A DNA stretch of 64,000 nt from Candidatus Freyarchaeum deiterrae (GTDB lineage Archaea > Asgardarchaeota > Jordiarchaeia > Jordiarchaeales > Jordiarchaeaceae), in the NCBI GenBank assembly GCA_037305845.1, contig CP147778.1, forward strand, positions 1,440,001 to 1,504,000. Reading direction: 5' to 3'. The notes below the pieces were generated by a model. That model saw nothing but the letters and a program-made list of their open reading frames with translations. It had not been told where the DNA came from and did no database searches. The position numbers and the translations under genes were made by a program. Positions 1 through 64,000 of the stretch are shown one piece after another (positions within the stretch are counted from its first letter, which is position 1; each line of letters starts with the position of its first letter).

Positions 1-127
1 TATCAGAAAAAAGTAGAAAGGGCTTTAAATCTAATTAGAGAGGGGAAAGTGTAAAAAGTCCTATTTTAAAGAAAGAGTTCATAGTTTCAAACGATTCCTT
101 ACTCGCTTCTTTTTGAAGCTTTTTTGA

Positions 128-1024
128 TTAAGTTCTATTTTTTAAAATTTCGATTATCTGATAAAATAGATCATAAGCATTTGCATAATCAGTGTCCTGC
201 ATTAGTTTTTCTCGTACCATTTCAAAGATTTTAGAGAATTCAGCCTTTTCATTTTTTTGGATGACTCTTTTTAATTCACTAAGTATGCCTTCCAACTTGT
301 CCAAAAATTTTAGAAATTCGTTATTTTTCATTTGAATTTCCGAGTATAGTTCTGGAGCCTCCCCGAAAACACATTCGGTCAGGAGAAGCTGTAATGCGAA
401 AGTGGTGCCAGAGAATTCCTTAATTTGGGGAAGTGTATCCGGTATTTCTAGTAGAGCTTTTCCAAATAAGATATTCAAAAAGTGAGGTAAACTAAGAACT
501 GTACTAATCATTCGGTCGTGAGTTTGACCGTCGGTTAATACCACTTTAGCGCCCTCCTCGCTGAAAATAGCTCCCAATTTTTCCGCTGCGTCCTCCGAGC
601 CCTTAATCGGTATAATTGCTACTGTGTGGTTCATTAAATTTTTGGCGCCAGGTCCAAACATTGGATGGATACTGACCGCTTTAAACCCATATTTGACCGT
701 CTGTTCTTCTAAAGTTTTGATTATATCTCCCTTCACCGATGTAATATCGAAAACAGTTGCCTTTCGATCGACGTGCGGTGCTATTTCTCTTATAACACTT
801 GCAGTACTGGGAATCGTTACCGAAACCATGACCAAATCTGCATTTTTCACTGCTTCCTCATTATTTTTTGCATGGTTTACCCCGAGTTTTTCAGCTGCAG
901 CAATTAATTTTTCACGATTCCTAGCGCTCAAAACTACAGTATAACCTTTATTCTTGAAATATTGAGCGAACCATACGCCCATGCGTCCGGATCCTCCGAC
1001 TATGGCAATCTTTGGAGCTTTCAT
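128..1024 (-). CDS. tyrA: Prephenate/arogenate dehydrogenase
   Basis: Rossmann IVGGSGRMG, DITSVK, HPMFGP, HD motifs; last gene of aro cluster. Confidence 0.93.
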   Translation of the reverse strand: MKAPKIAIVGGSGRMGVWFAQYFKNKGYTVVLSARNREKLIAAAEKLGVNHAKNNEEAVKNADLVMVSVTIPSTASVIREIAPHVDRKATVFDITSVKGDIIKTLEEQTVKYGFKAVSIHPMFGPGAKNLMNHTVAIIPIKGSEDAAEKLGAIFSEEGAKVVLTDGQTHDRMISTVLSLPHFLNILFGKALLEIPDTLPQIKEFSGTTFALQLLLTECVFGEAPELYSEIQMKNNEFLKFLDKLEGILSELKRVIQKNEKAEFSKIFEMVREKLMQDTDYANAYDLFYQIIEILKNRT

Positions 1025-1068
1025 TTTTATCCCTCTTCTAAATTAGCCACATTTCGTAATTCATGACT

Positions 1069-1341
1069 TCAATAATCGCTTTCTTTTTGTATTTTTATGG
1101 AATACTTAATTAACAAATTAGTCAACTCTTCACCGAGTTCAGGAAAAATCTTCAACTCTTCACAGGTCTTCCGCACATTGACAAGAAGACGCCTCTCAGC
1201 CTCATCGTCTTTTATGGGAAGACCCCTTAAAGTTTTTAATCTTCCTATAGCCTTTGCAAGTTCCAAACGTTTCTTTATTAGTTTAAGTATTTCGGTTGTA
1301 ATTTCACCAACCCTTAATCTTAGTGTTTCGAGTTCATCCAA
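1069..1341 (-). CDS. Chorismate mutase (AroQ/type II)
   Basis: 90 aa helical; LR..V..I...I..LI..R..LA..IG..K...GLPI.D pattern; between aroC and tyrA. Confidence 0.88.
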   Translation of the reverse strand: MDELETLRLRVGEITTEILKLIKKRLELAKAIGRLKTLRGLPIKDDEAERRLLVNVRKTCEELKIFPELGEELTNLLIKYSIKIQKESDY

Positions 1342-1549
1342 AGTTTTTACCTCAAAGAATTCATGATATTAAGAATATGAATTGACCTAAAAATCTGGTA
1401 AAGTTATTACTGTTTAAAACTTTCGGGTAAATTCTACAAGTTTAAAACTAAATTCCAATAAATTGAAGCGTCTTTAGTATAAAATAATGAATGGTAAATA
1501 GTCCGGACTCAATTTTTATTTTTAGAGAAGAGAGTAGTAATTGAACGTT

Positions 1550-2653
1550 TCAAGTTTTTCTCTCTAAAACTCTTGGAATCAGGTTAGCTGAAATTGCTTG
1601 GTCTACAATAACCAATGCAACCATTGATTCTACAATAGGAACCGCTCTTGGTACGATGCATGGATCATGTCGCCCCTCAATTTCTATTGAGGTTTCTTCC
1701 ATGTTTCTAAGGTCAACTGTTTGCTGGGGTTTCCCAATTGATGCAGTGGGCTTTATGGTAACTCTACAGATTATAGGCATGCCGTTGCTTATTCCTCCTA
1801 AAATTCCTCCCGCATAGTTTGAAAGGGTTACTACTTTTCCCTCCTGAACAGCGAAAGGATCGTTATGCTGGGAACCCGCCATTTTAGCTGCATCAACACC
1901 GCTCCCAAACTCAACACTTTTCACCGCGGGAATGGCGTAGAGAGCTTTACTCAAATCGCCTTCAAGAGTATTGAAAACTGGATCTCCTAGTCCTGCGGGT
2001 ATGTTTAACGCTATGCACTCAATGGTTCCTCCTACACTGTCTTTTTCTCCTTGCACCTGTTTTATACGTTTCATCATTTGCTTAGCGGCTTCTGAATCAG
2101 CGCACCTCACCGGATTATTCTCTGCTTTTTTTATTTCTTCCAAGTCTGTTTTAGCCGCTTTAATTCCCCCAATCTCCGTGGTGTGTGCCAGAATTTCAAT
2201 GTTAAGATTTTCTCCGAGTATTTTTTTGGCTATAGCGCCTCCCATGACATAGGAGATAGTGATTCTTCCAGAGAATCTTCCTCCTCCCCGATAGTCGTTG
2301 AAACCACCATACCTGATTCTTGAAGTATAGTCAGCATGTCCGGGTCTCGGTTCGTACTTGACTTGTTCATATTTACTAGAATCTATATCTTCGTTCCATA
2401 CAATCATACAAATCGGTGCGCCTGTAGTATAGCCCTCAAACACGCCAGAAAGTATCTCAACCTTGTCAACCTCAGCCCGAGTAGTGGTTAACTCACTTTG
2501 TCCCGGTCTTCTTCTATCAAGCTCTCTTTGTAGATCTTTCTCCGAGAGCATCAGTCCTGCAGGGCATCCGTCAACAACGGCGCCAACACATTTACCGTGA
2601 CTTTCACCAAATGACACTAAAACAAATCTATTTCCAAAAATATTAGCCGTCAT
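1550..2653 (-). CDS. aroC: Chorismate synthase
   Basis: GESHG, RPGHAD, GRHDPCIVPRA motifs. Confidence 0.98.
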   Translation of the reverse strand: MTANIFGNRFVLVSFGESHGKCVGAVVDGCPAGLMLSEKDLQRELDRRRPGQSELTTTRAEVDKVEILSGVFEGYTTGAPICMIVWNEDIDSSKYEQVKYEPRPGHADYTSRIRYGGFNDYRGGGRFSGRITISYVMGGAIAKKILGENLNIEILAHTTEIGGIKAAKTDLEEIKKAENNPVRCADSEAAKQMMKRIKQVQGEKDSVGGTIECIALNIPAGLGDPVFNTLEGDLSKALYAIPAVKSVEFGSGVDAAKMAGSQHNDPFAVQEGKVVTLSNYAGGILGGISNGMPIICRVTIKPTASIGKPQQTVDLRNMEETSIEIEGRHDPCIVPRAVPIVESMVALVIVDQAISANLIPRVLERKT

Positions 2654-3950
2654 TTTTTTTCACCAATCTAAAATCCGCGCCCAGAGAAATCATGTCCTCA
2701 ATGAAAGAGGGATAAGAGACATCAACGGACTCAACTCCCGAGATAACCGTTTCCCCCTCCGCCGCCAGAGCAGCTACGGAGAGAGCCATAAGTACCCGGT
2801 GATCATTATAACTCTCAACATGGGCCCCTTTAATTTTCCCTCCATAGACGATTAGGGCATCCGGTTTTTCTTCTACCCGAACCCCCATTTTAGATAACTC
2901 CTTAGCCATGGTAGATATTCGGTCACTCTCCTTAAAACGAACATGCTGTGCATTGAATATTTCAGTCTTACCTTCTGCTACAGAGCCTAACACTGCGAGA
3001 ACAGGGAGTAAATCGGGATTATCGCCACAATCAAATGAAATACCATTTAATTTCTTGTCACCTTTTACTCTAACATATTTTTCCCCTACTTCAATTTCTG
3101 CTCCCATCTCCTGGAGTAAATCAACGATTTTCTTGTCGCCCTGTGCTGTATCCATATCTAAGTTCTGAATCTTTACATCAGAATCAGTTATAGCAGCAGC
3201 TGAAAGAACAAGTGATGCCGAAGAAAAATCTCCAGGAATTCTGACACTAGCTGGTAAATAAGTTTGTTGTGGAGGAATAATTAATCCCAAGTTGGGCAGA
3301 TATTCTATTTTTCCCCTAAAATAATTAAGAAACTCCAAAGTCATGTCAAGGTAAGGTTTTGACTTTAGCTCAGAAGTGAAGCTTATTCTTGTTTCATTTT
3401 CAGCCAAAGGGCAAGCGATGAGCAGAGCAGAAATAAATTGAGAGCTAATATGTCCCGGTATCTTGGTTTCTCCTCCTTTAATCCCACCGCCCTCAACTAT
3501 AATCGGAGGCTTACCATCTCCTCTTGTGGAGAAGCATTTCGCTCCCAACTCACCCAAGGAAGTAATAAGCGGTCCCATTGGTCTTTGTCTTATTGAAGAG
3601 TCTCCAGTGAGTACCGTGAATCCTGGTGCTAGGGCAGAAACAGCAGTCATAATTCTAATAGTAGTCCCCGAATTATCAACATTTATAACATCTTCAGGGG
3701 TTTTAAGAGAGGAAGAACCCGAAACATACCAAATTCCCTCGCCTCTACTTTCAATCGCGGAGCCCAAGGCTTCACAAGCCCTAATTGTTGAAAGAGTATC
3801 TCTACTGATCAAGGGATTAAGAATTTCAGACTTCCCCTCAGCAAGTGAGGCAATGACAAAAACTCTGTGGGTGTAACTTTTGGAAGGGGGTGCAGAAATT
3901 GCACCTTCTAGACTCCCTTTACCAATAACCTTCAAAGACATTAGCATCAC
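2643..3950 (-). CDS. aroA: EPSP synthase
   Basis: PSKSYTHR, NSGTTIR, SSQFISALL, KESDRI, DHR, SYPSF. Confidence 0.98.
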   Translation of the reverse strand: MMLMSLKVIGKGSLEGAISAPPSKSYTHRVFVIASLAEGKSEILNPLISRDTLSTIRACEALGSAIESRGEGIWYVSGSSSLKTPEDVINVDNSGTTIRIMTAVSALAPGFTVLTGDSSIRQRPMGPLITSLGELGAKCFSTRGDGKPPIIVEGGGIKGGETKIPGHISSQFISALLIACPLAENETRISFTSELKSKPYLDMTLEFLNYFRGKIEYLPNLGLIIPPQQTYLPASVRIPGDFSSASLVLSAAAITDSDVKIQNLDMDTAQGDKKIVDLLQEMGAEIEVGEKYVRVKGDKKLNGISFDCGDNPDLLPVLAVLGSVAEGKTEIFNAQHVRFKESDRISTMAKELSKMGVRVEEKPDALIVYGGKIKGAHVESYNDHRVLMALSVAALAAEGETVISGVESVDVSYPSFIEDMISLGADFRLVKKNDG

Positions 3951-3953
3951 TCT

Positions 3954-4817
3954 CTAGATTACTTTGGCCTTTTCGTTATTAAATTCGGTGCGAATAATTT
4001 CTCCTCCTAATGCACTCCAAGAAGCTTCGATATCACCACAGATATCCCTTGGACATAGAGCAATCGTTGCCGGACCCTTACCTGTTAATCCAGCCGAAAC
4101 CGCTCCCATTTCAAGAGCCCTAACTGTAGCTTCAGTATCAAACCCCAGGGCTGCGGAGTAAATCAGACCGTTAAGGGTAATTGCGGTCTTATAGTTCCCG
4201 TTTTGCGCTATGTCAAAAACATGTTCTACATAATTTTTCATGGCTTTTATTCTTTTAACGTTACTCTCTATTGTGAGGTATTTCTTTACGGGTACATGAA
4301 TAATTACCGCAAGGTCTTCTTCAATCTGTTGTCTTCTAAGTAATATTCTTTTCGAATTATTGGTGAGCACAAATCCTCCAAAATATGATGCACAAGCATC
4401 ATCAAAAGCTCCAGTAATGGTCACTCTCGCTTCTAACGCTGCATCAACACCTAAGCCAATGATGTTTAAATCATCTAAATCTTCTTTCAGAGCTGCAACA
4501 GTAGCTAAAGCTACCGCGTTCGCCGCAACACTGCTGCTCTTAAGCCCCCTGGAAATTGGAATAATGGAATCAGTTATTATCCTTGCACCGTATTCTTGGC
4601 CTAGTCCAAAGTGATTCAGAACATGTCTCACAGTGGCGCGGATTAGTTCAGTATTCTCAGATGGATCATTTAGAATCTTTCCCTCAAAAAATCCTGATTC
4701 ATCCAAAAGATTTACTTCAGCTTTTGTCCAAAGAGCAAGCCCAAAAGCAGCGCCCAAACCGGTTGCAATTGCGTTCACAACTGTTCCAGCGCCGAAAGCC
4801 AAAGCCTTACCTTTCAA
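3954..4817 (-). CDS. aroK: Archaeal (GHMP-family) shikimate kinase
   Basis: NAIATG.GAA, GLKSSS, TGAFDDA, GLTGKGP. Confidence 0.95.
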   Translation of the reverse strand: MKGKALAFGAGTVVNAIATGLGAAFGLALWTKAEVNLLDESGFFEGKILNDPSENTELIRATVRHVLNHFGLGQEYGARIITDSIIPISRGLKSSSVAANAVALATVAALKEDLDDLNIIGLGVDAALEARVTITGAFDDACASYFGGFVLTNNSKRILLRRQQIEEDLAVIIHVPVKKYLTIESNVKRIKAMKNYVEHVFDIAQNGNYKTAITLNGLIYSAALGFDTEATVRALEMGAVSAGLTGKGPATIALCPRDICGDIEASWSALGGEIIRTEFNNEKAKVI

Positions 4818-4820
4818 CTC

Positions 4821-5675
4821 TTAATCCCTTCCAACCAAGCCTTCAACAACCGCTTTTCTCATAATATCTTTAGGAGCCTCGCATCCAGTCCACATTTTAA
4901 AACTAATTGCGCCTTGATTAACTAGCATACCAACGCCATTAATGGCTTTTGCACCAACACTCCGAGCGTACTTTAGAAGCGAGGTTTCTAAAGGATTGTA
5001 AACAATATCGAAAACTACCAAATTTTTGTGTAAAAACTCTTTGGGAACAGGTGACTCAGTAACATTTGGGTGCATTCCTACCGAAGTCGTGTTAATAAGT
5101 ATATCAGAATCATTCAAAGAGTTCTCCAATGATTTGAGTGCTAAGCTTTTTCCCTCAACTTTGGAGCCCACATTTGTTAATTCTCTAGCCAAATTCACAG
5201 CCCTAATCCTTGTACGATTCAAGATGATCAATTTTGAGCAAATGCTGGCGAGTTGGAAAGTGATTGCTCGAGATGCACCACCAGCTCCTATAACTACTAT
5301 TTTCTTATCTTCCGGGTTTACTCCCTCTTCTCTCAAAGTTTCCAGAGCCCCTAATCCATCGGTATTGTAACCTAATAGTTTCCCCTCCTCATTAACCACG
5401 GTATTAACCGCCCCTATTTTTCTAGTGGTAAGATCAACATCGTCTAGAAATTTAATTATTGAAACCTTATGTGGAATGGTTACATTAAAACCTTTTAAAT
5501 TGAAGGCTCTAGCTCCCTTAACAGCGTTTTTTAAATCTTTTTCCGAGACCCTGAAGGGGAGATAGAGGTAATCAAGATCCAAGTACTCAAATGCAGCGTT
5601 GTGCATTCTTGGGGATAACGAATGTTCAATAGGATCACCAATCACACCCACAACTTTGGTAGCTCCGCTGACCAC
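4821..5675 (-). CDS. aroE: Shikimate dehydrogenase
   Basis: HSLSP.MHN, NVTIPHK, GAVNT, NTD, GAGGA. Confidence 0.97.
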   Translation of the reverse strand: MVSGATKVVGVIGDPIEHSLSPRMHNAAFEYLDLDYLYLPFRVSEKDLKNAVKGARAFNLKGFNVTIPHKVSIIKFLDDVDLTTRKIGAVNTVVNEEGKLLGYNTDGLGALETLREEGVNPEDKKIVVIGAGGASRAITFQLASICSKLIILNRTRIRAVNLARELTNVGSKVEGKSLALKSLENSLNDSDILINTTSVGMHPNVTESPVPKEFLHKNLVVFDIVYNPLETSLLKYARSVGAKAINGVGMLVNQGAISFKMWTGCEAPKDIMRKAVVEGLVGRD

Positions 5676-5720
5676 TCACGAACCTCCGAATTGTCTCTAA
5701 ACTTCTAAAAACGTAGTTAG

Positions 5721-6422
5721 TTAAACCTTTTTTTCTATGAGAGAAAAGAGAAGCGTGTGTATTTTTCTCATAACTTCTAAATCAATTTGGCCCGGTGCAG
5801 TAATTGTCTCTAACGCAGCGTAGGTTAAATAAGAGCCGAAAAATGGGCATAAAACCCTAGAGATTATGCCCCTTTCTCCCATGCAAAAGGAGATGATCTT
5901 AATCCTCAAATCATGGGCCTGTTGAGGAAGTGAAAGTAAAACTAAATTATCGTTTATATCATTGGCGAAAGTAATAAGTTTTACCAATTCTGCTCCTTTT
6001 TGGTGCGCTTCGCGGATTTTCTGTACGAGTATTTCACTTCGGGGGGTATTTTTAAATGAGTGAAAAGAAAGAATAACTTCTACTGAATTCTGCTTCGCGA
6101 GTTTTAGTAATCGTTTTAGATTAGAACTGCTCATATTTAACTCCAAGTCTACAAATCTCGGTTTGGCTTCGATGCATTTTTCTAATAGCTCAATTCTTTT
6201 TTTCTCTTCGAGTTCAAAGAAACCCCCTTCATCTTTTTTCCTTGCCGTTAATATCAGGGGAATTGATGTTTTAGAAACAATATCTGAAAAATCAATATTC
6301 ATGTCTTCAAGATAGTCTACTCTGATTTCAATAAAATCTGGGCTGCTTTTCATCGCTGATTTGACTTTTTCAAGTAACATTTCCGGATTTTTAACGGCTA
6401 CAGGAACACATATCAAAGCCAC
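5721..6422 (-). CDS. aroD: Type I 3-dehydroquinate dehydratase
   Basis: EIRVD, R...EGG, SFH.F..TP, MGE.G..SR, APGQ. Confidence 0.95.
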   Translation of the reverse strand: MALICVPVAVKNPEMLLEKVKSAMKSSPDFIEIRVDYLEDMNIDFSDIVSKTSIPLILTARKKDEGGFFELEEKKRIELLEKCIEAKPRFVDLELNMSSSNLKRLLKLAKQNSVEVILSFHSFKNTPRSEILVQKIREAHQKGAELVKLITFANDINDNLVLLSLPQQAHDLRIKIISFCMGERGIISRVLCPFFGSYLTYAALETITAPGQIDLEVMRKIHTLLFSLIEKKV

Positions 6423-6616
6423 TTAAGTTGCACCAACTCTGCTTACGGTCTCTGAACTAAGAGAGGCATTTATATTATTCAATCTATCCACCCAGTCTAA
6501 AAAACTTGAAAATACAATATTTGGAATGCCTTTCAGAGGCTCTTTCCCCAAAATCAGGCATTGGGTTTGTTTTCAAAAATAGTTTTTATTCTAAAGTTTA
6601 GACCTAAATGCGGTAT

Positions 6617-6796
6617 TTAAGCGTATACATGTTCTCGCTTTACAGCCGGATTGAATTCTGAATATTCTTCCTTCTGTAAAAGGTCTCGAATAGCGAATCT
6701 TATTGCTTCACGTAGGTTTGCGTAAAACCCTTTTTCCACTAATAAATTCAAGTCATCTACGTATTCTTTGGGAAGTTTAACAGAAACCGGTTTCAT
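6617..6796 (-). CDS. Ribbon-helix-helix (CopG/CdrS-like) transcription regulator, 59 aa
   Basis: Not in ORF track; manual translation MKPVSVKLPKEYVDDLNLLVEKGFYANLREAIRFAIRDLL... fits RHH pattern. Confidence 0.85.
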   Translation of the reverse strand: MKPVSVKLPKEYVDDLNLLVEKGFYANLREAIRFAIRDLLQKEEYSEFNPAVKREHVYA

Positions 6797-7005
6797 ATGT
6801 AATTATAAATCAAAACTAATATAAAAAACGTTTTATCTAAAAATTTTGATGAAATACTTCAAAAAAATAGAATCTGGCAGTATTAAAAGAGGAAAACAGC
6901 GGACATGTAAAAAAAGGAAAAAAATTTAGAGATAAAGCTACTTTACAAGATTAAAAAATTTTTATTAATGATTATGGCCATTAAACAAAGCTTAGTCATC
7001 TATCG

Positions 7006-7293
7006 GTGATAGGTATGAAAGTTAGAGCCCATGTATTTGTCAGCGGAAGAGTGCAAGGTGTTTACTTCAGACAGCATACTAAAGATGAGGCGGATAGAGT
7101 AGGAGTAAATGGATGGGTCAGAAACCTTAGCGATGGAAGGGTAGAAGCTTTAATTGAGGGAGAGAAAGAGAAAGTTGAAGAAATGGTTCAGATCTGTAGA
7201 AGAGGACCGCCGTCTGCACAAGTTACTGATATAAACGTTGCCTTCGAAAACTACACTGGCGAATTCAAAAATTTCAGTATAAGGTACCGATAA
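7006..7293 (+). CDS. acyP: Acylphosphatase
   Basis: VSGRVQGVYFR, GWVRNL.DGRVE, GPP.A.V. Confidence 0.96.
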   Translation: MIGMKVRAHVFVSGRVQGVYFRQHTKDEADRVGVNGWVRNLSDGRVEALIEGEKEKVEEMVQICRRGPPSAQVTDINVAFENYTGEFKNFSIRYR

Positions 7294-7737
7294 AAATAAA
7301 TTTATTTATTAAATAAAACCAAATCGCTTTTCATTAAGCTAAATAATGTTTTTTTGAGACTTGAGGATAGCATGGGAGGGGAGAGGAGCCAGGAAAACTC
7401 TAAAAATAGAAGGGGTGGATGCGGTTCACACAACCCTGGCTCCTGAATAAACCCTGAACCAAACTCGTTGGAGGGGATACAATTAATATCCAAAGTCGAC
7501 TTAAAAACTCCACTACGCGTAAAGTGTAATTATAAAATTCTTTAGCTTTCATTACACATGACACAGGCTATAGACCAAACAACAACTTCTTAATTATAGA
7601 AATGCATAAAAATTAGGCTTCAAAGTCTTAGATTACTGATAATACATCAAAAACTATAAGTTAGTTGTAATCAATTTAACAATTTCAATGAGAATTTACC
7701 ACTTCTAAAAATGGAATAAAAATTACAAAAATGGGTA

Positions 7738-8205
7738 GTGAGTAAAATGGGAGAATCTGAAAATGAGAATAAAGGCGAGTTCTTTGGAGGAGAACTCTTG
7801 AACTTTTTAGAAAAAAATGAGCAAAAAGTCATCGAATACTTGGATAACATAGCTCAGGAAAGTAAAGTTGTAAGAAGCAGTATACTAAAATTCATTTGCC
7901 ATAGGAAACCCGAATTGGGGCAACGTTTAATACAACACCTTATCCAAAAACATCAAGAAAAACTGGAAATAATTTATATTCACGACGGTATAGAAGAAAT
8001 TTTCACCAAAAACCCTAAACTATTCTTCGACTTAGTAGAGGAACATATAGATAGCCCGACTAAATGGAGACAAAAACTAGTAACAGATCTGCTGGAAATA
8101 ATATCGGAAACTGTGTTAAAGTTTGACAAGGAAATAGAAGAAAAAGAAAGGAAGGAAACCTTATCTGGACTTACCAAGATGATAAACTTGTTAGGATTAC
8201 GATAA
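7738..8205 (+). CDS. Hypothetical helical protein
   Basis: 155-aa ORF, charged amphipathic helices, no recognised motif. Confidence 0.6.
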   Translation: MSKMGESENENKGEFFGGELLNFLEKNEQKVIEYLDNIAQESKVVRSSILKFICHRKPELGQRLIQHLIQKHQEKLEIIYIHDGIEEIFTKNPKLFFDLVEEHIDSPTKWRQKLVTDLLEIISETVLKFDKEIEEKERKETLSGLTKMINLLGLR

Positions 8206-8444
8206 TGATTCTTGGGAAATCAGCTTATGAAAATAAAGTGATTTTACAACATGTTAGGGTACATTTGTTTTATCTTTTTATACATAGATAATGTTTAAAT
8301 ATTAAAAATATTTTATATAGTCTAGGCTGGGCTAACGTGGTGAGGTGAACTATTACCTAGATCGTAGTATGGGTCTCAGTTTCTAGGAATAGGGATTGAA
8401 TCAAATCAAATAGCCTTCATTCATTAAACGTATAATATTATGGT

Positions 8445-9329
8445 ATGGGTGGTGTTGTATTGAAAACATTTAGCGCCAGAAAGGAAGCTATTGAGAGAAA
8501 TGTTTTAGAAAAGAGAGATGAGTTGCCTTTTACTGCTCTTGAAGACGATAAACTTCTCGGGAGGCATAGGGTAAAGGTTAACGTTTCTTGGGAAAACGAC
8601 ATTAGGGGTAAGAATAAATTAAACTTTTTTAAGGGGTTCCCGGCCAAGCTTTACATCACCGAGTCACGCTTAATCATTAGTTCTGAATTTTATTCACAGG
8701 ATAAAGTTTCTAGATTTGTAGGGCGCATACCTATAGGCTGGATGAGATATAACACAGTATACGTTGAATTAGCCATTAATAAAATTAAGAAAGCCTCCTT
8801 CACAATTTTTGGAAGTTATATAGAGTTAGATCCTCATGGGAATGTGGGCGAGACTAAAATAAACTTTTATAATCTCTCAAGAGGGGAAAGGAGACTGATT
8901 AAGGAGGATTTGGACACAGCTAGAGTTTTTAAAAGAACAGCCCCTGAATCAGGGATAGTGATTTTAGATAGGCCTATTGCAGACGCAGTAACACAGCGTT
9001 TTGCGATGCTACGCCACGAAGCTATAGTTTCAAAACCAACTTCCAAGAAACCTGAAGTGAAGAAAGCTACGAAGGTTCCAATTAAAAGAGTAAGTATGAA
9101 AGAGAATGCTGATGCCGGTACTGCGGTAGAACCCGTGCAAAGTGGTATCGAAGAAGTTAAAGAAAATGCAGAGAAGCCAAGTCTGCTCTTAGAGAACAAG
9201 CTTGAAAAAACCCCACAGGAACGCGTATTGATGACACTTCAAGCGCAGGTAACAAAATGCAGATTTTGTGGACAAGAGATACTGAGAAGTGCCAAAAAAT
9301 GTCCTAGATGTGGAGCAATCAACCTGTAA
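8445..9329 (+). CDS. Hypothetical protein with PH/GRAM-like N-domain and C-terminal zinc ribbon
   Basis: LYITESRLII segment; low-complexity linker; CRFCG...KCPRCG at C-terminus. Confidence 0.65.
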   Translation: MGGVVLKTFSARKEAIERNVLEKRDELPFTALEDDKLLGRHRVKVNVSWENDIRGKNKLNFFKGFPAKLYITESRLIISSEFYSQDKVSRFVGRIPIGWMRYNTVYVELAINKIKKASFTIFGSYIELDPHGNVGETKINFYNLSRGERRLIKEDLDTARVFKRTAPESGIVILDRPIADAVTQRFAMLRHEAIVSKPTSKKPEVKKATKVPIKRVSMKENADAGTAVEPVQSGIEEVKENAEKPSLLLENKLEKTPQERVLMTLQAQVTKCRFCGQEILRSAKKCPRCGAINL

Positions 9330-9387
9330 AAGCTTAAATCTTCACCCAATTGTTGGAAGTATATTTAAACCCTTTATTATTCTTTAC

Positions 9388-10557
9388 TCATAAACTAGAT
9401 TGGGGTTGAGCCGGGGTTAATGTTATTTTCTGTTTTTCTTTTGAGATCATCTCATCGGGGAGAAGTTCGTTGTCTTTATAGACCTTGAAGTCAATGTAAC
9501 ACTCTTTGGTTTCAGAGACTTGAGGAGTGTCCCAATTTATCGCACCGTACATTCTCTGCTCTCCCTTTTGCTGGTTAAGTTGAAGTGTTTTTAGCTTGTT
9601 TTCACTATTTTCGTCTACTATTAGGACATCAACTCTTAGTTTTGTTGGTTCAACGCTCTGGAGAATTTTCACATTAAAGTTCACCTTTTCTCCTCCGGTA
9701 ATCGAAATTGGAATTTTGGGAGATTCATTTATTCTTATTTTTACAATCGGCTCGGATGATAGTTGAACCACTATTTTTAGAGCTGTGCACTGTTCGCGTT
9801 CTTGTTCTTCTTGTTTGAACTTAACGCGGGCCACTACGAAACATTCTCCTAGACTGTTTATGGGGATTATGCTTCTTGCCTGAATCGCTTCAGGCCTTCC
9901 CGGGGGAATATTTCGGGGCTCGCTGAATATCTTGATCTCTTCCCCTCCTAATGGTATAAGCAAAACCTCTACGTTAAGTGAAATCGGTTTTTCCGAGTTA
10001 TTTTTTAAATCGCAGAAATAGTCCTGTCTGTCTCCCGCAATAATTCTTTCTCCTTTAATGTGAGGGTCGGACAATTCAAGCATGTTCTTGTTACGCGAAA
10101 TAGGTACGGTAGTCTTTTTTTCCGATACAGCTGTTTTACCTACTTGTAATCCTACTCTTAGACTAACTGATTTAGCTTCGGGTGGAATTTTATTAATCTC
10201 CAGAGGTAAGGGGATGAGATATTTCCCATCGCGGGAAACACTCTGGTCGAGCGTCACCTTCTTGAAAACATTTTTCTTAGAGGCAAGTTCCACTTTAAAA
10301 CGAAGATCAGTAGGATTAGGTATCTTATCTACCTTCAGCCCGATGTATGGTGCAATTTTTAATTTCTCAGCTAAGGGAGGAGAAATGTTAGTAATACCAC
10401 CCAATTTAAATATTTTTTTCAAGTTCTTTTCCGTTTTCAAACAAAATTCCCCCGAGTTAACATGTTGAATGAGTTTCATACATAAAAAGATTCTGATTTG
10501 AGCTAAAACGCGGCTTGAATATGGCGATAATCTATCTATAACAGAGTAACTCCCCAT
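9388..10557 (-). CDS. Hypothetical beta-rich protein (true start probably TTG near 10440)
   Basis: 389-aa ORF with alternating hydrophobic beta-strand pattern. Confidence 0.6.
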   Translation of the reverse strand: MGSYSVIDRLSPYSSRVLAQIRIFLCMKLIQHVNSGEFCLKTEKNLKKIFKLGGITNISPPLAEKLKIAPYIGLKVDKIPNPTDLRFKVELASKKNVFKKVTLDQSVSRDGKYLIPLPLEINKIPPEAKSVSLRVGLQVGKTAVSEKKTTVPISRNKNMLELSDPHIKGERIIAGDRQDYFCDLKNNSEKPISLNVEVLLIPLGGEEIKIFSEPRNIPPGRPEAIQARSIIPINSLGECFVVARVKFKQEEQEREQCTALKIVVQLSSEPIVKIRINESPKIPISITGGEKVNFNVKILQSVEPTKLRVDVLIVDENSENKLKTLQLNQQKGEQRMYGAINWDTPQVSETKECYIDFKVYKDNELLPDEMISKEKQKITLTPAQPQSSL

Positions 10558-10722
10558 ATTCTAGTTGTAGTAGTTTTATAACCGTTAATTAGCTAAAGAT
10601 AACACAACCTTGCGGGCTCATCTTTAAATAATATATGGTAGAATCTTATATATGCTTCCTTCGGGAAGAAGAATTAATTAGGCAAATTTATTTCTCTATT
10701 AGGAAGTAATGGAGGAAACAAA

Positions 10723-11208
10723 ATGTCAGAAACCGAACGACCAAAATTAGCAAATCTAGTATCTGTAATTTTTATAATCGCAGCCATAGGCATAATACTA
10801 CTGGGGTACATTTTCTTCCTCAAACCACTATCGTCCGGACCATCAACGAGCTCTTTTTCATCGTTCTCATTTTTACTCGGGACGCCTGAAGGTATTCTCA
10901 CGTTTTTCTCAGGGATATACATTCCAAAGGTACTTTCGATACAAATGAGTGCAAGTAACTATACTTTAATGTACGTATTCGTCATAATATTGGCAGTTAT
11001 ATTAGTTGTTTCAGCTTTCGGATTCGCTTACAGAAAGAAATGGGGATACTATCTTGCCATCATCAGCTCAATTATCCTAATCGCAACTCCATTTCTCGGA
11101 TACATACTAGGTTTTCCAATTATCTACATTGTAGGCGGCGTGGTTCTTCTTGTACTAGGAATAATCTTCATTCTGTATCTAAGAGGGGATGTAAAGAAAG
11201 AATTCTAG
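10723..11208 (+). CDS. Hypothetical membrane protein (about 4 TM)
   Basis: Several hydrophobic spans; GGAGG SD upstream. Confidence 0.7.
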   Translation: MSETERPKLANLVSVIFIIAAIGIILLGYIFFLKPLSSGPSTSSFSSFSFLLGTPEGILTFFSGIYIPKVLSIQMSASNYTLMYVFVIILAVILVVSAFGFAYRKKWGYYLAIISSIILIATPFLGYILGFPIIYIVGGVVLLVLGIIFILYLRGDVKKEF

Positions 11209-11544
11209 TGAAAAGACTCAGTTAATAAATCTCAGAGAAAGAAGCATTAAAAATAGACATTGCTAATATCTTAATCACCCTCTATTTTTATTTATAAACC
11301 ATTAAAACCGAACGAGAAATTAATAGGACATATGATCTGCCCATAAAATAAGTCACGTATAATAGTTAAAGGAGTAATGTATAAAAATTAAAAGACATCA
11401 GCTTGTTCCCTAGATTATTTTTCTAAAAATTATATCTGTAAATCAAATCCTCAAAAAAATAGAGTAAGAGGGCTTCCACCACACAAGCTATCCCAAAACG
11501 TCCTAAACTTGTTCTAAATAGAAAGCTCTACCTAATTGGGAATA

Positions 11545-13040
11545 TTACCCCTTTACAACACCAAGAGGACGCAAACGTGCAACCATAGACGCTATCCCCG
11601 CATCATGCGAAGCTTGCACCACTTCATCAACATTCTTGTAAGCCTCTGGGGCTTCCTCACTCACAACTTGAGCACTAGCCGCCCTAACAAAAATCCCCTT
11701 CGACAAGAGTTTGCTTTTCACACCCTCACCTGAAAAGCTCTTAATCGCCTGAGTCCTACTCATCACACGGCCGGCACCATGTGCGGTGGAGCCGAAACTA
11801 AGCTCCATTGCTTCTTTTCGTCCTCTAAGTATGTAGCTGGCGGTTCCCATGGTTCCAGGTATTATCACCGGCTGACCTATGCTTCTATATTTTTGTGGAA
11901 CTTCTGGATGGTCTGGCGGAAAGGCGCGTGTGGCTCCTTTTCTGTGTACATAAACAGAGTGAGTCTCACCGTTAACCTTGTGCTTTTCTATCTTTGCTAT
12001 GTTATGCGCCACATCGTAAATCAGATGCATATCAAGATCTTCAGCTGACCTTCCAAATACGTTTTGAAAGGATTCTCGTATCCAGTGTGTTATACTCTGT
12101 CTATTTGCCCAGGCGAAATTCGCGGAGGCAGCCATAGCCGCTAAGTAGTCTTGTCCCTCAGGACTGTTTCCAGGAGCGGCTGCTAGTTCTCTATCGGGTA
12201 AATTAATTCCGTATTTTCTTGAGGCGTTTTCCATGATTCGTAGATAGTCAGAGCAGACTTGATGTCCTAGACCCCGTGAACCCGTGTGAACCATTACGGT
12301 AACCTGATTCTCACTTAATCCTAAGACCTTGGCTGCGTCTTGATCAAAAATTTTCTCTACGTATTGAATCTCGAGAAAATGATTACCTGCCCCTAATGTT
12401 CCCACTTGGGCAACCCCTCTCTCCTTTGCTTTGCTTGACACTTTTGAAGTGTTCGCTCCCTCCAATTTTCCATTCGCTTCGCAGTTTAAAGCGTCCTCTT
12501 CCCATCCGAAACCGTTTTTAATAGACCAGCTAACGCCCTCGGAAAGAATTCCGTCCAAGTCTCTAGCTGAGAGTTTAATTTTTCTCTTAGATCCCAAACC
12601 ACTAGGCACATTATCAAACATTTCTTTTGTTAACTCTTTTATCTTGGATTCAGCGTCCTTCCTCTCAAGATTGGTTTTAATCACTCTAACACCGCAATTG
12701 ATATCATACCCAACCCCGCCGGGACTTACAACTCCGTTGTCCTCAATATCAGTAGCGGCTACTCCGCCTATTGGAAAACCGTAGCCCTGATGAGCTTCCC
12801 TCAGTAGAGGACATCCTCTCCTGAATCGGGCAGGGTTACGGAGAATTTTTTTATGCCTGGCAGGCTGCATACGTTAACGGCTTGGATTAGAGTTTGATCC
12901 TTATAAATATCTTTAAGCAATACCTCGTTTGCAATAATTCTGGCTGGAACCCTCATGTAGGGTCGATAATCTTTAGGAATCTCCCAAATGTTTTTATTAA
13001 TCTGCTTAAGAGGAATATTTCTTGTACTCAAAACAATCAC
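11545..13040 (-). CDS. rtcB: RNA-splicing ligase RtcB; two exons (13040/13031-12825 and 12795-11545), about 485 aa spliced
   Basis: Exon 1 ends ..VTLPD, exon 2 starts [11 protein letters not shown]; DINCG, GNHF, HTGSRG, HN, HRKGA, HGAGR motifs intact. Confidence 0.96.
12796..12824 (-). other. 29-nt BHB-type intron in rtcB mRNA
   Basis: CCCG AU|U CAG-G-AGAGG AUGU CCUCU-A-CUG AGGG AA|G; excision restores LPD-AHQGYG; in-frame UGA inside. Confidence 0.88.
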
Positions 13041-13565
13041 CTCAGTTCAACAATAAATAAATCAATTCAGGGAGGGATATATTAGGTTAGAAATTTGACA
13101 GATTGATACTCCGCTTTGTTTAACATGGTTTATATCTGTAACTCTCTTAAAATATTAGTTGTATTTATTTTTAATGCGTATACCAAATTCCAAAGTCCAG
13201 AGAAACAGTTTATCACTATTGATTGTTCGGTGCTTCTCCGTTTTTCTTAGTAGGTATTCCTGGTTTTATATGCCACTTCAAAGAGTTGTTGTATATAAAA
13301 TTATCTAGTTTGCTCAGTAAGAAGATTAAGAATCTCTTAAAAGGGAAGTATTTTTAATTAAATCAGAGTTTTGATATTGAATAGAACCAATGACTTCAAT
13401 GAGAACCTAAGCTGAGAGCAGTTCTTAAATTGAAATTTAGGTTACTAGTATAGAACTAGCAAGCATTATTTCCATATTTTTGGGTACAAAGTAAGGAAGG
13501 TATGCGAAAAATTGAAAACTCCAAACACACAACTTAAAACCAAAAGAAAAGAGCGGCGATGAAGT

Positions 13566-15347
13566 ATGCACCTAAGACAACCCATATGCGTAGTACTGGG
13601 ACACATAGACAGCGGAAAAACCAGCATACTGGACAAAATAAGAGGAACCGCCGTACAAAAAAGAGAAGCAAGAGGCATAACCCAACACATAGGAGCAAGC
13701 ATGCTGGACGCAGAAACCATCAAAGCCATAGGAGGAGAACTCATCAAGACATTCAACATAACACTAACCATACCAGGCATCCTGGTTATTGACACACCGG
13801 GGCACGCGAGCTTCTATAACTTGCGTCGTCGTGGTGGTGCGGTTGCTGATTTTGCTATTCTTGTGGTGGATGTTTTGAGTGGTTTTCAGGCGCAAACCTA
13901 TGAGTGTGTTGATATTTTGAAGTCGCGTAAAACTCCTTTTTTGATTGCCGCTAATAAGATTGATAGGATTAATGGTTGGGTTCCTTCGGGTTCTCTTTCG
14001 GTTCTTAAGAGTTTGGGTAGTCAACCTGATTTTGCTTTGCGTTTTTTGGATGAGCGTATTTATGAGATTATGGGTGACTTGTCACGTCTGGGTTTTCCCG
14101 CAGATCGTATTGACAGGGTGCGTGACTTTACTCGTAATATTGCCATAATTCCTACTAGCGCTGCTAATGGTGAGGGAGTTGCTGAATTATTAGTCGTTCT
14201 GGCAGGTTTGGCTCAGCAGTATTTAGCTAAACGTTTAGAGGTTAGTGAAGGCCCCGCCAGAGGAGTGGTTTTGGAGGTAAAAGAAGAGCCAGGTTTGGGT
14301 CACACTGTAGACGCAATAATTTATGATGGTATTTTGCGCAGTAATGATTCGATAGTTTTCGGTGGTTTGGGAAAGGCGGTTAGTACCTCGATTCGCGCTT
14401 TATTGTTGCCCAAGCCTTTAGATGAGATGCGCGACCCACGCCAACGTTTTGACAGCGTTGATGAAGTTGTGGCTGCTGCCGGCGTGAAAATCGTTGCTCC
14501 TGGTTTAGAAGGGGTAGTTGCAGGAGCTCCTTTACGCGTTATTGATAGTTCTTCCAGGCTTGAAGAAATTGAAAAAGAAGTTCAAGCGGATGTAGAGGCA
14601 ATACGCATTGAGACCAGTAAAAGTGGCGTTATTCTTAAGGCGGATACTTTGGGCAGTTTAGAGGCTTTAGTGAATTATTTTAGTGAACGCAAGGTTTCTG
14701 TGCGTTTAGCAGATGTGGGTGACGTAAGCAAACGCGATGTGGTTGAGGCAGCGGTGGTTGCAGATAAGGAGCCTTTTAACGCAGTAGTTTTGGCTTTTAA
14801 TGTGCGTATTTTGCCGGATGCTGAAGAAGAAGCGGAGGTTTCCGATGTCCCCATTTTTCGAAGCGATGTAATTTATGGTTTGTTTGAGGATTATGATAAG
14901 TGGGTTGCTGAGAAGAGGGAGGAAGAACGGCGGCGAGCTTTAGTGGGAGTGGTACGCCCGTTTAAGATTAAGATTTTGCCGGGCTTCATTTTTCGAAAGA
15001 GCAAGCCTGCCGTCGTAGGTGTGGAAGTTTTGGAAGGCTCAATGATCCCCAAAGTCAGACTAGTTAATGGGGATAATCGGCGCGTGGGCGAGATTATGCA
15101 GATTCAGGACGAGGGCGAAACACGACAGGTGGCACATAGGGGTACTAATGTAGCTATTAGTATTCGCGGCCCTACAGTAGGACGTCAAATTCACGAGGGC
15201 GATGTTTTGTATTCGGATATTGCAGAAGTTCAACTTGAAAAGCTCTCGCGAGAACTTGGGGAGGAGCTTAGTCCAGACGAAATGAATGTATTGAATGAAA
15301 TCAAGAAATTCAAAAGAAAGGAACTTTTTAACTTTGACGAAAGTTGA
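13566..15347 (+). CDS. infB: Translation initiation factor IF-2 (aIF5B)
   Basis: LRQPI..VLGHIDSGKT, ITQHIGA, DTPGH, NKID, DTLGSLEAL. Confidence 0.98.
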   Translation: MHLRQPICVVLGHIDSGKTSILDKIRGTAVQKREARGITQHIGASMLDAETIKAIGGELIKTFNITLTIPGILVIDTPGHASFYNLRRRGGAVADFAILVVDVLSGFQAQTYECVDILKSRKTPFLIAANKIDRINGWVPSGSLSVLKSLGSQPDFALRFLDERIYEIMGDLSRLGFPADRIDRVRDFTRNIAIIPTSAANGEGVAELLVVLAGLAQQYLAKRLEVSEGPARGVVLEVKEEPGLGHTVDAIIYDGILRSNDSIVFGGLGKAVSTSIRALLLPKPLDEMRDPRQRFDSVDEVVAAAGVKIVAPGLEGVVAGAPLRVIDSSSRLEEIEKEVQADVEAIRIETSKSGVILKADTLGSLEALVNYFSERKVSVRLADVGDVSKRDVVEAAVVADKEPFNAVVLAFNVRILPDAEEEAEVSDVPIFRSDVIYGLFEDYDKWVAEKREEERRRALVGVVRPFKIKILPGFIFRKSKPAVVGVEVLEGSMIPKVRLVNGDNRRVGEIMQIQDEGETRQVAHRGTNVAISIRGPTVGRQIHEGDVLYSDIAEVQLEKLSRELGEELSPDEMNVLNEIKKFKRKELFNFDES

Positions 15348-15492
15348 TTAGAGGAGTGCCAGTTTTTGGAAGATTTTATATGATACGAGGCAATTTTGGC
15401 AGATTCGCTTAATAATATGAGAAACACTAATTGCGAATGGTTTAAAAGGAGTTCTTGTTAGTATTTTTTGTACCTATTGGAGGTTATTGTTA

Positions 15493-15861
15493 ATGCCCGG
15501 ATTTAAACTGGTTATTTCTGATCCAGAGAAAGGTCGTTCTTTGCAGATTGAGGTTGATGAAGCCAAGTCTCGTTCCTTGTTTGGTACGCGTATAGGCCAG
15601 AAGGTCGATGGTGGACCTCTGGGTTTCGGTGGGTATGAGTTTTTGATTACTGGGGGAAGTGATAAGGATGGTTTTCCAATGCGTAAGGGCATTCACGGTC
15701 CTATGAGAAAGAATATTCTTATGAGCACCGGCCCAGGTTTTCATCCTCCATACGAGGGACAGCGGAAGAGAAAGAAAGTTCGAGGGGATACTATCTCAGA
15801 GGATATGGCTCAAGTGAACATGAAGATTGTTAAAATGGGTGCTAAGAACATCTTTGAATGA
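15493..15861 (+). CDS. rps6e: Ribosomal protein S6e
   Basis: FKLVISDP, ITGGSDKDGFPM, VRG. Confidence 0.96.
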   Translation: MPGFKLVISDPEKGRSLQIEVDEAKSRSLFGTRIGQKVDGGPLGFGGYEFLITGGSDKDGFPMRKGIHGPMRKNILMSTGPGFHPPYEGQRKRKKVRGDTISEDMAQVNMKIVKMGAKNIFE

Positions 15862-15945
15862 TATGATGTTTATTGACCTATTTTTCTCGAATATTGGTGC
15901 TGCTGTCTTTATTTTCCCAGAATTCTGGAATTTGGAGGTTTTCTG

Positions 15946-16461
15946 ATGAGTACATATAAGTTGGGATTAGGTTCTACAGTAGAGTTACGGTTTGCATGTG
16001 ACGCTATGCTAGGACGCCTTGCACGGTGGCTTCGTTTACTTGGCTATGATACCTTTTATTCTTCTGAAATCAAGGACGCTGAACTTTTGGAGGTTTGTTC
16101 GCAAGGAAATTGGATTCTTCTCACTCGGGATGTGGAATTTTTTAAGCAAGCAGTTTTACAAGGTTTAAGAGCAAAGTTACTACAGGAGAATTCTTTTCAG
16201 AACCAGTTCGCCGAGGTTGTGGAGAGTTTCGGGTTAAATCTAAGAATTACGCCCGAAGGTTCTCGCTGTCCGACCTGCAACGGGTTAATTCATAGTATTG
16301 ACAAAGAGGAAGTTAAGAATAAAGTTTCTGCGAATACCTTGAATTCCTACGATTCTTTTTTTATATGTTCTAACTGCGGTAAGGTATACTGGATGGGCCG
16401 GATGTGGCGATCTATAGTTAGAATTTGCGAAATGGTTAGCATGAAGTTAGGGAAAAGTTAG
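15946..16461 (+). CDS. Mut7-C RNase (PIN-like) domain protein
   Basis: DAMLGRLARWLRLLGYD, LLTRD, RCPTCNG, CSNCGKVYW.G. Confidence 0.92.
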   Translation: MSTYKLGLGSTVELRFACDAMLGRLARWLRLLGYDTFYSSEIKDAELLEVCSQGNWILLTRDVEFFKQAVLQGLRAKLLQENSFQNQFAEVVESFGLNLRITPEGSRCPTCNGLIHSIDKEEVKNKVSANTLNSYDSFFICSNCGKVYWMGRMWRSIVRICEMVSMKLGKS

Positions 16462-16505
16462 GTTTTTTTGAGCCAATGCATCTATTTTTTGAAAAAAAAT
16501 CGATT

Positions 16506-16663
16506 TTTTGATAATTATATTTCTCTTTATAATATAAAAGTTTTTATGAAAGATTAAATTTTTCGATATATATGATTTTCAAGTTATTACATATATTTTT
16601 ACAAGAAATATTAGATATTTTGATAATTATATTTCTTTTTATAATTTGAAAGATTTTAGGAAA
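16506..16663. repeat. Imperfect AT-rich 46-bp direct repeat (16506-16551, 16618-16663)
   Basis: TTTTGATAATTATATTTCT(C/T)TTTATAAT... 41/46 identical by manual alignment. Confidence 0.7.
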
Positions 16664-16746
16664 AATTTTTTTATAAGTGTTGTTATGAGATTTTTGAACT
16701 AAACTTAATGTGATTTCTAGACTCTTATTCTGAGAGGAATGGTATA

Positions 16747-17361
16747 ATGACTCTTGAGGAAGGTAGATTTCTAGTTAAGCTCGCTCGTCGGGCTGCTGAG
16801 ACTTATGTTAAAGAAGACGTGAAGATTAAGGTTCCTGAAGAAACCCCAGCTAAGCTGCTTGAGAATAGTGGCGTTTTTGTGACTCTGAATACTGTTTCTA
16901 AAGGAGGAGATAAGCGGTTGCGCGGTTGTATAGGTTTCCCTCTCCCCTACCTTCCTTTGGCTCAGGCGGTCATCGAGTCAGCAATCAGCGCTGCCAGCGC
17001 AGATCCCAGATTTCCTCCCGTGGAGCCTAGTGAATTGGACGATATTGTGGTCGAGGTTACTGTTTTAACACCTCCTACTTTAATCGAAGCTAAAGAGCCT
17101 AAGGAATACCCCGACAAGATTAAAGTTGGTAAACATGGTTTGGTAGTTGAACGGGGGCCCTACAAAGGGTTGCTTCTCCCTCAGGTTCCAGTGGATTGGA
17201 ACTGGAATGAGGAAGAGTTCTTGTGTGAATGCTGTGTTAAAGCGGGGCTTCCACCCGATTCGTGGTGCGATAAGAAAACCAAAGTCTATTGTTTTCAAGG
17301 AATTATTTACGAGGAAGAAAGTCCTAATGGAGAGATAGTTGAGCGTTCATTGAAGGAGTAG
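16747..17361 (+). CDS. AMMECR1/TIGR00296-family protein
   Basis: GVFVTL, LRGCIG, DPRF, GLLLPQV. Confidence 0.95.
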   Translation: MTLEEGRFLVKLARRAAETYVKEDVKIKVPEETPAKLLENSGVFVTLNTVSKGGDKRLRGCIGFPLPYLPLAQAVIESAISAASADPRFPPVEPSELDDIVVEVTVLTPPTLIEAKEPKEYPDKIKVGKHGLVVERGPYKGLLLPQVPVDWNWNEEEFLCECCVKAGLPPDSWCDKKTKVYCFQGIIYEEESPNGEIVERSLKE

Positions 17362-17383
17362 TTATTTACGGAGGCTTTCAGGA

Positions 17384-18559
17384 ATGAGAGTGTACTTTTC
17401 CCCAAATGGAATGGCTCTGGGTCATGCGGGACGCCTTGTTCCTATTGCAAAGAAACTAATCAGTAATGGCGACGAGGTTCTCTTCTCAACTTATGGAGAT
17501 GCGGTGGGTTTTGTTAAGGCGGCGGGTATGCCTGTGGTTAGTGTACCTAGAATGGGACTTGTTGAGAGTCCAGATGGTACTATTGAGATGCTCAAAACCA
17601 GTATTAGATGGCCTAAGTATGTTTGGATTTTTATGAAGCAGGTCATTTCCGAAATTAGGCTCTTGAATAGTTTCAAGCCCAGTGTAGCGGTATCAGATTC
17701 TCGTTTGTCCACTGTTTTGGCCTGCTGGTTGTTGAGAATTCCTTGTCTTCTGTTACTGCATCAGATTAAGTTGCTAGTACCTCACAAGAAGAAGCTCAGT
17801 AGTTTTAAGGAAAAGCTGAAGCATTTTGCGGAGTGGTTCATTCTTTACACTACCCACCTACTTTGGAATAGGAGCACTAAGATTCTTGTTCCAGATTTCC
17901 CACCTCCGTATACCATATTTAAATCTAATCTTGACGTCCCGGAGAAGCTCATGAGTAAGGTGGAATTTGTTGGACATGTAATTGAAGAACCTCAGTCTCT
18001 GCTACCGAGCCAAAAGGATTTGAGGAAAAAGTTGGGGTTCGATGATCGCCCACTCATCTTTGTCGGGGTTTCTGGAACCAAAAAAGAGAGAGAACTTCTA
18101 GCTATGAGGCTTGATGAAATTTTTAGCGAGTTTCCCGATGAGTATAATATTGTAATGACTTTGGGAAGACCAGATAAACCGGACAACTTTGTGCAAAAGG
18201 GTAATCTGCGTATCTATAATTGGGTCACAGATAGATATCCTTTAATTAAGGCCTGTGACCTCGTGGTATCTAGATCAGGTCATAACACTTTAGCTGAGTC
18301 CATGTATTATGGTAAACCGTCAATTCTTATCCCAACGCCTGCACACACTGAACACCAAGAGAACTCCAAGTCTGCAGAGCGTATGGGTATTGCTAAAGTC
18401 GTGCAACAAAAGGATCTATCGAAAAATATACTGTTGGAGAGTGTAGAGGAAATCCTTAACCACTCAGAGTATAAAACGCGTATAAACAGAATCCAGAAAA
18501 AAATTTCAAATTTGGATGCTATTCAATCGATTATAGATGCCGTCTATCAATTTGGATAA
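17384..18559 (+). CDS. GT-B glycosyltransferase (MurG/GT28-like)
   Basis: G.ALGHA.R N-motif; SRSGHNTLAE..YYGKPSILIP...EHQ.N. Confidence 0.85.
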   Translation: MRVYFSPNGMALGHAGRLVPIAKKLISNGDEVLFSTYGDAVGFVKAAGMPVVSVPRMGLVESPDGTIEMLKTSIRWPKYVWIFMKQVISEIRLLNSFKPSVAVSDSRLSTVLACWLLRIPCLLLLHQIKLLVPHKKKLSSFKEKLKHFAEWFILYTTHLLWNRSTKILVPDFPPPYTIFKSNLDVPEKLMSKVEFVGHVIEEPQSLLPSQKDLRKKLGFDDRPLIFVGVSGTKKERELLAMRLDEIFSEFPDEYNIVMTLGRPDKPDNFVQKGNLRIYNWVTDRYPLIKACDLVVSRSGHNTLAESMYYGKPSILIPTPAHTEHQENSKSAERMGIAKVVQQKDLSKNILLESVEEILNHSEYKTRINRIQKKISNLDAIQSIIDAVYQFG

Positions 18560-18585
18560 AATATAATTTTGAGAGGTTTGTCCTT

Positions 18586-19443
18586 TTGGTTGAGGATAAG
18601 TTAACAGAGAGAAAGGTATTAGAATTTTTAGAAGAAGATCTGGGGTTTGGAGATATTACCACAAATGCACTCATCCCAGAGCAGACCACGGCTGAGGCTA
18701 GGATAATTTCCAAAAGAGAGGGAGTAATTGCAGGTATACAAGAAGCAGACATTATTTTTAAGCTCTTAAATATTGACTCTAAACCGCTAGTAAAAGACGG
18801 AGACAGGGTTACGCGTGGGCAAATTATAGTCGAGTTGTCTGGTTCCGCTAGAAACATCCTAATGGCGGAACGAACGGTTCTAAACATAATGATGCGTATG
18901 AGCGGTATTGCCACTGAGACATCTAAACTAGTGGATGCCGCGAAAAAGATTAACCCTAAACTTAGAATAGCTTGTACCCGCAAGACTACTCCGGGTTTCA
19001 GATATTTTGAGAAGAAAGCCGTCGCCCTGGGTGGCGGTGACATTCATCGGTTCCGACTTGATGACATGGTTCTAATCAAAGACAACCACATAAGTGTAGT
19101 TGGCAGTGTTACTGAAGCGGTGAACCGAGCCAGATCTAAATGTAGTTTCTCCAAAAAAATTGAGATAGAAGTTGAAAACGCTGACCAAGCAATCGAAGCA
19201 GCGAGAGCAGGAGCAGACATAATCATGTTTGATAATATGTCTCCCGAGGATGCCAAAAAAACACTGGAACTCTTAGAGAAGAAAGGACTAAGAGACAGCG
19301 TACTCATTGAATTATCCGGTGGGATTACCCCAGAGAATATCGATAGGTACATGGCTCTTAATGTTAATATTATATCCATGGGTTACATCATCCACTCCAT
19401 AAGGGCCTTAGACATTAGTTTAGATTTCAAAAAAATGAGGTAA
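18586..19443 (+). CDS. nadC: Quinolinate phosphoribosyltransferase
   Basis: ED...GDITT, ER..LN, TRKTTPG, HR..L.D.VLIKDNH, DN, SGGI. Confidence 0.97.
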   Translation: MVEDKLTERKVLEFLEEDLGFGDITTNALIPEQTTAEARIISKREGVIAGIQEADIIFKLLNIDSKPLVKDGDRVTRGQIIVELSGSARNILMAERTVLNIMMRMSGIATETSKLVDAAKKINPKLRIACTRKTTPGFRYFEKKAVALGGGDIHRFRLDDMVLIKDNHISVVGSVTEAVNRARSKCSFSKKIEIEVENADQAIEAARAGADIIMFDNMSPEDAKKTLELLEKKGLRDSVLIELSGGITPENIDRYMALNVNIISMGYIIHSIRALDISLDFKKMR

Positions 19444-19579
19444 AGTCTATTTTTCATCACTTATCCATATAGTTTTAAAAAAAAGCAGTTGTTTTGTTTA
19501 TCATAGGTAGTTTTTTGAGGGCTAAGAATTTCAAAGAATATTCTTGGCTAATTTTTACATAAGCGAGAGTGACTAGACT

Positions 19580-20788
19580 ATGAATCAGAAGGAAGTAAGT
19601 GAATCCCCAGTCGAAATTCTTAAGGAATGGAAAAAAAGTGTTCTTGTACGTTACGGGGAATTGTCGCTTAAGAGCCCTTCAGTTAGAAGCTTTATGGAAA
19701 ATATTCTGATTAGAAACATAAAGTGGATGCTTGATAGGAAAAAAATTCCTTATGAGAGTATCATCAGAGAGAGAGGGAGAATCTTTCTGGACAGCGACTT
19801 TCCCAGAAAAGTGTGTGAGGGCCTCTCAAACGTTTTTGGCATAGTGTCAACCAGTCCGGTTCTGGAAACATCCACGGACATAGATGAAATCGTACGTCTC
19901 TCGCTACGGGTAGCCGAAACTATAATCGGATCGAATGAGAGCTTCGCAGTTAGAGCTAGAAGAGTGGGGACTCATAAATTCACTTCTATCGATGTTGAAA
20001 GAATAGTGGGAGAAGCGATTCTTAATAAAACAAGTAGACTAAACACCAAAGTAAATCTAAAGAAACCTGATAAGTACATTTTCATAGAGGTCAGAGAGAA
20101 AATGGCTTATGTATACCACGAGGTTTTCAAAGGGCCTGGAGGCTTACCTTATAGTTGTGAGGGAAAGATAGTTTCACTTTTCTCGGGGGGTATAGACAGC
20201 CCGGTTGCTGCATGGTTGATGATGAAACGCGGATGTAAGATAATTCCAATATATTTTGATAACTCCCCATACACGGATCAATCTACGCTTAATCGGGCTA
20301 TGAGTGTAATAAAAATCTTAAGAGAATATGCTACTCATGACAGATTTTATATGTACGTAGTTTCTCATGGTAAAACCCTAGAAAAGGTAATTAATCAGGC
20401 TCCTCGTAATCTGACCTGTCTTCTATGTAAGCGAACACTTTATCGCGTAGCTACTGCAATAGCAGAAAGAGAGGGAGCGAAAGGCATTGTGACAGGTGAG
20501 AGCTTAGGACAAGTCGCAAGCCAAACATTAGACAATCTTACGATTCTAAACGAATCTACGAATCTCCCAGTATACCGCCCTCTAATAGGACTAGACAAAT
20601 TGGAAATAGAAGAAATCGCCAGAAAAATTGGAACATACGAATCTTCTAGCATTAACGTTACAAGTTGTGGAGCTGTACCAAAGAAACCAGCAACAAGAGC
20701 AAAATTGGAAAAGGTAAAGTCAGCTGAAGAAATTATCAACTCTATACAAGAAGAGATAAATTCCGTTGAACGTGTTTATATAGACTGA
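19580..20788 (+). CDS. thiI: tRNA 4-thiouridine synthase (THUMP + PP-loop)
   Basis: VRYGEL.LK, GPGGLP, SGGIDSPVA, CLLCKR, TGESLGQVASQT. Confidence 0.96.
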   Translation: MNQKEVSESPVEILKEWKKSVLVRYGELSLKSPSVRSFMENILIRNIKWMLDRKKIPYESIIRERGRIFLDSDFPRKVCEGLSNVFGIVSTSPVLETSTDIDEIVRLSLRVAETIIGSNESFAVRARRVGTHKFTSIDVERIVGEAILNKTSRLNTKVNLKKPDKYIFIEVREKMAYVYHEVFKGPGGLPYSCEGKIVSLFSGGIDSPVAAWLMMKRGCKIIPIYFDNSPYTDQSTLNRAMSVIKILREYATHDRFYMYVVSHGKTLEKVINQAPRNLTCLLCKRTLYRVATAIAEREGAKGIVTGESLGQVASQTLDNLTILNESTNLPVYRPLIGLDKLEIEEIARKIGTYESSSINVTSCGAVPKKPATRAKLEKVKSAEEIINSIQEEINSVERVYID

Positions 20789-20892
20789 ATCATTCGAAGG
20801 AATATTTCCGAAAATTGAGTACTAAAAAAGGTTTAAATACATCTTTTTACTTGGTTTTTGCACCTATAAGTTAATTTAGCTGAGGGAATTTA

Positions 20893-21333
20893 ATGGTTGG
20901 TAAATCACCCAAAGGCGAGTTTGCAGCTCGTACACTCAAGACAAAAAGTAAAAACGCGAGATGGAAAGACAGATATTATAAACGTAGAATGTTACACCTG
21001 GACGTTAAAGCAGACCCCTTAGAGGGCGCTCCGCAGGCTCGAGCCATCGTGCTTGAAAAGGTTGGAGTGGAATGCAAACAGCCAAACTCTTCCATTAGAA
21101 AATGCGTCCGAGTACAACTCATTAAGAACGGTAAGCAGATTACGGCTTTCCTACCGGGCGATGGTGCATTAAACTTTGTTGATGAACATGACGAAGTCAT
21201 TGTAGCGGGTATAGGCGGAGCTAGAGGCGGTGCCTTTGGTGATATACCCGGAGTGAGATGGAAGGTTGTTAAGGTCAACGGAGTGTCTTTAGAAGCCCTT
21301 CTTATAGGAAAGAGAGAAAAACCAATAAGGTAA
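20893..21333 (+). CDS. rps12: Ribosomal protein S12 (uS12)
   Basis: [21 protein letters not shown]. Confidence 0.98.
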
Positions 21334-21424
21334 GGATTATTCCCAAAATTATCTTAAATTATAATTAATGTTAACACTAAGACGAAATAATCAGCATTTT
21401 CCACAAAAAGAGGTAAGTAATGAG

Positions 21425-21991
21425 ATGAGCGAAATCAAAGTATTTGGAAAATGGATAACAGATGATGTTGAAGTGCATGATGTAGGACTAAGAGGAAGTA
21501 TTAATCTCACTCCAAAATATGTTCCTCATACTGACGGCCGGCATGAACATAGAAGATTTATGAAAGCCCGGGTTTTTATAGTAGAGAGGCTGATTAACAA
21601 GCTACAGAACCCTGGACGAAATGCTGGCAAAAAAATGAAGGCCCTTAACATTGTCAGACTCACTTTTGAAATTATTAATATAAAGACCGGGGAAAATCCT
21701 TTACAAGTCCTAGTTAATGCTGTAGAAAACGCGGCTCCTAGAGAAGAAACCACAAGAATCAGTTACGGTGGAATTGTTTACCATCAAGCGGTGGACGTCT
21801 CTCCCCTGAGGCGAGTGGATCTTGCCTTAAGGTTTATAACAAATGCAGCCAGAAAAGCAAGTTTTGGTACACAGAAAACCATAGAGGAATGCTTAGCAGA
21901 CGAATTAATTTCAGCGGCCAATAATGAAACTAAAAGCAGTGCGGTAATGAGGAAAGAAGAAAAAGAGCGGATAGCAACATCAGTACGATAA
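21425..21991 (+). CDS. rps7: Ribosomal protein S7 (uS7)
   Basis: IVERLIN, NAAPREE, VDVSPLRR; start refined to MSEIK. Confidence 0.97.
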   Translation: MSEIKVFGKWITDDVEVHDVGLRGSINLTPKYVPHTDGRHEHRRFMKARVFIVERLINKLQNPGRNAGKKMKALNIVRLTFEIINIKTGENPLQVLVNAVENAAPREETTRISYGGIVYHQAVDVSPLRRVDLALRFITNAARKASFGTQKTIEECLADELISAANNETKSSAVMRKEEKERIATSVR

Positions 21992-22246
21992 AGCATTTAT
22001 GCGACATAACACAAAATTCTATGGAAGCTTTTTCCTCAATTTTTTAAATTAATTTAAAACCTCTATAAGGCTAGCTTATCAAAAAATTGACTTGATTTTT
22101 ATCTGGTAACTGAATTATAAGAAATAGGAAAATTACCAATATTTCGGGAACATTAACTGTATATTTGACTTTCTTTTTTCTAAAAATGCAAGTAATCGAA
22201 ATTTAACCTTTAAAAGGTTAGAGTAGATAGTTTTATGATATGATTT

Positions 22247-22687
22247 TTAACTAATTATTACGTCATCTATTTGGAAATGCCTCCGTGCCAACAAACGAGC
22301 GCGGGCAACATTACGGCCACTTTTTCCAATAGCTATTCCTTTGTCTTTGGAGTCTGCGTTTACAACTGCCACTTTTCGTCCGTTTCTTTTTTCCGTTATG
22401 TGGATGGATTTTATGCGTGCCGGGGCGAGAGTATTTTTTATAAAGTCTTCAGGGTTATCTGCGTACTCCACGACGTCGATGGGTTTTTTGATAAAGTCTC
22501 TAACTCTTTTTATGTTTGTGCCTTTCTTGCCTATTGCCATACCGATGTCTCCTGATTTGATCACGAAAACAATTCTTCCTTCTTCTTCGTCGATAATGCA
22601 ATCCTTAACTACAGCACCAGTTATGCTCTCAAAGAGAGCAATATATCGGAGCTCGTTTGAGGTAAGTTTTACACTATAGCTTGCCAT
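22247..22687 (-). CDS. nusA: Archaeal NusA (KH domains)
   Basis: FESITGA..KDC, AIGKKG, AIGKSGRN. Confidence 0.96.
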   Translation of the reverse strand: MASYSVKLTSNELRYIALFESITGAVVKDCIIDEEEGRIVFVIKSGDIGMAIGKKGTNIKRVRDFIKKPIDVVEYADNPEDFIKNTLAPARIKSIHITEKRNGRKVAVVNADSKDKGIAIGKSGRNVARARLLARRHFQIDDVIIS

Positions 22688-22692
22688 TTATT

Positions 22693-22992
22693 TTATTCCT
22701 CCTTAAGTTTTAGAATTTTAGAATCTCCTGGTTGTTCAACTGCCATGCATGCTATCATGTGGGGTCTTCCACAAACGGCGCCGAGATCCCAGCTTGTGCC
22801 AGAGTAGGTGTAGACTGAAACCTCGGAGAGTTCACCGTAGTGGAGAACCTCTTGTTGAGTTTCTATTGGGCAGTTTTTAGATATAATTACTAGTTGGGGT
22901 TTTCCCTGTTTTATTAGTCTTAGTGTTCTTTTTGTGCCTAGAACTACTTTTCCAGTTTTAACTGCAAGAGTTATTGCTTTGTCAACGTCCAA
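22693..22992 (-). CDS. rpl30e: Ribosomal protein L30e
   Basis: KTGKVVLG, LGAVCGRP, PGDS.I. Confidence 0.96.
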   Translation of the reverse strand: MDVDKAITLAVKTGKVVLGTKRTLRLIKQGKPQLVIISKNCPIETQQEVLHYGELSEVSVYTYSGTSWDLGAVCGRPHMIACMAVEQPGDSKILKLKEE

Positions 22993-22993
22993 T

Positions 22994-24190
22994 TTATGTT
23001 TCCTCCTTCTTATTTTCTTGTTTTGGGTATTGGCCCATTAATAAGTCAATTGCGCCGGTACCTACGGGTATCATTTGTCCTACAATAACGTTTTCGGTTA
23101 TACCGCTCAGAGTATCTTCCTCCCCTTTTACGCTCGCCTCTATTAAATGTTTTACTGTTACCTCAAATGCAGCTCTTGCAAGAACGCTTTCTTTCTCTCC
23201 ACTTATTCCATGGCGTCCAATTTGCCTTATGTCGCCGGAAACCGTCATTAAATCCGCTACTAACATTATATGGCGAATATCGACATCAAGCCCCTGTTCA
23301 TCTAGAACCTTGCTTGCCTCTTCGATTATGGCATTTCGGGCAGCCTCGACGCCGAGAGTTTGGGCGACTTCATGAATATGGTTTGAACTGGTTCTTGAGA
23401 CATCGACGCCTGGAATACGGAGAACTTCAGGTAGATTTGTTCCCTCTGAATACAAAACGTATTCATTTACATCTCTCTCTTTTTTAATGACAACACGATC
23501 TATTCCTATAACTCCCTTCAGAGTTAGGCTTCTTGTTTTTTCAAGAAGTTTTTGTAGGTCTGCTAAGCTCTCATACTCTGGAGTCAGTAAAATAGTGTTG
23601 CCTTGGAGAACAACTTCGCCTTTCTTAAGGTTTTTTACCTTTTCCAATACCATTTCCGCTGTGATACCCTTGTCCTCCACGAGTTCAGGATCCAAATTAA
23701 TTACAATCTGCATTGTGGTAAGGTCTATTTCCACATTGTACGCAACATTTTCTATTCTTGTAGTTTCAATCAATCTCGCTACTTCTCTTGCCTTTGCGAG
23801 ATCGTAACAGTGCTCCTTATCTAAATGAATTGTCATCATTGGAGTAGCGGGGTTACGTCTGGCGTCAACAATTTCTATTAAACGAGGCAAACCTAGTGTT
23901 ACGTTAAGTTCAGCTACACCGGCGTAGTGGAATGTCTTTAGTGTCATCTGTGTGCCTGGTTCTCCCAAACTCTGAGCAGCAACTGTACCTACAGCCTCTT
24001 CAGGTTCTACTAATACCTGAGAATAAGCTTTTTTGACCTCTTCTATTATTTTCTTAACTTTTTTTGGGGTAAAATTATCTTCATTAATTCTGGCTTTCAA
24101 AGCCTTCTCAAGCTCATCAATTAGTAAGGATGGAAGAGAAGCCTCGCTTCTTAGCTTTTCTATTTGGCTTACAATTTCCTCAATTGACAT
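22994..24190 (-). CDS. rpoA2: RNA polymerase subunit A'' (Rpo1C)
   Basis: AQSLGEPGTQMTL.TFH, LGLPRL.EI, RAAFE, PVGTG. Confidence 0.98.
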   Translation of the reverse strand: MSIEEIVSQIEKLRSEASLPSLLIDELEKALKARINEDNFTPKKVKKIIEEVKKAYSQVLVEPEEAVGTVAAQSLGEPGTQMTLKTFHYAGVAELNVTLGLPRLIEIVDARRNPATPMMTIHLDKEHCYDLAKAREVARLIETTRIENVAYNVEIDLTTMQIVINLDPELVEDKGITAEMVLEKVKNLKKGEVVLQGNTILLTPEYESLADLQKLLEKTRSLTLKGVIGIDRVVIKKERDVNEYVLYSEGTNLPEVLRIPGVDVSRTSSNHIHEVAQTLGVEAARNAIIEEASKVLDEQGLDVDIRHIMLVADLMTVSGDIRQIGRHGISGEKESVLARAAFEVTVKHLIEASVKGEEDTLSGITENVIVGQMIPVGTGAIDLLMGQYPKQENKKEET

Positions 24191-24336
24191 TTTAACTCAC
24201 TTTATACCTCTAAGGGCGTCTAATACTTAATGAGTGGCGTATTTTTTATTCAGCAGTTTTCTTACTTTGTCCGTAGCTAACTTTTTCCACTCCATCTATA
24301 ATTTACATGAGTACTCAGATTGGTAGCGTCCTATAT

Positions 24337-26985
24337 TCACTCTTCCTCGCTGAGTACTTTTTCGATTATTACTTTTATGTTTACTGATTTACCATGATCG
24401 CTTTTGGATGGGTCTGCTCCGTCTTCTCCATACTGGAATTGAATTATACTTCCAGCCGCATTTCTAACAGTTCTGTCATACTCCACCTTGATGTCTTGAA
24501 GAGCGTTTATCAATCTTCTCTGCATATATCCGCTGGTGCTAGTTCTAACAGCTGTATCAACTAATCCTTCTCTGCCACCCATCGCGTGGAAGAAGAATTC
24601 AATGGGACTCAATCCCCTCTGATAACTAGCACTAACAAAACCTCTTGCTTTTGCGCTCAAGTCGCCTTCCTCAAAATGAGGCAGTGTTCTGTTTCTGTAT
24701 CCTCTCTGTATTCTGCTACCTCTCACCGATTGTTGTCCTACGCAGGCAGCCATCTGTGCAAGGTTGAGCAGAGTTCCTCGTGCGCCAGTCTTAGCCATTA
24801 TTACTGCATGGTTTTGCATACCGAGGTATTCTCCCGCCACATCACCAGCTTTGTCTCGAGCATTAGAAAGTTCCTGCATAATTAGCATCTCTAATGTTTC
24901 TTGAAGTGTTCTGCCGGGTAGACTCTCGAGTTCTCCTCGTCGGTATGTGTCAACTAATTCATTAACTTTATTATTAGATTCCTGCAGAATTTCGTTTACA
25001 CGGGAAAGAGCTTCCTTTGTTATGTCTACATCGTCAATTCCCATTGTAAAGCCCAATCTAGTTATCATAAGCGTTAACATTCGTGTGACCGAGTCTAGGA
25101 AATCACGCGCTTGATCCGCTCCATAATCTTTTACAATTCTGTGGAATAAGCTCTCAGGTACTCCCGCACCGAAAGCGGATTTATCAATTACACCCGAAAC
25201 GAGATTTCCGTTGCGAACCATTACAAAGTAATCATTTGGGCAACTCTCCTTCGAACATGTATCACATCGTTTACAGATTTTTGCTTTAAAGGAGAGATTC
25301 AGGTCTTTGGGTAAAAGAACGCTGAAAATTTGTTTTCCTGTCCAGAGTTCCATGGGGCTTTTAATTGCTGGAGGAGGAAGTTCAGTACGTCCAGCTACTA
25401 AGAGAAGGTCGCATGTATCCTTTCTGTTAAAGAAAGTATCCTTTTTCGTGAGCAAATAAGCTGATGAAATAAAATCTTGAATGCCGCCTATAATCGGACC
25501 GCCGTAACGCGGACTAAGGATATTTTCCTGAACTCTCATTAAAACAAAGGCTTCTGCTCGCGCCTCCTCACCCTGGGGAACGTGAAGATTCATTTCATCT
25601 CCATCAAAATCTGCGTTGTATGGAGGACAGACGCAAAGATTTAATCTAAATGTTTTAAACGGCATCACGCGTACCTGATGTGCCATTATGGACATCCTGT
25701 GTAATGAGGGCTGTCTGTTAAAGAGCACAATATCCTTATCTCTGAGATGCCTCTCTACAATAAATCCCACTTCTAGAGTATCCGCGATAGCTTTTCGATC
25801 CTTTACGAAACGAAGGTCAATTCTTCTTCCATCGCTACGTATAACGTAGTTTGCACCCGGAGGTTTCTCAGGTCCCCTTATAATTAGCTCTTTCATTTCC
25901 TCTATATTCCACTCGGTTATTCGCTCAGGTATTGTCAAAATTTCCGCGATTTCAAGGGGTACCCCAACCTCATTTATACCAAGATTAGGGTCAGGGGATA
26001 TCACGGTTCTTGCAGAAAAGTCAACTCTCTTCCCTGATAGATTACTTCTAAAACGGCCTTCTTTTCCTTTAAGTCTCTGCGCGAGAGTACGCAGAGCTCT
26101 TCCAGACCTGTGTCTTGCCGGTGGTATTCCTGACATTTCATTATCAAAGTAAGTAGTAACATGATACTGAAGCAGTTCCCATAAGTCCTCCACGATAAGT
26201 TGAGGAGCACCCGCCTCAATATTCTCCCTCAAACGTTGATTGATACGGATAACATCAACAAGTTTGTGTGTAAGATCATCTTCAGAACGGACCCCCGAGT
26301 CTAGGGTGATGCTAGGGCGTACTGCCACAGGGGGCACGGGTAGGACGGTGAGAACCATCCATTCAGGCCGAGCGAATTTGGGGTTTATTCCAATCAAGCG
26401 ACAATCATCATCAATAATTCGCTCACACCTGTCTCTGACATCACTCGGAGTTAAACGAATAGATCCTATGTCGGTCTCCTCATAAAATGTAGTGGGCTTT
26501 TCTAAACGGATCTTAAGCTGTTTCTCTCCACAATGAGGGCATGTACTTATTCTGGAGGCTCTCTTTGTTACCTCCGTCGTTATACTATCGCTCAAAGTTC
26601 CAGTTTCTTTCTCATAAGCATCCATTTGCTCTTTAAAAACCGTAATTTCATCATCAGGCAGAAGGAGACGTGAACAAGAGCGACAGGTGGCTCTAAGAAT
26701 TTTCTGAAGAAGTTTAGCAAATCCCTCATGAATCACGGGGCGCGCTAACTCAATGTGACCGAAATGACCCTGGCATTCTCCTACTCTACTTCCACACGTC
26801 TTGCATCGTCTACCTGGTTCTATTGTTCCAAGTCTGCTGTCCATTAATCCCGAGTCTATCGGTGCCCCGTCCTCGTCGTATGTGTCGGGCGTTATTATTC
26901 TAGTAACGGACATTCTTCGGATCTCGTCTGGTGATAGTAATCCAAATTTTATCGAGTCAACAACCTTGGGAAGTCTGAATGCCAA
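24337..26985 (-). CDS. rpoA1: RNA polymerase subunit A' (Rpo1N)
   Basis: NADFDGDEMN catalytic motif, C.GHFG, GGREGLVDTA. Confidence 0.99.
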   Translation of the reverse strand: MAFRLPKVVDSIKFGLLSPDEIRRMSVTRIITPDTYDEDGAPIDSGLMDSRLGTIEPGRRCKTCGSRVGECQGHFGHIELARPVIHEGFAKLLQKILRATCRSCSRLLLPDDEITVFKEQMDAYEKETGTLSDSITTEVTKRASRISTCPHCGEKQLKIRLEKPTTFYEETDIGSIRLTPSDVRDRCERIIDDDCRLIGINPKFARPEWMVLTVLPVPPVAVRPSITLDSGVRSEDDLTHKLVDVIRINQRLRENIEAGAPQLIVEDLWELLQYHVTTYFDNEMSGIPPARHRSGRALRTLAQRLKGKEGRFRSNLSGKRVDFSARTVISPDPNLGINEVGVPLEIAEILTIPERITEWNIEEMKELIIRGPEKPPGANYVIRSDGRRIDLRFVKDRKAIADTLEVGFIVERHLRDKDIVLFNRQPSLHRMSIMAHQVRVMPFKTFRLNLCVCPPYNADFDGDEMNLHVPQGEEARAEAFVLMRVQENILSPRYGGPIIGGIQDFISSAYLLTKKDTFFNRKDTCDLLLVAGRTELPPPAIKSPMELWTGKQIFSVLLPKDLNLSFKAKICKRCDTCSKESCPNDYFVMVRNGNLVSGVIDKSAFGAGVPESLFHRIVKDYGADQARDFLDSVTRMLTLMITRLGFTMGIDDVDITKEALSRVNEILQESNNKVNELVDTYRRGELESLPGRTLQETLEMLIMQELSNARDKAGDVAGEYLGMQNHAVIMAKTGARGTLLNLAQMAACVGQQSVRGSRIQRGYRNRTLPHFEEGDLSAKARGFVSASYQRGLSPIEFFFHAMGGREGLVDTAVRTSTSGYMQRRLINALQDIKVEYDRTVRNAAGSIIQFQYGEDGADPSKSDHGKSVNIKVIIEKVLSEEE

Positions 26986-27278
26986 CTAATCAACTCCAAA
27001 ACACTATCAGCTCATCTCTTAAAACTCAAAAGTAGTATCCCTTACAACCAAAGAAGAACCTCGCACAACTTATAAACTTTTCTTCAATTTCTTCAGGAAC
27101 CTCGTCTTGACCCTGTCTTTTTCCTTATGATATGCACACATTGGTCTTAATTTTTTTAGGCCTTTTTATAAGAAGCCTCAATAAAATATGTCATAATCTG
27201 TAGATATGATTATACAGGATTATTTAAAGCCTACTACCCTCAATTCTTTCCCTTTTTGAAATGTGGCGAGTTTTGTAT

Positions 27279-29099
27279 TTATAAGACGGTAACACTCTTC
27301 GCTAAATTCCTCGGCTTGTCAGGGTCGTATCCTCTTTTGGTGGCAGCGTAATAAGCAAATAATTGTAGCGGTACCACGTAGGTGATAGGCGAGAATGCTG
27401 ACGCGGTTTGTGTTATATCAATCATCTTATCGGATAACTTTTGTATCTCATAATCTTCTTCTTCTGCTATGCTTATTATTGTGGCTTCGCGTGCTTTCAT
27501 TTCCATAATGTTTCCAATTATTTTTTCATGCGTTTCATCGGGAGGTGTGATAAAGACAACCGGAAAACCTGGCTCGATTAACGCTATTGGGCCATGTTTG
27601 GATTCTCCCGCGGGGTACGCTTCGGAATGAATATATGAAATTTCTTTTAGTTTTAGAGAACCTTCCATCGCGGTGGCGGTACTAATCCCTCTTCCCAGAA
27701 ATAGGAAATTCTGTTTGTTAGCATATTCATAAGCAATATCTCTTATCAGACTCTCCTGCTTGTTAATGGTTTTCTCGATAATTTTAGGAGTTTGTGAGAG
27801 TTCTTCTCTAAGATGTTCTATTTCACCACTGTCGAGTTCACCTGTAACTCCTGCAATCTTCAAAGAGATTAAGGCCAGGCTAGCTAATTGTACCATGAAT
27901 GTCTTTGTTGCAGCAACTCCTATTTCGGGTCCAGCCTGCGTGTATAAAGTCAGGTCGGACAATCTGGAAATGGTACTTCCCATCACGTTTGTTATGGAAA
28001 TTATTTTTGCTCCGTTGTCCTTAGCAAATTTTACAGCATTTAGGGTGTCAGCGGTTTCTCCTGATTGGCTTATTGCGAGAATTGTTGTATCATCGTCTAT
28101 AAGGTTCGCTGTTGATTCCTGGAATTCCGAGGATATTATCGATTGGCTTCGCACAGAGGAGAGCTTGGATAACATGTATTTTCCAGCTAATCCTGCATGA
28201 TTTGATGTCCCCGCAGCTGTGATATATAATCTTTCTGAATCATTAAGGGCTCTTGCGATCTCATCGATTATTTCGGGTCTTATCATGAGAGTATTATTGA
28301 GTGCGTGAGGCTGTTCATGAATCTCTTTGAGCATAAAATGAGGATAACCACCTTTCTGAGCCATTTCGGGCGTCCAGGGAACATCAAATATTTTTGGTTC
28401 TACCTCCACCTCCCCATTGATGGTTTCGATGCGCATTTCATTACATTGAATAGTTGCCATTTCACCATCGTTCATTAATACAACTTTTCTTGTAAATGGA
28501 AGAAGCGCAGGTATATCTGAGGCGCAGTAACGCGTGTTTTCACCAATACCTATTACCAGAGGACTGCCATTCCGGGCGCAAACTAACTTATCTGGCTCCT
28601 TTACATAAATAATGACTAAAGCATAGCTTCCCCTTATTTTTTGCAGAGCCAGCCTAGTAGCCGTACGGAGATCACACTTGTTTTTTGTTATAATCTCTTC
28701 TATTAGGTGCGGAATAATCTCGGTGTCCGTTGCTGATACAAACGTGTGCCTTTTTCCTAATTCATCCCGAAGTTCTAGAAAGTTTTCAATTATACCATTG
28801 TGAACCACTGCGATTTTATTTGTACAATCAACATGAGGGTGTGCGTTTATTCTTGAGGGAAGTCCATGTGTCGCCCATCTTGTGTGACCTATTCCTGTTG
28901 TGCCAGGCAACTTGTCCAAGTCTAGTTTTTCATGTATTTCTTTTATTTTCCCCTTATCTTTTTTTAGGGAGATTGCGTTTTGATAAATTGTTGCAATACC
29001 TGCGGAATCATAGCCACGATATTCCAGTCTTAGGAGAGCTTCATGTATAATAGGTGAAACGAGTTGATTCTTGTCTACGATACCCACTATTCCGCACAT
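27279..29099 (-). CDS. glmS: Glutamine--fructose-6-phosphate aminotransferase
   Basis: MCGIVG, EYRGYDS, HTRWATHG, SQSGET, PRNLAKSVT. Confidence 0.98.
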   Translation of the reverse strand: MCGIVGIVDKNQLVSPIIHEALLRLEYRGYDSAGIATIYQNAISLKKDKGKIKEIHEKLDLDKLPGTTGIGHTRWATHGLPSRINAHPHVDCTNKIAVVHNGIIENFLELRDELGKRHTFVSATDTEIIPHLIEEIITKNKCDLRTATRLALQKIRGSYALVIIYVKEPDKLVCARNGSPLVIGIGENTRYCASDIPALLPFTRKVVLMNDGEMATIQCNEMRIETINGEVEVEPKIFDVPWTPEMAQKGGYPHFMLKEIHEQPHALNNTLMIRPEIIDEIARALNDSERLYITAAGTSNHAGLAGKYMLSKLSSVRSQSIISSEFQESTANLIDDDTTILAISQSGETADTLNAVKFAKDNGAKIISITNVMGSTISRLSDLTLYTQAGPEIGVAATKTFMVQLASLALISLKIAGVTGELDSGEIEHLREELSQTPKIIEKTINKQESLIRDIAYEYANKQNFLFLGRGISTATAMEGSLKLKEISYIHSEAYPAGESKHGPIALIEPGFPVVFITPPDETHEKIIGNIMEMKAREATIISIAEEEDYEIQKLSDKMIDITQTASAFSPITYVVPLQLFAYYAATKRGYDPDKPRNLAKSVTVL

Positions 29100-29148
29100 T
29101 TTTTTCCCTCAGCTTCAGGATAGTTAAAACTAAGATTAGTCTTGCTTT

Positions 29149-30513
29149 TTATGTATTTGTGTCTACACCACCCTGAAGTATTTGGTAACCATTATAGGGC
29201 TCCCGGGAAGTTATTTCTCCACATAAGTTAGTAGTCATTTGTTTGTATATTTCTTCCATGTTTTTTGTATGCCCTAGAATATAGATCAATTTTACATAAG
29301 CAGTTTCAGGTAACATATTCTCACAGGGAATTACTCCTATTTTTAGAAGATCTCTTCCTCTTTCATACACATTCATTCCTACAAATCCGTAAAGGCATTG
29401 CGAGGTCATCGCTATGGGGATATTTTCTTCTTTAGCTCGGGTTAAAGAATCCATTAGAGTTTTGGGGCAGTGACCTAAACCGGTACCAGCCAGAACAATT
29501 CCATGATATTTTGAATCTATAAGGTGGTTAATAATATCGGCTTCTATTCCAGGATACGTAAATACCAATGCAACTTTAGGGTCTAGTTTTGTATCCGATT
29601 CCACCTCGCCTTGCTTCTTCCTTTTTTTATAATCGTTTCTAATCATTTTTATCTCATTATTCAGCACTAACCCAAGAGGGATATCTCCAATTGTACGAAA
29701 GGCGTCTCTTCTACTGGTATGCATTTTTCTAACTCTAGTTCCCCTGTGAATCAAGTTATAGTCGTCGCTACTATGCCCATGCATACAAATAACCACTTCA
29801 GCTATATCGCTAAACGCGGCAACTCTAGCTGCGGAAATCAGATTTATCGCTGCATCACTTGATGGTCTGTCACTACTCCTCTGGCTTCCAACTAAAACTA
29901 CTGGAACTGGTAAATCTTTTAGCATAAATGATAACGCTGAAGAAGTAAAGTGCATAGTATCTGTGCCATGGGGAATAATGATTCCGTCTACTCCCGAGTT
30001 TATTTGTTCAGCTGCCATTTCCGCAATTTTAACCCAGTATTCCGGTCTCATATCTTCTGAAAATATTTCAAACAAGAGTTCTGTTTTTAGATTACAGACT
30101 TCTGCAAGTTCTGGAACCGCACTAAAAAGCTCCTGAGGAGTAAAAGCGGGCATAACAGCCCCGGTTCTGTAATCGAGCCTACTCGCCACCGTACCCCCAG
30201 TGCCAATAAGAAATACGTTTGGTTTCTTGGAATCGAACTCAACTTCTATTTCGGGGATGGCGTAAAGACCGGGGTTATATCCTATCTCTTTGATTTCTGT
30301 ATCATCTGTAATTTTTACTCCGATGTTGTAGCCAGTGTCTAGTTTAAGAACTAGATGCTGATCATCACCCATATCGGATCTTGGTAGTAATACTCCCTTG
30401 TATGTTGCTTCAGGTGTAACTACTTCAATAACACTCCAAATCTTGACTTCTGCGAACTCTAGCTTTTTTCTAACAAATCCCCAATATCCTTGTAATTCCT
30501 CTTTTATGGTCAT
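29149..30513 (-). CDS. gatD: Glu-tRNA(Gln) amidotransferase subunit D
   Basis: KL..GYNIG, TGGT.ASR.DY.TG, HGTDT, QRSSDRPSSD. Confidence 0.97.
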   Translation of the reverse strand: MTIKEELQGYWGFVRKKLEFAEVKIWSVIEVVTPEATYKGVLLPRSDMGDDQHLVLKLDTGYNIGVKITDDTEIKEIGYNPGLYAIPEIEVEFDSKKPNVFLIGTGGTVASRLDYRTGAVMPAFTPQELFSAVPELAEVCNLKTELLFEIFSEDMRPEYWVKIAEMAAEQINSGVDGIIIPHGTDTMHFTSSALSFMLKDLPVPVVLVGSQRSSDRPSSDAAINLISAARVAAFSDIAEVVICMHGHSSDDYNLIHRGTRVRKMHTSRRDAFRTIGDIPLGLVLNNEIKMIRNDYKKRKKQGEVESDTKLDPKVALVFTYPGIEADIINHLIDSKYHGIVLAGTGLGHCPKTLMDSLTRAKEENIPIAMTSQCLYGFVGMNVYERGRDLLKIGVIPCENMLPETAYVKLIYILGHTKNMEEIYKQMTTNLCGEITSREPYNGYQILQGGVDTNT

Positions 30514-30515
30514 TA

Positions 30516-32450
30516 TTATCCCTCTAACCTTTGTTTTAATTTTTTACGAAGGAGTTCAGCCACTACTTTTCCGTCGATGTTGCCCCTAACTTTTTCCATC
30601 ACTTTACCCATCATAGGGCTAAACGCTCTTTCTCCGTTTTTTTCTATAAAGTCGCTGCTTTCATCAAGTATTTCATCGATTATTCCTTCAAGTTCCTCCG
30701 TGGTAATGGTTTCCAGTTTCAATTCTTTGAGAGCGTCCTCAACTGTAATTGAGGGAGATTTTCCAAGTACTCGAAGGACTTCCTCCACTGCCTCTTTTGC
30801 AATTTTACCTTCAGAGAGAAATTTGAAAGTCTCTTTAATTTTTTCTTGAGGTATTTCATCTGTTTGAATGTTCTCTCTATCCAGTGCTTTCATAGTTTGA
30901 AGAAGAGATACAGCAACGATCGTCGGATCTATTTTAATTTCTTTAACAATTTCCATGAAAAGCTCCATTTTTCCAGATCCCATCAATTCCTCTGCGAACA
31001 ATTCGTTTATCTTGTATTTCTTTGCCAAGCGTTTCTGAACCACCCAGGGATATTCTGGAAGGTTTTTTCTAATTGATTCTACTCTTTCTTTTTCTATAAC
31101 CAGTGGTGGCGAATCTGTATCGGGATATAGACGCGCCCCGCCATGTAACTCTCTTAAGAATTCGCTGTTGCCATTTTCTAGGGCTCTTCTGGTTTCTCTT
31201 AGTACACCCTTTAAGGCTCGCTTGGCGCGGCTAACGGCGTTATCCAATGCCTTTTGTGCTTTACTTTCATCTCCAATAACAATTGCATATGAGTCCATCT
31301 CGTCCAGAGCGAGAAAGCTTCGCAGCTTTGAATCCTCTTCCACACTGATGTTGTATTTATCAAGTTTTTCATCGGAATGGATAATGCCCTTTAGTCCGGT
31401 AATCACTGTTACTCTCTCAGCGATTTCCTTTCCAAAACTTTTTCCTGGTTGAACCTCTTTGCCTAATAATCCAGCAAATTTGGGCAGCTTTACCGACAGC
31501 ACTTTTTCTTCCTTTTTCTTATTTTTAATAATCTTGCATTTGGTAGAAGCGAAAATCTTGGAAGCATCTTTATATTCCGGTGAAAAGTCTTCTTCCTTTA
31601 CCCCTCGTTCTAATAGCTGCTTCTTAATGTCTAGTAGTGCAACTTGTCTTATTGTCTCATTTTCAGCTAGTCTAGGGATCCATTCTAACTTCTGGACTCC
31701 CTTGATTTCAACCCGCTCACCGCCCTCTATACTGACGTTAATATCCTGTCTTATGGTTCCAAGTCCCCTCTTTACCTTCTCTGTTGATCGTATAAGCATC
31801 CCTATCTTGTAAGCGGTTTTAAGAATTTCATCCGGATTTGTTATTTCCGGTAATGTAACGATTTCCACTAGGGGAATTCCCAATCTGTCTATTCTATAAT
31901 AAACTGTTTTCTCTTCTTCCCTAATTTTTCTAGCAGCATCCTCTTCTATACAAATAGTGGAGACTCCGATTTTCTTACCGTCGAGTGGTATGAAGCCGTC
32001 TGTTCCGATGATTAATGTGCGCTGAAATCCACAGGGAACTGATCCATCGAGATAGTTTTTTCGTAGGATGTGCAATTCGTCTATTACCTTTGCATTAAAC
32101 AGGAGTGAAATTTCAATACCTATGTCTATCGCTTCTTGGGAGATGTCAAAAGGAGGTGTTTGATGCTTGCAGGTGTTCTACATGCAAGTTTCATCTATCT
32201 CATATGTGCAGTTAACATCATTAAATCCTTCATATACGATAGTACGTCCTTTTTCATACTCAACTAGCATTGCTTCATCATACTTCCCCATCTCACCTAA
32301 TACTGGTCTAAAATATCTCTTAACTAGAAATTCGGGTTCATCGGTTTTTAGAATTGGCTGACAGAGACAGAATAGTTTGCGATTGGTTAGAAGCTCCTGG
32401 TGAATTTCAATTCCTGCCTTGAATCCTAGTTTTTCGTATTCTAGCTCCAA
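30516..32450 (-). CDS. gatE: Glu-tRNA(Gln) amidotransferase subunit E; two exons (32450-32190, 32159-30516), about 634 aa spliced
   Basis: Y..LG.K.GIEIHQ.L, KLFC, DE|TPP across junction, DGS...GFQRT, RGLGTIRQD, R.YP.TD. Confidence 0.95.
32160..32189 (-). other. 30-nt BHB-type intron in gatE mRNA
   Basis: GAUG AA|A CUUGCA ... UGCAAG CAUC AA|A; perfect 4-bp central helix; in-frame UAG inside. Confidence 0.9.
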
Positions 32451-32640
32451 TAGAACCGCCTCCAATTTTTTAAGGTTTCAAACACATTATCCGATGGTAA
32501 CAACAAGAACCAACACCTTTTTCTTCATAATAATATCTCTTTCTAAAAATCTTTTCTAAGGCTTACAAAAATTCAAAGTATTTATAACTATTTCATTGCC
32601 TAGTCAGCATTGTATTCTAAACTTTTAGGGGCAAAAACAC

Positions 32641-34248
32641 TTGGAAACCACGGCTTCTCTTAAAAATATGCAAAAAATGGCTTGCAGGGAAATAATAGAG
32701 CAGGTTCTAAACAATAAGGAAATGAACGAGGAGCTAAACAAATTAAAAATAAAAATTTGCCAGAAATATCACCTAAATAAGGTTCCTAGGAACTCGGAGA
32801 TTCTTAGCTATGCCTCGGAACAAGAGAGACAATATCTGCTACCCCTCTTAAGAAAGAAGAGAACACGTACAATTTCAGGTATCGCCATCGTAGCCGTAAT
32901 GTCTAAGCCGGCACCCTGCCCCGGTACTTGTATCTACTGCCCTGGAGGTACCATCGCTCCGAAATCCTACTCAGGGCATGAGCCAGCAGCCATGAGAGCT
33001 ATTCAGAATAATTTTGACCCATACTTACAGGTAAAATCTAGGATTAAACAACTAGGAGCAATCGGCCACAGGGTTGACGGAGGCAAAATAAAGCTCGTGG
33101 TAATGGGTGGAACATTTCTTTCTCTCCCAATAGATTATCAGCATTACTTTGTACAAAGATGCCTTGATGCAATAACCGATATTTCTTCAGATACACTGGA
33201 TGAAGCAAAAAGAAATGCAGAACATTCTCGTACTAGAAATGTGGGAATAACTTTCGAAACACGCCCTGATTATTGCAGAGAAAAGCACGTCGATAACATG
33301 CTCAATATGGGGGGAACTAAAGTGGAAATTGGAGTTCAAACTGTTTACGATGATATTTACAAACTTGTTCACAGAGGCCACACTGTACAAGATGTGGTAG
33401 AAGCTTTTAGGATAGCTAAGGATTCGGGTCTCAAGGTTACAGCGCACCTTATGCCTAATCTTCCGGGATCAGATTATAGTAGAGATTTGGATATGTTCAA
33501 AACCATCTTTGATGATCCAAGGTTTAAGCCCGACAGCCTGAAGATTTATCCTTGTTTGGTACTTGAAGGCACGCCTCTCTACGATTTGTATATTAAAGGT
33601 GAGTATAGCCCTTACACGACGGATGATATCGTCAAACTTGTTGCTGAAGCTAAACGTATAATTCCAAAATGGATCCGTATTCAACGTATTCAAAGAGATA
33701 TACCTTCAAACCTAATTGTTTGCGGTGTGAAGAATGGCAATCTAAGGGAGTTAGCCGCTGAGGAGCTGGCAAGAAGGGGGTATAAATGTCAATGTATACG
33801 TTGCAGAGAAGTAGGTCATGTATCGCAGAGAAATCCGAATCTTTTACAAGGGGCAGAAGTGTTTTTACACACTGAGAGCTACTCTGCATCGGAAGGGGAA
33901 GAAGTGTTTGTATCCTATGAAAATAAGGATAGAAGTATTTTAGTAGGGTTTTTAAGACTTAGACGACCATCAGATTTGGCTCATAGACCTGAGATTCGAA
34001 ATTGTGGGTCAATGGTTGTTAGAGAATTGCATGTTTATGGTCCACTTGTACCCGTTCATGAAAAGCCAAGGGATGAATGGCAACACCGGGGATACGGTAA
34101 AAATTTACTAAGTGAAGCCGAAAAAATTGCCAGAGAAGATTATGATGCAAAAAAGCTCCTAGTTCTCTCTGGCATAGGAGTTAAAGAGTATTACTATAAA
34201 CTGGGATACAAACCTGATGGCATCTATGTTTCAAAAAAATTAAAATAG
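32641..34248 (+). CDS. elp3: Elp3 tRNA U34 acetyltransferase (radical SAM + KAT)
   Basis: CPGTCIYC, MGGTF, ETRPD, RIQRDIP, RELHVYG, QHRGYG. Confidence 0.97.
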   Translation: METTASLKNMQKMACREIIEQVLNNKEMNEELNKLKIKICQKYHLNKVPRNSEILSYASEQERQYLLPLLRKKRTRTISGIAIVAVMSKPAPCPGTCIYCPGGTIAPKSYSGHEPAAMRAIQNNFDPYLQVKSRIKQLGAIGHRVDGGKIKLVVMGGTFLSLPIDYQHYFVQRCLDAITDISSDTLDEAKRNAEHSRTRNVGITFETRPDYCREKHVDNMLNMGGTKVEIGVQTVYDDIYKLVHRGHTVQDVVEAFRIAKDSGLKVTAHLMPNLPGSDYSRDLDMFKTIFDDPRFKPDSLKIYPCLVLEGTPLYDLYIKGEYSPYTTDDIVKLVAEAKRIIPKWIRIQRIQRDIPSNLIVCGVKNGNLRELAAEELARRGYKCQCIRCREVGHVSQRNPNLLQGAEVFLHTESYSASEGEEVFVSYENKDRSILVGFLRLRRPSDLAHRPEIRNCGSMVVRELHVYGPLVPVHEKPRDEWQHRGYGKNLLSEAEKIAREDYDAKKLLVLSGIGVKEYYYKLGYKPDGIYVSKKLK

Positions 34249-34390
34249 TTAAGTTCTCATTTTTTTCGAGAACCGTTGATTTGGCAAGAGTAGTATTCGC
34301 TTTTCTTCAAAGAAGTTCGCTTTAAGTTTAAGCAAAACGTGTTTTTTCCGACTAGGTAATGTTTACAAGGGTCACAGACAGTAACAGTTT

Positions 34391-34762
34391 TTACTTTAGT
34401 TCTGCTATTTTTTTAGCTATGTCATTAATTAAATCGCGTGCGTTTCCCGGTTCGATTATGCTCACGGCAGCAGATGGAACGTCTATTCCCGAGGCAGTGC
34501 CAATCTGTTCTCTACTGCGCACATAGATGTACGGAATTTTTTTCTCCTCGCAGAGCAGCGGCACATGAGCCACAACTTCTGGAGGGTCGACATCTTCTGC
34601 CAGTATAACTAGTTTAGCTTGCCCACGTTCTATGGTCTTAGTCGTCTCATTTGTGCCCTTTCTAATCTTACCGGTATCACGCGCAATCTCTAGCGCTTGC
34701 AGAGCTTTTTTGACTAGCTCATCTGGGACTTGAAACCTTACATAAAAGGGCTTCGACAACAA
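34391..34762 (-). CDS. rpl7ae: Ribosomal/K-turn-binding protein L7Ae
   Basis: [28 protein letters not shown]. Confidence 0.98.
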
Positions 34763-34773
34763 TCATTCCTCCT

Positions 34774-34793
34774 TCGGGCAGCGCCCTCATCAT
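34774..34793 (-). promoter_or_regulatory. K-turn-like motif in rpl7ae 5' leader
   Basis: AUGAU-GA-GGGC-GCU-GCCC-GA directly followed by SD AGGAGG; canonical stem weak. Confidence 0.55.
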
Positions 34794-34912
34794 TTTGTGG
34801 GGCATCGCTCTGAATTGATTATTGGTAGGAAATAAGTTATCAAGTTTCGCTTATGAAATTTTTGGTGATATTAAAATTTGGAGAAGAACAGCGTAATTCG
34901 AGTGGATAAATT

Positions 34913-35428
34913 TTATCTAGACAGAAAGTTGAGAACTTCATTAAGAGCACATTTAAACCATATGGTGTATTTTTCTGGGTGTTTTTCTACGTTTTCTTTA
35001 AGCGTATCTATACTTACCCATTTAAAATCTTCTGCTTCTTCTGGATTTAGTTTGATTTTCCCGTCATGTTTTCCGATAAAAACGTGGTCGAATTCATATT
35101 CAGTAAGATTATGATCAAGATTAGCTTTATATACAAAATCGAAAGATTCTTTCAAATCACAATCAAAACCCATTTCTTCCATTAATCTTCTATGAGCAGC
35201 TTTATCTATAGCTTCCCCGGGTCTTGGATGGCTACAACAGGCATTTGACCATAGACCACCGGAGTGATACTTACTCTTTGCTCTTTTTTGGAGAAGCATT
35301 TCCTCCCTTGAGTTAAAGATAAAAATTGAGAACGCGCGATGTAGTTTCCCTTCTTCGTGTGCTTTTATCTTTTCTTCTGTGCCTATTTCTTTATCAGTCT
35401 CGTCCACTAGGATTACTGTTTCTTTCAT
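34913..35428 (-). CDS. idi: Isopentenyl-diphosphate isomerase type 1 (Nudix fold)
   Basis: H..G.LHRAFS, QKRA..K, W.N.CCSHP, E.E.DHVF; start refined to MKETV. Confidence 0.95.
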   Translation of the reverse strand: MKETVILVDETDKEIGTEEKIKAHEEGKLHRAFSIFIFNSREEMLLQKRAKSKYHSGGLWSNACCSHPRPGEAIDKAAHRRLMEEMGFDCDLKESFDFVYKANLDHNLTEYEFDHVFIGKHDGKIKLNPEEAEDFKWVSIDTLKENVEKHPEKYTIWFKCALNEVLNFLSR

Positions 35429-35499
35429 GTTTAATGCCTCTTTTTTATAAACTAATAACAATTTCGCATACATTGCCATGAAAACTTCAATTTTGATAA

Positions 35500-36318
35500 T
35501 TATTGGGCAGATATAAGAGTTCCCAACTCTTTATTTCCAAGTAGGGAGTTTAGTATGTATCCCTCCTTTTTAGCGTTTATTATTTCTACTTGGATCCCCC
35601 TTTCCACAAGAGGTAAGAGCTCCAATATTTTACGGCGCATTCCCCCAGTAACGTCGGTGGTTTTGGAACCTGAAACGTTTCTTAGAGTTTTTTCAATATT
35701 ATCTGGTGTAATTAAACGAATTAATTTAGCGTTTTTATTTGTGTTCGGATCAGAATCAAATACGCCGTCCACGTTAGTTCCGAAAATTACGCGTTCGGAG
35801 TTTAGTTTTTGGGCCAAAAAAGGTACGATATGGTCACCAGACAATATGCTGTAGCCCTGTTTTTCATCAAAAACAGCATCTCCCCAAAGCACAGGTATAC
35901 AACCCAGATTTAATGCTGACATCAGGGTTTTAGTGAACATGTCGGATAATTTACTATCCTTCTGGATAGAAATGGCAGAAGGCTGTAAAGGAATAGCGGG
36001 TAGTCCAAGGTTCTGAAGCTCCTCCACGAATATTAGATTAAGTTTACGCATAACTTGAACAGTTTTAGTAAATCCCAATATCTGATTACCAGACTTTAAA
36101 CCTAGATGCACATTATACTTAGCCGCAACGCTATGCCCAAAAGAACCTCCCCCGTGAACTAAAACTAGTTTCAAATTGGGAGAGCGGTCAAATGCTTCTT
36201 TAATCTCCATAGCTATTCTCTTTATGGCTTTGAAATCAGCGAGCATATCCTTCTCTTTTTTTGTAATGACACTTCCTCCAACCTTAAGTATAACAATGCT
36301 CATCGTTATCTCTTCCAA
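35500..36318 (-). CDS. ipk: Isopentenyl phosphate kinase
   Basis: KVGGSVIT.K, HGGGSFGH, SGD, DVTGGM. Confidence 0.94.
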   Translation of the reverse strand: MEEITMSIVILKVGGSVITKKEKDMLADFKAIKRIAMEIKEAFDRSPNLKLVLVHGGGSFGHSVAAKYNVHLGLKSGNQILGFTKTVQVMRKLNLIFVEELQNLGLPAIPLQPSAISIQKDSKLSDMFTKTLMSALNLGCIPVLWGDAVFDEKQGYSILSGDHIVPFLAQKLNSERVIFGTNVDGVFDSDPNTNKNAKLIRLITPDNIEKTLRNVSGSKTTDVTGGMRRKILELLPLVERGIQVEIINAKKEGYILNSLLGNKELGTLISAQ

Positions 36319-36337
36319 AAGCAGTTTAGTTTTCCAT

Positions 36338-37304
36338 TTAGCTCTTCTCTATTTTCGCCCCTTCTTGGGATATGTTGGTAATAATGGGTTTTCCATCAGC
36401 TTTTAGTAAAGCATCAGCTATTTGTTTCTGTTTCATTTCCGGTGATAGAGCTATCATGCAGCCTCCTCCGCCTGCGCCTGTTAACTTTGCGCCATATGCC
36501 CCATTTGTTCTAGCTACGTTTATGAGTTTGTTGAGTTCAAAGGTGGAAACACCTATTGCCTCTAATAATCCTTGGTTAATGTCCATTAATTCTCCAAGCG
36601 CTGGTAAATCATTCTTTTCTAGAAACTTTAGACTCTCCATGACAAGTTTGCCTATTGAATTAATAATTGGGGTTACTACTTCGGTTTGTCTATCTCTCCT
36701 CAACCTAACCTTCCTAACCCATTCTGCCGTATTTCTCTCTATGCCTGTATCTCCGATCACGAGAGGTATTCTGGAGTTTAGTTTGACTGGTTTAATGGTG
36801 CCCCCTTTGTATAGTATAATACTTCCATTAGTTGCGATTGTGTTATCGATTCCGGAAGGCGTTCCATGGACAATTTTTTCAGCCTTAAAAGCTATATCAG
36901 AAATTTCGGATTTAGAGAGATTTAGATTTAGCAAAGCGTTTATGGCCATAGTAAGAGCTACAGAAACCGCTGCAGATGAACCTAGTCCAGCACCCGGAGG
37001 AATGTCCGACCTTATAGAAATATCAAAACCACGATCAAAACCGCTCCGATTTGAAATCTCTTTACAAACAGCACATGCTGGAATAAAAATACTTGGTAAA
37101 TGTGACTCTGGCTCGCTTTCATTAATTTTAAACTCACATGACTTCTTATATTCTTGGGAGAAGATTTGACATTCTTTTTTATCATTTAAACTGGCAGTTA
37201 CATAAACCCGCTTATCTATCGCAGCCACTAACGCGGGTTCCCCATAGACAACCGCATGTTCACCGAAAAAAAATAACCTTCCCCGGCGCCGAAGCTGTTA
37301 CCAT
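36338..37304 (-). CDS. mvk: Mevalonate kinase, with apparent one-base frameshift in T8 run at 37266-37273
   Basis: MVTASAPGKVIF joins FGEHAVVYGEPA only if one T is removed; PPGAGLGSSA, GAKLTGAGGGG. Confidence 0.9.
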
Positions 37305-37405
37305 ATCAATTCACCCATCGGTCAGCCAGCATGAGTCCTATAAGGCTCAGCTTATTCATTTATTTTTAATTCATACCTCTTATACCAATTCAAAACTACA
37401 ATTTT

Positions 37406-38014
37406 TTACCTTTTAACTTTGGCTTCAAAATCATCTACAGAAATGGGTAGTTCCCCGTCAGGCTGGATTTCTCCTCTCTCCCTTAGAACCTGCTGTGCTA
37501 ATAACCAGTATATAATGGAGAGCGCCCTACGTCCTTTATTATTACTTGGAATAACTAGATCAATATTCTCGGTAGAATTATCTGTATCACATAGAGCAAC
37601 CACCGGGATTCTAGCCGTTGCAGCTTCAGTTAATGCCTGCGAATCCGCCCGGGGATCGGTGAGCATTATAACATCAGGCTCAATGTACCTTCCTAAAGAG
37701 GGGTTTGTAAAAATTCCAGGAATAAATCTTCCAGCTATCGTGTTAGCACGGATTATGCTACTGAATTTACGTACAGGCCTTTGACCATATTGTCTTGCAG
37801 ATACAAGAGCTATTCTTGCTGGTTCGAATCTTGCTAGAAAACGACCAGTTACTCTTATTCTCTCATCGGTCTTTCTGATGTCGAGAACATAGAGTCCATC
37901 AGACCTTACCCTATAGATAAAGGGCTCCATACTTTTGGTTTTAACCTGTGTCCCAATATGGACTCCTGCGGCAAGATACTTATCCAATGGAATTAATAGT
38001 TCTGGCTCAGACAT
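37406..38014 (-). CDS. rps2: Ribosomal protein S2
   Basis: [26 protein letters not shown]. Confidence 0.98.
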
Positions 38015-38087
38015 TATGTAACACGCTCAAATTCTAATTGGATTTGGATGTCTGTGAAATAACGTTTAGACCTAAAAATTTTATGGG

Positions 38088-38288
38088 TTAGGTGTGTTGA
38101 CTAAAGGGAAGTATATCGTCAATTAGGTTAATATGACTAAGCATCATACGCCTACAACAGTATCGTGTAATTTTCAGACTGGTTAAAACGACATCCGGCG
38201 GCTCACCTTGTCTTACTCTTCTAATAAACTCTTCCCATTTGTCAGCTATCAATTTACCACATGTAAAGCATCTTATAGGTATAATCAT
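38088..38288 (-). CDS. rpoN: RNA polymerase subunit N (Rpo10)
   Basis: [19 protein letters not shown]. Confidence 0.97.
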
Positions 38289-38432
38289 ATGACAAATCTC
38301 CATCAACCATTAAAAACTGACCAAACTTTCCTATCACACAATGTTTTGTACTATTGGTGAAATAAACGTTTTTTGGATTTTTAAATAGAATGTAAAGATT
38401 ATGCAAAGCTCATCTGTTCTTAAATTAGCTCA

Positions 38433-38843
38433 TCACCTGTAACTCTTTTGGACTTTTGCCCTGGCGCCTCTTCCTCCAGGTTTCTTTGGTTCCTTTTGTC
38501 TAGGATCGGAAACTAGAAATTTTCTATCGTACTCTAGAAGTTTTTGTCTTATTTGAGGATCGTCGAAATATTGGGTTAAGGCCTTCGCAATGGTGGTTCT
38601 AGCTGCTTCTGCTTGACTCGTTATTCCTCCACCCTGAACTGTAACGTCTATGTCAACTTTGTTATATAAAGCGGGTTCTACCAGAATTAATGGTTCCATT
38701 ACTTTTTGGCGGGCTAAAAGTGGTTCTATTAGTTTAACGGGTGTCTTGTTAACTCTGATTCTTCCTGAGCCCGGTTTTAGAACCGCTCTGGCTATTGAAT
38801 TCTTCCTTTTTCCGCTAGTTAGTATTACTATCTTTTTACTCAC
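38433..38843 (-). CDS. rps9: Ribosomal protein S9
   Basis: GKRK..IARA, GGG...QA.A, GARA..QKSYR. Confidence 0.98.
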   Translation of the reverse strand: MSKKIVILTSGKRKNSIARAVLKPGSGRIRVNKTPVKLIEPLLARQKVMEPLILVEPALYNKVDIDVTVQGGGITSQAEAARTTIAKALTQYFDDPQIRQKLLEYDRKFLVSDPRQKEPKKPGGRGARAKVQKSYR

Positions 38844-38862
38844 AATTAAACCTCCGTGAGTT

Positions 38863-39441
38863 CTAACCTACAGGCGATACCCATCCTATTTCATTGGAAA
38901 GTGTTTCTATAGTAATATAGGAACAATCTGATTTTTTAATATGAGCATAGGAAATGGTTTGGGAGGGAGCTTTGCCCAAATACTCGGGTACGCCTAGATA
39001 AACTCTTAGATGCTTGTAGGCAGCCTTTCCTTTAGGTCTCTTCCATGGAAGCATGCCTCGAATGGTACGTTTAACTATTCGGTCGGGTCTTCGAAAATGG
39101 AATGGCCCCTTCAAAGGTTGTGTGTGTGTTTTAATTTGTAATTTCCATTTGTATCGGGATATAATTGCTTTTTTGGTACCAGTAATTACTGCTTTCTCAG
39201 CATTAATGACGGCTACCCTTTGTCCTTGCACAAGATGTGAGGCGACCACGCTTGCCAACCTTCCGAGAATAAGGTTAGTGGCATCAATTACGACTAGGTT
39301 GTCTAGGGGGAGGGAGCCTCTAATTTTCTTTTCGCGGGGTTGTCTTGTTTTTTCTGATTTTTTCTCTATTTTCTTCTCTTCTACTGATTCCGTTTCTTTC
39401 TTTTTTCCAGATTTTTTGACTTGTTTTGACATTTTACCCAC
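38863..39441 (-). CDS. rpl13: Ribosomal protein L13 with Lys/Glu-rich N-terminal extension
   Basis: IDA....LGRLAS, NAEK, IRGMLP. Confidence 0.96.
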   Translation of the reverse strand: MGKMSKQVKKSGKKKETESVEEKKIEKKSEKTRQPREKKIRGSLPLDNLVVIDATNLILGRLASVVASHLVQGQRVAVINAEKAVITGTKKAIISRYKWKLQIKTHTQPLKGPFHFRRPDRIVKRTIRGMLPWKRPKGKAAYKHLRVYLGVPEYLGKAPSQTISYAHIKKSDCSYITIETLSNEIGWVSPVG

Positions 39442-39443
39442 GT

Positions 39444-39809
39444 TTACCCTATTATTTTGACATTAGTGCCTGAAGGATTTCTTTTCATAAGTTCTTGAAT
39501 GGTTATGCATTCTCCTCCAGTCTTTTTAGCTTTGTTTGTCGCTTCCTTAGAAAAAGATAATGCTGCTACACATACCTTATGGTTTAATTCTCCTGAACTC
39601 AAAACCTTTCCAGGCACTAAAACGGTGTCATCATCAACGGTGTATCTGTTAATTTTGGATAAGTTTACAGAAACCTGATTCCTAGCGGGTCTCCTTAATT
39701 CGTCTGCCACTCTGCTCCATAGGTTATTTTTTTCTGATTTTGATTTTTTTGTAAGTTCAGCTATCAATTTCCAAACTTCAGGATTCGTTGGTCCAGTTGG
39801 TTTAGGCAA
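39444..39809 (-). CDS. rpl18e: Ribosomal protein L18e
   Basis: TNP, VNLSKI.R, VPGKVL.SG. Confidence 0.95.
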   Translation of the reverse strand: MPKPTGPTNPEVWKLIAELTKKSKSEKNNLWSRVADELRRPARNQVSVNLSKINRYTVDDDTVLVPGKVLSSGELNHKVCVAALSFSKEATNKAKKTGGECITIQELMKRNPSGTNVKIIG

Positions 39810-39846
39810 TATTTAACCTCCGATTTTCATGTCTGACAATGTATAT

Positions 39847-40653
39847 TTATGTAGTTTGTGAGGCGAGAAGTGACTGTAGCTCTTTAACTTTTTTCTCAAA
39901 TATTTCAATAGATGTTTTTACTATCTCCTCTGGAGGGAGCGCCTCAGTGGATTCTATATTAAATATAAACGAGGTGTCATCCGCTTCAACGTGGATGGCG
40001 TCAAACTCGCATTCGTTTTCGCATGCTTTGCATAGTGAACAATTAAAGACATCCTTTATCATGATTGATTTATTCTTGAGATCCAAAACGCCTTTAGGAC
40101 AAATTTCTACACAATCACCACAAGCTTCGCATTTGTCTCCTTCAAGTTGCACGATTGGTTTATATTTATAAGAACATGTGGAAACGGGTTGGTATTTTGC
40201 ATGATCCTTGCCTCGACCAAGAGAGGCATAAGCTTCTAGTACTATCCGTTGCCCTCGTGCTAAGCGAACAATAGGAATTTTATCACTTACAGGAACTACT
40301 GAGGGATCCTGAGATTTTAGTTCCCCCGAATAAACTATTACTCCTTCTTCCTCCGCTTCCCTCTCGAGAGTAAAGGTAAGTTGACACTGAGTACACCCAG
40401 CTCCTTGGCAACTGCATTTTTCAGGTAAATTATAACCCTGCAAATCGGTTTTGAGAGGAATAAGACCTAAGCGGTGCCCAAGAACTTCATCAAATAGGGG
40501 AGATGTGTTTTCTATGATAATGACCTCATCAATAGCCATAACCGGCACTTCAGCTAAGATTATGCGCCGTAAAGCATTAGCGAATGAAACATCGATGTTC
40601 TCCACCATAAACTTCATTGTATTTTCATCCTTGGATAGTATACGGATGTTCAT
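39847..40653 (-). CDS. rpoD: RNA polymerase subunit D (Rpo3) with ferredoxin-like Fe-S domain
   Basis: ANALRR, HRLGLIP, CEACGDCVEICP, CSLCKACENEC. Confidence 0.97.
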   Translation of the reverse strand: MNIRILSKDENTMKFMVENIDVSFANALRRIILAEVPVMAIDEVIIIENTSPLFDEVLGHRLGLIPLKTDLQGYNLPEKCSCQGAGCTQCQLTFTLEREAEEEGVIVYSGELKSQDPSVVPVSDKIPIVRLARGQRIVLEAYASLGRGKDHAKYQPVSTCSYKYKPIVQLEGDKCEACGDCVEICPKGVLDLKNKSIMIKDVFNCSLCKACENECEFDAIHVEADDTSFIFNIESTEALPPEEIVKTSIEIFEKKVKELQSLLASQTT

Positions 40654-40798
40654 AATTACACCAACGAGCTAGTTAAAGTACATTAAATAATTAAAAACTC
40701 TTTCTTCAATAAGCACAATCAACAACATATAAAAATTATATAAAGTTACTCACTCTCTTTTTTCTAAAAATTTTAAGACGTAGGGAGTTATTATAATT

Positions 40799-41200
40799 TT
40801 AAACCCTACGACCACGTCGTCCTCCTGGTCTGCGTGTGCCGTCATGTGGATGTGGAGTTACCTCCTCAATTCTTCCAATTCTCAGTCCTGCTCTTGCCAG
40901 AGCACGTATGGCCGCTTGGGCCCCTGGACCTGGTGTTTTAGGGCCATGCCCACCAGGCGCTCTGACATAAATGTGTATAGCTGTAATTCCCTTGTCCATA
41001 GCCGTCTGAGCTGCCCTGTAAGCAGCTTGCATAGCTGCATACGGAGAAGATTCATCTCGATCGGCTTTTACAATCATTCCTCCTGAATATCTCGCAACTG
41101 TTTCAGCGCCCGAAACGTCAGTTATGTGAACAATAGTGTCGTTATAAGAAGAGTATATGCGGGCAATTCCCCAATGAATTTTTTTAGATTTTTCGCCCAT
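40799..41200 (-). CDS. rps11: Ribosomal protein S11
   Basis: [29 protein letters not shown]. Confidence 0.98.
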
Positions 41201-41232
41201 TTTTCATTCCTCTATTTTCTAATTTATCATCA

Positions 41233-41760
41233 TTATTCTTGGACATTTGCTTTGATGCGTGTTGGATGATTTGGATCACTTAATGGTGAAGAAGAAGCGA
41301 AAGATACTAGGCTCTCGCCTTTTCTATCCACTAGATATCCTGGTGATGTGATACGCTTTCCGTCTACAGCTATATGTCCATGTACTATTAATTGCCTGGA
41401 ATGGTAAATAGAATTTGACAGACCTTGCATTTGGACTAGGGTCTGTAGTCTTCTATTTAATATGTCTTCAATGTTTAGCCTAAGCACTTCATCCAGTGTA
41501 GCTTCTGGTGATAAGATGCCTAGACGATTAAGTTTTCCCACTAATTGGCTCCTTGCTTTTTCCTGTGCCTCATCTGGAAGAGCAAGTGAACGTCTGGCAT
41601 GCTTCCTTAAGCCTCTGAGCAGGGTAGTAGCTCGCCAGATTTCTCTCTTATTCCTCAATCCATACTTACCCATAAGAATTAGTTCACTGTGTATCCTATC
41701 CTTCGAAAATGGATGCATTGGAGTCTTATACTTCTTTCTTTGCCTCTTAGGATCGCCCAT
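41233..41760 (-). CDS. rps4: Ribosomal protein S4
   Basis: MGDPK, YGLRNKRE, RRLQT, RQLIVHGHI. Confidence 0.98.
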   Translation of the reverse strand: MGDPKRQRKKYKTPMHPFSKDRIHSELILMGKYGLRNKREIWRATTLLRGLRKHARRSLALPDEAQEKARSQLVGKLNRLGILSPEATLDEVLRLNIEDILNRRLQTLVQMQGLSNSIYHSRQLIVHGHIAVDGKRITSPGYLVDRKGESLVSFASSSPLSDPNHPTRIKANVQE

Positions 41761-41777
41761 TTAAACTACCTCGAAAT

Positions 41778-42230
41778 TTACCTCTTCTTTCTCCTCACTC
41801 CCACGGTTTGACCTTTACGACCCGTGGTTTTGGTATGCTGCCCTCTGGACTTGAGTCCTAAAGCGTGGCGTATACCTCTGTAACTCTTCGTTTTTCTCAA
41901 ATCATCTATATCATTTTTGGTGATTAAAGTTAAATCATTGCCAATAAAATGTTTATCCTTACCTAAACTAACATCCTTCTGCCGATTCAACATCCAACCA
42001 GGGATACCGAATTTCATTGGATCATCTAGAACCTCTTCAACCTTTTTAACATCCTGATCCGAAACATATCCCATTCTAATATCCGGATTTAGACCAGTCA
42101 CCCGGATTATAGCTTGCGCTAACCTAATGCCTACGCCTTTAATACCCTTCAAAGCGTAAAGGAACCTTTTTGCACCATCTAAATCGGTACCTGAAACCCG
42201 AACAATATAACGATAACTTTCCGACGACAA
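41778..42230 (-). CDS. rps13: Ribosomal protein S13
   Basis: IKGVG, W.LNR.KD, YRGIRH..GL..RGQ.T.TTGR; TTG start after AGGAG. Confidence 0.97.
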   Translation of the reverse strand: MSSESYRYIVRVSGTDLDGAKRFLYALKGIKGVGIRLAQAIIRVTGLNPDIRMGYVSDQDVKKVEEVLDDPMKFGIPGWMLNRQKDVSLGKDKHFIGNDLTLITKNDIDDLRKTKSYRGIRHALGLKSRGQHTKTTGRKGQTVGVRRKKR

Positions 42231-42397
42231 TAGTGAACACTCCTTGTTAGGATGCAAAAACATCAAAACATCCAAATAAACTTTACGTATAAACATGTGA
42301 TAAGCAACAATACAGAGTATAACTTTAAAAAATAAACATTTCTATTTAAAATACGCTGAAAACAAATAAATATACAAGGCTGTAAACTAAATAGCAA

Positions 42398-42542
42398 GCA
42401 GGGATAGCCAAGTGGTAAACGTTAAACGTATCCGCAACGGCGCAGATAGTCTACAATGGTAGATAGCGTAAGCCTGGAGAACTTTCTTGGAAGCCTGTGA
42501 TCCGTAAGGATCGCGTGGGTTCAAATCCCACTCCCTGCGCCA
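42398..42542 (+). tRNA. tRNA-Ser(GGA) with three introns: 42418-42437 (21/22), 42446-42471 (29/30), 42480-42491 (37/38); CCA encoded
   Basis: Acceptor GCAGGGA/TCCCTGC-G-CCA, long variable arm, GTGGG-TTCAAAT-CCCAC; anticodon stem CAGGC/GCCTG forms after excision; mature 87 nt. Confidence 0.9.
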
Positions 42543-42629
42543 TTATTTGTTCCTTTTAATATAACTTGAAAAGAAATTCCATCTCTAAATTAAAATTCTT
42601 AAATCTTTAAAACTTGAGTCTAGTACTTT

Positions 42630-43672
42630 CTATTGGGTTTTTTCTTCTTTGTGTTTTTTCCATAGTGAGGGGTAGGTTCCGGGTTCCATTAGTACTCTGT
42701 CTACTTCTACTGCGATTCCGTGATTTGAAGAGTACATTTCTTCGCTGCTCATTTTTGAGCTGCCTAAAGCTACTGCTTCATTTTTGAGTGTGAAAATAGC
42801 AACAAGGTTCCTTACACCTATTTCGCTCTCTAGCTTTACTATTCCTGGGACTGTTAGGTTGGCGCCATGGCAGATAGAGTCCACGGCTGAGTCGCGTATG
42901 AATATTTTGGGTATGTGTTCTAATGCCTTTTCCATGGGTTGTATTATGTTTCTTAAGAAGGATTCATCTCCATCTTCCTTCCAAAAATGGTAAGCATCAA
43001 TAACATCATGCAGGTTTGCAAGAGTATCTTCTTTGAAAGGCCCGGTTCGGGTTCGTCTGAGTTCTTTCATATGGGCGCCGCAGCCCAAGATTTCACCAAT
43101 ATCGTGGCAGAGCTTTCTTATGTAGGTACCCGCCTCGCAACCAACGCGAAGAAGCCCGTTTCGAGCCTCCATCTCTTTTAATTCAATATAGTATATTTCC
43201 CTAATTCTAAGTCTTCTTCTAACGGAGGAGCGGAGTGGTGGGCGTTGATATATTGGCCCTACGAGCTCATTTACAACGTTCCTGAACTTCTCTTCTGGCA
43301 CGTCGCCGTGTAGTTGAATGACGCAGACGTATTCTTTCCCCGCCGGAAGAAGAGTCTGAACCACTTTGGTTGCTGATTCCAAAGCTACAGGGAGTACCCC
43401 GGTGACTTTGGGATTTCACTACTCCTCGCAAAATGCTAGAGGAGTTCTAGTGTCCCAGAGTGACCCGCCTTTTGAATATTGAGAATTTTTTTAACCCAGC
43501 TAACTACTTCATGCGAAGTTGGGCCAGGGGGCTTATCCACATTGATTATACCATTTTTTATGTATTCTTCTATTGGGCGTTGGTTGGGTGGGGTTCCATA
43601 CGTGGGGTCTGAAGTTGCTTCGGCTTTTTCAATTAATTCTCTTTTCTTGTCACTTGGTAAAAAGTGGTCCAT
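42630..43672 (-). CDS. cbf5: H/ACA pseudouridine synthase Cbf5; two exons (43672-43447, 43414-42630), 336 aa spliced
   Basis: [25 protein letters not shown] across junction, [11 protein letters not shown] domain. Confidence 0.97.
43415..43446 (-). other. 32-nt canonical BHB intron in cbf5 mRNA
   Basis: UGGGA CACU AG|A ACUCCUC...GAGGAGU AGUG AA|A UCCCA; splits the catalytic Asp codon G|AU. Confidence 0.96.
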
Positions 43673-43762
43673 TAAACCAGCCTCATTGTAAATTTTTTTT
43701 AATTTCTTCTGGAATTTAAATAAAAAGAAGTGTAGATTGATTTTTTATACCAGTCTCTTTTT

Positions 43763-44044
43763 TTAGAGATTGATTTTTGCTTTTTCCTTCATCGTATCTA
43801 ACAAGCCGGCATTTTTTAGCAATTCAGCGATTTCGGAGTCTTCAGCCCCGCGTTTAATTTCAATCTTTTTCTCTGTGACTTCCAAATGTTTAACATTTGA
43901 TCTGCGTCTTCTAACCTTGTTTACTGAAGGCGGGCCTGTGATAAGGACATAGTTTTTGTCGATAACTTCAACTATTACGCATCTTTGGCCGGCTTCTCTT
44001 CCTGTTATTTTTATGCAGATTTTTCCGGGTTCAATTGCAGCCAT
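43763..44044 (-). CDS. rpl14e: Ribosomal protein L14e
   Basis: G.IC.K..GREAG..CVIV..ID, V.RRR.N..HLE. Confidence 0.96.
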   Translation of the reverse strand: MAAIEPGKICIKITGREAGQRCVIVEVIDKNYVLITGPPSVNKVRRRRSNVKHLEVTEKKIEIKRGAEDSEIAELLKNAGLLDTMKEKAKINL

Positions 44045-44105
44045 TTTTCTAAACCTCCAGCCACTCTTGAGTCTTCCTCTAGGTCGCCCTAGTAGGTTCA
44101 ACCTC

Positions 44106-44648
44106 TTATGAGGACGAGGTGAGATACTCTTCTACAACAGTCTTTAAAATCTTTACTATAGAGTCGAGTGACCATAATTCTGTGTTGATTATTACATCGA
44201 AAATGGAGTAATCATCAACATTTATGTTATAGAGTTTTTTAAATCTCTCCTTCTCGCTCCTTTCTCTTACGAGGGTTTCCTCAAGAGCCTCCTTGTATGT
44301 TTTGTTATCTCTTTCAGAGAGCCTTTTAACTCTTACTTCTAATGGGGCGGTTAGTAATATCTTTATATCAGCAAAGTCTCCAGCTTTCCATGCGCTTAGA
44401 CAAGCATCTATAATCACATCGCCTTCTTTTGCGGCTTGAACAGTCTCCTCATCAATCTCATGATCTACTTCAGGATTTTTCTCAACATAACGGCTAAATT
44501 TCTCTAAGGACATGCCTTTTTCTTTAGCTAAGCGACGGAAGATATCTCCAGAAGAAAGATACTTCAAATTAAATTCCTTTGCTAAGATTTTCGCGCAACC
44601 AGATTTTCCTACGCCGTGCAAACCGCTAACGGTTACAACAATACCCAC
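44106..44648 (-). CDS. cmk: Cytidylate kinase (archaeal type)
   Basis: SGLHGVGKS P-loop, G.IFR.LAKE.GM; conserved position L34e-cmk-L14e. Confidence 0.92.
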   Translation of the reverse strand: MGIVVTVSGLHGVGKSGCAKILAKEFNLKYLSSGDIFRRLAKEKGMSLEKFSRYVEKNPEVDHEIDEETVQAAKEGDVIIDACLSAWKAGDFADIKILLTAPLEVRVKRLSERDNKTYKEALEETLVRERSEKERFKKLYNINVDDYSIFDVIINTELWSLDSIVKILKTVVEEYLTSSS

Positions 44649-44914
44649 TACTTGATGCCCCTGATGCTACTCTTATAGAATAATTTTAAACATCGAGAAC
44701 AGAGATAACCACCGTAAGGTCTTTCTGGGCGCCTTTGAGTTTTTGATTTTGCTTCTGAAGTGCGTTCGCTCCAGCAGCCTGGAAGGATCGCCCCGCAGGA
44801 AGCGCAAACCGGTTTATCAGCCTTCTCTCGGCCGTAATGGGTAACCAGTTTCCCTCCCGGTGTTTTAACTTTCTTCCTTAGCATAGATCTAGATCTGTAT
44901 TTCGGACTAGGCAT
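44648..44914 (-). CDS. rpl34e: Ribosomal protein L34e
   Basis: KTPGG, CASCG, RPERPYGGYLC..C. Confidence 0.96.
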   Translation of the reverse strand: MPSPKYRSRSMLRKKVKTPGGKLVTHYGREKADKPVCASCGAILPGCWSERTSEAKSKTQRRPERPYGGYLCSRCLKLFYKSSIRGIK

Positions 44915-44927
44915 TTTTATCACCATC

Positions 44928-45575
44928 CTAAGTTTCAAAATTCACTCCAAACAGACGCATAAAAATACTCTGGAAAGCAAGGTTACAAATGAAATACCAC
45001 CATATAAACCAGAGTCCGAAGCCAGGAATTGAAGACCAAGCAATGGTAGGTAGGCCCAGAAGTGTATTCACATAAGAGGAGATTGTGGAGGCAAAAATTT
45101 GAGGCAAATAGACAAGTATACCCGCTTGCCACATTAACCAATTGAAGTTTATATATCCTGGTCCGACCAGCGCTCCCATCATTCCAGACGGAATAAAGGA
45201 AAGACTGTTTAGGTTAATTGGAAGCACCGCAGTTACGTAGGCAATCCCTGAGGTTGAATAGAGGCTGTTTAGATAAGCGAATATAATCCAAAATGGTATC
45301 ATGAAAAGGAGAGTGGGCCTGAGGCGTACTGTTCCTTGTTCTCTTGTAATTCTTTCAATAAACTTTTGTTTCCTCTCTAGTTTCAATATTAGTTTTTGGT
45401 TATTTTCCTTTTTCGCATCGGCCATGGCTTGTCGATATTTTCTGATCTCTCTGCTATATCTACGAATCTTAGCCACGGGTAAAACCAGCCTATTAACAGC
45501 ACCTGTAATAGCACCTATCGCAACAGAAACTCCAAGGATAACCCACATCGATTCAGGAGGAGCTTGAATACTCAT
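44928..45575 (-). CDS. DUF106 (EMC3/TMCO1/Oxa1-superfamily) membrane protein
   Basis: TM, coiled coil, RP.L...IP TM, WWYF.C C-terminal TM; position between adk and L34e. Confidence 0.85.
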   Translation of the reverse strand: MSIQAPPESMWVILGVSVAIGAITGAVNRLVLPVAKIRRYSREIRKYRQAMADAKKENNQKLILKLERKQKFIERITREQGTVRLRPTLLFMIPFWIIFAYLNSLYSTSGIAYVTAVLPINLNSLSFIPSGMMGALVGPGYINFNWLMWQAGILVYLPQIFASTISSYVNTLLGLPTIAWSSIPGFGLWFIWWYFICNLAFQSIFMRLFGVNFET

Positions 45576-45605
45576 TTAACCACCTTCCAGTAGACTATAT
45601 ATACT

Positions 45606-46208
45606 CTATCTTTCCAAAGCCTTAAATAACTTAACGGTATCAGCAGCGGCTTCTTCTGCTTTTCCATCATGATTTATGATTATCTTCACAGTAGACCCAG
45701 AGATTTCCGCGCTGGCCAAAGCGGCAGCCCTGCATAACTCTTGGTGTAACTTTATATCTTCGACGGATTCTGTGTCCCGAGTTCTAGTCGCATCCTTGCT
45801 GCGTCGGCCCGCGACTTCTTCAGGAGAGGCCTCAACCAATATTATGGTGTCAGGACGAAGAGCTTCAGTAACCCAGATTGGAATACCCGGCAGAAAACCT
45901 TCGGGTGTTTTAATGAGAATGTGTGTATCCACAATAACAATCTTACTCTTTGCAGTGTTAGCAATCTTCTTAGCCGCTGAACGCTGTATTTCACGCTGCG
46001 TCTCAGCTGGTAAACCTCTCATTTGATCCCTACTCTCTACCAGGCCCTTAGATTTTGCCTCGTCAAACATTACTGTGCCGTAGTTCATTATCACAACCTC
46101 TCCCATACCCGAAGTACGAGCCGCCTCGATTGAAGCGTCTAAGACCGTACTCTTCCCAACTCCAGGTATTCCGGTTACAACGAATATTCTACCATGTCTA
46201 TCCGTCAA
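45606..46208 (-). CDS. adkA: Archaeal adenylate kinase
   Basis: TGIPGVGKST, NYG..M, RD.MR, VDTH, G.LPG.P. Confidence 0.96.
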   Translation of the reverse strand: MTDRHGRIFVVTGIPGVGKSTVLDASIEAARTSGMGEVVIMNYGTVMFDEAKSKGLVESRDQMRGLPAETQREIQRSAAKKIANTAKSKIVIVDTHILIKTPEGFLPGIPIWVTEALRPDTIILVEASPEEVAGRRSKDATRTRDTESVEDIKLHQELCRAAALASAEISGSTVKIIINHDGKAEEAAADTVKLFKALER

Positions 46209-46223
46209 TTAAAAGGCCTCCAA

Positions 46224-47903
46224 CTAATCAACACCAAGTAGGCCCTTGAGAGCAGGATTAACAGTTGCAAGTTGTTCCTGAGCGATTATTTGATAGTACT
46301 GGTAAATAATACCCACAGTTAACAGCACTCCAACACCACTGCCCAAAGCACCTGCAAAATCAGCCAAAGTAGCTAAAACACCAACACCTAACCCACCAAG
46401 AATTGTAACCACAGGAATATATCTGTCCAGTACCTTTTCAACAATTTTTGGTGATCTCCTAAATCCTGGCACCATCATTCCTGCTTGTATGAGCTGGTTT
46501 GCTATGTCTCGAGAACTTAATCCGGATACATCAATCCAGATGTATGCAAAAACAGCACATAAACCAGAGAATAGTAGCAGATAAACTCCCGCTCTTGCCG
46601 GGTTAGCGAAAACAGCGGATAAACCGTGTATTGTTGTTAAATAGTATACTGCACCACCGTAGGGTACTAATTGTGATTGCGTACCCCAGTTAGGGATAAA
46701 TTGGCCTAAAATGTTTACCAGAGGGTTAAAGTTCCAACCAACGTTATACTGTGCTATCCAGTAATATTGTAATAACCAACTAGAACTACCGGGTATTAGT
46801 GATAAGTAACTATAAATGGGTACGAAGCCGAAATTGGTCCATATCACTTGGGCCAACATCAAAGCGTTAGCGTAGAGCGCCCAAACTAGAATAACGGGGA
46901 TGTTTGAAGTGTAGAAGAATTTGATGGGATAACGGCCTCGAAAACCTCGATAACGAGCATACTGAAGTGGAATCTCCACTCTTACAGACTCTATGTAGAC
47001 AACAACAAGGAAGGTTATAAAGACCGCAATTAAACCAATCAGGTCGGGTTGACCACTACCTCTGTTAAAAAGATGCCAAATTGCCACTTGGGGATAGAAA
47101 AGTTGATATATGAATGCAGCTTGAGCCCACTGCGTAGCGTAAGGAAGCGCATTTATATAGTATAGGTAAGGCTGAGCAGCTGTGGGAGGGTAAATAATTC
47201 TAAACTGCGAAATGACTTGTTGGAACACTGTAAAAGTGTAAGTGTAGGGAAATTGCAGTGTTTGAATAGCTGCAAGAACTATACCGCTTGCTAGATAATC
47301 ATACGGACTTGAATTTAGGTTAAAGCAGCCATAAAAAATCTGCCCTGCAACGTTGGCTGCGATAAATAAGCTTACACCGCTACCAAGACCCCACCCCTTC
47401 TGAATCGTTTCATCCATAAGAATCAGAAGGAATCCTGAGAACAGTAATTGACCCAAGACGAAAATCATAGTGGTTCCGGAAAGTTGCCCGTAAGCGCCAG
47501 AGAGTATATAGATTAACCCCTGCACCAATGTAATTAGAAAAGCTAAAACTTTCTGTGTTCCAGTGAATAACGCACGGTCATCAGGATTACCGTAATCCAT
47601 CTGAATCAGGCGGGAACCGACGAGCAACTGCATTATAAGTCCAGCCGTCACAATCGGACCAATGCCTAGCTCCATCAAAGTCCCACGCGACGAGGCAAGG
47701 ATCGTACGCATGAAATAAAGGTAATCGTATCCTTGTCCAGATTGGATACCATATAATGGAATATTTGACATCACGAGAAAGATTACGAGGATTACACCTG
47801 TCCATAACAGTTTCTCTCTAAAGGATACCTGTCTCTCCGGTATTCTGATTTCGGGAAAGGACTTTATAATAGGTTTAAAAGCGCTTAGGAAGGTTCCTGC
47901 CAT
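46224..47903 (-). CDS. secY: Protein translocase SecY/Sec61alpha with enlarged external loops
   Basis: GTLMELGIGPIVTA, GWGLGSGVSLFIA, YPIK..YTSNIP, PGFRR. Confidence 0.98.
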   Translation of the reverse strand: MAGTFLSAFKPIIKSFPEIRIPERQVSFREKLLWTGVILVIFLVMSNIPLYGIQSGQGYDYLYFMRTILASSRGTLMELGIGPIVTAGLIMQLLVGSRLIQMDYGNPDDRALFTGTQKVLAFLITLVQGLIYILSGAYGQLSGTTMIFVLGQLLFSGFLLILMDETIQKGWGLGSGVSLFIAANVAGQIFYGCFNLNSSPYDYLASGIVLAAIQTLQFPYTYTFTVFQQVISQFRIIYPPTAAQPYLYYINALPYATQWAQAAFIYQLFYPQVAIWHLFNRGSGQPDLIGLIAVFITFLVVVYIESVRVEIPLQYARYRGFRGRYPIKFFYTSNIPVILVWALYANALMLAQVIWTNFGFVPIYSYLSLIPGSSSWLLQYYWIAQYNVGWNFNPLVNILGQFIPNWGTQSQLVPYGGAVYYLTTIHGLSAVFANPARAGVYLLLFSGLCAVFAYIWIDVSGLSSRDIANQLIQAGMMVPGFRRSPKIVEKVLDRYIPVVTILGGLGVGVLATLADFAGALGSGVGVLLTVGIIYQYYQIIAQEQLATVNPALKGLLGVD

Positions 47904-48133
47904 TTTCCATTTCACTCCGCGGCTTTATGATTTGAAATTCGAGTTTGTTTGGTTTTGTGAGCGAATCCTTATATAATTTTCTTTATATTTTTTGCTATTG
48001 AATTGTTTTTTGGGTTTATATGTCCATTGGCTCTTTTAAAGACACTAATTTTATTGTATTTTATGCTTTGCGTTTAAAACTAATCCTTTAAGAAACATAG
48101 AAAATTAAATTAGTTATTTAACGAGTACGACTT

Positions 48134-48574
48134 TTATTTTTCTAGGGTAATGACCTTTCCGCCTGCTTCCTCAATTTTCTCTTTCGCTTTCTCGCTGAAG
48201 ATTTCTGCTTTTACTATCAGTGCTTTTGTTACCTTACCTGATCCAAGAACTTTAGTAAACCCTAAACTGTTAAGGTCTATTACAGGCATTTTTTCTTGTT
48301 TTTCTTTAGAGAGTTTCTCGGCATTCTGATCTATCTCGCCTACATTTATTGTCAGGTCCTTTGTCACGAGTCTTTCATATCTGATAAATCCATGTTTTCC
48401 GAAATAGTCCGGAAAGAATTTGATGGTTTTGATCCAATTGCCTTTGTGTCCTCCGGTGTTTCCTCTTCCGCCTTTCTGACCTTTGTTCCTATGTTGCCCA
48501 ACTTGTCCCCAGGTGTGGGTTCTGGACCCACGTAATTTCCTTGACTTTTTCCTTCTTCTTAACACTGCCATCAC
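48134..48574 (-). CDS. rpl15: Ribosomal protein L15
   Basis: RGSRTH.WG, GGRG..G, FGKHGF, KVLG.G, KIEEAGG. Confidence 0.97.
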   Translation of the reverse strand: MMAVLRRRKKSRKLRGSRTHTWGQVGQHRNKGQKGGRGNTGGHKGNWIKTIKFFPDYFGKHGFIRYERLVTKDLTINVGEIDQNAEKLSKEKQEKMPVIDLNSLGFTKVLGSGKVTKALIVKAEIFSEKAKEKIEEAGGKVITLEK

Positions 48575-48773
48575 ACACTACCCAATTTAATTTGGTATAC
48601 GGTAGTTGCAATAAGCTTTGAGTCTTTATATTTTTTGCTACCAAACTGGTAGATGGGTTTAAAAAAACAGGTTGTTGGGATGGAGCTGAGACTGAAAACC
48701 ATCCTATAAGAAGAGTGCTTTTTATTTTGCTTTTTAAAAAAATGTTAGGTAGTTACTTGTTTTGTTTTTAGTT

Positions 48774-49319
48774 TTAGGCTTTTTGGGCGCGTATTTCTAG
48801 AACTCTATTTTTGTAAGTTGTTTCTACCGTTTTTGGGTTTATTTTGCATGGCATTTGGATTTCTTTGTTGTACTTTTTCATATTGGCATTAACCCATATG
48901 TAGATTGTATTTTTTGTAGCATCTATCTTTATATCGTCTTTTGTCACGCCGGGAATCTCTGCAAGGACTATAATTTCTTTACCTTCATCTAATACTTCAA
49001 CGAAGTGTTCCTCTTCTTTTTGTTCTAGTTGTGCTGGTGGGGGTAGAAATTGATTATCGCCCTTTCCAAGTTGTTTTATTTGAGGCTTACCGTCTGGACC
49101 AATTGTAACTGAGAAGCCATAAAACATGGGTGGTCGATTTTGGAAAAATTTTTCTGGATCTTTAAATATTTTTTCGGGGTTCTGATTCTGAAAAATTTGG
49201 CGCATCAATTCTTCTACCATTTGCTGAAATTGTTGAAAGTCCATGTTTCCAAAAATATCCCAGAAGGGGGGACGACGCTTCTTTTTTTCGTCACGGTCCT
49301 TTTCATCACGGTCTGGCAA
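48774..49319 (-). CDS. Small heat-shock protein (archaeal Hsp20)
   Basis: YGFSVTIGPDGKP, AEIPGV.K.DI, YKN.VLEI. Confidence 0.93.
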   Translation of the reverse strand: MPDRDEKDRDEKKKRRPPFWDIFGNMDFQQFQQMVEELMRQIFQNQNPEKIFKDPEKFFQNRPPMFYGFSVTIGPDGKPQIKQLGKGDNQFLPPPAQLEQKEEEHFVEVLDEGKEIIVLAEIPGVTKDDIKIDATKNTIYIWVNANMKKYNKEIQMPCKINPKTVETTYKNRVLEIRAQKA

Positions 49320-49463
49320 ATAAAAAGCCTCCTAATAAACGGTTTACCACCGTGATATAATAATGTATCGAATGCGGTGATGAGTTCTTTGAAAGCGAGT
49401 AATTCTTTGATATTTTTATTTATGCTGAGATTATTGAAATAATTTTTTTTAAAAAGGTATTTT

Positions 49464-49943
49464 TCAAATCATTTTCATTAGGAGTTCATTAATCTTTTCT
49501 CCACGGTTTCCGAGTTCTCCACTTGCATGGAATGATTTTTTTATTGTTCTATGAAACCCCTTTTTAGGAGGACGGAGTCTAAAAACAGGTTTGAGGTAGG
49601 GTATATCGCTTAATTTAGCCTGGTTTTTGTAAACTGCATTTGCGAATTCATCTACGGTTTTGAATTTTACGTTCTCTTTTATGTATTGATCGTTAAGTCT
49701 CTTGTCCCCTATTAGGCGACCTCTTTTAATTAGGAGCCAACTTAGAGTTTCAGCGTCTATTTCTCCCCAGGTAATGTAGTCCTTAGCTTTCTGTAACATT
49801 CCAAGGTAGCTCGGCGAGCTATTTATTAATGCAACATGGTTTATGTGGTGTAATCTAAGCATTTTTAGAGTATCGTTTATCTCGCCCCTAATATTAACAA
49901 GCCCTCGAAGTCTTATTACCGCTAAAAGTTTGTTTGATTCCAT
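49464..49943 (-). CDS. rpl30: Ribosomal protein L30p (uL30)
   Basis: AVIRLRG, GML.K.KDYITWGE, FRL.PP.KG. Confidence 0.96.
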   Translation of the reverse strand: MESNKLLAVIRLRGLVNIRGEINDTLKMLRLHHINHVALINSSPSYLGMLQKAKDYITWGEIDAETLSWLLIKRGRLIGDKRLNDQYIKENVKFKTVDEFANAVYKNQAKLSDIPYLKPVFRLRPPKKGFHRTIKKSFHASGELGNRGEKINELLMKMI

Positions 49944-49948
49944 AGATT

Positions 49949-50581
49949 TCAGCTCCTTACCCAGTCTTTTGGATGCATTATCTCGTACGTTTTTCTTAGG
50001 GCATCAAAGGTGGCATAAGCAAAGTTTACCGTGGTTTTAGTATGCCCTCGTGACCAAGACCAAATGTCGGTAATGCCGGCTAACCTCAAAACTATTCTTG
50101 CAACATCGGAGGCAACAAGTCCAACTCCTCGGGGTGCAGGAATTAGTTTAAGTTCCACGCTTCCAGATTTGCCTGTTACTTTGAATGGTAAAGAGTGCGG
50201 ATCACCGCATCCGCATTCCCAGCTTCCGCAGCCTCTGCGGGCGGGTATTATATTCATTTTAGCGTTTAATATTGCTTTTCTTATTGCGGGGCCTATTTCT
50301 GCAGCTTTCGACTCGCTTAGTCCAATATATCCATTGTTATTACCAACGGCCACAGTAGCTTTAAATCGGTTTTTTTCTCCCGCGTCTGTTTGCTTTTGGA
50401 CTAGGTTGATATCTATCACTTCTTCTTCCAATCCGGGAAGAAGGGTGTCTACTATTTGGGGTTCCATTATACGTAGGCTTTGCTGGAAAATTTCCTCTAT
50501 GCTTGTGATTAATCCTTCTTTGACCATTAAGCCTACTCTTGTTCTTGGACGCCACTCCTCTTCGACTTGTGTTTGAGCCAT
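49949..50581 (-). CDS. rps5: Ribosomal protein S5
   Basis: [20 protein letters not shown]. Confidence 0.98.
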
Positions 50582-51187
50582 TTACTTTTTGCCTCCAAAA
50601 CTTGCGAGAATATTATTTTTTACCTCGTCGAAATGTTTGGGGAGATTTTCTGGTTTAACTCCGCGTTTTAACTGTTGCGAAAATTGTTTATTATATAGTT
50701 CAGATTTTTCAGATAGTGTCTTTGCGTATTTTGATATATGTTCACCGCGTATGCGGGAATCATCAGGAAGTACATCCTCACCGTGGGGAATATCAAGTTC
50801 TCCATCCAGAGCGCCCCTGAGAACCGCGAATAAGCTATTATTTTTAACAGATGGTTGTAATCCAATATCTAAAATGGTTTTTTTGATTTTTTTCTTTTGA
50901 GCCTTTAGGCCAATGAGAAGGCCTGTAAGGTAAGCTGCGGGAATGTTTCCACAGTGTCCTTTCCACCCATAGTTTTTCCTAAGCTCATTTGAATGAGCGG
51001 TAACTAAAACTCTATCCCCTTCGGGTAAGGATTCAATTATTTGTGCTGAAATATTATTTATATTCCTTCGCACAACTAACCTGGGTAATCTTGAAACTAA
51101 TAGTTTTCTTCTCAGATAGTAATCTGTTTTTTGTTCCCTTCTTCTTCTTACTGGAACTCTGTATCTCGGATTTTTGGGCATCATCAA
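50582..51187 (-). CDS. rpl18: Ribosomal protein L18p
   Basis: RRRRE.KTDY..R, RLVVR, AAYLTG. Confidence 0.97.
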   Translation of the reverse strand: MMMPKNPRYRVPVRRRREQKTDYYLRRKLLVSRLPRLVVRRNINNISAQIIESLPEGDRVLVTAHSNELRKNYGWKGHCGNIPAAYLTGLLIGLKAQKKKIKKTILDIGLQPSVKNNSLFAVLRGALDGELDIPHGEDVLPDDSRIRGEHISKYAKTLSEKSELYNKQFSQQLKRGVKPENLPKHFDEVKNNILASFGGKK

Positions 51188-51335
51188 GACCTCTAATGAA
51201 AGATTAAACGCATTTTAATTAGTTATTTTAGTATGAAATTGTGAAATAAACATCAACACTTATTGTTTAAAAGATTTCTACTAAATTGTTTTCTCCTGCC
51301 TTTTTTGGACTAGGTTTGCTATCATTTATTAATGT

Positions 51336-51788
51336 TTACCGTCTTTTTGCTAATTTTTGTTCTTTTATGTAGGACTTTATGTGTGCAGTATTGCGGAAGG
51401 TTCCACCCTTAGCCAATAGGTAAAGCCTTCTATGAACGGTTGGAGTAATGGTTTTACTGGATCTCATCGCACGCAAGACTCTTCGGATCGGCCGGATTCT
51501 GTTTATCCAAAGCCGTTTTCTAGTAATGCGTGAATACTTTGCGCCTCTTCGTTTTCCCTCGCCACGCCTCTGTCCTTTCCTTTTTTTCTCTGTTAGGTTC
51601 CGTGTTCTTCCTCTGCTTGTTCCTACAATTCCTCTAGCACGTATTGCTTTGCTCCTAATTAAGGCTCGAACATCTTCCTTTCTAATAGCCATTGAAACGT
51701 TATCTATATTTTCAGGGTCTATCCATATCCTATTTTCACCGACTTTAAGGATACTTGCAGCCATTTTTCTCTGTGCTCTAAGATTCAA
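51336..51788 (-). CDS. rpl19e: Ribosomal protein L19e
   Basis: Q..MAA.IL.VG..RIW.DP, SRGR, W..RIR, AKGG.F. Confidence 0.97.
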   Translation of the reverse strand: MNLRAQRKMAASILKVGENRIWIDPENIDNVSMAIRKEDVRALIRSKAIRARGIVGTSRGRTRNLTEKKRKGQRRGEGKRRGAKYSRITRKRLWINRIRPIRRVLRAMRSSKTITPTVHRRLYLLAKGGTFRNTAHIKSYIKEQKLAKRR

Positions 51789-51829
51789 CGTGTTATCCCT
51801 CTTCTTTTTCTATGATTTTATTAGTCTTT

Positions 51830-52558
51830 TTACTTTTCTTCACCCTTTTTCTTGGTTTTTTCTTTTGCTGCTTCAACCAGTTCTTTAATCTGTGCAGCAG
51901 GTAATTTTATTATCTGGGATAGCTCATCAATTTCTGTTTCCTGAGCTAAATCATTTGCACTAAATATGCCTACTTCTTTGAGTTTCTTAACTATTGCCTT
52001 GTCCATGCCTTTAATGGCAGTTAATTCGATTTCTCCTCTGGTCAACCCTGCTTCTTGGACTTTCTTTTTACCTTTTTGCTTTTTATCAGTCTCTAATTCT
52101 TCTAGTTCTAGACCCTCGAGATCCTCCTCCCTGAGGGTTTCTCCTTTTTCTAGTCCTTCCTCAAACTCCTCCTCAGCTAGAATTACTCGCGGATTCAGCA
52201 CCCATATTGTCTTTTTTTCTGCCGAATCCATAATGTCAACTGCTTTACGTCTACCAACGGTGCTAGCTATACGAATAGCTTGTTTCTCGGGGTCAATCTT
52301 ATCTAAATCTTGAACATTATGGACTAATACTTCATCAAATCCCGAGGGGTGGAAACCCCTTATCTTCTTTGGTGCGCCATATCCTATGCTGGGAGATTTG
52401 GGTACACCCTTTCTCTTATGTCTCGTGATACTGTCGGTTCCCTTGGGTGCACGCCAATGCTTCTTTATTCTCTGGTGACGCCAACTTTCATAAGCAACAA
52501 AGGTTGGTTTTTTATCTTTGACCTTTTTACGAACCCGTAAGAGTCTCTTTTCACTCAA
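51830..52558 (-). CDS. rpl32e: Ribosomal protein L32e with about 118-aa C-terminal acidic + HhH-like extension
   Basis: KP.F, WR.PKG, P..GYG, G.HPSG, IA.TVG..K, VLNP then extension. Confidence 0.95.
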   Translation of the reverse strand: MSEKRLLRVRKKVKDKKPTFVAYESWRHQRIKKHWRAPKGTDSITRHKRKGVPKSPSIGYGAPKKIRGFHPSGFDEVLVHNVQDLDKIDPEKQAIRIASTVGRRKAVDIMDSAEKKTIWVLNPRVILAEEEFEEGLEKGETLREEDLEGLELEELETDKKQKGKKKVQEAGLTRGEIELTAIKGMDKAIVKKLKEVGIFSANDLAQETEIDELSQIIKLPAAQIKELVEAAKEKTKKKGEEK

Positions 52559-53139
52559 AGTAACTTCCCTTCTAGGAGTATTATCATAATTGATTAGCAT
52601 AAGATGAGAACGAGATAATATTCACCTTACTGCTATGCAGAATAAGCGATTACTTACTTAAACTTAAATTTTACGCATCCAGATTCAGAATATAGCTTTG
52701 AAACATTGTTTTATACTAATTTTTTACCAAAAATATCAATTTTATTTAATTCAACTCACTTTTCTTAATCGAGTTTTATTTTAATCTGTTTTGTACGCTT
52801 CTTTGACTGCTAAGGAAATAAAAAATTTTTGGCGTTTATCTTCGTTGTAACCTCGAATTCCAGTAGAAACTCATGAGAAGAACTGTAGAAATCCCAAAAA
52901 ATGGAAAAGATTGAAGAAAGATCATAAGAGACTATCCCCCTATCTTTTAGGGAATGAAACTTTCTTGTCTAAATCGTTTTAATATACAATTTATATATAT
53001 ACTTAGAAAGCAATAATTAAATCTGAATAGTATCTTAAGTCAATGCAATATATTGAAAACCTGTTTAATCCAAAATATGGAATTTGTTTCAGATATGAAT
53101 GCCCTTAATAGGACTGAAATGTTAAAGGAGGCCCACTGC

Positions 53140-53733
53140 ATGGGAGAACAAAAAGATAATGTTTCCAGAATTTACGAGGAACTTTCTGCGCTAAAAAGTA
53201 TTATGGATGATTTTGCAAAGGTTGTTGCCTCTGTTTTTAATGAAATTAAAGCCAGTATTTCGGATATTCAGGCAAACACTCAAGCTTTACAGAAGAGCAT
53301 TCAAAACTTGCAATCTGCGCTTCCACAGCAAATACGAGACTCTTTACAAACAGATCTAAACAATTTAAAAGAAGCTGTTCAATCTGCCTCAGTAAGTGCC
53401 CCACCACCTACTTCAGCCTATGCAGCTCCGGCTGCGGGGGATACTGCTTCGTCCAGAGTTGCCTACTCTGGAGCGGGTTTAAGACGCCCCGCTGACGCGT
53501 TCATGCCGTTAATTGAAGCTTTGGAAATGAGATCATCAGCTGTGGAGATTGCTGGGAAGTTGGAAGAAGCAAGAGACACACTGCAGTCCCGTTACCCTTC
53601 AAATCCAGCATTCTATGAAATCACGAAGATAGTAAAACAACTGAGGAGCAAGGGAAGCGCCAAACTGGATCGAAGTGCAACAAATGAATTAATGAAAATG
53701 ACAGAAGAGTGGAGCGGAAGAATAGTCAAGTAA
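53140..53733 (+). CDS. Hypothetical coiled-coil protein with Pro/Ala linker and C-terminal helical bundle
   Basis: AGGAGG SD before ATG 53140; heptad pattern. Confidence 0.75.
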   Translation: MGEQKDNVSRIYEELSALKSIMDDFAKVVASVFNEIKASISDIQANTQALQKSIQNLQSALPQQIRDSLQTDLNNLKEAVQSASVSAPPPTSAYAAPAAGDTASSRVAYSGAGLRRPADAFMPLIEALEMRSSAVEIAGKLEEARDTLQSRYPSNPAFYEITKIVKQLRSKGSAKLDRSATNELMKMTEEWSGRIVK

Positions 53734-53996
53734 TCTCATATCCTTTAAAAATATATAAAAAAACCTTTGTAAACTGATCTTAGAGTCTAATAAAAATTTT
53801 CTTAAAAAATGATAAGAAAAATTTTATATTTAACTACCCCATTCTACCCGTAACAAATATTAATTTAAATGTTATAGACTAGATGTTCATCAACATGAAT
53901 TCGATTAACGTTTTGCTAGGTCCAGAAATGGAGTATAATTAGCAACAGAAGCATCATTGCGAATGGTCTCACTAAAAACCTAAAGAAGGAAAGAAC

Positions 53997-54572
53997 ATGG
54001 TTAAAACAGCTTATTCAAAATTAGAAGTGGAAATCCCCACAAATGTCAATGTACAATTGAAAGACATGGTTGTAGACGTAAGTGGGCCGTTGGGATCCAC
54101 AAGCAGAGATTTTTCACACGCTAGGAATATAAGAATCTCGAAAATGGATAACAAAATTATTTTAGAAACGTCTTACCCGGATAAAAAGAAATTAGCATTA
54201 CTTGGTACAATAAAAAGCCACATAGTAAACATGATAGATGGTGTAACCCGTAAATTTAGATATGAAATGAAAATAGTCTACGCTCACTTCCCGATAACCG
54301 TTGAATACGAGTCCGCAAAAAACACATTACTGATAAAAAATTTCCTAGGTGAAAGAAGCCCCAGAAAGGCGAGTGTACTATCGGGAGTAGATGTTCGAGC
54401 TGCTGGTGATAACGTTACCCTTGAAGGTGTAGATAACGAAAGGGTTGGACAAACTGCAGCTAATATCCAAAAAGCTACCAAAATAAGAAAAAAGGATCCG
54501 AGGGTTTTCGGTGACGGTATTTACGTATATAGGAAATATATTGGCGACAAACTTGAGTGGAAAATACTTTAA
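53997..54572 (+). CDS. rpl6: Ribosomal protein L6 (opposite strand to its operon)
   Basis: GPLG, HFP, NFLGE, GQTAANI, D.RVF.DGIY. Confidence 0.97.
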   Translation: MVKTAYSKLEVEIPTNVNVQLKDMVVDVSGPLGSTSRDFSHARNIRISKMDNKIILETSYPDKKKLALLGTIKSHIVNMIDGVTRKFRYEMKIVYAHFPITVEYESAKNTLLIKNFLGERSPRKASVLSGVDVRAAGDNVTLEGVDNERVGQTAANIQKATKIRKKDPRVFGDGIYVYRKYIGDKLEWKIL

Positions 54573-54646
54573 ATTTATTTATTGTTTTTTAATTTAATAT
54601 TTTTAACAAGATTTATTATTTTCTAAATATACCATTAAAAATTAGT

Positions 54647-54676
54647 GCCCTGCTAAAGGGCTTTATTTTTATTTTT
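54647..54676. terminator. Short hairpin plus T tracts between convergent rpl6 and rps8
   Basis: GCCCT-GCTAA-AGGGC then TTTATTTTTATTTTT. Confidence 0.4.
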
Positions 54677-55078
54677 TTAATACACGTATGCGATTAGTCT
54701 ACCGCCTGTTTTTTGGGTTTTTGCCTCGTAGTGTGACATAACCCCATTTGGAGTTGACACTATTAGTACTCCAAAGTCTGGAGCGGGTAGATACTGAAAT
54801 TCCATTTTTTCGAAGTCTTTGTTTTTTACTGGGAATCGAGGTTTTATTACTCCACATTTATTTATTCTTCCAAGAAGTTGGACTCGGAATTTGCCGGCAC
54901 GCCCGTCATCTATGTACTCAAACTCCCCGATGTATCCCTGTTTTTGCATTACTCGGAGGACGCTTCCAATAAGTTTGGAAGCGATATTTATAGTCACTTC
55001 CCTTTTTCCTACGCTTTCACTATTACTTATGCTACAAAGGGCGCCCGCGACTGGATCATTTCTAGTCAAGCATTCCAC
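54677..55078 (-). CDS. rps8: Ribosomal protein S8
   Basis: [36 protein letters not shown]. Confidence 0.98.
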
Positions 55079-55087
55079 CTCTTATAT

Positions 55088-55234
55088 TCAATTATACTTT
55101 TTGAAGCCAATTTGTACAGCCTTTTCTCTGAAGCATCTTCTGCAAATATACAAGTTGTATCGCCTTATTATAGCTCTGTGGGTGCCACAGACTTTGCAAA
55201 CACGGCTGCCTCTACCAAATTTTTTCTTTGACAT
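55088..55234 (-). CDS. rps14: Ribosomal protein S14 (Zn type), 48 aa
   Basis: Not in ORF track; [17 protein letters not shown]...ICRRCFRE...GFKKYN. Confidence 0.96.
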
Positions 55235-55237
55235 GAT

Positions 55238-55813
55238 CTAATAGCTCTCCTCTTGCTCTTCTTTGAAGGAAACCCCGAACTCTTCTTCCATGAAAGTTAT
55301 TGTTTCCTCTTTAGTTACTTGATGTGAATGAGGAATCCTTCTACGCAAAAGTCTCCTTCTTTTAACCCTATATCCTGGGCGTTGCATAGCGACACAGATA
55401 TCCATACCGAATATACCTAGTTGTGGATCGTATCGAACTCCGGGAATCTCTATGTGCTCGGTGAGCCCAAAGGAGAAGTTTCCCATATTATCTATGGAGT
55501 TGGGGTCAAGCTTCATTTCCACGACTTCCAAAACTTTTCTTAAGAATTCTTTGGCCTTTTCGCCCCTAAGAGTTACCTTGCATGATATGGGTTCCCCTTT
55601 TCTTAATCCCCAGTCACGAATAGTTTTCTTAGATTTACATTGTACTGGTTTTTGTCCTGTTAAGCTTTCTAATACAGTGTTGGCTTTGACCAGTTTTTCT
55701 CCGCTACTACCTACCGCTAGATTGACCACTACTTTCTCAATGCGTGGTTTTCGCATCGGATATTCTACCCAATGTTTTAAAATTTGCTCTTTATCAATCG
55801 TCTCTTCGCTCAA
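55238..55813 (-). CDS. rpl5: Ribosomal protein L5
   Basis: IEKVVVN, TGQKP, KVTLRG, GNFSFG..EHI, GIFGMD. Confidence 0.98.
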   Translation of the reverse strand: MSEETIDKEQILKHWVEYPMRKPRIEKVVVNLAVGSSGEKLVKANTVLESLTGQKPVQCKSKKTIRDWGLRKGEPISCKVTLRGEKAKEFLRKVLEVVEMKLDPNSIDNMGNFSFGLTEHIEIPGVRYDPQLGIFGMDICVAMQRPGYRVKRRRLLRRRIPHSHQVTKEETITFMEEEFGVSFKEEQEESY

Positions 55814-55817
55814 AGTA

Positions 55818-56588
55818 TTAACTCTCCAGTGCTTTTTCTACAAGTTGAATTTCGGGTTTGCTTTCTCCCACAGGGAACACATAATCTAATGCGGTTTCGA
55901 AGATAGTACCATCCGGTGCTTCTAATGAAACCACGCTGGCGTGGGGCCCAAAACGTGGGATTATTTCCTTTATTTTTCCCTGAAATCCCATATTTTTGCC
56001 AGCAATTACAATAGCGAAATTCTTCTCCTTAAACGGAATGTGCCCGATTATTTCTTGATCCGGTATAGAAAGTTTTAATGCATCTCGTGTTTTATAGGGG
56101 ACTAACTCACTGGGAGATGCTTTGGGATTTTCCGTTCGGATTAGTATATTGCGTCCATCATGTAGATTTATTTGCAAATGGCCTCCCTTGACAGTGACCT
56201 TATTTGTTATTTGGCATAGTTTATAAGAGGCTTCTTCATTTCCAATGGGAATAGGTCTCAATCCCTTTTTCGATACGGGTAGTATACGATAAAATTGGTT
56301 TAGTTTGGGAATTTCAATTACATCCATCAGACCGACAGGAAACCTGTGGTCACGTCTAACTTGCCCATCAACCTTTATGTTTCCCTCTGAAAGGATAAGT
56401 TTCGCCTCACTAGATGTGTTACTGTATTGCAGAATTTCGCGAATCAGTATCATGAGAGGTAAACTTTCACTAGCACTATGTGGTCCTGCCCTAGGTTTGA
56501 CAACCCACTTGGTTTCCTTTCTGTGAATTGGCCATATTTTTGGCGCTGATATTCTTTTCTGCTGTTTTCTTCCACCATGTTTACCCAA
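55818..56588 (-). CDS. rps4e: Ribosomal protein S4e
   Basis: KR..AP..W, P..GPH, FPVGLMDV, LHDGRN. Confidence 0.97.
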   Translation of the reverse strand: MGKHGGRKQQKRISAPKIWPIHRKETKWVVKPRAGPHSASESLPLMILIREILQYSNTSSEAKLILSEGNIKVDGQVRRDHRFPVGLMDVIEIPKLNQFYRILPVSKKGLRPIPIGNEEASYKLCQITNKVTVKGGHLQINLHDGRNILIRTENPKASPSELVPYKTRDALKLSIPDQEIIGHIPFKEKNFAIVIAGKNMGFQGKIKEIIPRFGPHASVVSLEAPDGTIFETALDYVFPVGESKPEIQLVEKALES

Positions 56589-56589
56589 A

Positions 56590-56964
56590 CTAATCTACCT
56601 CTGCGGCTCCTGTTTTTCGTTTAATAATCTCTTTTCTTCTTTTGTCGTCTAGTTTAAGTTTGCCAATCATTACCTTGGAAGGGTGTATAGGATAAAAAAT
56701 CGTTTTGCCATCAGCTTTTTCTATGGTGGCTCCGGCTATCTGCACTCGATAGTTTTTTGTATCAATCTTTTCTATTTTGCCTTCCAAACCAGAGTATGAA
56801 CCAGACGTGACGACAACTTCGTCCTCTTTACGGAGAGGCATAGAAGTTATTCCGTATTTTGCTTTCAAATCTGGCGTCAAGGCTGCACTAACAGTTTTTC
56901 TCCTCTTATGAAGAGGAGCTGTGTAAGCCCTTTTTCTTTGGGTTCTTGGTTTTTTCGATTTCAC
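56590..56964 (-). CDS. rpl24: Ribosomal protein L24
   Basis: PR.QRK..Y.APLH, IHPSKV.I. Confidence 0.96.
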   Translation of the reverse strand: MKSKKPRTQRKRAYTAPLHKRRKTVSAALTPDLKAKYGITSMPLRKEDEVVVTSGSYSGLEGKIEKIDTKNYRVQIAGATIEKADGKTIFYPIHPSKVMIGKLKLDDKRRKEIIKRKTGAAEVD

Positions 56965-56986
56965 TGCCTTTAACTTCCTATAAGCT

Positions 56987-57412
56987 TTATACGATCATGC
57001 TTGCGACACCAGCCAAGCGTGACCAACGCTCCGCAGCCTCTTTAGCGATTGGCCCTCTAATTTCTGTGCCTTTAGGTTGACCATCTGGGCTGGTTATTAC
57101 TGCAGCGTTATCTTCGAATTGTACCCAATCACCATTTGGTCTGCGGAATGGTTTCTTTTGTCTTACAACTATTGCTCTTAATACCTGCCGCCGCATGTCA
57201 GGAGTTCCCTTCTTAACTGAGACCACGGTCATATCGCCAACTGTAGCAGCGGGTAACCTATTCAGTCGCCCCTTATATCCGATTACGTCAATTATTTCCA
57301 CTATCTTTGCGCCAGAATTATCAGCGCAAGGTACTTTTGCACCTACGTTTAATCCTCTAGATAGATCGGGAATGAATAATGCGCCTACTTTTCCACGGCC
57401 TCTTTTAGGCAT
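56987..57412 (-). CDS. rpl14: Ribosomal protein L14
   Basis: [24 protein letters not shown]. Confidence 0.98.
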
Positions 57413-57742
57413 TTATTTTTCCTCCTTTTTCTCTACAACTATAAATGAAACCGTTTTGCTTATTCGGCGGCACTCCATAAATTTCACTAAATCTCCAACT
57501 TTAACATCAATACAAGGAGGTTTGTGAGCGGGAGTGTGTGAATGTCTACGTTCATATCTATGGAACTTTCTAATATACCAGAGATAATCACGTCTGACTA
57601 TTACGGTGTCTTTCATCTTATCCGTGACGACTAACCCCTCGAAAAGCCTTCCTCGGACTGATATTTTCCCGTGGAAAGGACAATGTTCATCATCGCACTT
57701 GTTTTTTGGAGGGGTAACTTCTATTCCTATATTTCTTGACAT
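57413..57742 (-). CDS. rps17: Ribosomal protein S17
   Basis: C.D..CPFHG, RYERR, ECR.ISKT. Confidence 0.98.
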   Translation of the reverse strand: MSRNIGIEVTPPKNKCDDEHCPFHGKISVRGRLFEGLVVTDKMKDTVIVRRDYLWYIRKFHRYERRHSHTPAHKPPCIDVKVGDLVKFMECRRISKTVSFIVVEKKEEK

Positions 57743-57841
57743 TACGATTCCTCTATATTGAGTTCATTTTTTACAAAATCGGTAAGAGCAATAGTCTAAG
57801 TTAACACATATTTTATGGATGAACCGATTTTTCGAGATTAT

Positions 57842-58144
57842 TTAAAAGTTTTGTGGACTTTTAATTTTATATATGTTTTTTGTACGATCCTCCGGTCTTC
57901 CTATGATTTTTTTACCTTCAACTTCTATTGCCGAACCATCGGAAAGTACGAATTCAAAGGTTGATACGCTTTTCGGAATTTTTTTTATCCCGTTACTTTC
58001 TATAACAATTATGTTTTTTGTTTCATCAATAACTATTCCACTAATTAAATAACCTTTGTGTGTACTCTTAACTACTCTAACTGGTAATCCAATTAATTCA
58101 TGGTATATTATGTTTTCCCTTGTTCTTTTTTTTGAAGGTTTCAT
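57842..58144 (-). CDS. rnp1: RNase P protein component 1 (Rpp29)
   Basis: HELIGL, G.VIDET.N, IPK, GRPEDR. Confidence 0.94.
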   Translation of the reverse strand: MKPSKKRTRENIIYHELIGLPVRVVKSTHKGYLISGIVIDETKNIIVIESNGIKKIPKSVSTFEFVLSDGSAIEVEGKKIIGRPEDRTKNIYKIKSPQNF

Positions 58145-58184
58145 ATGTTTTGTTAATTTTCTTGCTTAATAAAAGTTTCAAACA

Positions 58185-58397
58185 CTATTTTTCTTTTTCA
58201 GGTTTTTTCTCATTAGTTACTGTAAGAATTCTTGCTATTGTTCTTCTAATCTCTTTGATTCTACCCGGATTTTCGATTGCACCACCCGAAGCTTGTAAAG
58301 CCCTCTGTGCTAACAGCTCAGATCTGTACTCATCCAGTTTCTTCCCTAGCTCTTCCGGGGTCCATTTTCTAACATCCTTCATTCTGACTACGGGCAT
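58185..58397 (-). CDS. rpl29: Ribosomal protein L29
   Basis: ENPGRI.EIRRTIARILT. Confidence 0.96.
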   Translation of the reverse strand: MPVVRMKDVRKWTPEELGKKLDEYRSELLAQRALQASGGAIENPGRIKEIRRTIARILTVTNEKKPEKEK

Positions 58398-58428
58398 TTC
58401 TATACCTCAATTATATTATTTTTAGATT

Positions 58429-59094
58429 CTACTCCCCGCCTTCCGCGCCTTCTCCCTCTGCTTTTACTTCCGCCTCATGTTCACCCTCAGCAGTCCCCTC
58501 AGGTTCCACAATTTCTATATCATCCGGTAAATGTGAATTGGGAAGCATTATACTGACGTGTACACCAGTTATTCCTGGTTTACTCAAAGCGTGGGCAACG
58601 GCATCGTCAACAAATAGAAGCGCCGGCTCACCAGTTTTTGAAATGAATCCATCCCTAAATTTTTGGTATTTTGCGCGCTGACTTGTAAGTTTTCCACTAA
58701 CCTTTATTTCAACACCCTTGGCACCAGCTGCCATTACTCTTCTAAGAATTGAGTATGCGGCTCTTCTGAAGTGAATTCCTCTTTCCAAGGCGGATGCTAG
58801 ACGTGTTGCCATTACACGGGCATTAAGTTCCGGTTTTTCGATTTCATTAACTTCGATTTGAGGGTTCTCAACTCCAAATTTACTTTCTAAAGCTTCGGTA
58901 AGGTCTCTCACAGTACGTCCTCTTCTTCCAATAACTAAACCGGGACGTGCTGCATGAATTATTACCCGTGTCCCTAGAGCGGTCTTTTGAATATCCACCT
59001 TTCCATACCCAGCCTTCTTAAGCTCATTGGCCAAGTAGTCATCTATTTCCGCCTTTCTTATTCCTCTTTCAATAAAATGATCCTTTGCTGGCAT
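58429..59094 (-). CDS. rps3: Ribosomal protein S3
   Basis: AGY, RPG.VIGRRG, FRRAAY, GA.G.EI.VSGKL. Confidence 0.98.
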   Translation of the reverse strand: MPAKDHFIERGIRKAEIDDYLANELKKAGYGKVDIQKTALGTRVIIHAARPGLVIGRRGRTVRDLTEALESKFGVENPQIEVNEIEKPELNARVMATRLASALERGIHFRRAAYSILRRVMAAGAKGVEIKVSGKLTSQRAKYQKFRDGFISKTGEPALLFVDDAVAHALSKPGITGVHVSIMLPNSHLPDDIEIVEPEGTAEGEHEAEVKAEGEGAEGGE

Positions 59095-59108
59095 TATGCT
59101 CCTTCCAA

Positions 59109-59594
59109 TTACTCTTCAGCTGATATTCTTTCTTCTTCAAGAACAATTTCGACATGAGTTAAATTTCTGTATTTGGGTGATGTTCTTCCAAAAGCACGCG
59201 GCATAGCTCGCTTAATTATGCGTCCGTGTTCAGTCGCCGCATGAATGATACGTAAACTATCGGTGTCCAAGCCCTTGTAGCTTGCAATTCCCTCAACATT
59301 ATCGAGAATTTTTAATATAGCCCGGGCAGCCTTTACGGGATAACCTCCAGTATGCCATTTATGGAGACCCTTGTGATGCGCCCTTAGTTTATTGTATCTC
59401 TTAAAGGGAACCATCTGCTTCATTTCGATGACTGCTTCTAAATATTCCTTTGCGTCATCTAGCATCTTACCCTTGATGCTAAGGCATATTTCGCGTGCAT
59501 GTTTTGGCGAAATTCGAAGATCACGCCCACTGCCTTTCGCAGTACGAGCGGGATCCAGTCCAAACACCGAATATCCAAAGTTAGGCATCCGCAC
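59109..59594 (-). CDS. rpl22: Ribosomal protein L22
   Basis: ISPKH..EI, VPFKR, YPVKA, PRAFGR. Confidence 0.97.
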   Translation of the reverse strand: MRMPNFGYSVFGLDPARTAKGSGRDLRISPKHAREICLSIKGKMLDDAKEYLEAVIEMKQMVPFKRYNKLRAHHKGLHKWHTGGYPVKAARAILKILDNVEGIASYKGLDTDSLRIIHAATEHGRIIKRAMPRAFGRTSPKYRNLTHVEIVLEEERISAEE

Positions 59595-59856
59595 ACACCT
59601 ATATACTCATGTGAGTTATATCCACACTAAGCGACGTATAAAAACGTTTTGCTTTTATAATAATCCGATAGCTTGTAGCAACCAGTTTTAAAGGGTAATC
59701 TAATAATTTTCAAGTTTTTTTATCAGTAAACCTTTTAGACCTTATTTACATATAAAATCAAATGAAGTTTATTTATTGATTCAAGATTAAGTTAATTATT
59801 GCTTAATGTCTTGATTCTTAATTCAACGTGTCTAAAATTGTAATGGAGGAAATGAA

Positions 59857-60288
59857 TTGAGTGGTATTGCAGTTGGTGATTTCTTTAAAGAGCTATCAGC
59901 TCTTCTCGGATCGCGGGTTGAAGTTAACACCGAAATCGGAAAATCTTACAATGGTATCCTCAAAGGATTTGACAGAACCACACTCAGTATAGTATTAGCG
60001 GAAGCTAAGGATAATAAAGGAACTTATTATCACCGCATATTTATACGAGGCGAAAAGATCAATGAAATAATAAAAGCAGAGGAACCCTTTGACATGAAAG
60101 GACTTTATTTTGAACTCAGAAAAAGTTACCCCCCTGGGGAAGTAGAGTTTTTAGAAGACAGCCGAATTATACTTGTTCTAAAGAAGATAAGAGTAACCGA
60201 GGACGGGGTTGAAGGAGAGGGGCCCCTAGCAGACAGGATAAGACAGGTATATGACAAATATATTCAAGAGAAAAAACCAAAGCAGTAA
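59857..60288 (+). CDS. Lsm/Sm-like RNA-binding protein with C-terminal domain (SmAP3-type)
   Basis: Sm1 (GKSY.G.L.GFD..LSIVL) and Sm2 (IFIRGE.I) plus about 65-aa C-domain. Confidence 0.88.
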   Translation: MSGIAVGDFFKELSALLGSRVEVNTEIGKSYNGILKGFDRTTLSIVLAEAKDNKGTYYHRIFIRGEKINEIIKAEEPFDMKGLYFELRKSYPPGEVEFLEDSRIILVLKKIRVTEDGVEGEGPLADRIRQVYDKYIQEKKPKQ

Positions 60289-60389
60289 CCAACCAATTTT
60301 TTCTATTCGTAGCAAAGACACAACAGTAGGGTGAACTTTGGTTCGTATGTAGCATAATGACCCGTTGCAAAAGGTACTCATAGTGTTTT

Positions 60390-60739
60390 CTATTCTACCT
60401 TAAGTGGAAACGTGTAAATTCTACATAGAGCCACTGCTTTCCAAGGGTCCAGCAACCCCTGCTTCTGTTGATAATCTTTTCTTGCCTTTTCTTCCCTCGC
60501 TTCAATGCAACTTTTGCACCGAGGATGCCTCGGATCGATTAGCCCAGCCTGCGGCTGTGTGGCCCTTCACATGAAGCGCAGTGAAGCATTAGAACAGGCA
60601 GATTTTCACTGATTTCTATGCGAAAATACTCGTTGCCATCAAACTCATCCTTAAAATCGGGCCAAATTCCGTAAAGATTCTGAGACTCAAGAACTTCTTT
60701 TAAACGAATGAATATTTTTTCGAAACTCGTCATCTCCAT
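60390..60739 (-). CDS. Hypothetical 2x CxxC protein; two exons (60739-60559, 60538-60390), 109 aa spliced
   Basis: Spliced: ...HCASCEGP-L-DPRHPRCKSCIEARE...WKAVALCRIYTFPLKVE. Confidence 0.8.
60539..60558 (-). other. 20-nt BHB intron in CxxC protein mRNA
   Basis: G GGCC AC|A CAGCC GCA GGCUG GGCU AA|U C; exon-1-frame UAA ends the intron. Confidence 0.82.
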
Positions 60740-60989
60740 ACACCACTCATAATTTCTCGATACTCCTAACTTTTAAAGACAAAAAATTTCTGAGAATTAA
60801 TGGAGGAAGCTCTTTACACTTTGATCATGAGCCTTATCAATTCTTTAAGAGCTCTATCCAAATACCTCCGGTAATTTACTATTCTTGGTTTAGAATTAGT
60901 TTAATTTAAATTCTAGTAATATCTAAGATAGATTCCTCAACGTTTTCCAGATTGTAGACGATACAAAAAGCCCTTGCCGCTTTTTTAAA

Positions 60990-61640
60990 CTATTTTTCTT
61001 TGCAGAATTTTTGGATATATTCAACAGCGTATTCCAATGCTTGATCCAAATCTTTTTCGCTTATTCCAGGAACCCCGCAGGACATTAAAATAATTTTTTG
61101 GGTTTTTAGAGTTATTTTCGTATCGTCAGAATCGCGATAGGGATAAACAGCTACAAGCCGGTTATCATCAGACACAACTATTTCGCCCCCATTGAGACTT
61201 TTTGGTTTCTCCATCCCTATGCCTAGGAACATCTCGCCAACAATTGAAAATCGCATAGTTAAACTGCCAACAACAGTATCCACGTCAAATGCTGCAATTG
61301 GTACTCCGCTCGTTATAGATGCTAAATTGTAGGCGTCAACAGCAGTATTTATCTTTGGAATAGGGTTTTCTTGGAGAATCCGTCTAATTAGAGCCTCAGA
61401 AGCGGGGCGGATTTTTGTGGGGTCGATGCCTATTTTCCAGAAGAAATCCCGGTATTTCCGCATCTTCTCATCATTTTTTAGACTCTCAAGATCGTATTTC
61501 CCTTTTATCTTCGAAAAAACCGATTTTTTGAATTCTTCAAGTTCACTTTTATCCCTCTCTATACGCACCCCATCAACCACCACAATTTTTGCGTTTAAAT
61601 CGGGAAACCTTTCTCTAATCTCTTCGTCGATAACAAGCAT
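60990..61640 (-). CDS. Standalone B3/B4 (PheRS-beta-like tRNA editing) domain protein
   Basis: YRDF.W..GIDPTK.RP.SEAL.RR, IN..VD.YN. Confidence 0.9.
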   Translation of the reverse strand: MLVIDEEIRERFPDLNAKIVVVDGVRIERDKSELEEFKKSVFSKIKGKYDLESLKNDEKMRKYRDFFWKIGIDPTKIRPASEALIRRILQENPIPKINTAVDAYNLASITSGVPIAAFDVDTVVGSLTMRFSIVGEMFLGIGMEKPKSLNGGEIVVSDDNRLVAVYPYRDSDDTKITLKTQKIILMSCGVPGISEKDLDQALEYAVEYIQKFCKEK

Positions 61641-61689
61641 GTTAATCCCCTGCGAGAAAAAGGTAATTAAAAAATTTCAAAAGTTTTAG

Positions 61690-61840
61690 TGGTGGGCAGG
61701 AGAGGAACTTCCGCATATCACAGGAAGTGATACGCTTTTGAACCCCTTTAAGGAACACTTAAACTGTGTTTGACCTCCTGAGCCCAAGTCAGGAATCATA
61801 CCAAGTTTTCCGCTACACATTAGCTCTAGACTACCTGCCC
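61690..61840 (-). tRNA. tRNA-Pro(TGG) with three non-canonical introns: 61806-61825 (15/16), 61748-61771 (48/49), 61707-61736 (59/60); CCA encoded
   Basis: Acceptor GGGCAGG/CCTGCCC-A-CCA; CCTGA-CTTGGGC-TCAGG arm; T arm AGGGG-TTCAAAT-CCTCT after excision; mature 77 nt. Confidence 0.92.
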
Positions 61841-62067
61841 ACTGGACTTTTTACTTTTCTTTGAAAGGGTAGTTAGAATTTTTTGTGGTATGTTTCTATT
61901 CTACGTGAAGTGTTTAAAAAGATTACTTTTATTAAAGCTTACTGAGTGTTTAAGAGTTATATTAAAATGAGAACCTATGGTTAAATTATCGTCAATAGTC
62001 CTTGACATATTAACGGTATAATAAGAATATTACAAATTAAACATTGATTAACTAAGGGGAAGAGTAA

Positions 62068-64000
62068 ATGGAACCTGTGCACTATAAAATACATCTGGAA
62101 CCTGATCTTGATAGTTTTACTTTTCAGGGAGCAACAGATATTGAAATAACGGCTGAAAATTCAGTTGACCGAATTATTTTAAACGCAAACGATTTAGATT
62201 TGCAGAGTTGTAAAGTTAAAAAAGGCGAGGAATATCTTGAATGCATTTTTTCTTTTGATTCGAAAAATGAGGAAGTTACCATTAATCTCCCCAGAAAAAT
62301 GGAAGGTTCTATTGAGCTAACGATTGATTATGTAGGTAATATAAATGATTTAATGGCCGGGTTTTATCGAAGTAAATATGAACAAGATGGACAAGCTAAA
62401 TACATAGCAGTCACACAATTCGAAGAGAGAGAAGCTCGCAGAGCATTTCCCTGCTTCGACCATCCTTTAAAAAAAGCTACTTTCGATGTCGAGTTTGTTA
62501 TCGATGAAAATTTGAAAGGAATTGCAAACACCGCCATAGTTGAAGAGAGGAAATTGGGTAACGGAAAGAAATTGGTACGTTTTGAACGGACACCAAAAAT
62601 GTCCACTTACCTACTTTTCTTCGGTGTTGGAGATTTTGAATTCATTGAAGATTCTTCTGCCAGACCGGTCGTTAGAGTAGCGACGACCCCGGGAAAAACC
62701 CAATATGGTAATTTTGGGCTGCAAATGGGCCGCAAGTCTCTAAAATTTGGCGAAGAATACACCGGCTTTGAATTCCCAATTTCGAAGTGCGACTATATCG
62801 CCGTCCCTGATTTTGCCTTCGGAGCCATGGAGAATTATGGAGCTATCACATTTCGTGAAAACGCCCTCCTAGTATATCCGGGGGTAACCTCTAAACCAGC
62901 TATAGCGAGAATAGCATCAGTAATCGCCCATGAAACCGCCCACATGTGGTTTGGGGACCTCGTAAGTCCAGCAGAGTGGAAATACGTCTGGTTGAATGAA
63001 TCCTTTGCATCATACTTCACGTACACCATTGTTGATAACTATTATCCGGAATGGTCAGTGTGGAATATGTTTGTTGCTGATGAAACGGTCACCGGTCTTG
63101 AAAGAGACTCGCTAGTTGAAACCATGCCGCTAGAGCTGCCAAGCGATGTGGAAGTACGTATTGACGAAGCGAATGCAGATATAATTTATGAGAAGGGGGC
63201 CTCAATCCTCCGCATGCTGGTAGGGTACCTCGGAGAAGAGAAATTCAGAAAAGGCATCCAATACTTTTTAAATAAGCATAAATTCGCCTGTGCGACATCT
63301 CAGGAATTTTGGGCGGCTATTGAAGAAGCTACAGGTGAACCCATAAATGAATTCGCCGAAAGCTGGGTTTATCAATCCGGTTACCCAATCGTCGAAGTGA
63401 AAAGAAAGAGCAATGAACTAATTCTCACCCAGCAAATATTTACGTTCATCCATCAAAACTTAGATAAATCTTGGTTAATTCCGATTAATATATTATTAAT
63501 CCTGAAAAACGGAAAGACAAAGATAATCAACACACTTTTTAAAGGGGAAACAACAAGTGTCCCAATTCCAGAGAACGTAGTTGCTTTCAAAGTAAACACC
63601 GAGCAAACCGGCTTTTACCGAGTCAAATACGAAAAAGAAATGCTAAACAAACTTGGACAACTGGTAAAACAGAAAAAATTATCCGAAATGGACAGCTTCG
63701 GCTTGGAAAACGACCTCTACGCCCTAGTTCAAAGAGGAGACTACTCACTAAGAGACTATCTAGATTTTCTCGAAAAGTACTTCAAACAAGAAGACAGATT
63801 CCTACCACTACTAGATATTTCCCAAAATCTAAAGGAAGCACACCAGGTAGTTGAATCCAAGAGAGAACAAATAAGCAGCCTTGGAAGAAAACTATTTGAA
63901 AACGCCCTCAAAAAGATTGGCTTCGAACCCAAAGACGACGACGGACTACAAGTTTCCACAATCAGAGACATTCTTATCTGGACCGCTTTCACCTTCGACT
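62068..64000 (+). CDS. M1-family zinc aminopeptidase (partial, runs off window)
   Basis: Manual translation: TQFE...ARRAFPCFD, GAMEN, HETAH..WFG...WLNE, IYEKGA. Confidence 0.95.
   Translation, partial: MEPVHYKIHLEPDLDSFTFQGATDIEITAENSVDRIILNANDLDLQSCKVKKGEEYLECIFSFDSKNEEVTINLPRKMEGSIELTIDYVGNINDLMAGFYRSKYEQDGQAKYIAVTQFEEREARRAFPCFDHPLKKATFDVEFVIDENLKGIANTAIVEERKLGNGKKLVRFERTPKMSTYLLFFGVGDFEFIEDSSARPVVRVATTPGKTQYGNFGLQMGRKSLKFGEEYTGFEFPISKCDYIAVPDFAFGAMENYGAITFRENALLVYPGVTSKPAIARIASVIAHETAHMWFGDLVSPAEWKYVWLNESFASYFTYTIVDNYYPEWSVWNMFVADETVTGLERDSLVETMPLELPSDVEVRIDEANADIIYEKGASILRMLVGYLGEEKFRKGIQYFLNKHKFACATSQEFWAAIEEATGEPINEFAESWVYQSGYPIVEVKRKSNELILTQQIFTFIHQNLDKSWLIPINILLILKNGKTKIINTLFKGETTSVPIPENVVAFKVNTEQTGFYRVKYEKEMLNKLGQLVKQKKLSEMDSFGLENDLYALVQRGDYSLRDYLDFLEKYFKQEDRFLPLLDISQNLKEAHQVVESKREQISSLGRKLFENALKKIGFEPKDDDGLQVSTIRDILIWTAFTFD

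What the first reader, a model, noticed from the sequence alone, without database searches (positions are those of the whole stretch)
11545..61840. Multi-gene BHB mRNA splicing system: four protein genes gated by tRNA-type introns
Seen: four genes (rtcB 29 nt, gatE 30 nt, cbf5 32 nt, CxxC protein 20 nt) carry short inserts folding as [4-nt helix][3-nt bulge][inner hairpin][4-nt helix][3-nt bulge]. The standard cut rule (after the 2nd nt of each bulge) restores the frame in all four and the conserved motif in the three known genes. Each insert has a stop in the exon-1 frame. The same architecture occurs six times in the two tRNAs; 9/10 introns start with A and 8/10 end in AA. Established: BHB motifs are cut by the archaeal tRNA splicing endonuclease and joined by RtcB, and the documented mRNA example I know is crenarchaeal cbf5. 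Inference: this lineage uses that machinery as a general mRNA splicing system, possibly tying tRNA-maturation enzymes (ligase, pseudouridine synthase, amidotransferase) to splicing capacity. Four in 64 kb suggests many more genome-wide, probably misannotated as pseudogenes.
Basis: partly seen in the sequence, partly recalled or inferred. Interest (0 to 1): 0.97.

Follow-up and report, generated by a model that had tools for sequence, protein, structure and literature searches.

The report
tRNA-type introns in Asgard protein genes
In this Asgard archaeon at least 19 ordinary protein genes, including the RNA ligase that does the splicing, are broken by tiny introns of the kind archaea cut out of tRNAs, so their messenger RNAs must be spliced; the papers I could search report this for only two archaeal mRNAs.

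Summary
Confirmed. The genome is Freyarchaeum deiterrae (length identical to the curated record in PMC11291895). Removing them by the bulge-helix-bulge (BHB) rule gives the junction found in intron-less orthologues. Relatives keep the inserts at the same base, with varied lengths and compensatory helix changes, and both exons are under purifying selection. rtcB, gatE and cbf5 are single-copy. For rtcB and alba of a congener, sibling sequencing runs give contigs that differ only by the exact intron (0 mismatches over 4,161 and 13,155 nt). Genome-wide I verified 21 introns in 19 genes and estimate about 30-70. Most carry a stop in the exon-1 frame (13/14 frameshifting introns, P~0.001). The tie to tRNA maturation is unsupported: most hosts are metabolic genes, and the rtcB intron is genus-restricted. 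The cbf5 intron is the known crenarchaeal site. The scan noted the same phenomenon in other Asgard genomes. I found no paper reporting it.

The parts
11545..13031 (-). rtcB, RNA-splicing ligase, 485 aa after splicing (TTG start inferred), single copy
12796..12824 (-). 29-nt BHB intron directly after the codon for the Asp aligned with P. horikoshii RtcB Asp65; TGA in the exon-1 frame; central helix CCCG/AGGG (3 of 4 pairs)
30516..32450 (-). gatE, Glu-tRNA(Gln) amidotransferase subunit E, about 634 aa after splicing (start inferred)
32160..32189 (-). 30-nt in-frame BHB intron with TAG; central helix GATG/CATC; shared with 11 of 11 genomes of the order
42398..42542 (+). tRNA-Ser(GGA) with three BHB introns: 42418-42437, 42446-42471, 42480-42491
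42630..43672 (-). cbf5 pseudouridine synthase, 336 aa after splicing
43415..43446 (-). 32-nt BHB intron between nt 1 and 2 of the catalytic Asp codon, the same site as the spliced crenarchaeal cbf5 intron; central helix CACT/AGTG
60390..60739 (-). Conserved 109-aa CxxC...CxxC protein of unknown function; intact orthologues in the sister family and in Odin-like genomes
60539..60558 (-). 20-nt BHB intron; central helix GGCC/GGCT; its terminal TAA is the exon-1-frame stop
61690..61840 (-). tRNA-Pro(TGG) with three BHB introns: 61806-61825, 61748-61771, 61707-61736

Best explanation
The inserts are real mRNA introns removed by the tRNA-splicing pathway. The pre-mRNA folds so that the last exon-1 bases pair with four bases near the intron's 3' end, leaving two 3-nt bulges around an inner hairpin (structure shown by conservation). 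The (alpha-beta)2 EndA cuts after the second base of each bulge and RtcB joins the exons (enzyme step inferred from the cbf5 and tRNA precedent, not shown here). Unspliced messages hit an early stop and give a short dead peptide. The introns are gained and lost piecemeal and persist where they can be cut out cleanly, often in conserved motifs. The picture is tolerated spill-over of tRNA-type introns into mRNAs, with no evidence of a designed regulatory circuit.
For: Exact restoration against intron-less orthologues for 20 introns. Same base position in relatives with lengths such as 26-41 nt (cbf5) and 29-35 nt (gatE). Covariation: 37 distinct cbf5 introns show 9 helix types, all fully paired; a synonymous GAT/GAC change in gatE is mirrored in the intron (GATG/CATC versus GACG/CGTC); pcm CGCC/GGCG versus CACC/GGTG. 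dN/dS about 0.03-0.2 in both exons of all four genes. rtcB, gatE and cbf5 have no second copy. Contigs from sibling runs differ only by the exact intron: rtcB 4,161 nt with 0 mismatches and unambiguous ends; alba 13,155 nt with 0 mismatches, and again in a second species. Two EndA subunits are present; the catalytic one is closest to the Aeropyrum enzyme and carries the loop and Lys44 equivalent linked to broad specificity. Stop in the exon-1 frame in 13/14 frameshifting introns (7.8 expected) and in 37/37 distinct 3n-length orthologous introns.
Against: The library type of the intron-less contigs is unknown and they come from congeners. No intron-less contig was found for cbf5; gatE and the CxxC gene were not searched that way. 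No cleavage or ligation assay exists for Asgard EndA. The rtcB motif in this genome is relaxed.
Confidence: 0.93

Rival explanations
1. Splicing is real and is also a regulatory layer: EndA/RtcB capacity gates tRNA-maturation enzymes, with rtcB in a self-dependent feedback loop.
For: rtcB, gatE, cbf5, tyrS and selD carry introns. Early stops make expression all-or-none. In one run a second species' alba contig keeps the intron while the sibling run lacks it, so splicing may be partial.
Against: Most of the 19 hosts are unrelated to tRNA. The rtcB intron is in 5/5 loci of the genus and was not seen in the other 25. Several introns are patchy within the genus (nadE, hdrC, mvhD, two ahcY introns). 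No condition-dependent data.
Confidence: 0.15
2. The intron-less contigs are DNA-level variants (precise intron loss in co-occurring strains), and the inserts are excised or lost as DNA rather than spliced from RNA.
For: The intron-less contigs are long (up to 13 kb) and span divergent genes, which looks like DNA. Precise presence/absence differences do exist between genomes.
Against: Zero other differences over 13 kb and 4 kb; two genes and two species show it within one set of runs. No direct repeats flank the inserts. Genomes that carry the intron have no other copy of essential genes, so they still need splicing.
Confidence: 0.04
3. Ribosomal bypassing (hopping over a stop plus hairpin) makes the full proteins without splicing.
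For: An early stop followed by a hairpin resembles known hop elements (own knowledge).
Against: 14 of 21 inserts split a codon; the catalytic Asp codon of cbf5 exists only after nucleotide joining. Selection acts on exon-intron pairing. Joined sequences exist.
Confidence: 0.01
4. Pseudogenes or assembly errors.
For: Databases list only truncated products.
Against: Curated, long-read-checked genome (PMC11291895); independent assemblies agree; shared across genomes; purifying selection; single-copy essential genes.
Confidence: 0.01

Closest known systems
cbf5 pre-mRNA BHB intron of Desulfurococcales and Sulfolobales (Yokobori 2009, PMC2738675; Watanabe 2002 and Yoshinari 2006 as cited there)
   Same: Same site for cbf5 (between nt 1 and 2 of the catalytic Asp codon), same size range (16-44 nt there), same cut rule, same hetero-oligomeric EndA type.
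   Different: One gene there; at least 19 unrelated genes here, three introns in one gene, the ligase gene itself included, in Asgard archaea, with ongoing gain and loss.
Haloferax volcanii HVO_1309 mRNA (PMC7714728; splicing stated in PMC10485636)
   Same: mRNA cut by EndA at a BHB motif.
   Different: In the 5' UTR, a single case, alpha2 enzyme; does not break a reading frame.
Multi-intron tRNA genes of Freyarchaeia and Atabeyarchaeia (PMC11291895; bioRxiv 10.64898/2026.10.13.758758)
   Same: Same lineages, motif and sizes, repeated independent gains, no obvious donor sequence.
   Different: In the passages I searched, both papers treat tRNA introns only; the preprint has no occurrence of 'mRNA' or 'cbf5'.
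Eukaryotic non-spliceosomal mRNA splicing (IRE1 plus RtcB/Trl1 on XBP1/HAC1) and stop-containing tiny introns of ciliates (own knowledge)
   Same: Protein nuclease plus tRNA ligase joins mRNA exons; bias for in-frame stops in introns.
   Different: Different nuclease, one regulated target; ciliate introns are spliceosomal. Analogy only, no homology shown.

Membership tests
Archaeal BHB (EndA-spliced) introns | 4-bp central helix flanked by two 3-nt bulges on opposite strands | tested here: met
   4/4 pairs in gatE, cbf5, CxxC; 3/4 in rtcB here and 4/4 in four congeners; covariation across orthologues
Archaeal BHB (EndA-spliced) introns | Cut after the second base of each bulge gives the functional product | tested here: met
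   Matches intron-less orthologues for 20 introns; unambiguous joined rtcB contig
Archaeal BHB (EndA-spliced) introns | Flanking helices on both sides (strict hBHBh') | tested here: inconclusive
   Inner helix always present; outer helix strong only in cbf5, so most are relaxed motifs
Archaeal BHB (EndA-spliced) introns | Host encodes a broad-specificity EndA and an RtcB ligase | tested here: met
   Two EndA subunits, catalytic one with the Crenarchaea-type loop; RtcB motifs intact after splicing
Archaeal BHB (EndA-spliced) introns | Spliced RNA observed | tested here: inconclusive
   Exact intron-less contigs for rtcB and alba in congeners, library type unknown; read tools unavailable
Archaeal BHB (EndA-spliced) introns | Cleavage by EndA and ligation by RtcB in vitro | not testable with these tools
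   Needs bench work
Crenarchaeal cbf5 intron | Position between nt 1 and 2 of the catalytic Asp codon | tested here: met
   common descent versus parallel gain not tested
Group I/II or homing-endonuclease introns | Ribozyme core or encoded ORF of hundreds of nt | tested here: not met
   Inserts are 20-73 nt (one 191 nt); no Rfam match in the window or at the ahcY locus
Programmed ribosomal bypass elements | Matching take-off and landing codons, whole codons preserved | tested here: not met
   14 of 21 inserts split a codon

The most novel reading that the evidence does not exclude
This Asgard lineage runs a genome-wide, non-spliceosomal mRNA splicing layer that is regulated: dozens of genes depend on EndA/RtcB throughput, the ligase needs itself to be made, and selected in-frame stops silence unspliced messages. 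That would put the conflict between coupled translation and splicing, often invoked for the origin of the nucleus, in a living prokaryote near the eukaryotic root.
Probability: 0.2. Interest if true: 0.95.

Novelty: new variant of a known kind. Interest (0 to 1): 0.84.

Why it matters
Archaeal mRNA splicing was a two-gene curiosity. Here it is routine in a relative of eukaryotes and reaches essential genes (rtcB, gatE, tyrS, cbf5). Consequences: (1) Asgard gene catalogues hold truncated or missing proteins, which affects metabolic and phylogenetic inference; in-frame-stop introns even trigger false TAG=Gln calls. (2) Close genomes that differ by single introns let the open question of how BHB introns arrive be studied directly. 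(3) It offers a prokaryotic system to test how cells cope with translation of unspliced messages. No link to spliceosomal introns is shown.

Tried and rejected
A paper search for the run accessions found nothing. A loose BHB scan is swamped by chance hits; three decoy geometries give the same counts as the true one unless cut-offs are strict (10-12 true versus 0-1 decoy). One good-looking candidate, in SRP54, proved false against orthologues, so unvalidated candidates are not counted. Leads for rps26e, kae1 and a ferredoxin intron were not recovered with my filter and guessed ranges. No donor for the mRNA introns was found in the genome: the best hit is 17 nt of the cbf5 intron inside another gene (E 0.003, probably chance). 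No clear nested intron or Rfam RNA in the 191-nt ahcY intron. The CxxC protein has no Pfam, NCBIfam or Atlas assignment. No full-length cbf5 of this genus was found among the clusters read. One alignment with guessed coordinates and first alba/pcm references were wrong and were redone.
Full report
Identity. The genome is one contig of 3,576,204 bp, the exact length given for the complete Freyarchaeia genome (Freyarchaeum deiterrae) in PMC11291895, which was manually curated and checked with Nanopore and PacBio reads. That paper reports introns in 92-95% of tRNA genes; in the passages I searched it does not mention protein-gene introns. Family labels f1, f2 and so on below are the tool's anonymous labels: f1 is this genus, f2 the sister family; f13 includes Atabeyarchaeum; I take f3 to be Odin-like from genome size only.

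Observation. All four inserts are present with the stated lengths and junctions, each with a stop in the exon-1 frame. The two tRNAs are invisible to ARAGORN until three BHB introns each are removed. Exon 1 of rtcB aligns with residues 3-65 of Pyrococcus RtcB and ends at Asp65. rtcB, gatE and cbf5 have no intact second copy. Independent assemblies carry the same cbf5 insert.

Orthologues. cbf5: the intron is at the same base in 6/6 f1, 5/5 f2, 2/2 f13, 2/2 f16 and 1/1 f18 genomes, 26-41 nt long, and absent from the other 14. In a wider set it is in 30 of 80 archaeal loci, including Bathyarchaeia, Culexmicrobium, Methanomethylicota, Thermofilaceae and Pyrodictiaceae records, and in none of the Thermococci, Methanobacteriota, Hadarchaeota or Baldrarchaeia records. 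This is the site of the spliced crenarchaeal intron (PMC2738675). gatE: 11/11 genomes of the order, 29-35 nt. rtcB: 5/5 loci of the genus, none seen in 25 others. CxxC gene: five genomes of the genus and one f2 genome carry 20-25 nt; four f2 and three f3 genomes read straight through as GPLDPRH or GPSDPRH.

Selection. The central helix covaries: 37 distinct cbf5 introns use 9 helix types, all fully paired. In gatE a synonymous change in the exon is matched in the intron. These genomes are related, so the counts are not independent events. Both exons of all four genes show dN of 0.04-0.17 against dS of 0.6-3. The four sites lie at the 72nd-99th percentile of local conservation.

Joined sequences. 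Protein searches turned up full-length products from one set of sequencing runs. For rtcB of a congener (90% amino-acid identity), the contig from SRR28530379 encodes 485 aa with LPDAHQGY; the contig from SRR28530383 is identical over 4,161 nt except for the 29-nt intron, and the deletion ends cannot slide. For alba, contigs from SRR28530378 and SRR28530379 lack exactly the 30-nt intron that SRR28530383 has, with no mismatch over 13,155 nt; a second species shows the same difference between two runs. This is what RNA versus DNA (or spliced versus precursor) libraries would give. I could not establish the library types, and the contigs are long enough to look partly DNA-derived, so this is strong but not final evidence.

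Scale. An intrinsic scan shows an excess of the true geometry over decoys at strict cut-offs. A motif-free test aligned proteins from 400 kb of an intron-poor relative to this genome: 327 genes, 8 clean short frame-breaking inserts, all 8 with BHB geometry at the homology-defined site against a 0.25-1.3% chance rate per site. Orthologue checks bring the total to 21 introns in 19 genes: the four, plus FBPase, alba, mvhD, hdrC, porA, nadE, ppsA, moaE, a radical SAM gene, tyrS, ahcY (three), ychF, pcm, selD and a LIMLP_15305-like gene. Twenty have an intron-less orthologue; pcm has the intron in all six genomes examined. Names for FBPase, ppsA, moaE, ahcY, ychF, pcm and the radical SAM gene rest on my recognition of motifs and on earlier notes. 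Five more have the geometry only. Rates of 1.4% (outside the window) to 2.4% over roughly 2,600 coding frames suggest about 30-70 introns; this is an extrapolation.

Turnover. nadE is interrupted in two of five congeners examined, hdrC and mvhD only here among those tested, alba in some f2 genomes but not others. One ahcY site is shared only with an f13 genome (191 versus 34 nt), and the same f13 genome has its own gatE intron 5 nt from the one here. This points to repeated gain at a limited set of usable sites, as the 2026 preprint argues for tRNAs. How the introns arrive is unexplained; I found no donor.

Mechanism. Shown: geometry, conservation, exact junctions, the enzymes' genes. The genome has two EndA subunits; the catalytic one is closest to Aeropyrum EndA and has the loop with the Lys44 equivalent that confers broad specificity. 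Inferred: EndA cuts, RtcB joins. A stop lies in the exon-1 frame in 13 of 14 frameshifting introns (7.8 expected from shuffles, P about 0.001; 8 of 28 in the other frames) and in all 37 distinct 3n-length orthologous introns. My scan filter slightly favours nearby stops, and two of the 14 stops come from fixed terminal bases. I read the bias as selection for quick termination on unspliced messages. RtcB needing itself is no paradox, since daughter cells inherit enzyme; feedback is possible but untested.

Comparison and novelty. A 2023 review names two spliced archaeal mRNAs, cbf5 and HVO_1309, and expects more (PMC10485636). Ten literature searches found no report of multi-gene BHB mRNA introns in Asgard archaea; the library lacks most subscription papers. 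The chemistry is known, so this is a new variant of a known kind: new in scale, hosts and lineage. Earlier notes of this scan describe the same in other Asgard genomes; they are not independent support.

Verdict. Observation confirmed; splicing about 0.93; regulatory coupling to tRNA maturation about 0.15; interest 0.84.

Noticed in passing
L272-L338 (cbf5 loci): The cbf5 intron also occurs in Bathyarchaeia, Culexmicrobium, Methanomethylicota, Thermofilaceae and a Pyrodictiaceae record, well beyond the range in Yokobori 2009, where cultured Pyrodictiaceae and Thermofilum lack it.
   Followed up: partly
L115 / G000 1876203-1877066: ahcY has three introns (56, 29, 191 nt). The 191-nt one is strongly structured, has no Rfam match, and shares its site only with a distant f13 genome (34 nt).
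   Followed up: partly
L090 (G021 gatE): A different 41-nt BHB intron (AGGC/GCCT helix) sits 5 nt upstream of the gatE site found here, suggesting an independent gain in the same motif.
   Followed up: no
L345, L350 (alba): Gene callers read the in-frame 30-nt alba intron through as TAG=Gln. Such introns can fake a stop-codon reassignment.
   Followed up: partly
window 11545-12870: An upstream ATG in the exon-2 frame gives a 441-aa unspliced rtcB ORF lacking the Asp65 region; the longer open frame is not kept in four congeners (423 codons open), so it is likely incidental.
   Followed up: partly
G000 whole genome: ARAGORN returns only 17 tRNA calls, several spurious, because most tRNA genes are multiply interrupted.
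   Followed up: no
window 61707-61736: The tRNA-Pro T-loop intron shares 13 nt with a site at G000 1513279, just beyond the window; weak (E 0.75).
   Followed up: partly
G000 987065, 2636158, 2285374, 2125908, 2125731: Further inserts with BHB geometry in an HD-domain gene, leuC, a TIGR00375 gene and queE; not checked against orthologues.
   Followed up: partly

Follow-up and report, generated by a model that had tools for sequence, protein, structure and literature searches.

A conserved BHB-type intron in the rtcB gene of an Asgard archaeon, probably spliced as one of a wider set of mRNA introns

The literature that we searched describes archaeal mRNA splicing in one gene family alone, cbf5. 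The closest described system is formed by the cbf5 introns of Desulfurococcales and Sulfolobales (Watanabe 2002; Yoshinari 2006; Yokobori 2009, PMC2738675), whose splicing has been shown: they are 16–44 nt long, lack an ORF, are located at the codon of a catalytic residue, often present a relaxed BHB motif and are cut by a hetero-oligomeric EndA, with in-frame and frameshifting versions coexisting. Non-canonical tRNA introns of the HBh' type were described in Freyarchaeia, where 92–95% of the tRNA genes carry introns (PMC11291895). The ends produced by EndA (2',3'-cyclic phosphate and 5'-OH) are established as the substrate of RtcB (PMC9745838). In animals, RtcB rejoins the XBP1 mRNA after spliceosome-free removal of a 26-nt intron, the stress-activated IRE1 cutting two stem-loops and thereby switching on a transcription factor (PMC10630183). 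Neither an rtcB intron nor an Asgard mRNA intron was reported in the full-text literature searched, subscription papers lying outside it.

The window analysed here is a 64,000-nt stretch of DNA from Candidatus Freyarchaeum deiterrae, corresponding to positions 1440001–1504000 of a single-contig, complete genome of 3,576,204 bp. On its minus strand, rtcB is broken into two frames: a short upstream one that stops at a UGA (12803–12801) and a long one downstream that runs to 11545. A preliminary description of this locus had proposed a 29-nt insert with a central helix, two bulges, an inner hairpin and an in-frame UGA, and we observed all of these elements where they had been placed, together with an exon-exon stem of 10 pairs (12841–12831 with 12789–12779) that was absent from that description:

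12825..13031, minus strand: rtcB exon 1, 69 codons, the last one coding for Asp, the equivalent of P. horikoshii Asp65
12796..12824, minus strand: putative BHB-type rtcB intron, 29 nt, phase 0, on the grounds of sequence, conservation and fold
11545..12795, minus strand: rtcB exon 2, 416 codons plus stop
12827..12830, minus strand: 5' strand of the central helix, CCCG, exonic (Pro codon and first base of the Asp codon), invariant in 13 variants
12798-12801, minus strand: 3' strand of the central helix, AGGG, intronic, forming three pairs and a G.A with CCCG
12823-12802, minus strand: inner hairpin of the intron, CAG-G-AGAGG/CCUCU-A-CUG, as drawn in the preliminary description
12803-12801, minus strand: in-frame UGA within the intron
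12831..12841, minus strand: 5' arm of the exon-exon stem (Ser-Val-Thr-Leu-Pro codons), third positions invariant
12779..12789, minus strand: 3' arm of the exon-exon stem, in which the third base of a Gln codon covaries with the first base of the Leu codon

Excision of 12824..12796 leaves one open frame of 485 codons that reads LPDAHQGYG and contains all active-site motifs, so that the remaining gene is intact, as had been proposed; exon 2 alone retains the equivalents of Asp95/Cys98, Asn202/His203, His234, His329, His404 and Lys480. In the alignment to P. horikoshii RtcB, exon 1 corresponds to residues 3–65 and exon 2 to residues 67–481, which places the intron directly after the Asp65 codon and before the codon equivalent to Gly66, in the single rtcB of the genome. 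This aspartate is indeed the essential active-site residue that it had been taken for, since the D65A variant of RtcB is inactive and is not rescued by archease (PMC3973293). The unspliced RNA is predicted to encode only a 76-residue fragment. Translation probably starts at a TTG at 13031 (alternatively at a GTG at 13040), and a ribosome-binding-like GAGGTGA motif is present at 13043–13037, ahead of rtcB. Purifying selection acts on both exons (dN/dS 0.03–0.15), with synonymous sites near saturation (pS up to 0.8). The gene is divergent from that of aIF5B (IF-2) over ~520 nt (window 13041–13565), an arrangement retained in relatives, some of which have a gene of 177–189 residues in between; a promoter and terminator scan gave no excess over shuffles.

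The same 29 bases recur without change in an independent assembly (SRR15677223). With the sequences added by pattern and protein searches, at least 13 distinct same-site variants are known, all within one clade. Every clade member (13/13) carries the insert, of 30 nt in 11 cases and 29 nt in two, and all 13 inserts block translation, in 12 of them by a UAA or UGA as second codon. In this genome the second-codon stop was lost through a compensatory change of U-A to G-C, and the frameshift leads to a stop six codons later. The frameshift mentioned in the preliminary description is incidental and no special feature: only two of the 13 variants shift the frame, whereas the other 11 are 30-mers that keep it and owe their block to a stop codon. 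The U and A of the intron stop are retained in 12/13 and 13/13 variants, respectively, while their pairing partners vary. All five GTDB congeners have a stop within rtcB at this site; in the sister family the gene is uninterrupted in four of five genomes, the fifth giving no match. No same-site insert was observed in the other Asgard rtcB loci read, nor an Asp-His insert in nine further Asgard loci with short open frames, most of them at contig ends. A scan of metagenome DNA with a pattern that required the CCC Pro codon retrieved at least 120 matches, and those listed include four true same-site introns, all from the same clade. In a protein tree with eight intron genes a branch with 100/100 support sets the intron-bearing rtcB apart from the others, and all 13 also group together, so that a single gain suffices. 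Judged by this distribution, the rtcB intron is younger than the order-wide introns described below and is confined to one genus.

The bulges of the rtcB intron, AU|U and AA|G in the canonical register, start with A, as do those of most other introns of this genome. If each bulge is cut between its second and third base, LPDAH results in all variants, in exact agreement with the intronless sister family; the earlier proposal of an endonuclease-type mRNA intron is supported. Alternative junctions of equal length were rejected: they are at odds with the geometry of the bulges, and DAH is replaced by EAH or DSH. A group I/II ribozyme or a homing-endonuclease intron was rejected as well, given a length of 29–30 nt, the lack of an ORF and an Rfam search in which no family came near threshold. 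The central helix is CCCG/CGGG, with four of four pairs, in seven of the 13 variants and CCCG/AGGG, with three pairs and a terminal G.A, in six; for this character the tree calls for two changes, a single one also being possible. At the 5' site, which has the HBh' feature, the first intron pair is C-G in 13/13 and the second A-U in 12/13. For a strict hBHBh' motif, the G-C closing pair could form in 13/13 and the second pair in 12/13, but the predicted fold favours the longer exon stem, and the strict form has a predicted probability of 0.02.

Comparison of the relatives also showed that 91% of the cells of the proposed structure are paired, against 40–46% in slid controls, and that three pairs underwent two-sided changes, these figures being counts over 13 related sequences and not probabilities. 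One exon-stem pair, in which both positions are synonymous, is C-G in nine variants, U-A in three and U.G in one, and nowhere else in the gene do five successive codons have invariant third positions as those of the 5' arm do, the gene-wide proportion for comparable positions being 12%. The inner hairpin is missing from the RNAalifold consensus of the rtcB variants, because its register shifts between them.

The 63-nt region of the intron (12841–12779) folds better than shuffled sequences (z -3.2; 1 of 200 equally good). Its elements are those drawn in the preliminary description; the register is where that drawing did not hold, as the predicted minimum-energy fold adopts a shifted U-A register, favoured by about 2.5 kcal/mol. 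In this genome the first intron base is predicted to be paired (p 0.97), and the HBh' and full hBHBh' forms lie at +2.5 and +7.6 kcal/mol. The U-A pair moves the 5' bulge by one base in those G.A variants whose first intron base is U; it competes in five of the 13 variants, which are spread over two or more well-supported branches, one variant having the G.A without the competing pair. Among 14 introns tested, the shifted register is unique to this one. Cutting there would, by computation, excise 31 nt, so that the frame is lost, and we infer that the enzyme would select the canonical register. In the predicted fold of all variants folded, the long exon stem places the 3' cut site in a bulge of 8 nt and not of 3 nt.

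We were able to identify in the genome both enzymes that such an intron would require. EndA is encoded as two subunits, alpha and beta, by uninterrupted genes. The alpha subunit has its best match in A. pernix (E 9e-43), including the specificity loop region and catalytic residues, and such loops accompany relaxed substrates (PMC12397907). There is one rtcB and one intact, uninterrupted archease gene. A second RNA ligase, for which the preliminary description had suggested looking, was not found, a search of five genomes for TIGR01209 (Pab1020-type) giving no match. RtcB would then most likely join its own mRNA and, in the absence of another candidate ligase, its synthesis would depend on RtcB already present. 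ARAGORN returned only 17 tRNA genes, several of them spurious, which fits the abundance of non-canonical tRNA introns described earlier (PMC11291895).

The rtcB intron is not isolated. In a census, this genome was compared with samples of two other Asgard genomes (800 kb, ~780 homologous loci). Eight disruptive inserts scored high and had BHB geometry at their best junction: those of rtcB, cbf5, gatE, a CxxC protein and ppsA, and three in ahcY. A ninth, in an aconitase-family gene, was checked by homology. Besides rtcB, homology thus confirms at least eight introns in six genes, with kae1 in addition, and each homology-confirmed intron sits in a conserved motif. These introns affect ~1% of conserved genes, which is a lower bound, and similar introns, some of them candidates, are seen in about a dozen other genes of the genome:

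43415..43446, minus strand: cbf5, canonical BHB intron of 32 nt, in the GTL^DPKV motif
32160..32189, minus strand: gatE, BHB intron of 30 nt with in-frame stop, present in 11/11 genomes of the order searched
60539..60558, minus strand: unnamed protein, BHB intron of 20 nt between two CxxC motifs, uninterrupted in the G011 homologue
G000:C1:1876393, 1876927 and 1877066, minus strand: ahcY, three introns of 191, 29 and 56 nt
G000:C1:2203742 and 1661667, minus strand: kae1 and ppsA introns, conserved across the order
G000:C1:1125569 (+), 2244134 (+), 1589381 (-), 987065 (+) and 2636190 (-): BHB-shaped inserts

Excision of the inserts in alba, pcm, porA, an HD-domain gene and the aconitase-family gene restores motifs that can be recognised, the first four having been judged by eye. 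The GTL^DPKV motif is, we take it, the one interrupted in crenarchaeal cbf5; the intron also occurs, with 29–32 nt, in G002, G003 and G004 and in G006 of the sister family. The kae1, gatE, ppsA and cbf5 introns span the order, and their lengths switch between frameshifting and in-frame with a stop; kae1 is split at one site in ten of the ten genomes where it was found, by introns of just 13–14 nt in the sister family. The gatE intron (29–35 nt) has a perfect 4-bp helix and a 6-bp intron stem, with compensatory changes between families; in 10 of 11 genomes no exon helix adjoins it. As the kae1 intron of G002, moreover, has a G.A at the same helix position as the rtcB intron, relaxed motifs seem to be ordinary in this lineage. 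In ahcY, congeners have the middle intron only and most of the sister family has none, a patchiness which suggests that intron gain is ongoing; the 191-nt intron is a long hairpin and possibly the remnant of a larger element. Another census match, an 83-nt frameshift at window 37312, is probably an antisense shadow. A structure-only scan of the genome gave 50 candidates under the true rule against 46–47 in one-base-off controls, and 23 against 14–17 under stricter settings; being near the control level, it cannot count introns, and we relied on the homology-confirmed cases alone.

By all testable features except the strict 3' bulge, the putative rtcB intron is a member of the same group as the crenarchaeal cbf5 introns, among which, as among the rtcB variants, in-frame and frameshifting versions occur. 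It differs from them in its host gene, the splicing ligase itself, hence the self-dependence; in its lineage, an Asgard one (Freyarchaeia/Jordarchaeia), with at least ten introns of this kind, itself included, in the genome; and in that its splicing is deduced, whereas theirs was demonstrated. With the non-canonical tRNA introns of Freyarchaeia (PMC11291895) it shares size, geometry, cut rule and presumably enzymes; it lies, however, in an mRNA, its exon helix consists of codons under synonymous constraint, and a failure of splicing would truncate a protein. The preliminary description had also drawn a parallel to XBP1, which is likewise a short mRNA intron to be rejoined by RtcB; this comparison is reduced to the ligase family, since both nuclease and RNA motif differ and no evidence of regulated cutting was found. 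EndA would cut two bulges that flank one shared helix instead of two stem-loops, and most rtcB variants cause no frameshift. Elements of another kind interrupt RtcB in two other Asgard genomes, G042 (L325:140-3061) and G058 (L326:159-3074), where an intein with a LAGLIDADG domain lies near the active site, and several other Asgard rtcB frames of ~970–1015 residues show the same split pattern, so that this region seems to attract intervening elements. Like the intron, these inteins must be removed from the active-site region for activity; unlike the ORF-less intron, they are self-spliced at the protein level, comprise ~490 residues with a homing nuclease and occupy a different site.

We consider it probable that the insert is a spliced BHB intron, joined by RtcB, which belongs to a genome-wide set and is not a tuned regulator; that the rtcB mRNA is spliced by EndA and RtcB is, taken by itself, very likely. 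An (alpha-beta)2 endonuclease would cut both bulges two bases in (after AU at 12825 and after AA at 12796), the exon-exon stem would keep both exon ends together after cutting, and RtcB with archease would join them into the 485-codon message, with a built-in positive dependence of new RtcB on existing RtcB. The intron would be one of a set that landed in conserved active-site motifs in a lineage whose endonuclease has broad specificity, and its persistence, presumably neutral, would follow from the need to remain spliceable and from the fact that only a precise deletion can remove it. Two observations count against this reading: in this genome the predicted ground state has the shifted register rather than the canonical one, and the intron survived near-saturated synonymous divergence.

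Selection of the spliced intron as a regulator, a slow substrate that would tie RtcB output to the ligase already present and to competition with tRNA introns for the endonuclease, seems to us rather unlikely. The self-dependence inherent in the anatomy, the competing register on separate branches with its out-of-frame product, the unusually constrained exon stem and the regulatory role also proposed for the cbf5 intron (PMC2738675) all speak in its favour. Yet the perfect helix of seven variants, and the G.A without a competing pair in another, do not bear out the earlier suggestion that relaxed helix and competing register tune efficiency; the sister family has the order-wide introns and nonetheless an intronless rtcB, no intron interrupts the genes of archease and the two EndA subunits, introns of this kind occur in many unrelated metabolic genes, and the loop would be positive rather than homeostatic. 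From the feedback loop of the preliminary description we therefore retain the self-dependence on a sole ligase and not the dedicated regulation, considering the similar introns elsewhere, the lack of conservation of frameshift and competing register, and the inteins nearby. A more specific version, in which multi-gene, protein-only mRNA splicing in Jordarchaeales is combined with an rtcB intron selected, in this genus, as a sensor of splicing capacity whose G.A/U-A register switch determines the amount of ligase produced, we regard as unlikely; if true, close relatives of eukaryotes would possess an autoregulatory, archaeal equivalent of unconventional mRNA splicing.

Joining by another, unrecognised ligase after cutting by EndA, which would abolish the self-dependence, is very improbable: the searches were limited to known families and did give weak PF09414 matches (E 1e-4 to 1e-8), but these lie in frames of 580–680 residues, as would be expected of DNA ligases, TIGR01209 was not found in the five genomes searched, and the ends left by EndA are those that RtcB uses (PMC9745838). 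It is extremely unlikely that RtcB is made without splicing. An ATG at 12870 does open, in this genome, a 441-codon frame into exon 2, but its product would lack Asp65, whose loss inactivates the enzyme (PMC3973293); readthrough would insert 10 residues between Asp65 and His67; a ribosomal frameshift or any other single recoding mechanism could not serve all variants, given that 11 are in frame with a UAA or UGA; and exon 1 is under purifying selection. The single frameshift in a metagenome-assembled genome could suggest an assembly error or a dead pseudogene, which is effectively refuted by the identical insert of the independent assembly and 12 other same-site variants, by the absence of any other lesion and by a dN/dS far below 1. 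This is, besides, the sole rtcB of a complete genome full of tRNA introns, in which a working ligase is indispensable.

The probable splicing of a neutral, RtcB-joined intron thus remains our preferred reading, and the rtcB intron is real, conserved, part of a wider set and apparently unpublished. The intron-bearing genes would then be wrongly entered in public databases as split or broken, eleven RtcB fragments of 70–76 residues being recorded there, and metatranscriptomes exist from the same soil as the Freyarchaeia genome (PMC11291895). If the intron is spliced, the splicing ligase depends on its own activity, and an Asgard lineage would splice core mRNAs (rtcB, cbf5, kae1, gatE, ppsA, ahcY and more) with its tRNA-splicing enzymes, which would bear on the origin of RtcB-dependent mRNA splicing in eukaryotes.

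What the first reader, a model, noticed from the sequence alone, without database searches (positions are those of the whole stretch)
32160..32189. In-frame, stop-containing BHB intron in gatE
Seen: 10 extra codons including UAG split the DE-x-PP motif. Central helix GAUG/CAUC is perfect, bulges are AA|A and AA|A, inner stem CUUGCA/UGCAAG, outer helix weak. Excision gives IDE-TPP and a protein of about 634 aa next to gatD. Established: archaea make Gln-tRNA(Gln) through GatDE, so a true pseudogene is unlikely. Inference: Gln-tRNA supply depends on splicing.
Basis: partly seen in the sequence, partly recalled or inferred. Interest (0 to 1): 0.88.

Follow-up and report, generated by a model that had tools for sequence, protein, structure and literature searches.

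The report
tRNA-type intron inside Asgard gatE
The only gene for GatE, which this Asgard archaeon needs to make glutamine-charged tRNA, is interrupted by a 30-base intron of the kind archaea cut out of tRNAs, so its mRNA very probably has to be spliced, something I found published for only one other archaeal coding region (cbf5).

Summary
Observation confirmed. Window 32160-32189 (-) is a 30-nt insert with an in-frame UAG in the single gatE. Removing it joins GatE profile positions 88 and 90 and gives 634 aa. It forms a bulge-helix-bulge: 4-bp helix, two AA|A bulges, inner stem; the outer helix is not conserved. All 11 genomes of the class carry it at the same site (29-35 nt, three frame-shifting). 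Seven of 13 pairs show compensatory change and every copy has an early in-frame stop. None of 120 GatE proteins carries an insert. Read-through, pseudogene and split gene are effectively excluded. Three genomes of another class (probably Atabeyarchaeia) have an unrelated BHB intron 5 nt upstream, and their GatE is not sister (AU p 2.5e-7): two independent gains. The genome encodes two EndA subunits, RtcB, no GlnRS, and about 14 further BHB mRNA inserts (five exact by HMM). Dependence of Gln-tRNA on splicing follows; regulation is not shown. This scan noted the orthologous intron earlier in another Jordarchaeia genome. I found no publication.

The parts
32190..32450 (-). gatE exon 1, 87 codons from TTG (GGAGG at 32463-32459); an alternative TTG lies at 32465
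   Evidence: NCBIfam GatE positions 3-88; dN/dS 0.03-0.08 against genus relatives; 634 aa after splicing
32160..32189 (-). 30-nt BHB intron, phase 0, between Glu and Thr of D-E-T-P-P
   Evidence: same site in 11/11 genomes of the class and 7 metagenome contigs
32189..32195 (-). 5' splice site: exon strand of the central helix GAUG (32195-32192) and bulge AA|A (cut between 32190 and 32189)
   Evidence: sequence; pair counts 97.5% paired, U-A to C-G switch between the two families
32166..32188 (-). inner hairpin CUUGCA/UGCAAG, with the in-frame UAG at 32180-32178
   Evidence: 6 of 9 pairs change on both sides; stop at intron codon 4 or 5 in all 18 copies, TGA in one lineage
32159..32165 (-). 3' splice site: intron strand of the central helix CAUC (32165-32162) and bulge AA|A (cut between 32160 and 32159)
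30516..32159 (-). gatE exon 2, 547 codons plus stop
   Evidence: NCBIfam GatE positions 90-628, E 5e-184; dN/dS 0.03-0.06, also low over its first 30 codons
29149..30513 (-). gatD, intact, starting 2 nt after the gatE stop (partner subunit, probably same transcript)
   Evidence: NCBIfam GatD 565 bits, cut-off 310
12796..12824 (-). 29-nt relaxed BHB insert in rtcB, the RNA ligase expected to join the gatE exons (context)
   Evidence: Pfam RtcB match starts at model position 20 at the 3' cut; removal gives [14 protein letters not shown]
43415..43446 (-). 32-nt BHB insert in cbf5 (context)
   Evidence: found by the de novo scan; removal gives GHSGTLDPKVTG

Best explanation
A tRNA-type (bulge-helix-bulge) pre-mRNA intron. 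The gatE-gatD transcript folds a hairpin whose base is a 4-bp exon/intron helix between two 3-nt bulges. The two-subunit splicing endonuclease EndA cuts after the second base of each bulge, releasing 30 nt, and the RtcB ligase joins GAA to ACA, giving a 634-aa GatE. Unspliced mRNA stops after about 90 codons. Shown: the insert, its fold, its conservation and covariation, selection on both exons, the enzymes' genes, and the absence of a second gatE or GlnRS. Inferred: that cutting and joining happen in the cell, that EndA and RtcB do it, and that GatCAB cannot stand in. The intron was most likely gained once in the ancestor of this class and is kept because exact loss is rare in an invariant motif while splicing is efficient; the early stop probably keeps unspliced message from giving a long faulty protein.
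For: HMM continuity 88|90 across the cut. Insert at the same site in 11/11 genomes of the class, lengths 30 x8, 29, 31, 35; each removal restores one long frame. 97.7% of cells paired, 7 of 13 pairs with changes on both sides, 0/500 shuffles as high, slid controls 11-52%. The intron changes about half as fast as third codon positions, or slower (0.07-0.37 against 0.34-0.71). dN/dS 0.03-0.08 in both exons. Two EndA genes over the Pfam cut-off and RtcB. No GlnRS, no PylRS. An unrelated BHB intron 5 nt away in another class. Five other genes of this genome show exact HMM continuity at predicted BHB cuts. Precedent: cbf5 pre-mRNA splicing by hetero-oligomeric EndA (PMC2738675).
Against: The outer exon-exon helix is missing, so the motif is of the relaxed kind. 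One orthologue (L011) has a mismatch in the central helix. The 11 genomes are kin, so pair counts overstate independence. No Asgard intron has been shown spliced in a cell (10.64898/2026.10.13.758758).
Confidence: 0.92

Rival explanations
1. Translational bypass (ribosome hopping as in T4 gene 60 or mitochondrial byps, from my own knowledge): the ribosome skips the hairpin without any RNA cutting.
For: Stop codon plus hairpin plus a gap of about 30 nt resembles bypass elements; AAAC is repeated at both junctions.
Against: Take-off codon GAA would land on CAA or TAA, a first-position mismatch, and the codon after take-off is a sense codon. In the other class L036 and L073 would need GAC to re-pair with AAC, while BHB cutting gives GAC exactly. 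The conserved geometry is the EndA motif.
Confidence: 0.03
2. UAG read-through or recoding (pyrrolysine or suppression) gives GatE with a 10-residue insert.
For: The insert is in frame here and in 7 other genomes; a hairpin surrounds the UAG.
Against: Orthologues of 29, 31 and 35 nt shift the frame; four have a second stop (TAA); one has TGA. No PylRS over the cut-off. 0 of 120 GatE proteins have any insert there.
Confidence: 0.01
3. gatE is a pseudogene or a split gene (two polypeptides), with GatCAB making Gln-tRNA.
For: An intact gatCAB cluster exists (G000 about 1707300-1710700); gene callers give a 519-aa ORF from TTG 32075.
Against: dN/dS 0.03-0.08 in exon 1 and 0-0.03 in the first 30 codons of exon 2, which lie almost wholly upstream of that TTG. 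In five genomes a stop sits directly before exon 2 in its frame. [quoted passage not shown]
Confidence: 0.02
4. The intron is spliced and is also kept as a regulator that ties GatDE output to EndA/RtcB capacity, that is to the supply of mature tRNA.
For: Kept across both families with slow change and a fixed early stop; the same motif was hit independently in a second class; gatD follows 2 nt after the gatE stop; rtcB, cbf5 and tyrS also carry such inserts.
Against: Unrelated metabolic genes (nadE, ahcY, selD, pcm, porA) carry them too. The two classes with gatE introns are the two richest in tRNA introns, which fits general intron pressure. No condition-dependent data.
Confidence: 0.2

Closest known systems
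cbf5 pre-mRNA intron of Desulfurococcales and Sulfolobales (Watanabe 2002; Yoshinari 2006; Yokobori 2009, PMC2738675)
   Same: Short insert in a conserved motif of a protein-coding gene, unconventional BHB, cuts predicted after the second bulge base, hetero-oligomeric EndA, conserved across a clade with a variable interior.
   Different: Different gene (needed to make an aminoacyl-tRNA), different phylum, two independent gains 5 nt apart, one of about 15 such inserts in one genome; no cDNA evidence here.
BHB intron in the 5' UTR of HVO_1309, Haloferax volcanii (PMC7714728)
   Same: mRNA substrate of the tRNA splicing endonuclease.
   Different: That intron lies outside the coding region; this one interrupts the frame with a stop.
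Non-canonical tRNA introns of Freyarchaeia/Jordiarchaeia and Atabeyarchaeia (PMC11291895; bioRxiv 10.64898/2026.10.13.758758)
   Same: Same two classes, same BHB motif, same picture of independent gains; (alpha beta)2 EndA.
   Different: Those papers treat tRNA genes; in the preprint 'mRNA', 'cbf5' and 'gatE' do not occur. The gatE intron has no close copy elsewhere in the genome (best other match 15 nt).

Membership tests
Archaeal BHB (EndA-spliced) pre-mRNA intron | 4-bp central helix between exon and intron | tested here: met
   GAUG/CAUC 4/4; 97.5% paired across orthologues with one pair changed on both sides
Archaeal BHB (EndA-spliced) pre-mRNA intron | Two 3-nt bulges on opposite strands; cutting after the second base restores the product | tested here: met
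   AA|A twice, invariant in the alignment; frame and profile restored in all 11
Archaeal BHB (EndA-spliced) pre-mRNA intron | Intron-internal helix next to the motif | tested here: met
   9 pairs, 97.8% paired, 6 with changes on both sides
Archaeal BHB (EndA-spliced) pre-mRNA intron | Outer exon-exon helix (needed for the strict hBHBh' form only) | tested here: not met
   48% paired, no covariation; so a relaxed motif. The cbf5 introns are also described as unconventional BHB.
Archaeal BHB (EndA-spliced) pre-mRNA intron | Host encodes a two-subunit EndA and an RNA ligase | tested here: met
   Two PF01974 genes of 211 and 198 aa; RtcB. Breadth of specificity not measured.
Archaeal BHB (EndA-spliced) pre-mRNA intron | Spliced mRNA seen in cells, or cleavage by EndA in vitro | not testable with these tools
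GatE (Glu-tRNA(Gln) amidotransferase subunit E) | Match over the curated cut-off and gatD partner | tested here: met
   613 bits against cut-off 456; gatD adjacent; P. abyssi GatE 1zq1 E 4e-153
Pyrrolysine (UAG) recoding | PylRS in the genome and a frame-keeping UAG in orthologues | tested here: not met
   No PylS over the cut-off; frame-shifting, TGA and double-stop orthologues
Translational bypass element | Matching take-off and landing codons with a stop or unassigned codon right after take-off | tested here: not met
   GAA against CAA or TAA; next codon is sense. Feature list from my own knowledge.
Group I / group II or other structured RNA families | Rfam match, catalytic core of 100s of nt | tested here: not met
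   30 nt; no Rfam match in the window

The most novel reading that the evidence does not exclude
Some Asgard classes run a multi-gene mRNA-splicing system on the tRNA endonuclease and ligase. BHB micro-introns have invaded conserved motifs of many housekeeping genes (about 15 in this genome, a lower bound), hit gatE twice independently within 5 nt, and tend to carry early stop codons, so that core translation and metabolism depend on mRNA splicing in close prokaryotic relatives of eukaryotes.
Probability: 0.75. Interest if true: 0.85.

Novelty: new variant of a known kind. Interest (0 to 1): 0.72.

Why it matters
Published coding-region introns cut by the archaeal tRNA endonuclease amount, as far as I could find, to one gene, cbf5 (PMC7714728 says so in 2020). 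Here a gene needed for Gln-tRNA carries one across a whole Asgard class, and independently in a second class. That makes gene annotation and metabolic reconstruction of these genomes wrong at such loci (split or truncated calls). It shows that protein-spliced mRNA introns can spread in a prokaryote without a spliceosome. It gives a clean test of how BHB introns arrive and why they persist, an open question for Asgard tRNAs: two gains 5 nt apart in one invariant motif, with soil metatranscriptomes from the same site already published (PMC11291895).

Tried and rejected
A search of the protein collection for an intron-less protein of this family (as from a transcript assembly) found none among the best 120; this is weak, since such assemblies are rare. 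Metagenome contig L069 (no intron, 66% identity) looked like a possible spliced or intron-lost member but falls outside both families in the tree. A genome-wide intron count by de novo scan failed: loose filters give as many hits as shifted-cut controls; only the strict filter is enriched (8 against 2-4), so I give a lower bound only. The first scan timed out. No source for the intron was found in the genome. ARAGORN finds only 17 tRNA genes and Rfam nothing in the window, so a comparison with tRNA introns was not made. A single origin of the two gatE introns with sliding was considered and judged unlikely: no sequence likeness, different phase, GatE clades not sister (11 long or near-identical rows left out; quick tree, LG+G4). 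The promoter scan gave nothing above chance. Tocchini-Valentini 2011 (PMC3064391) was not held, so anything it says on mRNA introns is unchecked.

Full report
Observation. On the minus strand the frame 32465..30516 reads as GatE with one internal stop. The 30 nt at 32189..32160 encode TCM*NTCKHQ between Glu and Thr of I-D-E-T-P-P. The exon's GAUG pairs with the insert's CAUC, both bulges read AA|A, and the inner stem is CUUGCA/UGCAAG. This is the minimum-energy fold (z -2.3). Removal gives 634 aa from the TTG at 32450. NCBIfam GatE covers positions 3-88 in exon 1 and 90-628 in exon 2, and gatD follows directly.

Organism. The genome is one contig of 3,576,204 bases. That size matches the complete 3.58-Mbp genome of Ca. 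Freyarchaeum described in PMC11291895, and G021 (2,808,651 bases) matches their Atabeyarchaeia-1 (2.81 Mbp). These names are inferred from size and kinship; the handles carry none. The nearest named GatE proteins are all Asgard.

Orthologues. All 11 genomes of the class (two families) have an insert at exactly this site, and so do seven metagenome contigs, some of them the same species. Lengths are 30 in eight genomes and 29, 31 and 35 in three; each removal by the BHB rule restores one long frame. On the alignment 97.7% of cells pair and 7 of 13 pairs change on both sides, including the central helix (U-A in one family, C-G in the other). No shuffle reaches this and slid partners give 11-52%. 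Kinship inflates such counts, but pair-type counts of this size are rarely reached without structure according to the tool's trials. The outer exon-exon helix is not conserved, so the motif is a relaxed BHB. The intron changes about half as fast as third codon positions, or slower. Every copy has an in-frame stop at intron codon 4 or 5, also the frame-shifting ones, and one lineage has TGA for TAG. The other Asgard gatE loci examined, apart from the class below, show no insert at this motif, and all 120 GatE proteins retrieved have D[ED]-x-PP with one residue in between.

Need for the product. gatE is single-copy; the only other hit is gatB in an intact gatCAB cluster. The best glnS hit is under the cut-off and is a 599-aa GluRS-type ORF. 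GlnRS is absent from archaea and archaeal GatCAB serves Asn-tRNA only (PMC2943598; shown in a methanogen, not in Asgard). Both exons are under strong purifying selection (dN/dS 0.03-0.08), including the first 30 codons of exon 2, which lie almost wholly upstream of the first usable start codon. In five genomes a stop stands directly before exon 2 in its frame. Pseudogene, split gene and read-through are therefore very unlikely; there is no PylRS. Ribosome bypass fails on unmatched take-off and landing codons.

Machinery. The genome has two EndA genes, consistent with the (alpha beta)2 type reported for most Asgard genomes, and the type linked to cbf5 splicing. RtcB lies in this window and itself holds a 29-nt relaxed BHB insert whose removal restores [14 protein letters not shown].

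A second gain. Three genomes of another class (probably Atabeyarchaeia) also have a broken gatE. Their inserts are 41, 41 and 35 nt, with AGGC AG|A at the 5' site and GCC(U/C) A(G/A)|A at the 3' site, splitting the Asp codon of A-D-E-E-P-P, 5 nt upstream of the site studied here. Two metagenome contigs have 28- and 37-nt inserts at that second site. The sequences are unlike the first intron and the phase differs. In the GatE tree several well-supported branches with intron-free lineages separate the two groups, and holding them together is rejected (AU p 2.5e-7). Independent gains are the simplest reading. The two classes are exactly those with the heaviest tRNA intron load, which are not sister groups (10.64898/2026.10.13.758758).

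Not alone in the genome. A de novo scan for BHB motifs that join broken frames is swamped by background when loose but enriched when strict (8 against 2-4 in shifted-cut controls). Profiles run on exactly across the predicted cuts in nadE (136|138), tyrS (43|45), ahcY (182|184), pcm (63|65) and selD (90|91). endoQ matches on both sides but not flush; alba, porA, an HD protein and hdrC match on one side up to or from the cut; cbf5, moaE and an OYE-like gene rest on motifs I recognised from memory. With rtcB this gives about 14 inserts besides gatE, a lower bound with uneven support. Seven of 8 frame-shifting inserts hold an in-frame stop against 4.7 expected (p about 0.045, post hoc, weak), and no stop-free in-frame motif was seen inside intact ORFs (0 against 3 and 1; small numbers).

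Mechanism. Most likely (0.92) EndA cuts after the second base of each bulge and RtcB joins the exons; unspliced mRNA ends after about 90 codons and may also lower gatD translation (inference from the 2-nt gap). Gln-tRNA supply then depends on splicing. Whether this is regulation (about 0.2) or a tolerated intron that cannot easily be lost from an invariant motif is open; the mix of unrelated host genes favours the second.

Known and new. It works like, and on sequence criteria belongs with, the cbf5 pre-mRNA introns (PMC2738675), except that in vivo splicing is untested and the strict outer helix is absent. PMC7714728 lists cbf5 as the only earlier mRNA case beside its own 5' UTR intron. Eight searches of the paper library found no report of a gatE intron or of BHB introns in Asgard coding regions; the library lacks most subscription journals. 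This scan's own notes describe the orthologous 31-nt intron in another Jordarchaeia genome and further inserts in this genome; they are not independent evidence, and I tested what I cite. Verdict: real, a new variant of a known kind, interest 0.72.

Noticed in passing
L034:669-709, L035, L036 (G021, G031, G041); L073, L076: Second, unrelated BHB intron in gatE, 5 nt upstream of the studied site (phase 1 in the Asp codon), 41, 41, 35, 28 and 37 nt, in a non-sister Asgard class and two metagenome contigs.
   Followed up: yes
window 12796-12824 (-): 29-nt relaxed BHB insert in rtcB; the ligase needed for splicing would need splicing itself.
   Followed up: partly
window 43415-43446 (-): 32-nt strict BHB insert in cbf5 splitting the Asp codon of TLDP; not compared with the crenarchaeal site.
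   Followed up: partly
L051, L053, L054, L055, L057 (each at locus position about 901-933): BHB inserts of 29-33 nt in nadE, tyrS, ahcY, pcm and selD of this genome with exact HMM continuity across the predicted cuts.
   Followed up: yes
L047, L048, L049, L050, L052, L056, L058 (locus position about 901-939): Further BHB insert candidates of 25-39 nt in an HD protein, alba, hdrC, porA, moaE, endoQ and an OYE-like gene; support one-sided or by remembered motif.
   Followed up: partly
genome-wide candidates: The convincing inserts found without homology fall in strongly conserved motifs (HDIGH, GKKP, YPITP, TLDP, KxxFDN), as inteins do; not tested statistically.
   Followed up: no
window 32158-32161 and 32188-32191 (-): AAAC is directly repeated at both junctions, which could be a target duplication or simply the bulge consensus; it makes the junction ambiguous by 2 nt either way.
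   Followed up: no
G000 whole genome: ARAGORN finds only 17 tRNA genes, several implausible, in a complete genome, as expected if most tRNAs have several non-canonical introns.
   Followed up: no

What the first reader, a model, noticed from the sequence alone, without database searches (positions are those of the whole stretch)
60390..60739. Hidden spliced gene: 20-nt intron joins two CxxC motifs
Seen: the 66-aa ORF stops inside a GC-rich BHB (GGCC/GGCU helix, CAGCC/GGCUG hairpin). Excision fuses it to a 149-nt exon missed by the ORF track, giving CASC-x10-CKSC plus a further Cys near the C-terminus (109 aa). Inference: a metal-binding protein of unknown function, suggesting these introns are not limited to RNA-metabolism genes. 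It converges on an Lsm gene.
Basis: partly seen in the sequence, partly recalled or inferred. Interest (0 to 1): 0.8.

Follow-up and report, generated by a model that had tools for sequence, protein, structure and literature searches.

The report
tRNA-type mini-intron hides Asgard zinc-protein gene
A 20-base hairpin of the kind archaea normally cut out of tRNAs interrupts a small, conserved four-cysteine protein gene of an Asgard archaeon, so the full protein can only be made if the messenger RNA is spliced; published work knows this for very few archaeal genes, and every database copy of this gene in the genus is annotated as a truncated stump.

Summary
Observation confirmed and first reading supported. 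On the minus strand the 66-aa ORF (60739..60539) stops on the last three bases of a 20-nt insert (60558..60539). The insert folds as a 4-bp helix flanked by a 3-nt bulge, a 5-bp hairpin and a second 3-nt stretch. Removing it joins exon 1 to a 149-nt exon 2 (60538..60390).

The spliced product reads ...CASCEGP|LDPRHPRCKSC.... It matches without a gap more than 25 intron-less homologues (Jordarchaeia, Odinarchaeia, Bathyarchaeia, Nitrososphaeria), all with CxxC-x10-CxxC.

The intron sits at the same site in eight assemblies of the genus and one sister-family genome, as 20-nt and 25-nt forms that give different frame offsets. Its helices stay paired. Exon 2 is under purifying selection (dN/dS 0.04-0.21).

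The genome has two EndA genes (alpha/beta type) and one RtcB. No RNA data could be obtained, so splicing itself is inferred.

The structure alone is no rarer than chance; homology carries the case.

The protein belongs to an unnamed archaeal family. In most other lineages its gene lies directly upstream of the PolD large-subunit gene.

This scan has already found many such mRNA introns in this genome and other Asgard genomes, and this same stretch once before. It is therefore a new member of a known kind.

The parts
60559..60739 (-). Exon 1 (first ATG 60739; more likely start ATG 60733). Encodes the N-terminal helix, a beta-hairpin and the first CxxC, and ends with the first base of a Leu codon.
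   Evidence: ORF list and translation. The family profile matches window 60548-60733 at E 2.8e-19. Relatives start at the MTSFEK position with ATG, TTG or GTG.
60539..60558 (-). 20-nt BHB-type intron (ACAGCCGCAGGCUGGGCUAA). Its last three bases are the stop of the 66-aa ORF.
   Evidence: Removal restores a frame that aligns without a gap to intron-less homologues. It is present at the same site, as 20-nt or 25-nt forms, in 9 other loci. It is unique in the genome.
60390..60538 (-). Exon 2 (149 nt including the TAG stop at 60392-60390). Encodes the second CxxC, a helix and the last beta-strand.
   Evidence: Translation. The family profile matches window 60408-60545 at E 1.2e-7 in a different frame from exon 1. 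dN/dS is 0.04-0.21 among intron-bearing relatives.
60561..60564 (-). Central 4-bp helix, 5' strand (GGCC, in exon 1, part of the Gly-Pro codons).
   Evidence: Pairs with 60541-60544. All four pairs are kept in 8 of 8 sequences, with G-C/G-U changes at two of them.
60558..60560 (-). 5' three-base bulge ACA. The inferred cut lies between 60559 and 60558.
   Evidence: Invariant in all intron-bearing loci. The cut position is fixed by the junction that intron-less homologues require.
60545..60557 (-). Inner 5-bp hairpin CAGCC-GCA-GGCUG.
   Evidence: 97.5% of cells are paired. The innermost pair occurs as C-G, U-A, A-U and U-G in relatives.
60541..60544 (-). Central helix, 3' strand (GGCU, in the intron).
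   Evidence: It is GGCU, GGCC or GGUC in relatives and always pairs with GGCC.
60538..60540 (-). 3' three-base stretch AAU. The inferred cut lies between 60539 and 60538. It is not closed by a real outer helix.
   Evidence: It is A-N-U in all loci. Only one G-C pair (60565 with 60537) can follow it (read).
59857..60288 (+). Convergent neighbour: Sm-like protein with an Lsm_C domain.
   Evidence: Pfam LSM and Lsm_C. The neighbourhood is conserved in all Freyarchaeia and Jordarchaeia loci examined.
11548..12798 (-). The single RtcB RNA ligase gene of the genome, the presumed exon-joining enzyme.
   Evidence: PF01139 match at E 1.3e-171, the only one in the genome.
60770..60778 (-). A/T-rich TATA-like box (CTTTAAAAG) about 35 nt upstream of the likely start codon.
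   Evidence: Read from the sequence. This is inference only.

Best explanation
The locus is one gene for a protein of about 107 aa (109 aa from the first ATG). The protein has a four-cysteine, presumably zinc-binding, site. The gene is interrupted between the two CxxC motifs by a 20-nt relaxed bulge-helix-bulge intron.

Proposed mechanism:
1. The primary transcript folds so that GGCC at the end of exon 1 pairs with GGCU near the end of the intron. The 5-bp hairpin CAGCC/GGCUG lies between them.
2. The heteromeric (alpha-beta)2 splicing endonuclease EndA cuts in the ACA bulge and in the AAU stretch.
3. RtcB joins the exons.
4. This creates a Leu codon (C|UC) and the frame ...CASCEGP-L-DPRHPRCKSC....

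Without splicing only a 66-aa stump with half a metal site can be made.

Shown:
- the anatomy of the locus;
- the exact agreement of the spliced frame with intron-less homologues;
- conservation of the intron and of its pairing;
- selection on exon 2;
- presence of the enzymes.

Inferred: cleavage, ligation, metal binding and the protein's role. The protein belongs to an unnamed family of Thermoproteota and Asgard archaea. In most other lineages its gene is the immediate upstream neighbour of the PolD large-subunit gene. My best guess, at about 30%, is therefore a small zinc-binding partner or helper of the replication apparatus.

The intron was most likely gained once in the ancestor of the Freyarchaeia/Jordarchaeia order and precisely lost in the Jordarchaeum genus.
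For: 1. Junction. The spliced protein aligns end to end, without a gap, to contiguous ORFs in Jordarchaeia, Odinarchaeia, Bathyarchaeia, Nitrososphaeria and another Asgard lineage. All have CxxC[DE]GP[LS]DxxHxxCxxC, that is, x10 between the motifs. The 198 clusters of the family are typically 103 aa.

2. The family profile hits exon 1 (E 2.8e-19) and exon 2 (E 1.2e-7) of this genome in two different frames. Such split hits occur only in this genus and in G009. The other 12 Asgard genomes with the family have one contiguous hit.

3. The insert is at the same site in 10 loci from independent assemblies. It is 20 nt in six and 25 nt in four, so the frame offsets are +2 and +1. Precise excision restores the same junction in all.

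4. Pairing. 98.6% of cells are paired in register, against 12-54% when the partner is slid by 1-3 columns. There are four pair types at the innermost pair and G-C/G-U switches at four others.

5. Exon 2 dN/dS is 0.04-0.21 within the genus, like exon 1.

6. The BHB conformer with its two flanking hairpins is -23.2 kcal/mol, against an MFE of -23.6.

7. Enzymes.
- There are two PF01974 genes. One has the Tyr/His/Lys catalytic pattern and one lacks the His.
- There is a single RtcB.

8. Precedent. cbf5 pre-mRNA introns are cut at relaxed BHB motifs by (alpha-beta)2 EndA (PMC2738675, PMC10485636).

9. The AF2 model of the intron-less Jordarchaeia orthologue (pLDDT 86) is one compact domain. The last strand and the long helix come from the exon-2 part.

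10. PolD linkage. In 16 fetched loci the gene lies 12-170 nt upstream (once overlapping), on the same strand, of a PolC_DP2_N gene.

11. Tree. The intron-bearing L008 is sister to the intron-less Jordarchaeum genus (98/95), and the Freyarchaeia clade is the next branch out.
Against: - There is no RNA evidence. No full-length, spliced-type protein of a close relative is in the protein collection.
- The outer helix of a canonical hBHBh' is missing, so the 3' cut site is not in a closed bulge.
- BHB-like folds of this looseness are as common as in shuffled sequence. The plain MFE fold does not choose the central helix.
- Covariation is thin. Only one pair has a change on both sides, and 55 of 500 shuffles reach the observed score.
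- The helix strand GGCC lies in conserved Gly-Pro codons, so its conservation is not independent evidence.
- The PolD link is gene order only. It is absent in this genome, where DP2 lies 247 kb away.
Confidence: 0.88

Rival explanations
1. Translational recoding: the ribosome shifts frame or hops over the 20-25 nt (as in phage T4 gene 60), so the mRNA is never spliced.
For: In one relative (L008) the last 7 nt of exon 1 (GGGCCAC) are repeated as the last 7 nt of the insert. A Pro-tRNA taking off at CCA could therefore land on an identical CCA and give the same protein. A hairpin follows the take-off site.
Against: - In the window and most relatives the would-be landing site reads GGGCUAA, GGGCCAA or GGGUCAG, so the matched codon is lost.
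- A simple frameshift would add 6-8 residues between the CxxC motifs, whereas x10 is invariant in the family.
- The 20-nt and 25-nt forms need opposite shifts.
- What is conserved is the pairing of a BHB.
Confidence: 0.04
2. A decaying or split gene: only the 66-aa stump, or nothing, is made, and exon 2 is a relic.
For: All gene callers stop at the insert. No RNA or protein evidence for the long form was obtained.
Against: - Exon 2 is conserved in frame with dN/dS 0.04-0.21 across species whose synonymous sites are near saturation.
- The insert has persisted at one site across two families.
- The stump would lack two of the four invariant Cys and part of the fold.
Confidence: 0.03
3. EndA cuts the site, but as a switch for mRNA decay or regulated expression rather than constitutive splicing. 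The spliced form is made only under some conditions.
For: Yeast TSEN cleaves some mRNAs for decay (PMC10485636). The unspliced message has its own stop, so two products are possible. The BHB fold competes with an isoenergetic alternative.
Against: Selection on exon 2 requires that ligated, translated mRNA is made often enough to matter. Nothing here measures ratios.
Confidence: 0.04
4. Assembly or sequencing artefact.
For: None beyond the short length of the insert.
Against: The same insert, with substitutions that keep the pairing, is present in ten loci from independent genomes and metagenomes. The genome is a closed, curated one (PMC11291895).
Confidence: 0.01

Closest known systems
cbf5 pre-mRNA BHB intron of Desulfurococcales and Sulfolobales (Watanabe 2002; Yoshinari 2006; Yokobori 2009, PMC2738675)
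   Same: - A short intron inside a coding sequence.
- A relaxed bulge-helix-bulge at the exon-intron borders.
- A host with hetero-oligomeric (alpha-beta)2 EndA.
- A patchy distribution explained by gain and precise loss.
- The unspliced message is interrupted.
   Different: - A different gene: an uncharacterised Cys4 protein, not an RNA-modification enzyme.
- A different phylum (Asgard).
- It is shorter (20-25 nt) and lacks the outer helix.
- Splicing is not yet shown at the RNA level.
- It is one of many such introns that this scan has noted in the same genome, not a lone case.
Archaeal tRNA introns at non-canonical positions (hBH / HBh' / BHL relaxed motifs; Marck and Grosjean 2003; PMC5829648)
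   Same: It has the same motif geometry: a 4-bp helix, 3-nt bulges, and a cut after the second bulge base. The presumed enzymes are the same. The host genome has introns in 92-95% of its tRNA genes (PMC11291895).
   Different: It sits in an mRNA, where the flanking exon structure is made of coding sequence. It has no mature-domain helix to close the 3' bulge.
HVO_1309 mRNA of Haloferax volcanii, cut by EndA (PMC7714728; PMC10485636)
   Same: It is a non-tRNA, non-rRNA substrate of the splicing endonuclease in an archaeon.
   Different: It is a euryarchaeal alpha2 enzyme acting on a canonical motif. I did not check where in that transcript the intron lies.
Small Cys4 zinc-ribbon or zinc-knuckle proteins
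   Same: Two CxxC pairs about 10 residues apart, at a beta-hairpin to helix transition.
   Different: No Pfam, NCBIfam or PDB family is matched. No structural neighbour scores above Z 3.4. The N-terminal FExxF...WPxF part is specific to this family.

Membership tests
Archaeal BHB (EndA/RtcB-spliced) intron | Two 3-nt bulges on opposite strands separated by a 4-bp helix, with cuts at symmetric positions. | tested here: met
   The layout is GGCC / ACA / hairpin / GGCU / AAU. The register is supported by 98.6% paired cells against 12-54% when slid. The cut positions AC^A and AA^U are those that reproduce the intron-less junction.
Archaeal BHB (EndA/RtcB-spliced) intron | Flanking helices on both sides (strict hBHBh'). 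| tested here: not met
   The inner 5-bp helix is present. The outer helix is reduced to one possible G-C pair. This makes it a relaxed (hBH / BHL-like) motif, which only broad-specificity EndA types cut (PMC5829648).
Archaeal BHB (EndA/RtcB-spliced) intron | Excision restores a functional product. | tested here: met
   The spliced frame equals contiguous homologues in more than 25 loci. Exon 2 is under purifying selection.
Archaeal BHB (EndA/RtcB-spliced) intron | The host encodes a splicing endonuclease able to cut relaxed motifs, and an RNA ligase. | tested here: met
   There are two EndA-family genes, one catalytic-type and one lacking the His, and a single RtcB. The subunit assignment is read from motifs and was not assayed.
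Archaeal BHB (EndA/RtcB-spliced) intron | Cleavage and ligation observed in RNA. | not testable with these tools
No spliced-type protein of close kin is in the collection.
cbf5 intron family | Located in the cbf5 (pseudouridine synthase) gene at its conserved site. | tested here: not met
   The host gene is an unnamed Cys4 protein. It works like the cbf5 intron but is not a member of that family.
Cys4 zinc-binding small protein | Four conserved Cys in two CxxC pairs. | tested here: met
   C52, C55, C66 and C69 are invariant in 29 sequences, together with G57 and P58. D60 and H63 are nearly invariant.
Cys4 zinc-binding small protein | A bound metal. | not testable with these tools
   This needs metal analysis of purified protein.
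Known zinc-ribbon Pfam families (DZR and others) | A profile match above the curated cut-off. | tested here: inconclusive
   The best hit is DZR at E 0.04, below the cut-off.
Programmed translational bypass (T4 gene 60 type) | Matched take-off and landing codons flanking the gap. | tested here: not met
   They are matched only in L008, and not in the window or seven other loci.
MITE-derived intron with 7-bp target duplication (lead from earlier notes) | A direct repeat of the target at both ends, and other copies of the element in the genome. | tested here: inconclusive
   The repeat of GGGCCAC is 7/7 in L008, 6/7 in L005 and L006, and 5/7 in the others. Six of the seven positions are also used by the BHB. 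No other copy of the insert exists in the genome, and no element with these ends was found.

The most novel reading that the evidence does not exclude
The gene encodes a previously unrecognised zinc-binding accessory factor of the archaeal replicative polymerase PolD. In the Freyarchaeia lineage its production has become dependent on tRNA-type mRNA splicing. EndA/RtcB activity would then gate a replication-linked protein. The intron's history (one gain, one exact loss) would imply reverse-transcript-mediated intron removal in Asgard archaea, making this a working small-scale analogue of eukaryotic intron dynamics in the closest prokaryotic relatives of eukaryotes.
Probability: 0.15. Interest if true: 0.85.

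Novelty: new member of a known kind. Interest (0 to 1): 0.62.

Why it matters
In the papers I could search, endonuclease-type splicing of an archaeal messenger is documented for cbf5, which is inside the coding sequence, and for one Haloferax transcript. The paper describing this Freyarchaeia genome reports only its tRNA introns.

This case is clean for four reasons:
- The junction is fixed to the base by many intron-less homologues.
- Two intron lengths give different frame offsets.
- Exon 2 is demonstrably under selection.
- The host gene has nothing to do with RNA metabolism.

It also shows a practical cost. Every public protein record of this gene in the genus is a truncated or wrongly extended stump, and the true 107-aa product was invisible to gene callers.

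Together with the other cases this scan has logged, it supports the view that some Asgard archaea routinely splice mRNAs with the tRNA machinery. That bears on how intron-tolerant gene expression may have looked before eukaryotes. It also brings to light an unnamed, widely conserved small protein tied by gene order to PolD.

Tried and rejected
- A search for full-length proteins containing exon 2 found nothing. Such proteins could have come from spliced transcripts in run assemblies.
- Rfam and ARAGORN find nothing in the window.
- A plain MFE fold does not show the central helix. The proposed fold is 0.4 kcal/mol above the MFE.
- Function: Pfam, NCBIfam, PDB sequence search and the ESM Atlas gave no family.
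- Foldseek on the PDB, VIA-align wide and the atlas fold search gave no convincing neighbour. The best scores were Z 3.4 and TM 0.47.
- Complex prediction of the small protein with the first 474 residues of DP2 (Bathyarchaeia pair, with alignments) gave no verdict. This is neither for nor against binding.
- Mobile-element origin: no other copy of the insert within 6 mismatches, and no element with ACAGC...GCT ends and a 7-bp duplication.
- Rejected readings: the fifth Cys as a ligand, because it is not conserved; and the first ATG as the start, because relatives start two codons later.

Full report
**What is there**

The finding lies on the minus strand. The ORF track gives a 66-aa ORF at 60739..60539. 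Read 5' to 3', its end is ...CAC UGC GCU UCA UGU GAA GGG CCA C|AC AGC CGC AGG CUG GGC UAA|UC GAU CCG....

The 20 bases between the bars (60558..60539) can fold as follows:
- GGCC (60564-60561, exon 1) pairs with GGCU (60544-60541).
- A three-base bulge ACA follows the first strand.
- A hairpin CAGCC-GCA-GGCUG fills the middle.
- AAU follows the second strand.

Cutting after the second base of each three-base stretch, and joining, gives GGGCCAC^TCGATCC. It also gives an open frame that runs on to a TAG at 60392-60390.

**Is the structure more than chance?**

No, not by itself.
- My scan looked for a 4-bp helix, a 3-nt bulge, a 5-bp hairpin with a 3-12 nt loop, and the return strand. It finds 272 hits on both strands of the window, against 214-267 in ten Markov shuffles.
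- Requiring at least 7 G-C pairs and at most one G-U leaves 2 hits, against 0-1 in shuffles.
- The other GC-rich hit (2755-2775, minus) sits inside an uninterrupted 435-aa aroA ORF and is plainly chance.
- The plain MFE fold does not pick the central helix. However, the proposed fold plus two flanking exon hairpins is -23.2 kcal/mol against an MFE of -23.6.

The case therefore rests on comparison with other genomes.

**Comparative evidence**

The genome is a closed 3.58-Mb Asgard genome. A close homologue is named Candidatus Freyarchaeota.

Proteins called in the genus all stop a few residues after ...CASCEGPH; the longer ones are only extended at the N-terminus.

A tblastn with the spliced protein, built in the script box from the window, gave two kinds of result:
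- Two pieces in different frames in the same-genus genomes and in one genome of a sister family (L008).
- One contiguous, gap-free match over about 100 residues in Jordarchaeia (L009-L012) and Odinarchaeia (L013-L015).

Across the junction the intron-less genes read ...HCASC[DE]GPLDPRH.TC.QC.... This includes the Leu that the spliced C|UC codon creates.

A wider scan added Bathyarchaeia, Nitrososphaeria and another Asgard lineage. Every intron-less locus has exactly ten residues between the two CxxC motifs.

A profile of the family hits exon 1 and exon 2 of this genome separately, in two frames (E 2.8e-19 and 1.2e-7). Among 201 Asgard genomes, split hits occur only in this genus and in G009. 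The other 12 genomes with the family have one contiguous hit.

**The intron in relatives**

Ten loci from independent genomes and metagenomes carry the insert at the same site.
- Six have 20 nt and four have 25 nt. Exon 2 is therefore displaced by +2 or by +1, yet exact excision restores the same junction in all.
- The inner hairpin changes while staying paired. It is CAGCC/GGCUG here, CAGCA/UGCUG in L007, CAGCU/AGCUG in L008 and CAGUU/AGCUG in L019.
- The return strand of the central helix is GGCU, GGCC or GGUC.
- Counted on the alignment, 98.6% of cells pair in register, against 12-54% when the 3' partner is slid by 1-3 columns.
- Only one pair has changes on both sides, and 55 of 500 shuffles reach the covariation score. 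The covariation is therefore supportive rather than decisive.
- Exon 2 has dN/dS of 0.04-0.21 between species of the genus, the same range as exon 1. It is therefore translated in its own frame in intron-bearing lineages.

**Machinery**

- The genome has two EndA-family genes. One product carries the Tyr...His...Lys pattern of a catalytic subunit. The other lacks the His, as structural beta subunits do. This is my reading of the sequences.
- PMC5829648 reports that Asgard archaea have the (alpha-beta)2 enzyme with the L1 loop. [quoted passage not shown]
- This matters because only one G-C pair can form beyond the 3' stretch, so the motif is relaxed (hBH or BHL-like).
- A single RtcB gene lies in this same window.

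**Rivals**

- A simple frameshift would put 16-17 residues between the CxxC motifs, whereas x10 is invariant. The two intron lengths would also need opposite shifts.
- A ribosome hop is conceivable only in L008. There the last 7 nt of exon 1 (GGGCCAC) recur as the last 7 nt of the insert. The match is lost in the other loci.
- A dead gene is contradicted by the selection on exon 2.
- An assembly artefact is excluded by ten independent loci.

What remains unproven is the RNA step itself. No spliced-type protein of a close relative is in the protein collection.

**History of the intron**

In a tree of the protein, intron-bearing L008 is sister to the four intron-less Jordarchaeum sequences (98/95). 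The Freyarchaeia clade, all with the intron, branches next, and Odinarchaeia lie outside.

The two intron forms share 15 of 20 bases. One gain at the base of the order and one exact loss is simpler than two gains at the same base. The tree rests on about 108 columns, so this is an inference.

The insert is unique in the genome, and I found no element family with its ends. The 7-nt repeat in L008 fits the idea, from earlier notes of this scan, that a target duplication can build the cutting signal. However, six of its seven positions are also needed for the BHB, so I leave it open.

**The protein**

- It belongs to a family of about 100-110 aa with invariant F4, E5, F8, W24, P25, F27, C52, C55, G57, P58, C66, C69 and R99. 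D60, H63 and L97 are nearly invariant (numbering of the first row of A4).
- The family has 26 representatives among 1.84 billion proteins and 198 clusters at 90% identity. All are called hypothetical and none has a Pfam domain.
- Pfam, NCBIfam and the PDB give nothing.
- An AF2 model of the Jordarchaeia orthologue is confident (pLDDT 86). Its layout is helix, beta-hairpin, Cys4 site, long helix, strand. It has no structural neighbour above Z 3.4.
- The exon-2 part supplies two Cys, the long helix and the last strand, so the 66-aa stump cannot be a complete domain.
- The start is probably the second ATG (60733). The equivalent codon is ATG, TTG or GTG in relatives, and a GGTG lies 7 nt upstream.

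**Gene neighbourhood**

In Freyarchaeia and Jordarchaeia the gene is tail to tail with the Lsm gene.

In Odinarchaeia, Bathyarchaeia, Nitrososphaeria and one further Asgard lineage it lies on the same strand directly upstream of the PolD large-subunit gene. This holds in 16 fetched loci, with gaps of 12-170 nt and one overlap. In the Thermoproteota loci the PcrB and Elf1 genes lie upstream of it.

In this genome DP2 is 247 kb away. This is the only functional lead, and I rate a real PolD connection at about 30%. A complex prediction with the DP2 N-terminal half gave no verdict (see Tried and rejected).

**Comparison with what is known, and novelty**

The closest described case is the cbf5 pre-mRNA intron of Crenarchaeota (PMC2738675). 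It shares the relaxed BHB, the hetero-oligomeric EndA and the gain-and-loss history. PMC10485636 adds one Haloferax transcript and states that more are likely to be found.

The paper on this Freyarchaeia genome reports introns in 92-95% of tRNA genes but none in protein genes (PMC11291895). A 2026 preprint on Asgard tRNA introns does not treat mRNAs.

This scan has already logged some two dozen such mRNA introns elsewhere in this genome and several in other Asgard genomes. Three lie in this window (rtcB, gatE, cbf5), and this same stretch was noted once before. My structural scan independently recovers the gatE and cbf5 sites.

I therefore class this as a new member of a known kind. It is a well-supported example in a gene with no link to RNA metabolism. 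It has two practical by-products: a corrected gene model, and an unnamed conserved protein family tied by gene order to PolD.

Noticed in passing
L026-L043 (for example L036:1501-3229, L038:1486-3300): In Odinarchaeia, Bathyarchaeia, Nitrososphaeria and 'Asgardarchaeum', the Cys4 family gene sits immediately upstream, on the same strand, of the PolD large-subunit (DP2) gene. In the Thermoproteota loci PcrB and Elf1 genes lie upstream of it. This is a conserved four-gene arrangement that has apparently not been described.
   Followed up: partly
L008:1477-1542 (minus): The last 7 nt of exon 1 (GGGCCAC) are repeated exactly as the last 7 nt of the intron, flanking a 13-nt palindromic core. The repeat is 5-6 of 7 in the other loci. 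It could be a target-site duplication that created the BHB, or simply a consequence of the palindromic GGCC helix.
   Followed up: partly
window 2755-2775 (minus): This is the only other GC-rich BHB-like fold in the window. It lies in frame inside an intact 435-aa EPSP synthase ORF. It is a chance look-alike and a useful negative control for structure-only intron calls.
   Followed up: yes
window 43415-43446 and 32160-32189 (minus): My structure scan independently picks up perfect BHB folds at the cbf5 and gatE sites that other notes of this scan describe as mRNA introns. The cbf5 one has a full outer helix, unlike the intron studied here.
   Followed up: partly
window 1-64000: ARAGORN and Rfam report no tRNA in 64 kb. 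Standard tRNA finders seem blind to these heavily interrupted genes.
   Followed up: no
L033:1474-1806, L039:1477-1809: Two Odinarchaeia orthologues have no ATG, GTG or TTG at or before the conserved N-terminus (...LEVYYTTGFEK). A third (L038) has TTG there. This suggests an unusual start codon or a mis-set start.
   Followed up: no
L030 (DATKLC010000071.1): A contig labelled as a Krumholzibacteriaceae bacterium MAG carries this archaeal family gene next to a PolD DP2 gene. It is probably a mis-binned archaeal (Bathyarchaeia-like) contig.
   Followed up: no
P0022 (146 aa): One family member carries an extra N-terminal CxxC...CxxC zinc ribbon fused in front of the usual domain.
   Followed up: no
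window 60565-60576 and 60519-60533 (minus): Two small exon hairpins (CUUC-AUGU-GAAG, directly abutting the central helix, and CCGAGG-CAU-CCUCGG) flank the BHB. The first could stack on the central helix in place of the missing outer helix. Both are built from conserved codons and are not kept in L008.
   Followed up: partly

Follow-up and report, generated by a model that had tools for sequence, protein, structure and literature searches.

A probable single-copy tRNA-Pro(UGG) gene with three BHB introns, unlisted in the published genome of the Asgard archaeon Candidatus Freyarchaeum deiterrae

In the complete genome of Candidatus Freyarchaeum deiterrae, a soil Asgard archaeon with 3.58 Mbp of DNA, and in two related genomes, 92-95% of tRNA genes are interrupted by introns, many of which lie at non-canonical sites, and over half of the genes have several (Valentin-Alvarado et al. 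2024, PMC11291895). Supplementary Data 4 of that study lists up to four introns per tRNA gene (PMC11291895). The standard archaeal BHB motif at which such introns are removed consists of a 4-bp helix between two 3-nt bulges and is cut after the second base of the bulge (PMC4090602). The preliminary description of the locus considered here looked for its parallels in the Thermoproteales, from which triple-intron tRNAs are known. This holds for Pyrobaculum islandicum, but the present host belongs to the Asgard archaea (Freyarchaeia), for which multi-intron tRNAs had already been published. The phenomenon itself is therefore not new to the lineage; what is new is an unlisted but necessary gene of a published genome.

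The published catalogue for this genome comprises 38 tRNA rows, among them Pro(CGG) and Pro(GGG), the latter with three introns, but none for Pro(UGG) and none at 1501690-1501840 (PMC11291895). Entries for Phe, His, Cys and Glu are likewise missing from the 38-gene list (PMC11291895). The tRNAs recovered by ARAGORN and Rfam agree with rows of Supplementary Data 4, for example those at 1114536-1114631, 1510272-1510349 and 1547486-1547561.

The chromosome is a single contig of 3,576,204 bp with 40.7% G+C, from which one stretch of 64,000 nt, here called the window, was analysed. In this window the pre-tRNA-Pro(UGG) gene occupies positions 61690..61840 of the minus strand, reading from 61840 down to 61690 (genome coordinates 1501690-1501840), and its 151 nt comprise four exons, three introns and an encoded CCA. 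Exon 1 (61826..61840, minus strand) provides tRNA positions 1-15, that is, the acceptor 5' strand, U8, the 5' strand of the D stem, A14 and G15. Exon 2 (61772..61805, minus strand) provides positions 16-48, namely the remainder of the D arm, an intact anticodon arm with the anticodon UGG at 61786..61784 (minus strand), and the variable loop. Positions 49-59, the 5' strand of the T stem and the T-loop as far as A59, lie in exon 3 (61737..61747, minus strand), and positions 60-76, comprising U60, the 3' strands of the T stem and acceptor stem, A73 and CCA, lie in exon 4 (61690..61706, minus strand). All four assignments follow the ARAGORN cloverleaf; exon 1 is further marked by a compensatory change at pair 4-69, exon 3 by a two-sided change of T-stem pair 50-64 in the genus member G028, and exon 4 by its pairing.

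Excision of pre-tRNA nucleotides 16-35, 70-93 and 105-134 (20, 24 and 30 nt, or 74 of the 151) leaves 77 nt that ARAGORN folds as tRNA-Pro(tgg). The fold has canonical cloverleaf dimensions, with a 7-bp acceptor stem, a 5-bp anticodon stem and a 5-bp T stem in a normal T-arm, together with a 5-nt variable loop and a 3' CCA. The anticodon arm is uninterrupted, and the canonical intron site at 37/38 is empty; the 7-nt loop that holds UGG also has U33 and G37. The remaining expected bases are also in place: U8, A14, G18-G19, G53, U54-U55-C56, A58, C61 and A73. In the unspliced 64-kb window ARAGORN reports no tRNA anywhere, with or without its intron mode, and Rfam reports none at gathering score in the window and none in 61690-61840 at E values up to 10. 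The preliminary description had given exactly these gene coordinates, an anticodon arm free of introns, and the expectation that standard scanners might miss the gene; the two programs, along with a published tRNAscan-SE catalogue that holds no Pro(UGG), bear out this last point too.

All three introns are compatible with BHB geometry, to different degrees of relaxation. Intron 1 (61806..61825, minus strand; 20 nt at 15/16 in the D-loop) forms a relaxed BHB with three of four pairs in the central helix GUCU/GGAA, bulges AG|A and AA|C, a 4-bp hairpin that adjoins the 5' bulge and almost no outer helix. Intron 2 (61748..61771, minus strand; 24 nt at 48/49, at the junction of variable loop and T stem) has all four pairs of GAGG/CCUU, one of them G-U, bulges UC|A and AA|A and a 5-bp hairpin, and is without an outer helix. 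Intron 3 (61707..61736, minus strand; 30 nt at 59/60 in the T-loop) adopts an hBHBh' form in which the T stem serves as a 5-bp outer helix, with three of four pairs in UUCA/GGAA, bulges AA|A and GU|U and a 9-bp hairpin. These sites, lengths and relaxed helices are those first proposed from the sequence, and splicing, BHB fit and orthologues now uphold them; BLAST of each intron against the genome confirmed the intron coordinates. A conformer that presents all three BHB motifs lies 9.3 kcal/mol above the predicted minimum free energy, and forcing any single motif alone costs about 3 kcal/mol. Such modelled costs would fit introns that are presented singly, one after another. Cleavage would depend on a tolerant enzyme, given the mismatch in the central helices of introns 1 and 3 and the scant or missing outer helix of introns 1 and 2.

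Orthologues also provide a record of these junctions. The 22 bases of the anticodon arm and variable loop occur once in the genome, and of the five other genus members, four have an identical copy; exon 2 as a whole is invariant in the genus alignment. Three of these orthologues (G028, G056 and G082) have the full set of three introns, at identical sites. The fourth, G038, has introns 1 and 2 and lacks intron 3, and its sequence at that point is exactly the proposed spliced junction. In the fifth genome, G064 (97% complete), neither the anticodon-arm search nor BLAST gave a Pro(UGG) match. Intronless Pro(UGG) orthologues in two other Asgard families (G062 and G111) match the spliced D-loop and the spliced junction of variable loop and T stem, and thereby confirm the first two junctions, 15/16 and 48/49. 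Automatic intron placement from a gapped alignment succeeded within the genus except for a wrong register in G028, and it fused two inserts of the more distant G070.

These comparisons leave a small residual probability that the gene is real and at least one junction is misplaced, for instance with intron 2 at 49/50 or with a one-base shift of intron 1 that would put A at position 16, in which case the mature tRNA would be the same or slightly different. The intron 2 junction is ambiguous by one base in the sequence itself, which has an A on both sides, and the D-loop, read by eye, would still count 9 nt with intron 1 shifted by one base. Placing intron 2 at 49/50, however, abolishes the BHB, since the helix falls to two wobble pairs of four and the hairpin no longer abuts the bulge. 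The shift of intron 1 leaves, again by eye, two of four helix pairs and a 1-bp hairpin, and the intronless orthologue in G111 has C at position 16. The junction of intron 3 is pinned by the G038 allele that lacks it.

With the junctions as first placed, all 178 of the 178 cloverleaf and intron-hairpin pair cells in the five genus sequences are standard pairs, compared with 40-51% in slid controls. Three pairs show two-sided changes: acceptor pair 4-69 (C-G to A-U), T-stem pair 50-64 (G-C to A-U) and one pair of the intron 1 hairpin. Two of these compensatory pairs join strands from different exons, which argues for selection on the spliced molecule. Across species the intron loops vary freely while helices and bulges are retained, and BHB geometry is maintained at all three inserts in every orthologue.

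The genome contains exactly three matches to a proline-specific D-arm signature, one each for CGG, GGG and UGG. This signature replaced genome-wide regular-expression screens for a UGG anticodon arm, which gave hundreds of chance matches with or without acceptor pairing. The anticodon arm of Pro(UGG) has no second genomic occurrence at up to 2 mismatches, and whole-gene BLAST against the genome returned no second copy; these searches work by sequence signatures, which a very divergent copy, or one interrupted within the signatures, could escape. Another intact Pro(TGG) gene, which the preliminary description had singled out, alongside an absent mature tRNA, as the counter-evidence to look for, is thus present neither among the signature matches, nor in the BLAST results, nor in the published list. 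Among the proline codons of 1,145 long ORFs, CCA accounts for 29%. By standard wobble rules, CCA is readable by a UGG anticodon only. The locus is very probably the sole gene in Ca. F. deiterrae for a proline tRNA that would read CCA codons.

Rejection by standard finders and absence from the published catalogue are also what a decaying tRNA pseudogene might show, its inserts being unremoved junk and CCA being decoded by another, undetected tRNA. We give this reading slightly less weight even than a misplaced junction: the exons are invariant or change in compensation while the intron loops drift, the inserts of every orthologue keep their BHB geometry, and CCA codons are common in a genome in which no other Pro(UGG) gene was found. 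That an intergenic sequence yields a cloverleaf by chance after three arbitrary deletions, as many sequences can when three deletions are free and as brute-force BHB removal did in many spurious ARAGORN matches at another locus, is already refuted for practical purposes by the shared exon set, the precise presence or absence of introns, the agreement with intronless Pro(UGG) genes and the complete pairing set against 40-51% in the slid controls. Every sequence-testable feature of a BHB-spliced archaeal tRNA gene is found here, and we regard the locus as a new gene of an already known sort. Taken together, the sequence comparisons make it highly probable that this is a functional, single-copy tRNA-Pro(UGG) gene whose three BHB introns are spliced as described.

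The published catalogue was compiled with tRNAscan-SE 2.0 and R2DT (PMC11291895), and tRNAscan-SE seeks non-canonical introns only in candidates nominated by its first pass (PMC8450103); this design may explain the omission of Pro(UGG). An earlier study had warned that incomplete Asgard tRNA sets point to undetected disrupted genes (PMC5829648). Of the 38 published tRNAs, 33 were found again by a screen for a paired acceptor stem and T-arm, which also picked up the Pro(UGG) gene and five unlisted tRNA-like loci, the latter all outside the window, at 1631535-1631720 (+), 1647848-1648027 (+), 1690130-1690305 (-), 1729308-1729446 (+) and 1790046-1790195 (-). ARAGORN identifies one of the five as Leu(CAG). 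Three more look, by eye, like a Ser(GCU)-type class II tRNA, an initiator-like tRNA with A1:U72 and a Glu(UUC) tRNA with three introns, and the fifth is left unassigned. Brute-force BHB removal followed by ARAGORN gave many contradictory solutions at other candidate loci and was not used for calls. The window holds a second tRNA gene at 42398-42542 (+), which the published table gives as Ser(GGA) with two introns; ARAGORN and Rfam both missed it. As a separate observation, 37 of the published tRNA genes fall within about 1.11-2.34 Mb of the 3.58-Mb chromosome, the sole outlier being the selenocysteine tRNA at 0.81 Mb; the Pro(UGG) gene and the five new candidates lie in the same region, a marked regional clustering.

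Downstream of the tRNA gene lies an ORF with a B3/4 domain (60990-61640, minus strand), and upstream, in divergent orientation, an M1 aminopeptidase gene; an Lsm gene and the gene for ribosomal protein S3 are nearby. Runs of T follow the CCA. An A/T-rich box read from the sequence at 61873..61885 (minus strand), 33-45 nt upstream of position 1, is a possible archaeal TATA-like promoter element. A similar A-rich box precedes the orthologue in G028, and a TTTATA-type box that in G056; no clear TATA box stands at the usual distance from the Pro(UGG) gene.

The genome encodes two EndA paralogues, at genome coordinates 1920679-1921311 (+) and 1733138-1733731 (-), each with both EndA domains. The longer of the two, with 211 aa, most resembles the catalytic alpha subunit of Aeropyrum pernix (3P1Z chain B, E 8e-43), retains the active-site Tyr, His and Lys, and aligns without gaps over the Crenarchaea-specific loop, where its K66 lies opposite A. 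pernix K44. This lysine of the A. pernix specificity loop has been tied to broad specificity (PMC5829648). The 198-aa paralogue retains Tyr and Lys and has Thr in place of the catalytic His, which suggests that it is probably a structural beta subunit. Asgard archaea are known to possess an (alpha-beta)2 EndA with an L1 loop (PMC5829648). The two-EndA set agrees with this published type and is predicted to be able to cut relaxed motifs. The need for a broad-specificity endonuclease, which the preliminary description had stated for triple-intron tRNAs, thus finds its counterpart in a predicted alpha subunit with a Crenarchaea-type loop and a predicted beta subunit that lacks the catalytic His.

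The sole RtcB found in the genome, an RtcB-type RNA ligase, is encoded at 11548..12798 of the minus strand (PF01139, E 1.3e-171, 442-aa open frame), and would be the likely ligase for the four exons, acting in trans. Its gene happens to share the window with the tRNA-Pro(UGG) gene, about 49 kb away. We propose that a precursor of about 151 nt would be transcribed in which three BHB introns split the mature sequence into four exons. The heteromeric EndA would then cut each intron after the second base of its two 3-nt bulges, removing the introns in some order, and RtcB would join the exons to a 77-nt tRNA that already ends in CCA.

The three introns appear to differ in age. An intron at 15/16 with similar ends is present in every one of the sister family's five Pro(UGG) genes and in the four other genes of the genus, and the Pro(CGG) and Pro(GGG) genes of the same genome also have an intron at 15/16 when their sequences are read by eye; for Pro(CGG) the published study places it one base further, at 16/17 (PMC11291895). 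This distribution argues that intron 1 is old: it would predate the split from the sister family and probably also the divergence of the proline isoacceptor genes. Intron 2 (48/49) is present in all 5 genus genomes that hold the gene and absent from the sister-family orthologues. Introns 2 and 3 are seen only within the genus; the Pro(UGG) genes of the sister family have instead an intron near positions 25-28 and, at 58/59 in the T-loop, an unrelated one. BLAST of introns 1 and 2 against the genome found no other copies of either.

G070, from the sister family's second genus, has a Pro(UGG) orthologue of 186 nt (L015:1501-1686). Removal of five insert blocks, near 15/16, 25-28, 34/35, 47-48 and 58/59, leaves a 77-nt tRNA-Pro(tgg) that is nearly identical to those of the sister genomes; in the MAFFT alignment the two extra blocks appear as a single 43-nt insert, which resembles a partial duplicate of the 3' strand of the anticodon arm. 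This gene may have four or five introns, the highest count per gene in the cited literature being four.

A tree of RtcB, rooted on the sister family, resolves two clades, (G000, G028) and (G038, G056, G082, G064), with fork support of 85/85 and 90/89 (the G038 clade having 90/89), below the star threshold of the tool. Because intron 3 occurs in both clades, its absence from G038 is best read, on this one gene tree, as a single precise loss of an ancestral intron. A recent gain of intron 3 was also considered and was rejected, as G038 falls inside a clade (support 90/89) with the intron-bearing G056 and G082.

When the 1,326 intron pairs of the genome are ranked by similarity, third place goes to intron 3 with the 59/60 intron of tRNA-Arg(UCG), and no other pair in the top six crosses from one amino acid to another; the family of intron 3 has just these two members in the genome. 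Common ancestry of intron 3 and the Arg(UCG) T-loop intron is well supported by these sequence similarities, and the transfer between the two genes predates the genus. In G056, G064 and G082, Arg(UCG) has T-arm exons identical to the Pro(UGG) ones, with an intron of the intron 3 family between them, so that conversion of the whole T-arm would be as possible as transposition of the intron alone; in Ca. F. deiterrae itself, the T stems of Arg(UCG) and Pro(UGG) differ. Tentatively, and as a doubtful proposal rather than our expectation, intron 3 might belong to a family that is still mobile, having moved, with or without its T-arm flanks, between Arg(UCG) and Pro(UGG) and later having been excised precisely in one species. 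If this were true, the genus would offer a natural series on the gain and loss of archaeal tRNA introns in close relatives of eukaryotes.

Introns 1 and 3 do share the AGC...GCGGAA ends noted in the preliminary description, but the translocation that these were taken to hint at finds little backing, since the two introns rank 75th of the 1,326 pairs and their ends are undistinctive; a relationship of introns 1 and 3 as copies is unsupported. Many published introns of this genome start with A and finish in GAA followed by one or two bases (by eye, uncounted), and the shared ends look like a house style of the introns of the lineage rather than a sign of translocation. Elsewhere in the genome, the two introns of tRNA-Asp(GUC) (1426998-1427132) rank fifth of the 1,326 pairs and represent a possible intron duplication within one gene.

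The Pro(UGG) gene fills a gap, supplying the CCA-reading tRNA missing from a published complete Asgard genome, where the 38 listed tRNAs do not suffice to decode every codon. The case shows that genes with at least three non-canonical introns escape the tRNA finders now in use, which affects tRNA counts and the quality statements derived from them, work on codon usage, and claims of missing Asgard tRNAs. The comparison within the genus adds a clean, precise intron loss and one intron common to tRNAs for different amino acids.

Of the systems already described, the multi-intron tRNAs of Atabeyarchaeia and Freyarchaeia are the closest, being the same phenomenon in the same genome, where Pro(GGG) has three introns of its own (PMC11291895). 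Atabeyarchaeia-1 has two Pro(UGG) genes with three introns each, like the Freyarchaeum Pro(UGG) gene; for the latter, that study contains no BHB analysis, orthologue comparison or history of intron gain and loss (PMC11291895). The tRNA-Pro(UGG) of Pyrobaculum islandicum is the same isoacceptor and likewise has three protein-spliced introns, with BHB or relaxed HBh' motifs, in a host group, the Thermoproteales, whose (alpha-beta)2 EndA with a specificity loop is of the kind predicted here (PMC4090602, PMC4033280). The two differ in host phylum, Crenarchaeota versus Asgard, and in intron positions, which are 25/26, 37/38 (canonical) and 56/57 in P. islandicum and 15/16, 48/49 and 59/60 in Freyarchaeum. 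When these positions are compared with archaeal intron sites at large, as had been suggested, 59/60 proves to be a listed non-canonical site, whereas 15/16 and 48/49 are not among the sites given in the review, which are examples rather than full catalogues (PMC4090602). Whereas only one cross-family pair involves the Freyarchaeum Pro(UGG) gene, the pattern is that of intron sharing in the Thermoproteales, where tRNAs of different amino-acid families have similar introns at one and the same position (PMC4090602, PMC4033280), as here with intron 3 and its counterpart in Arg(UCG).
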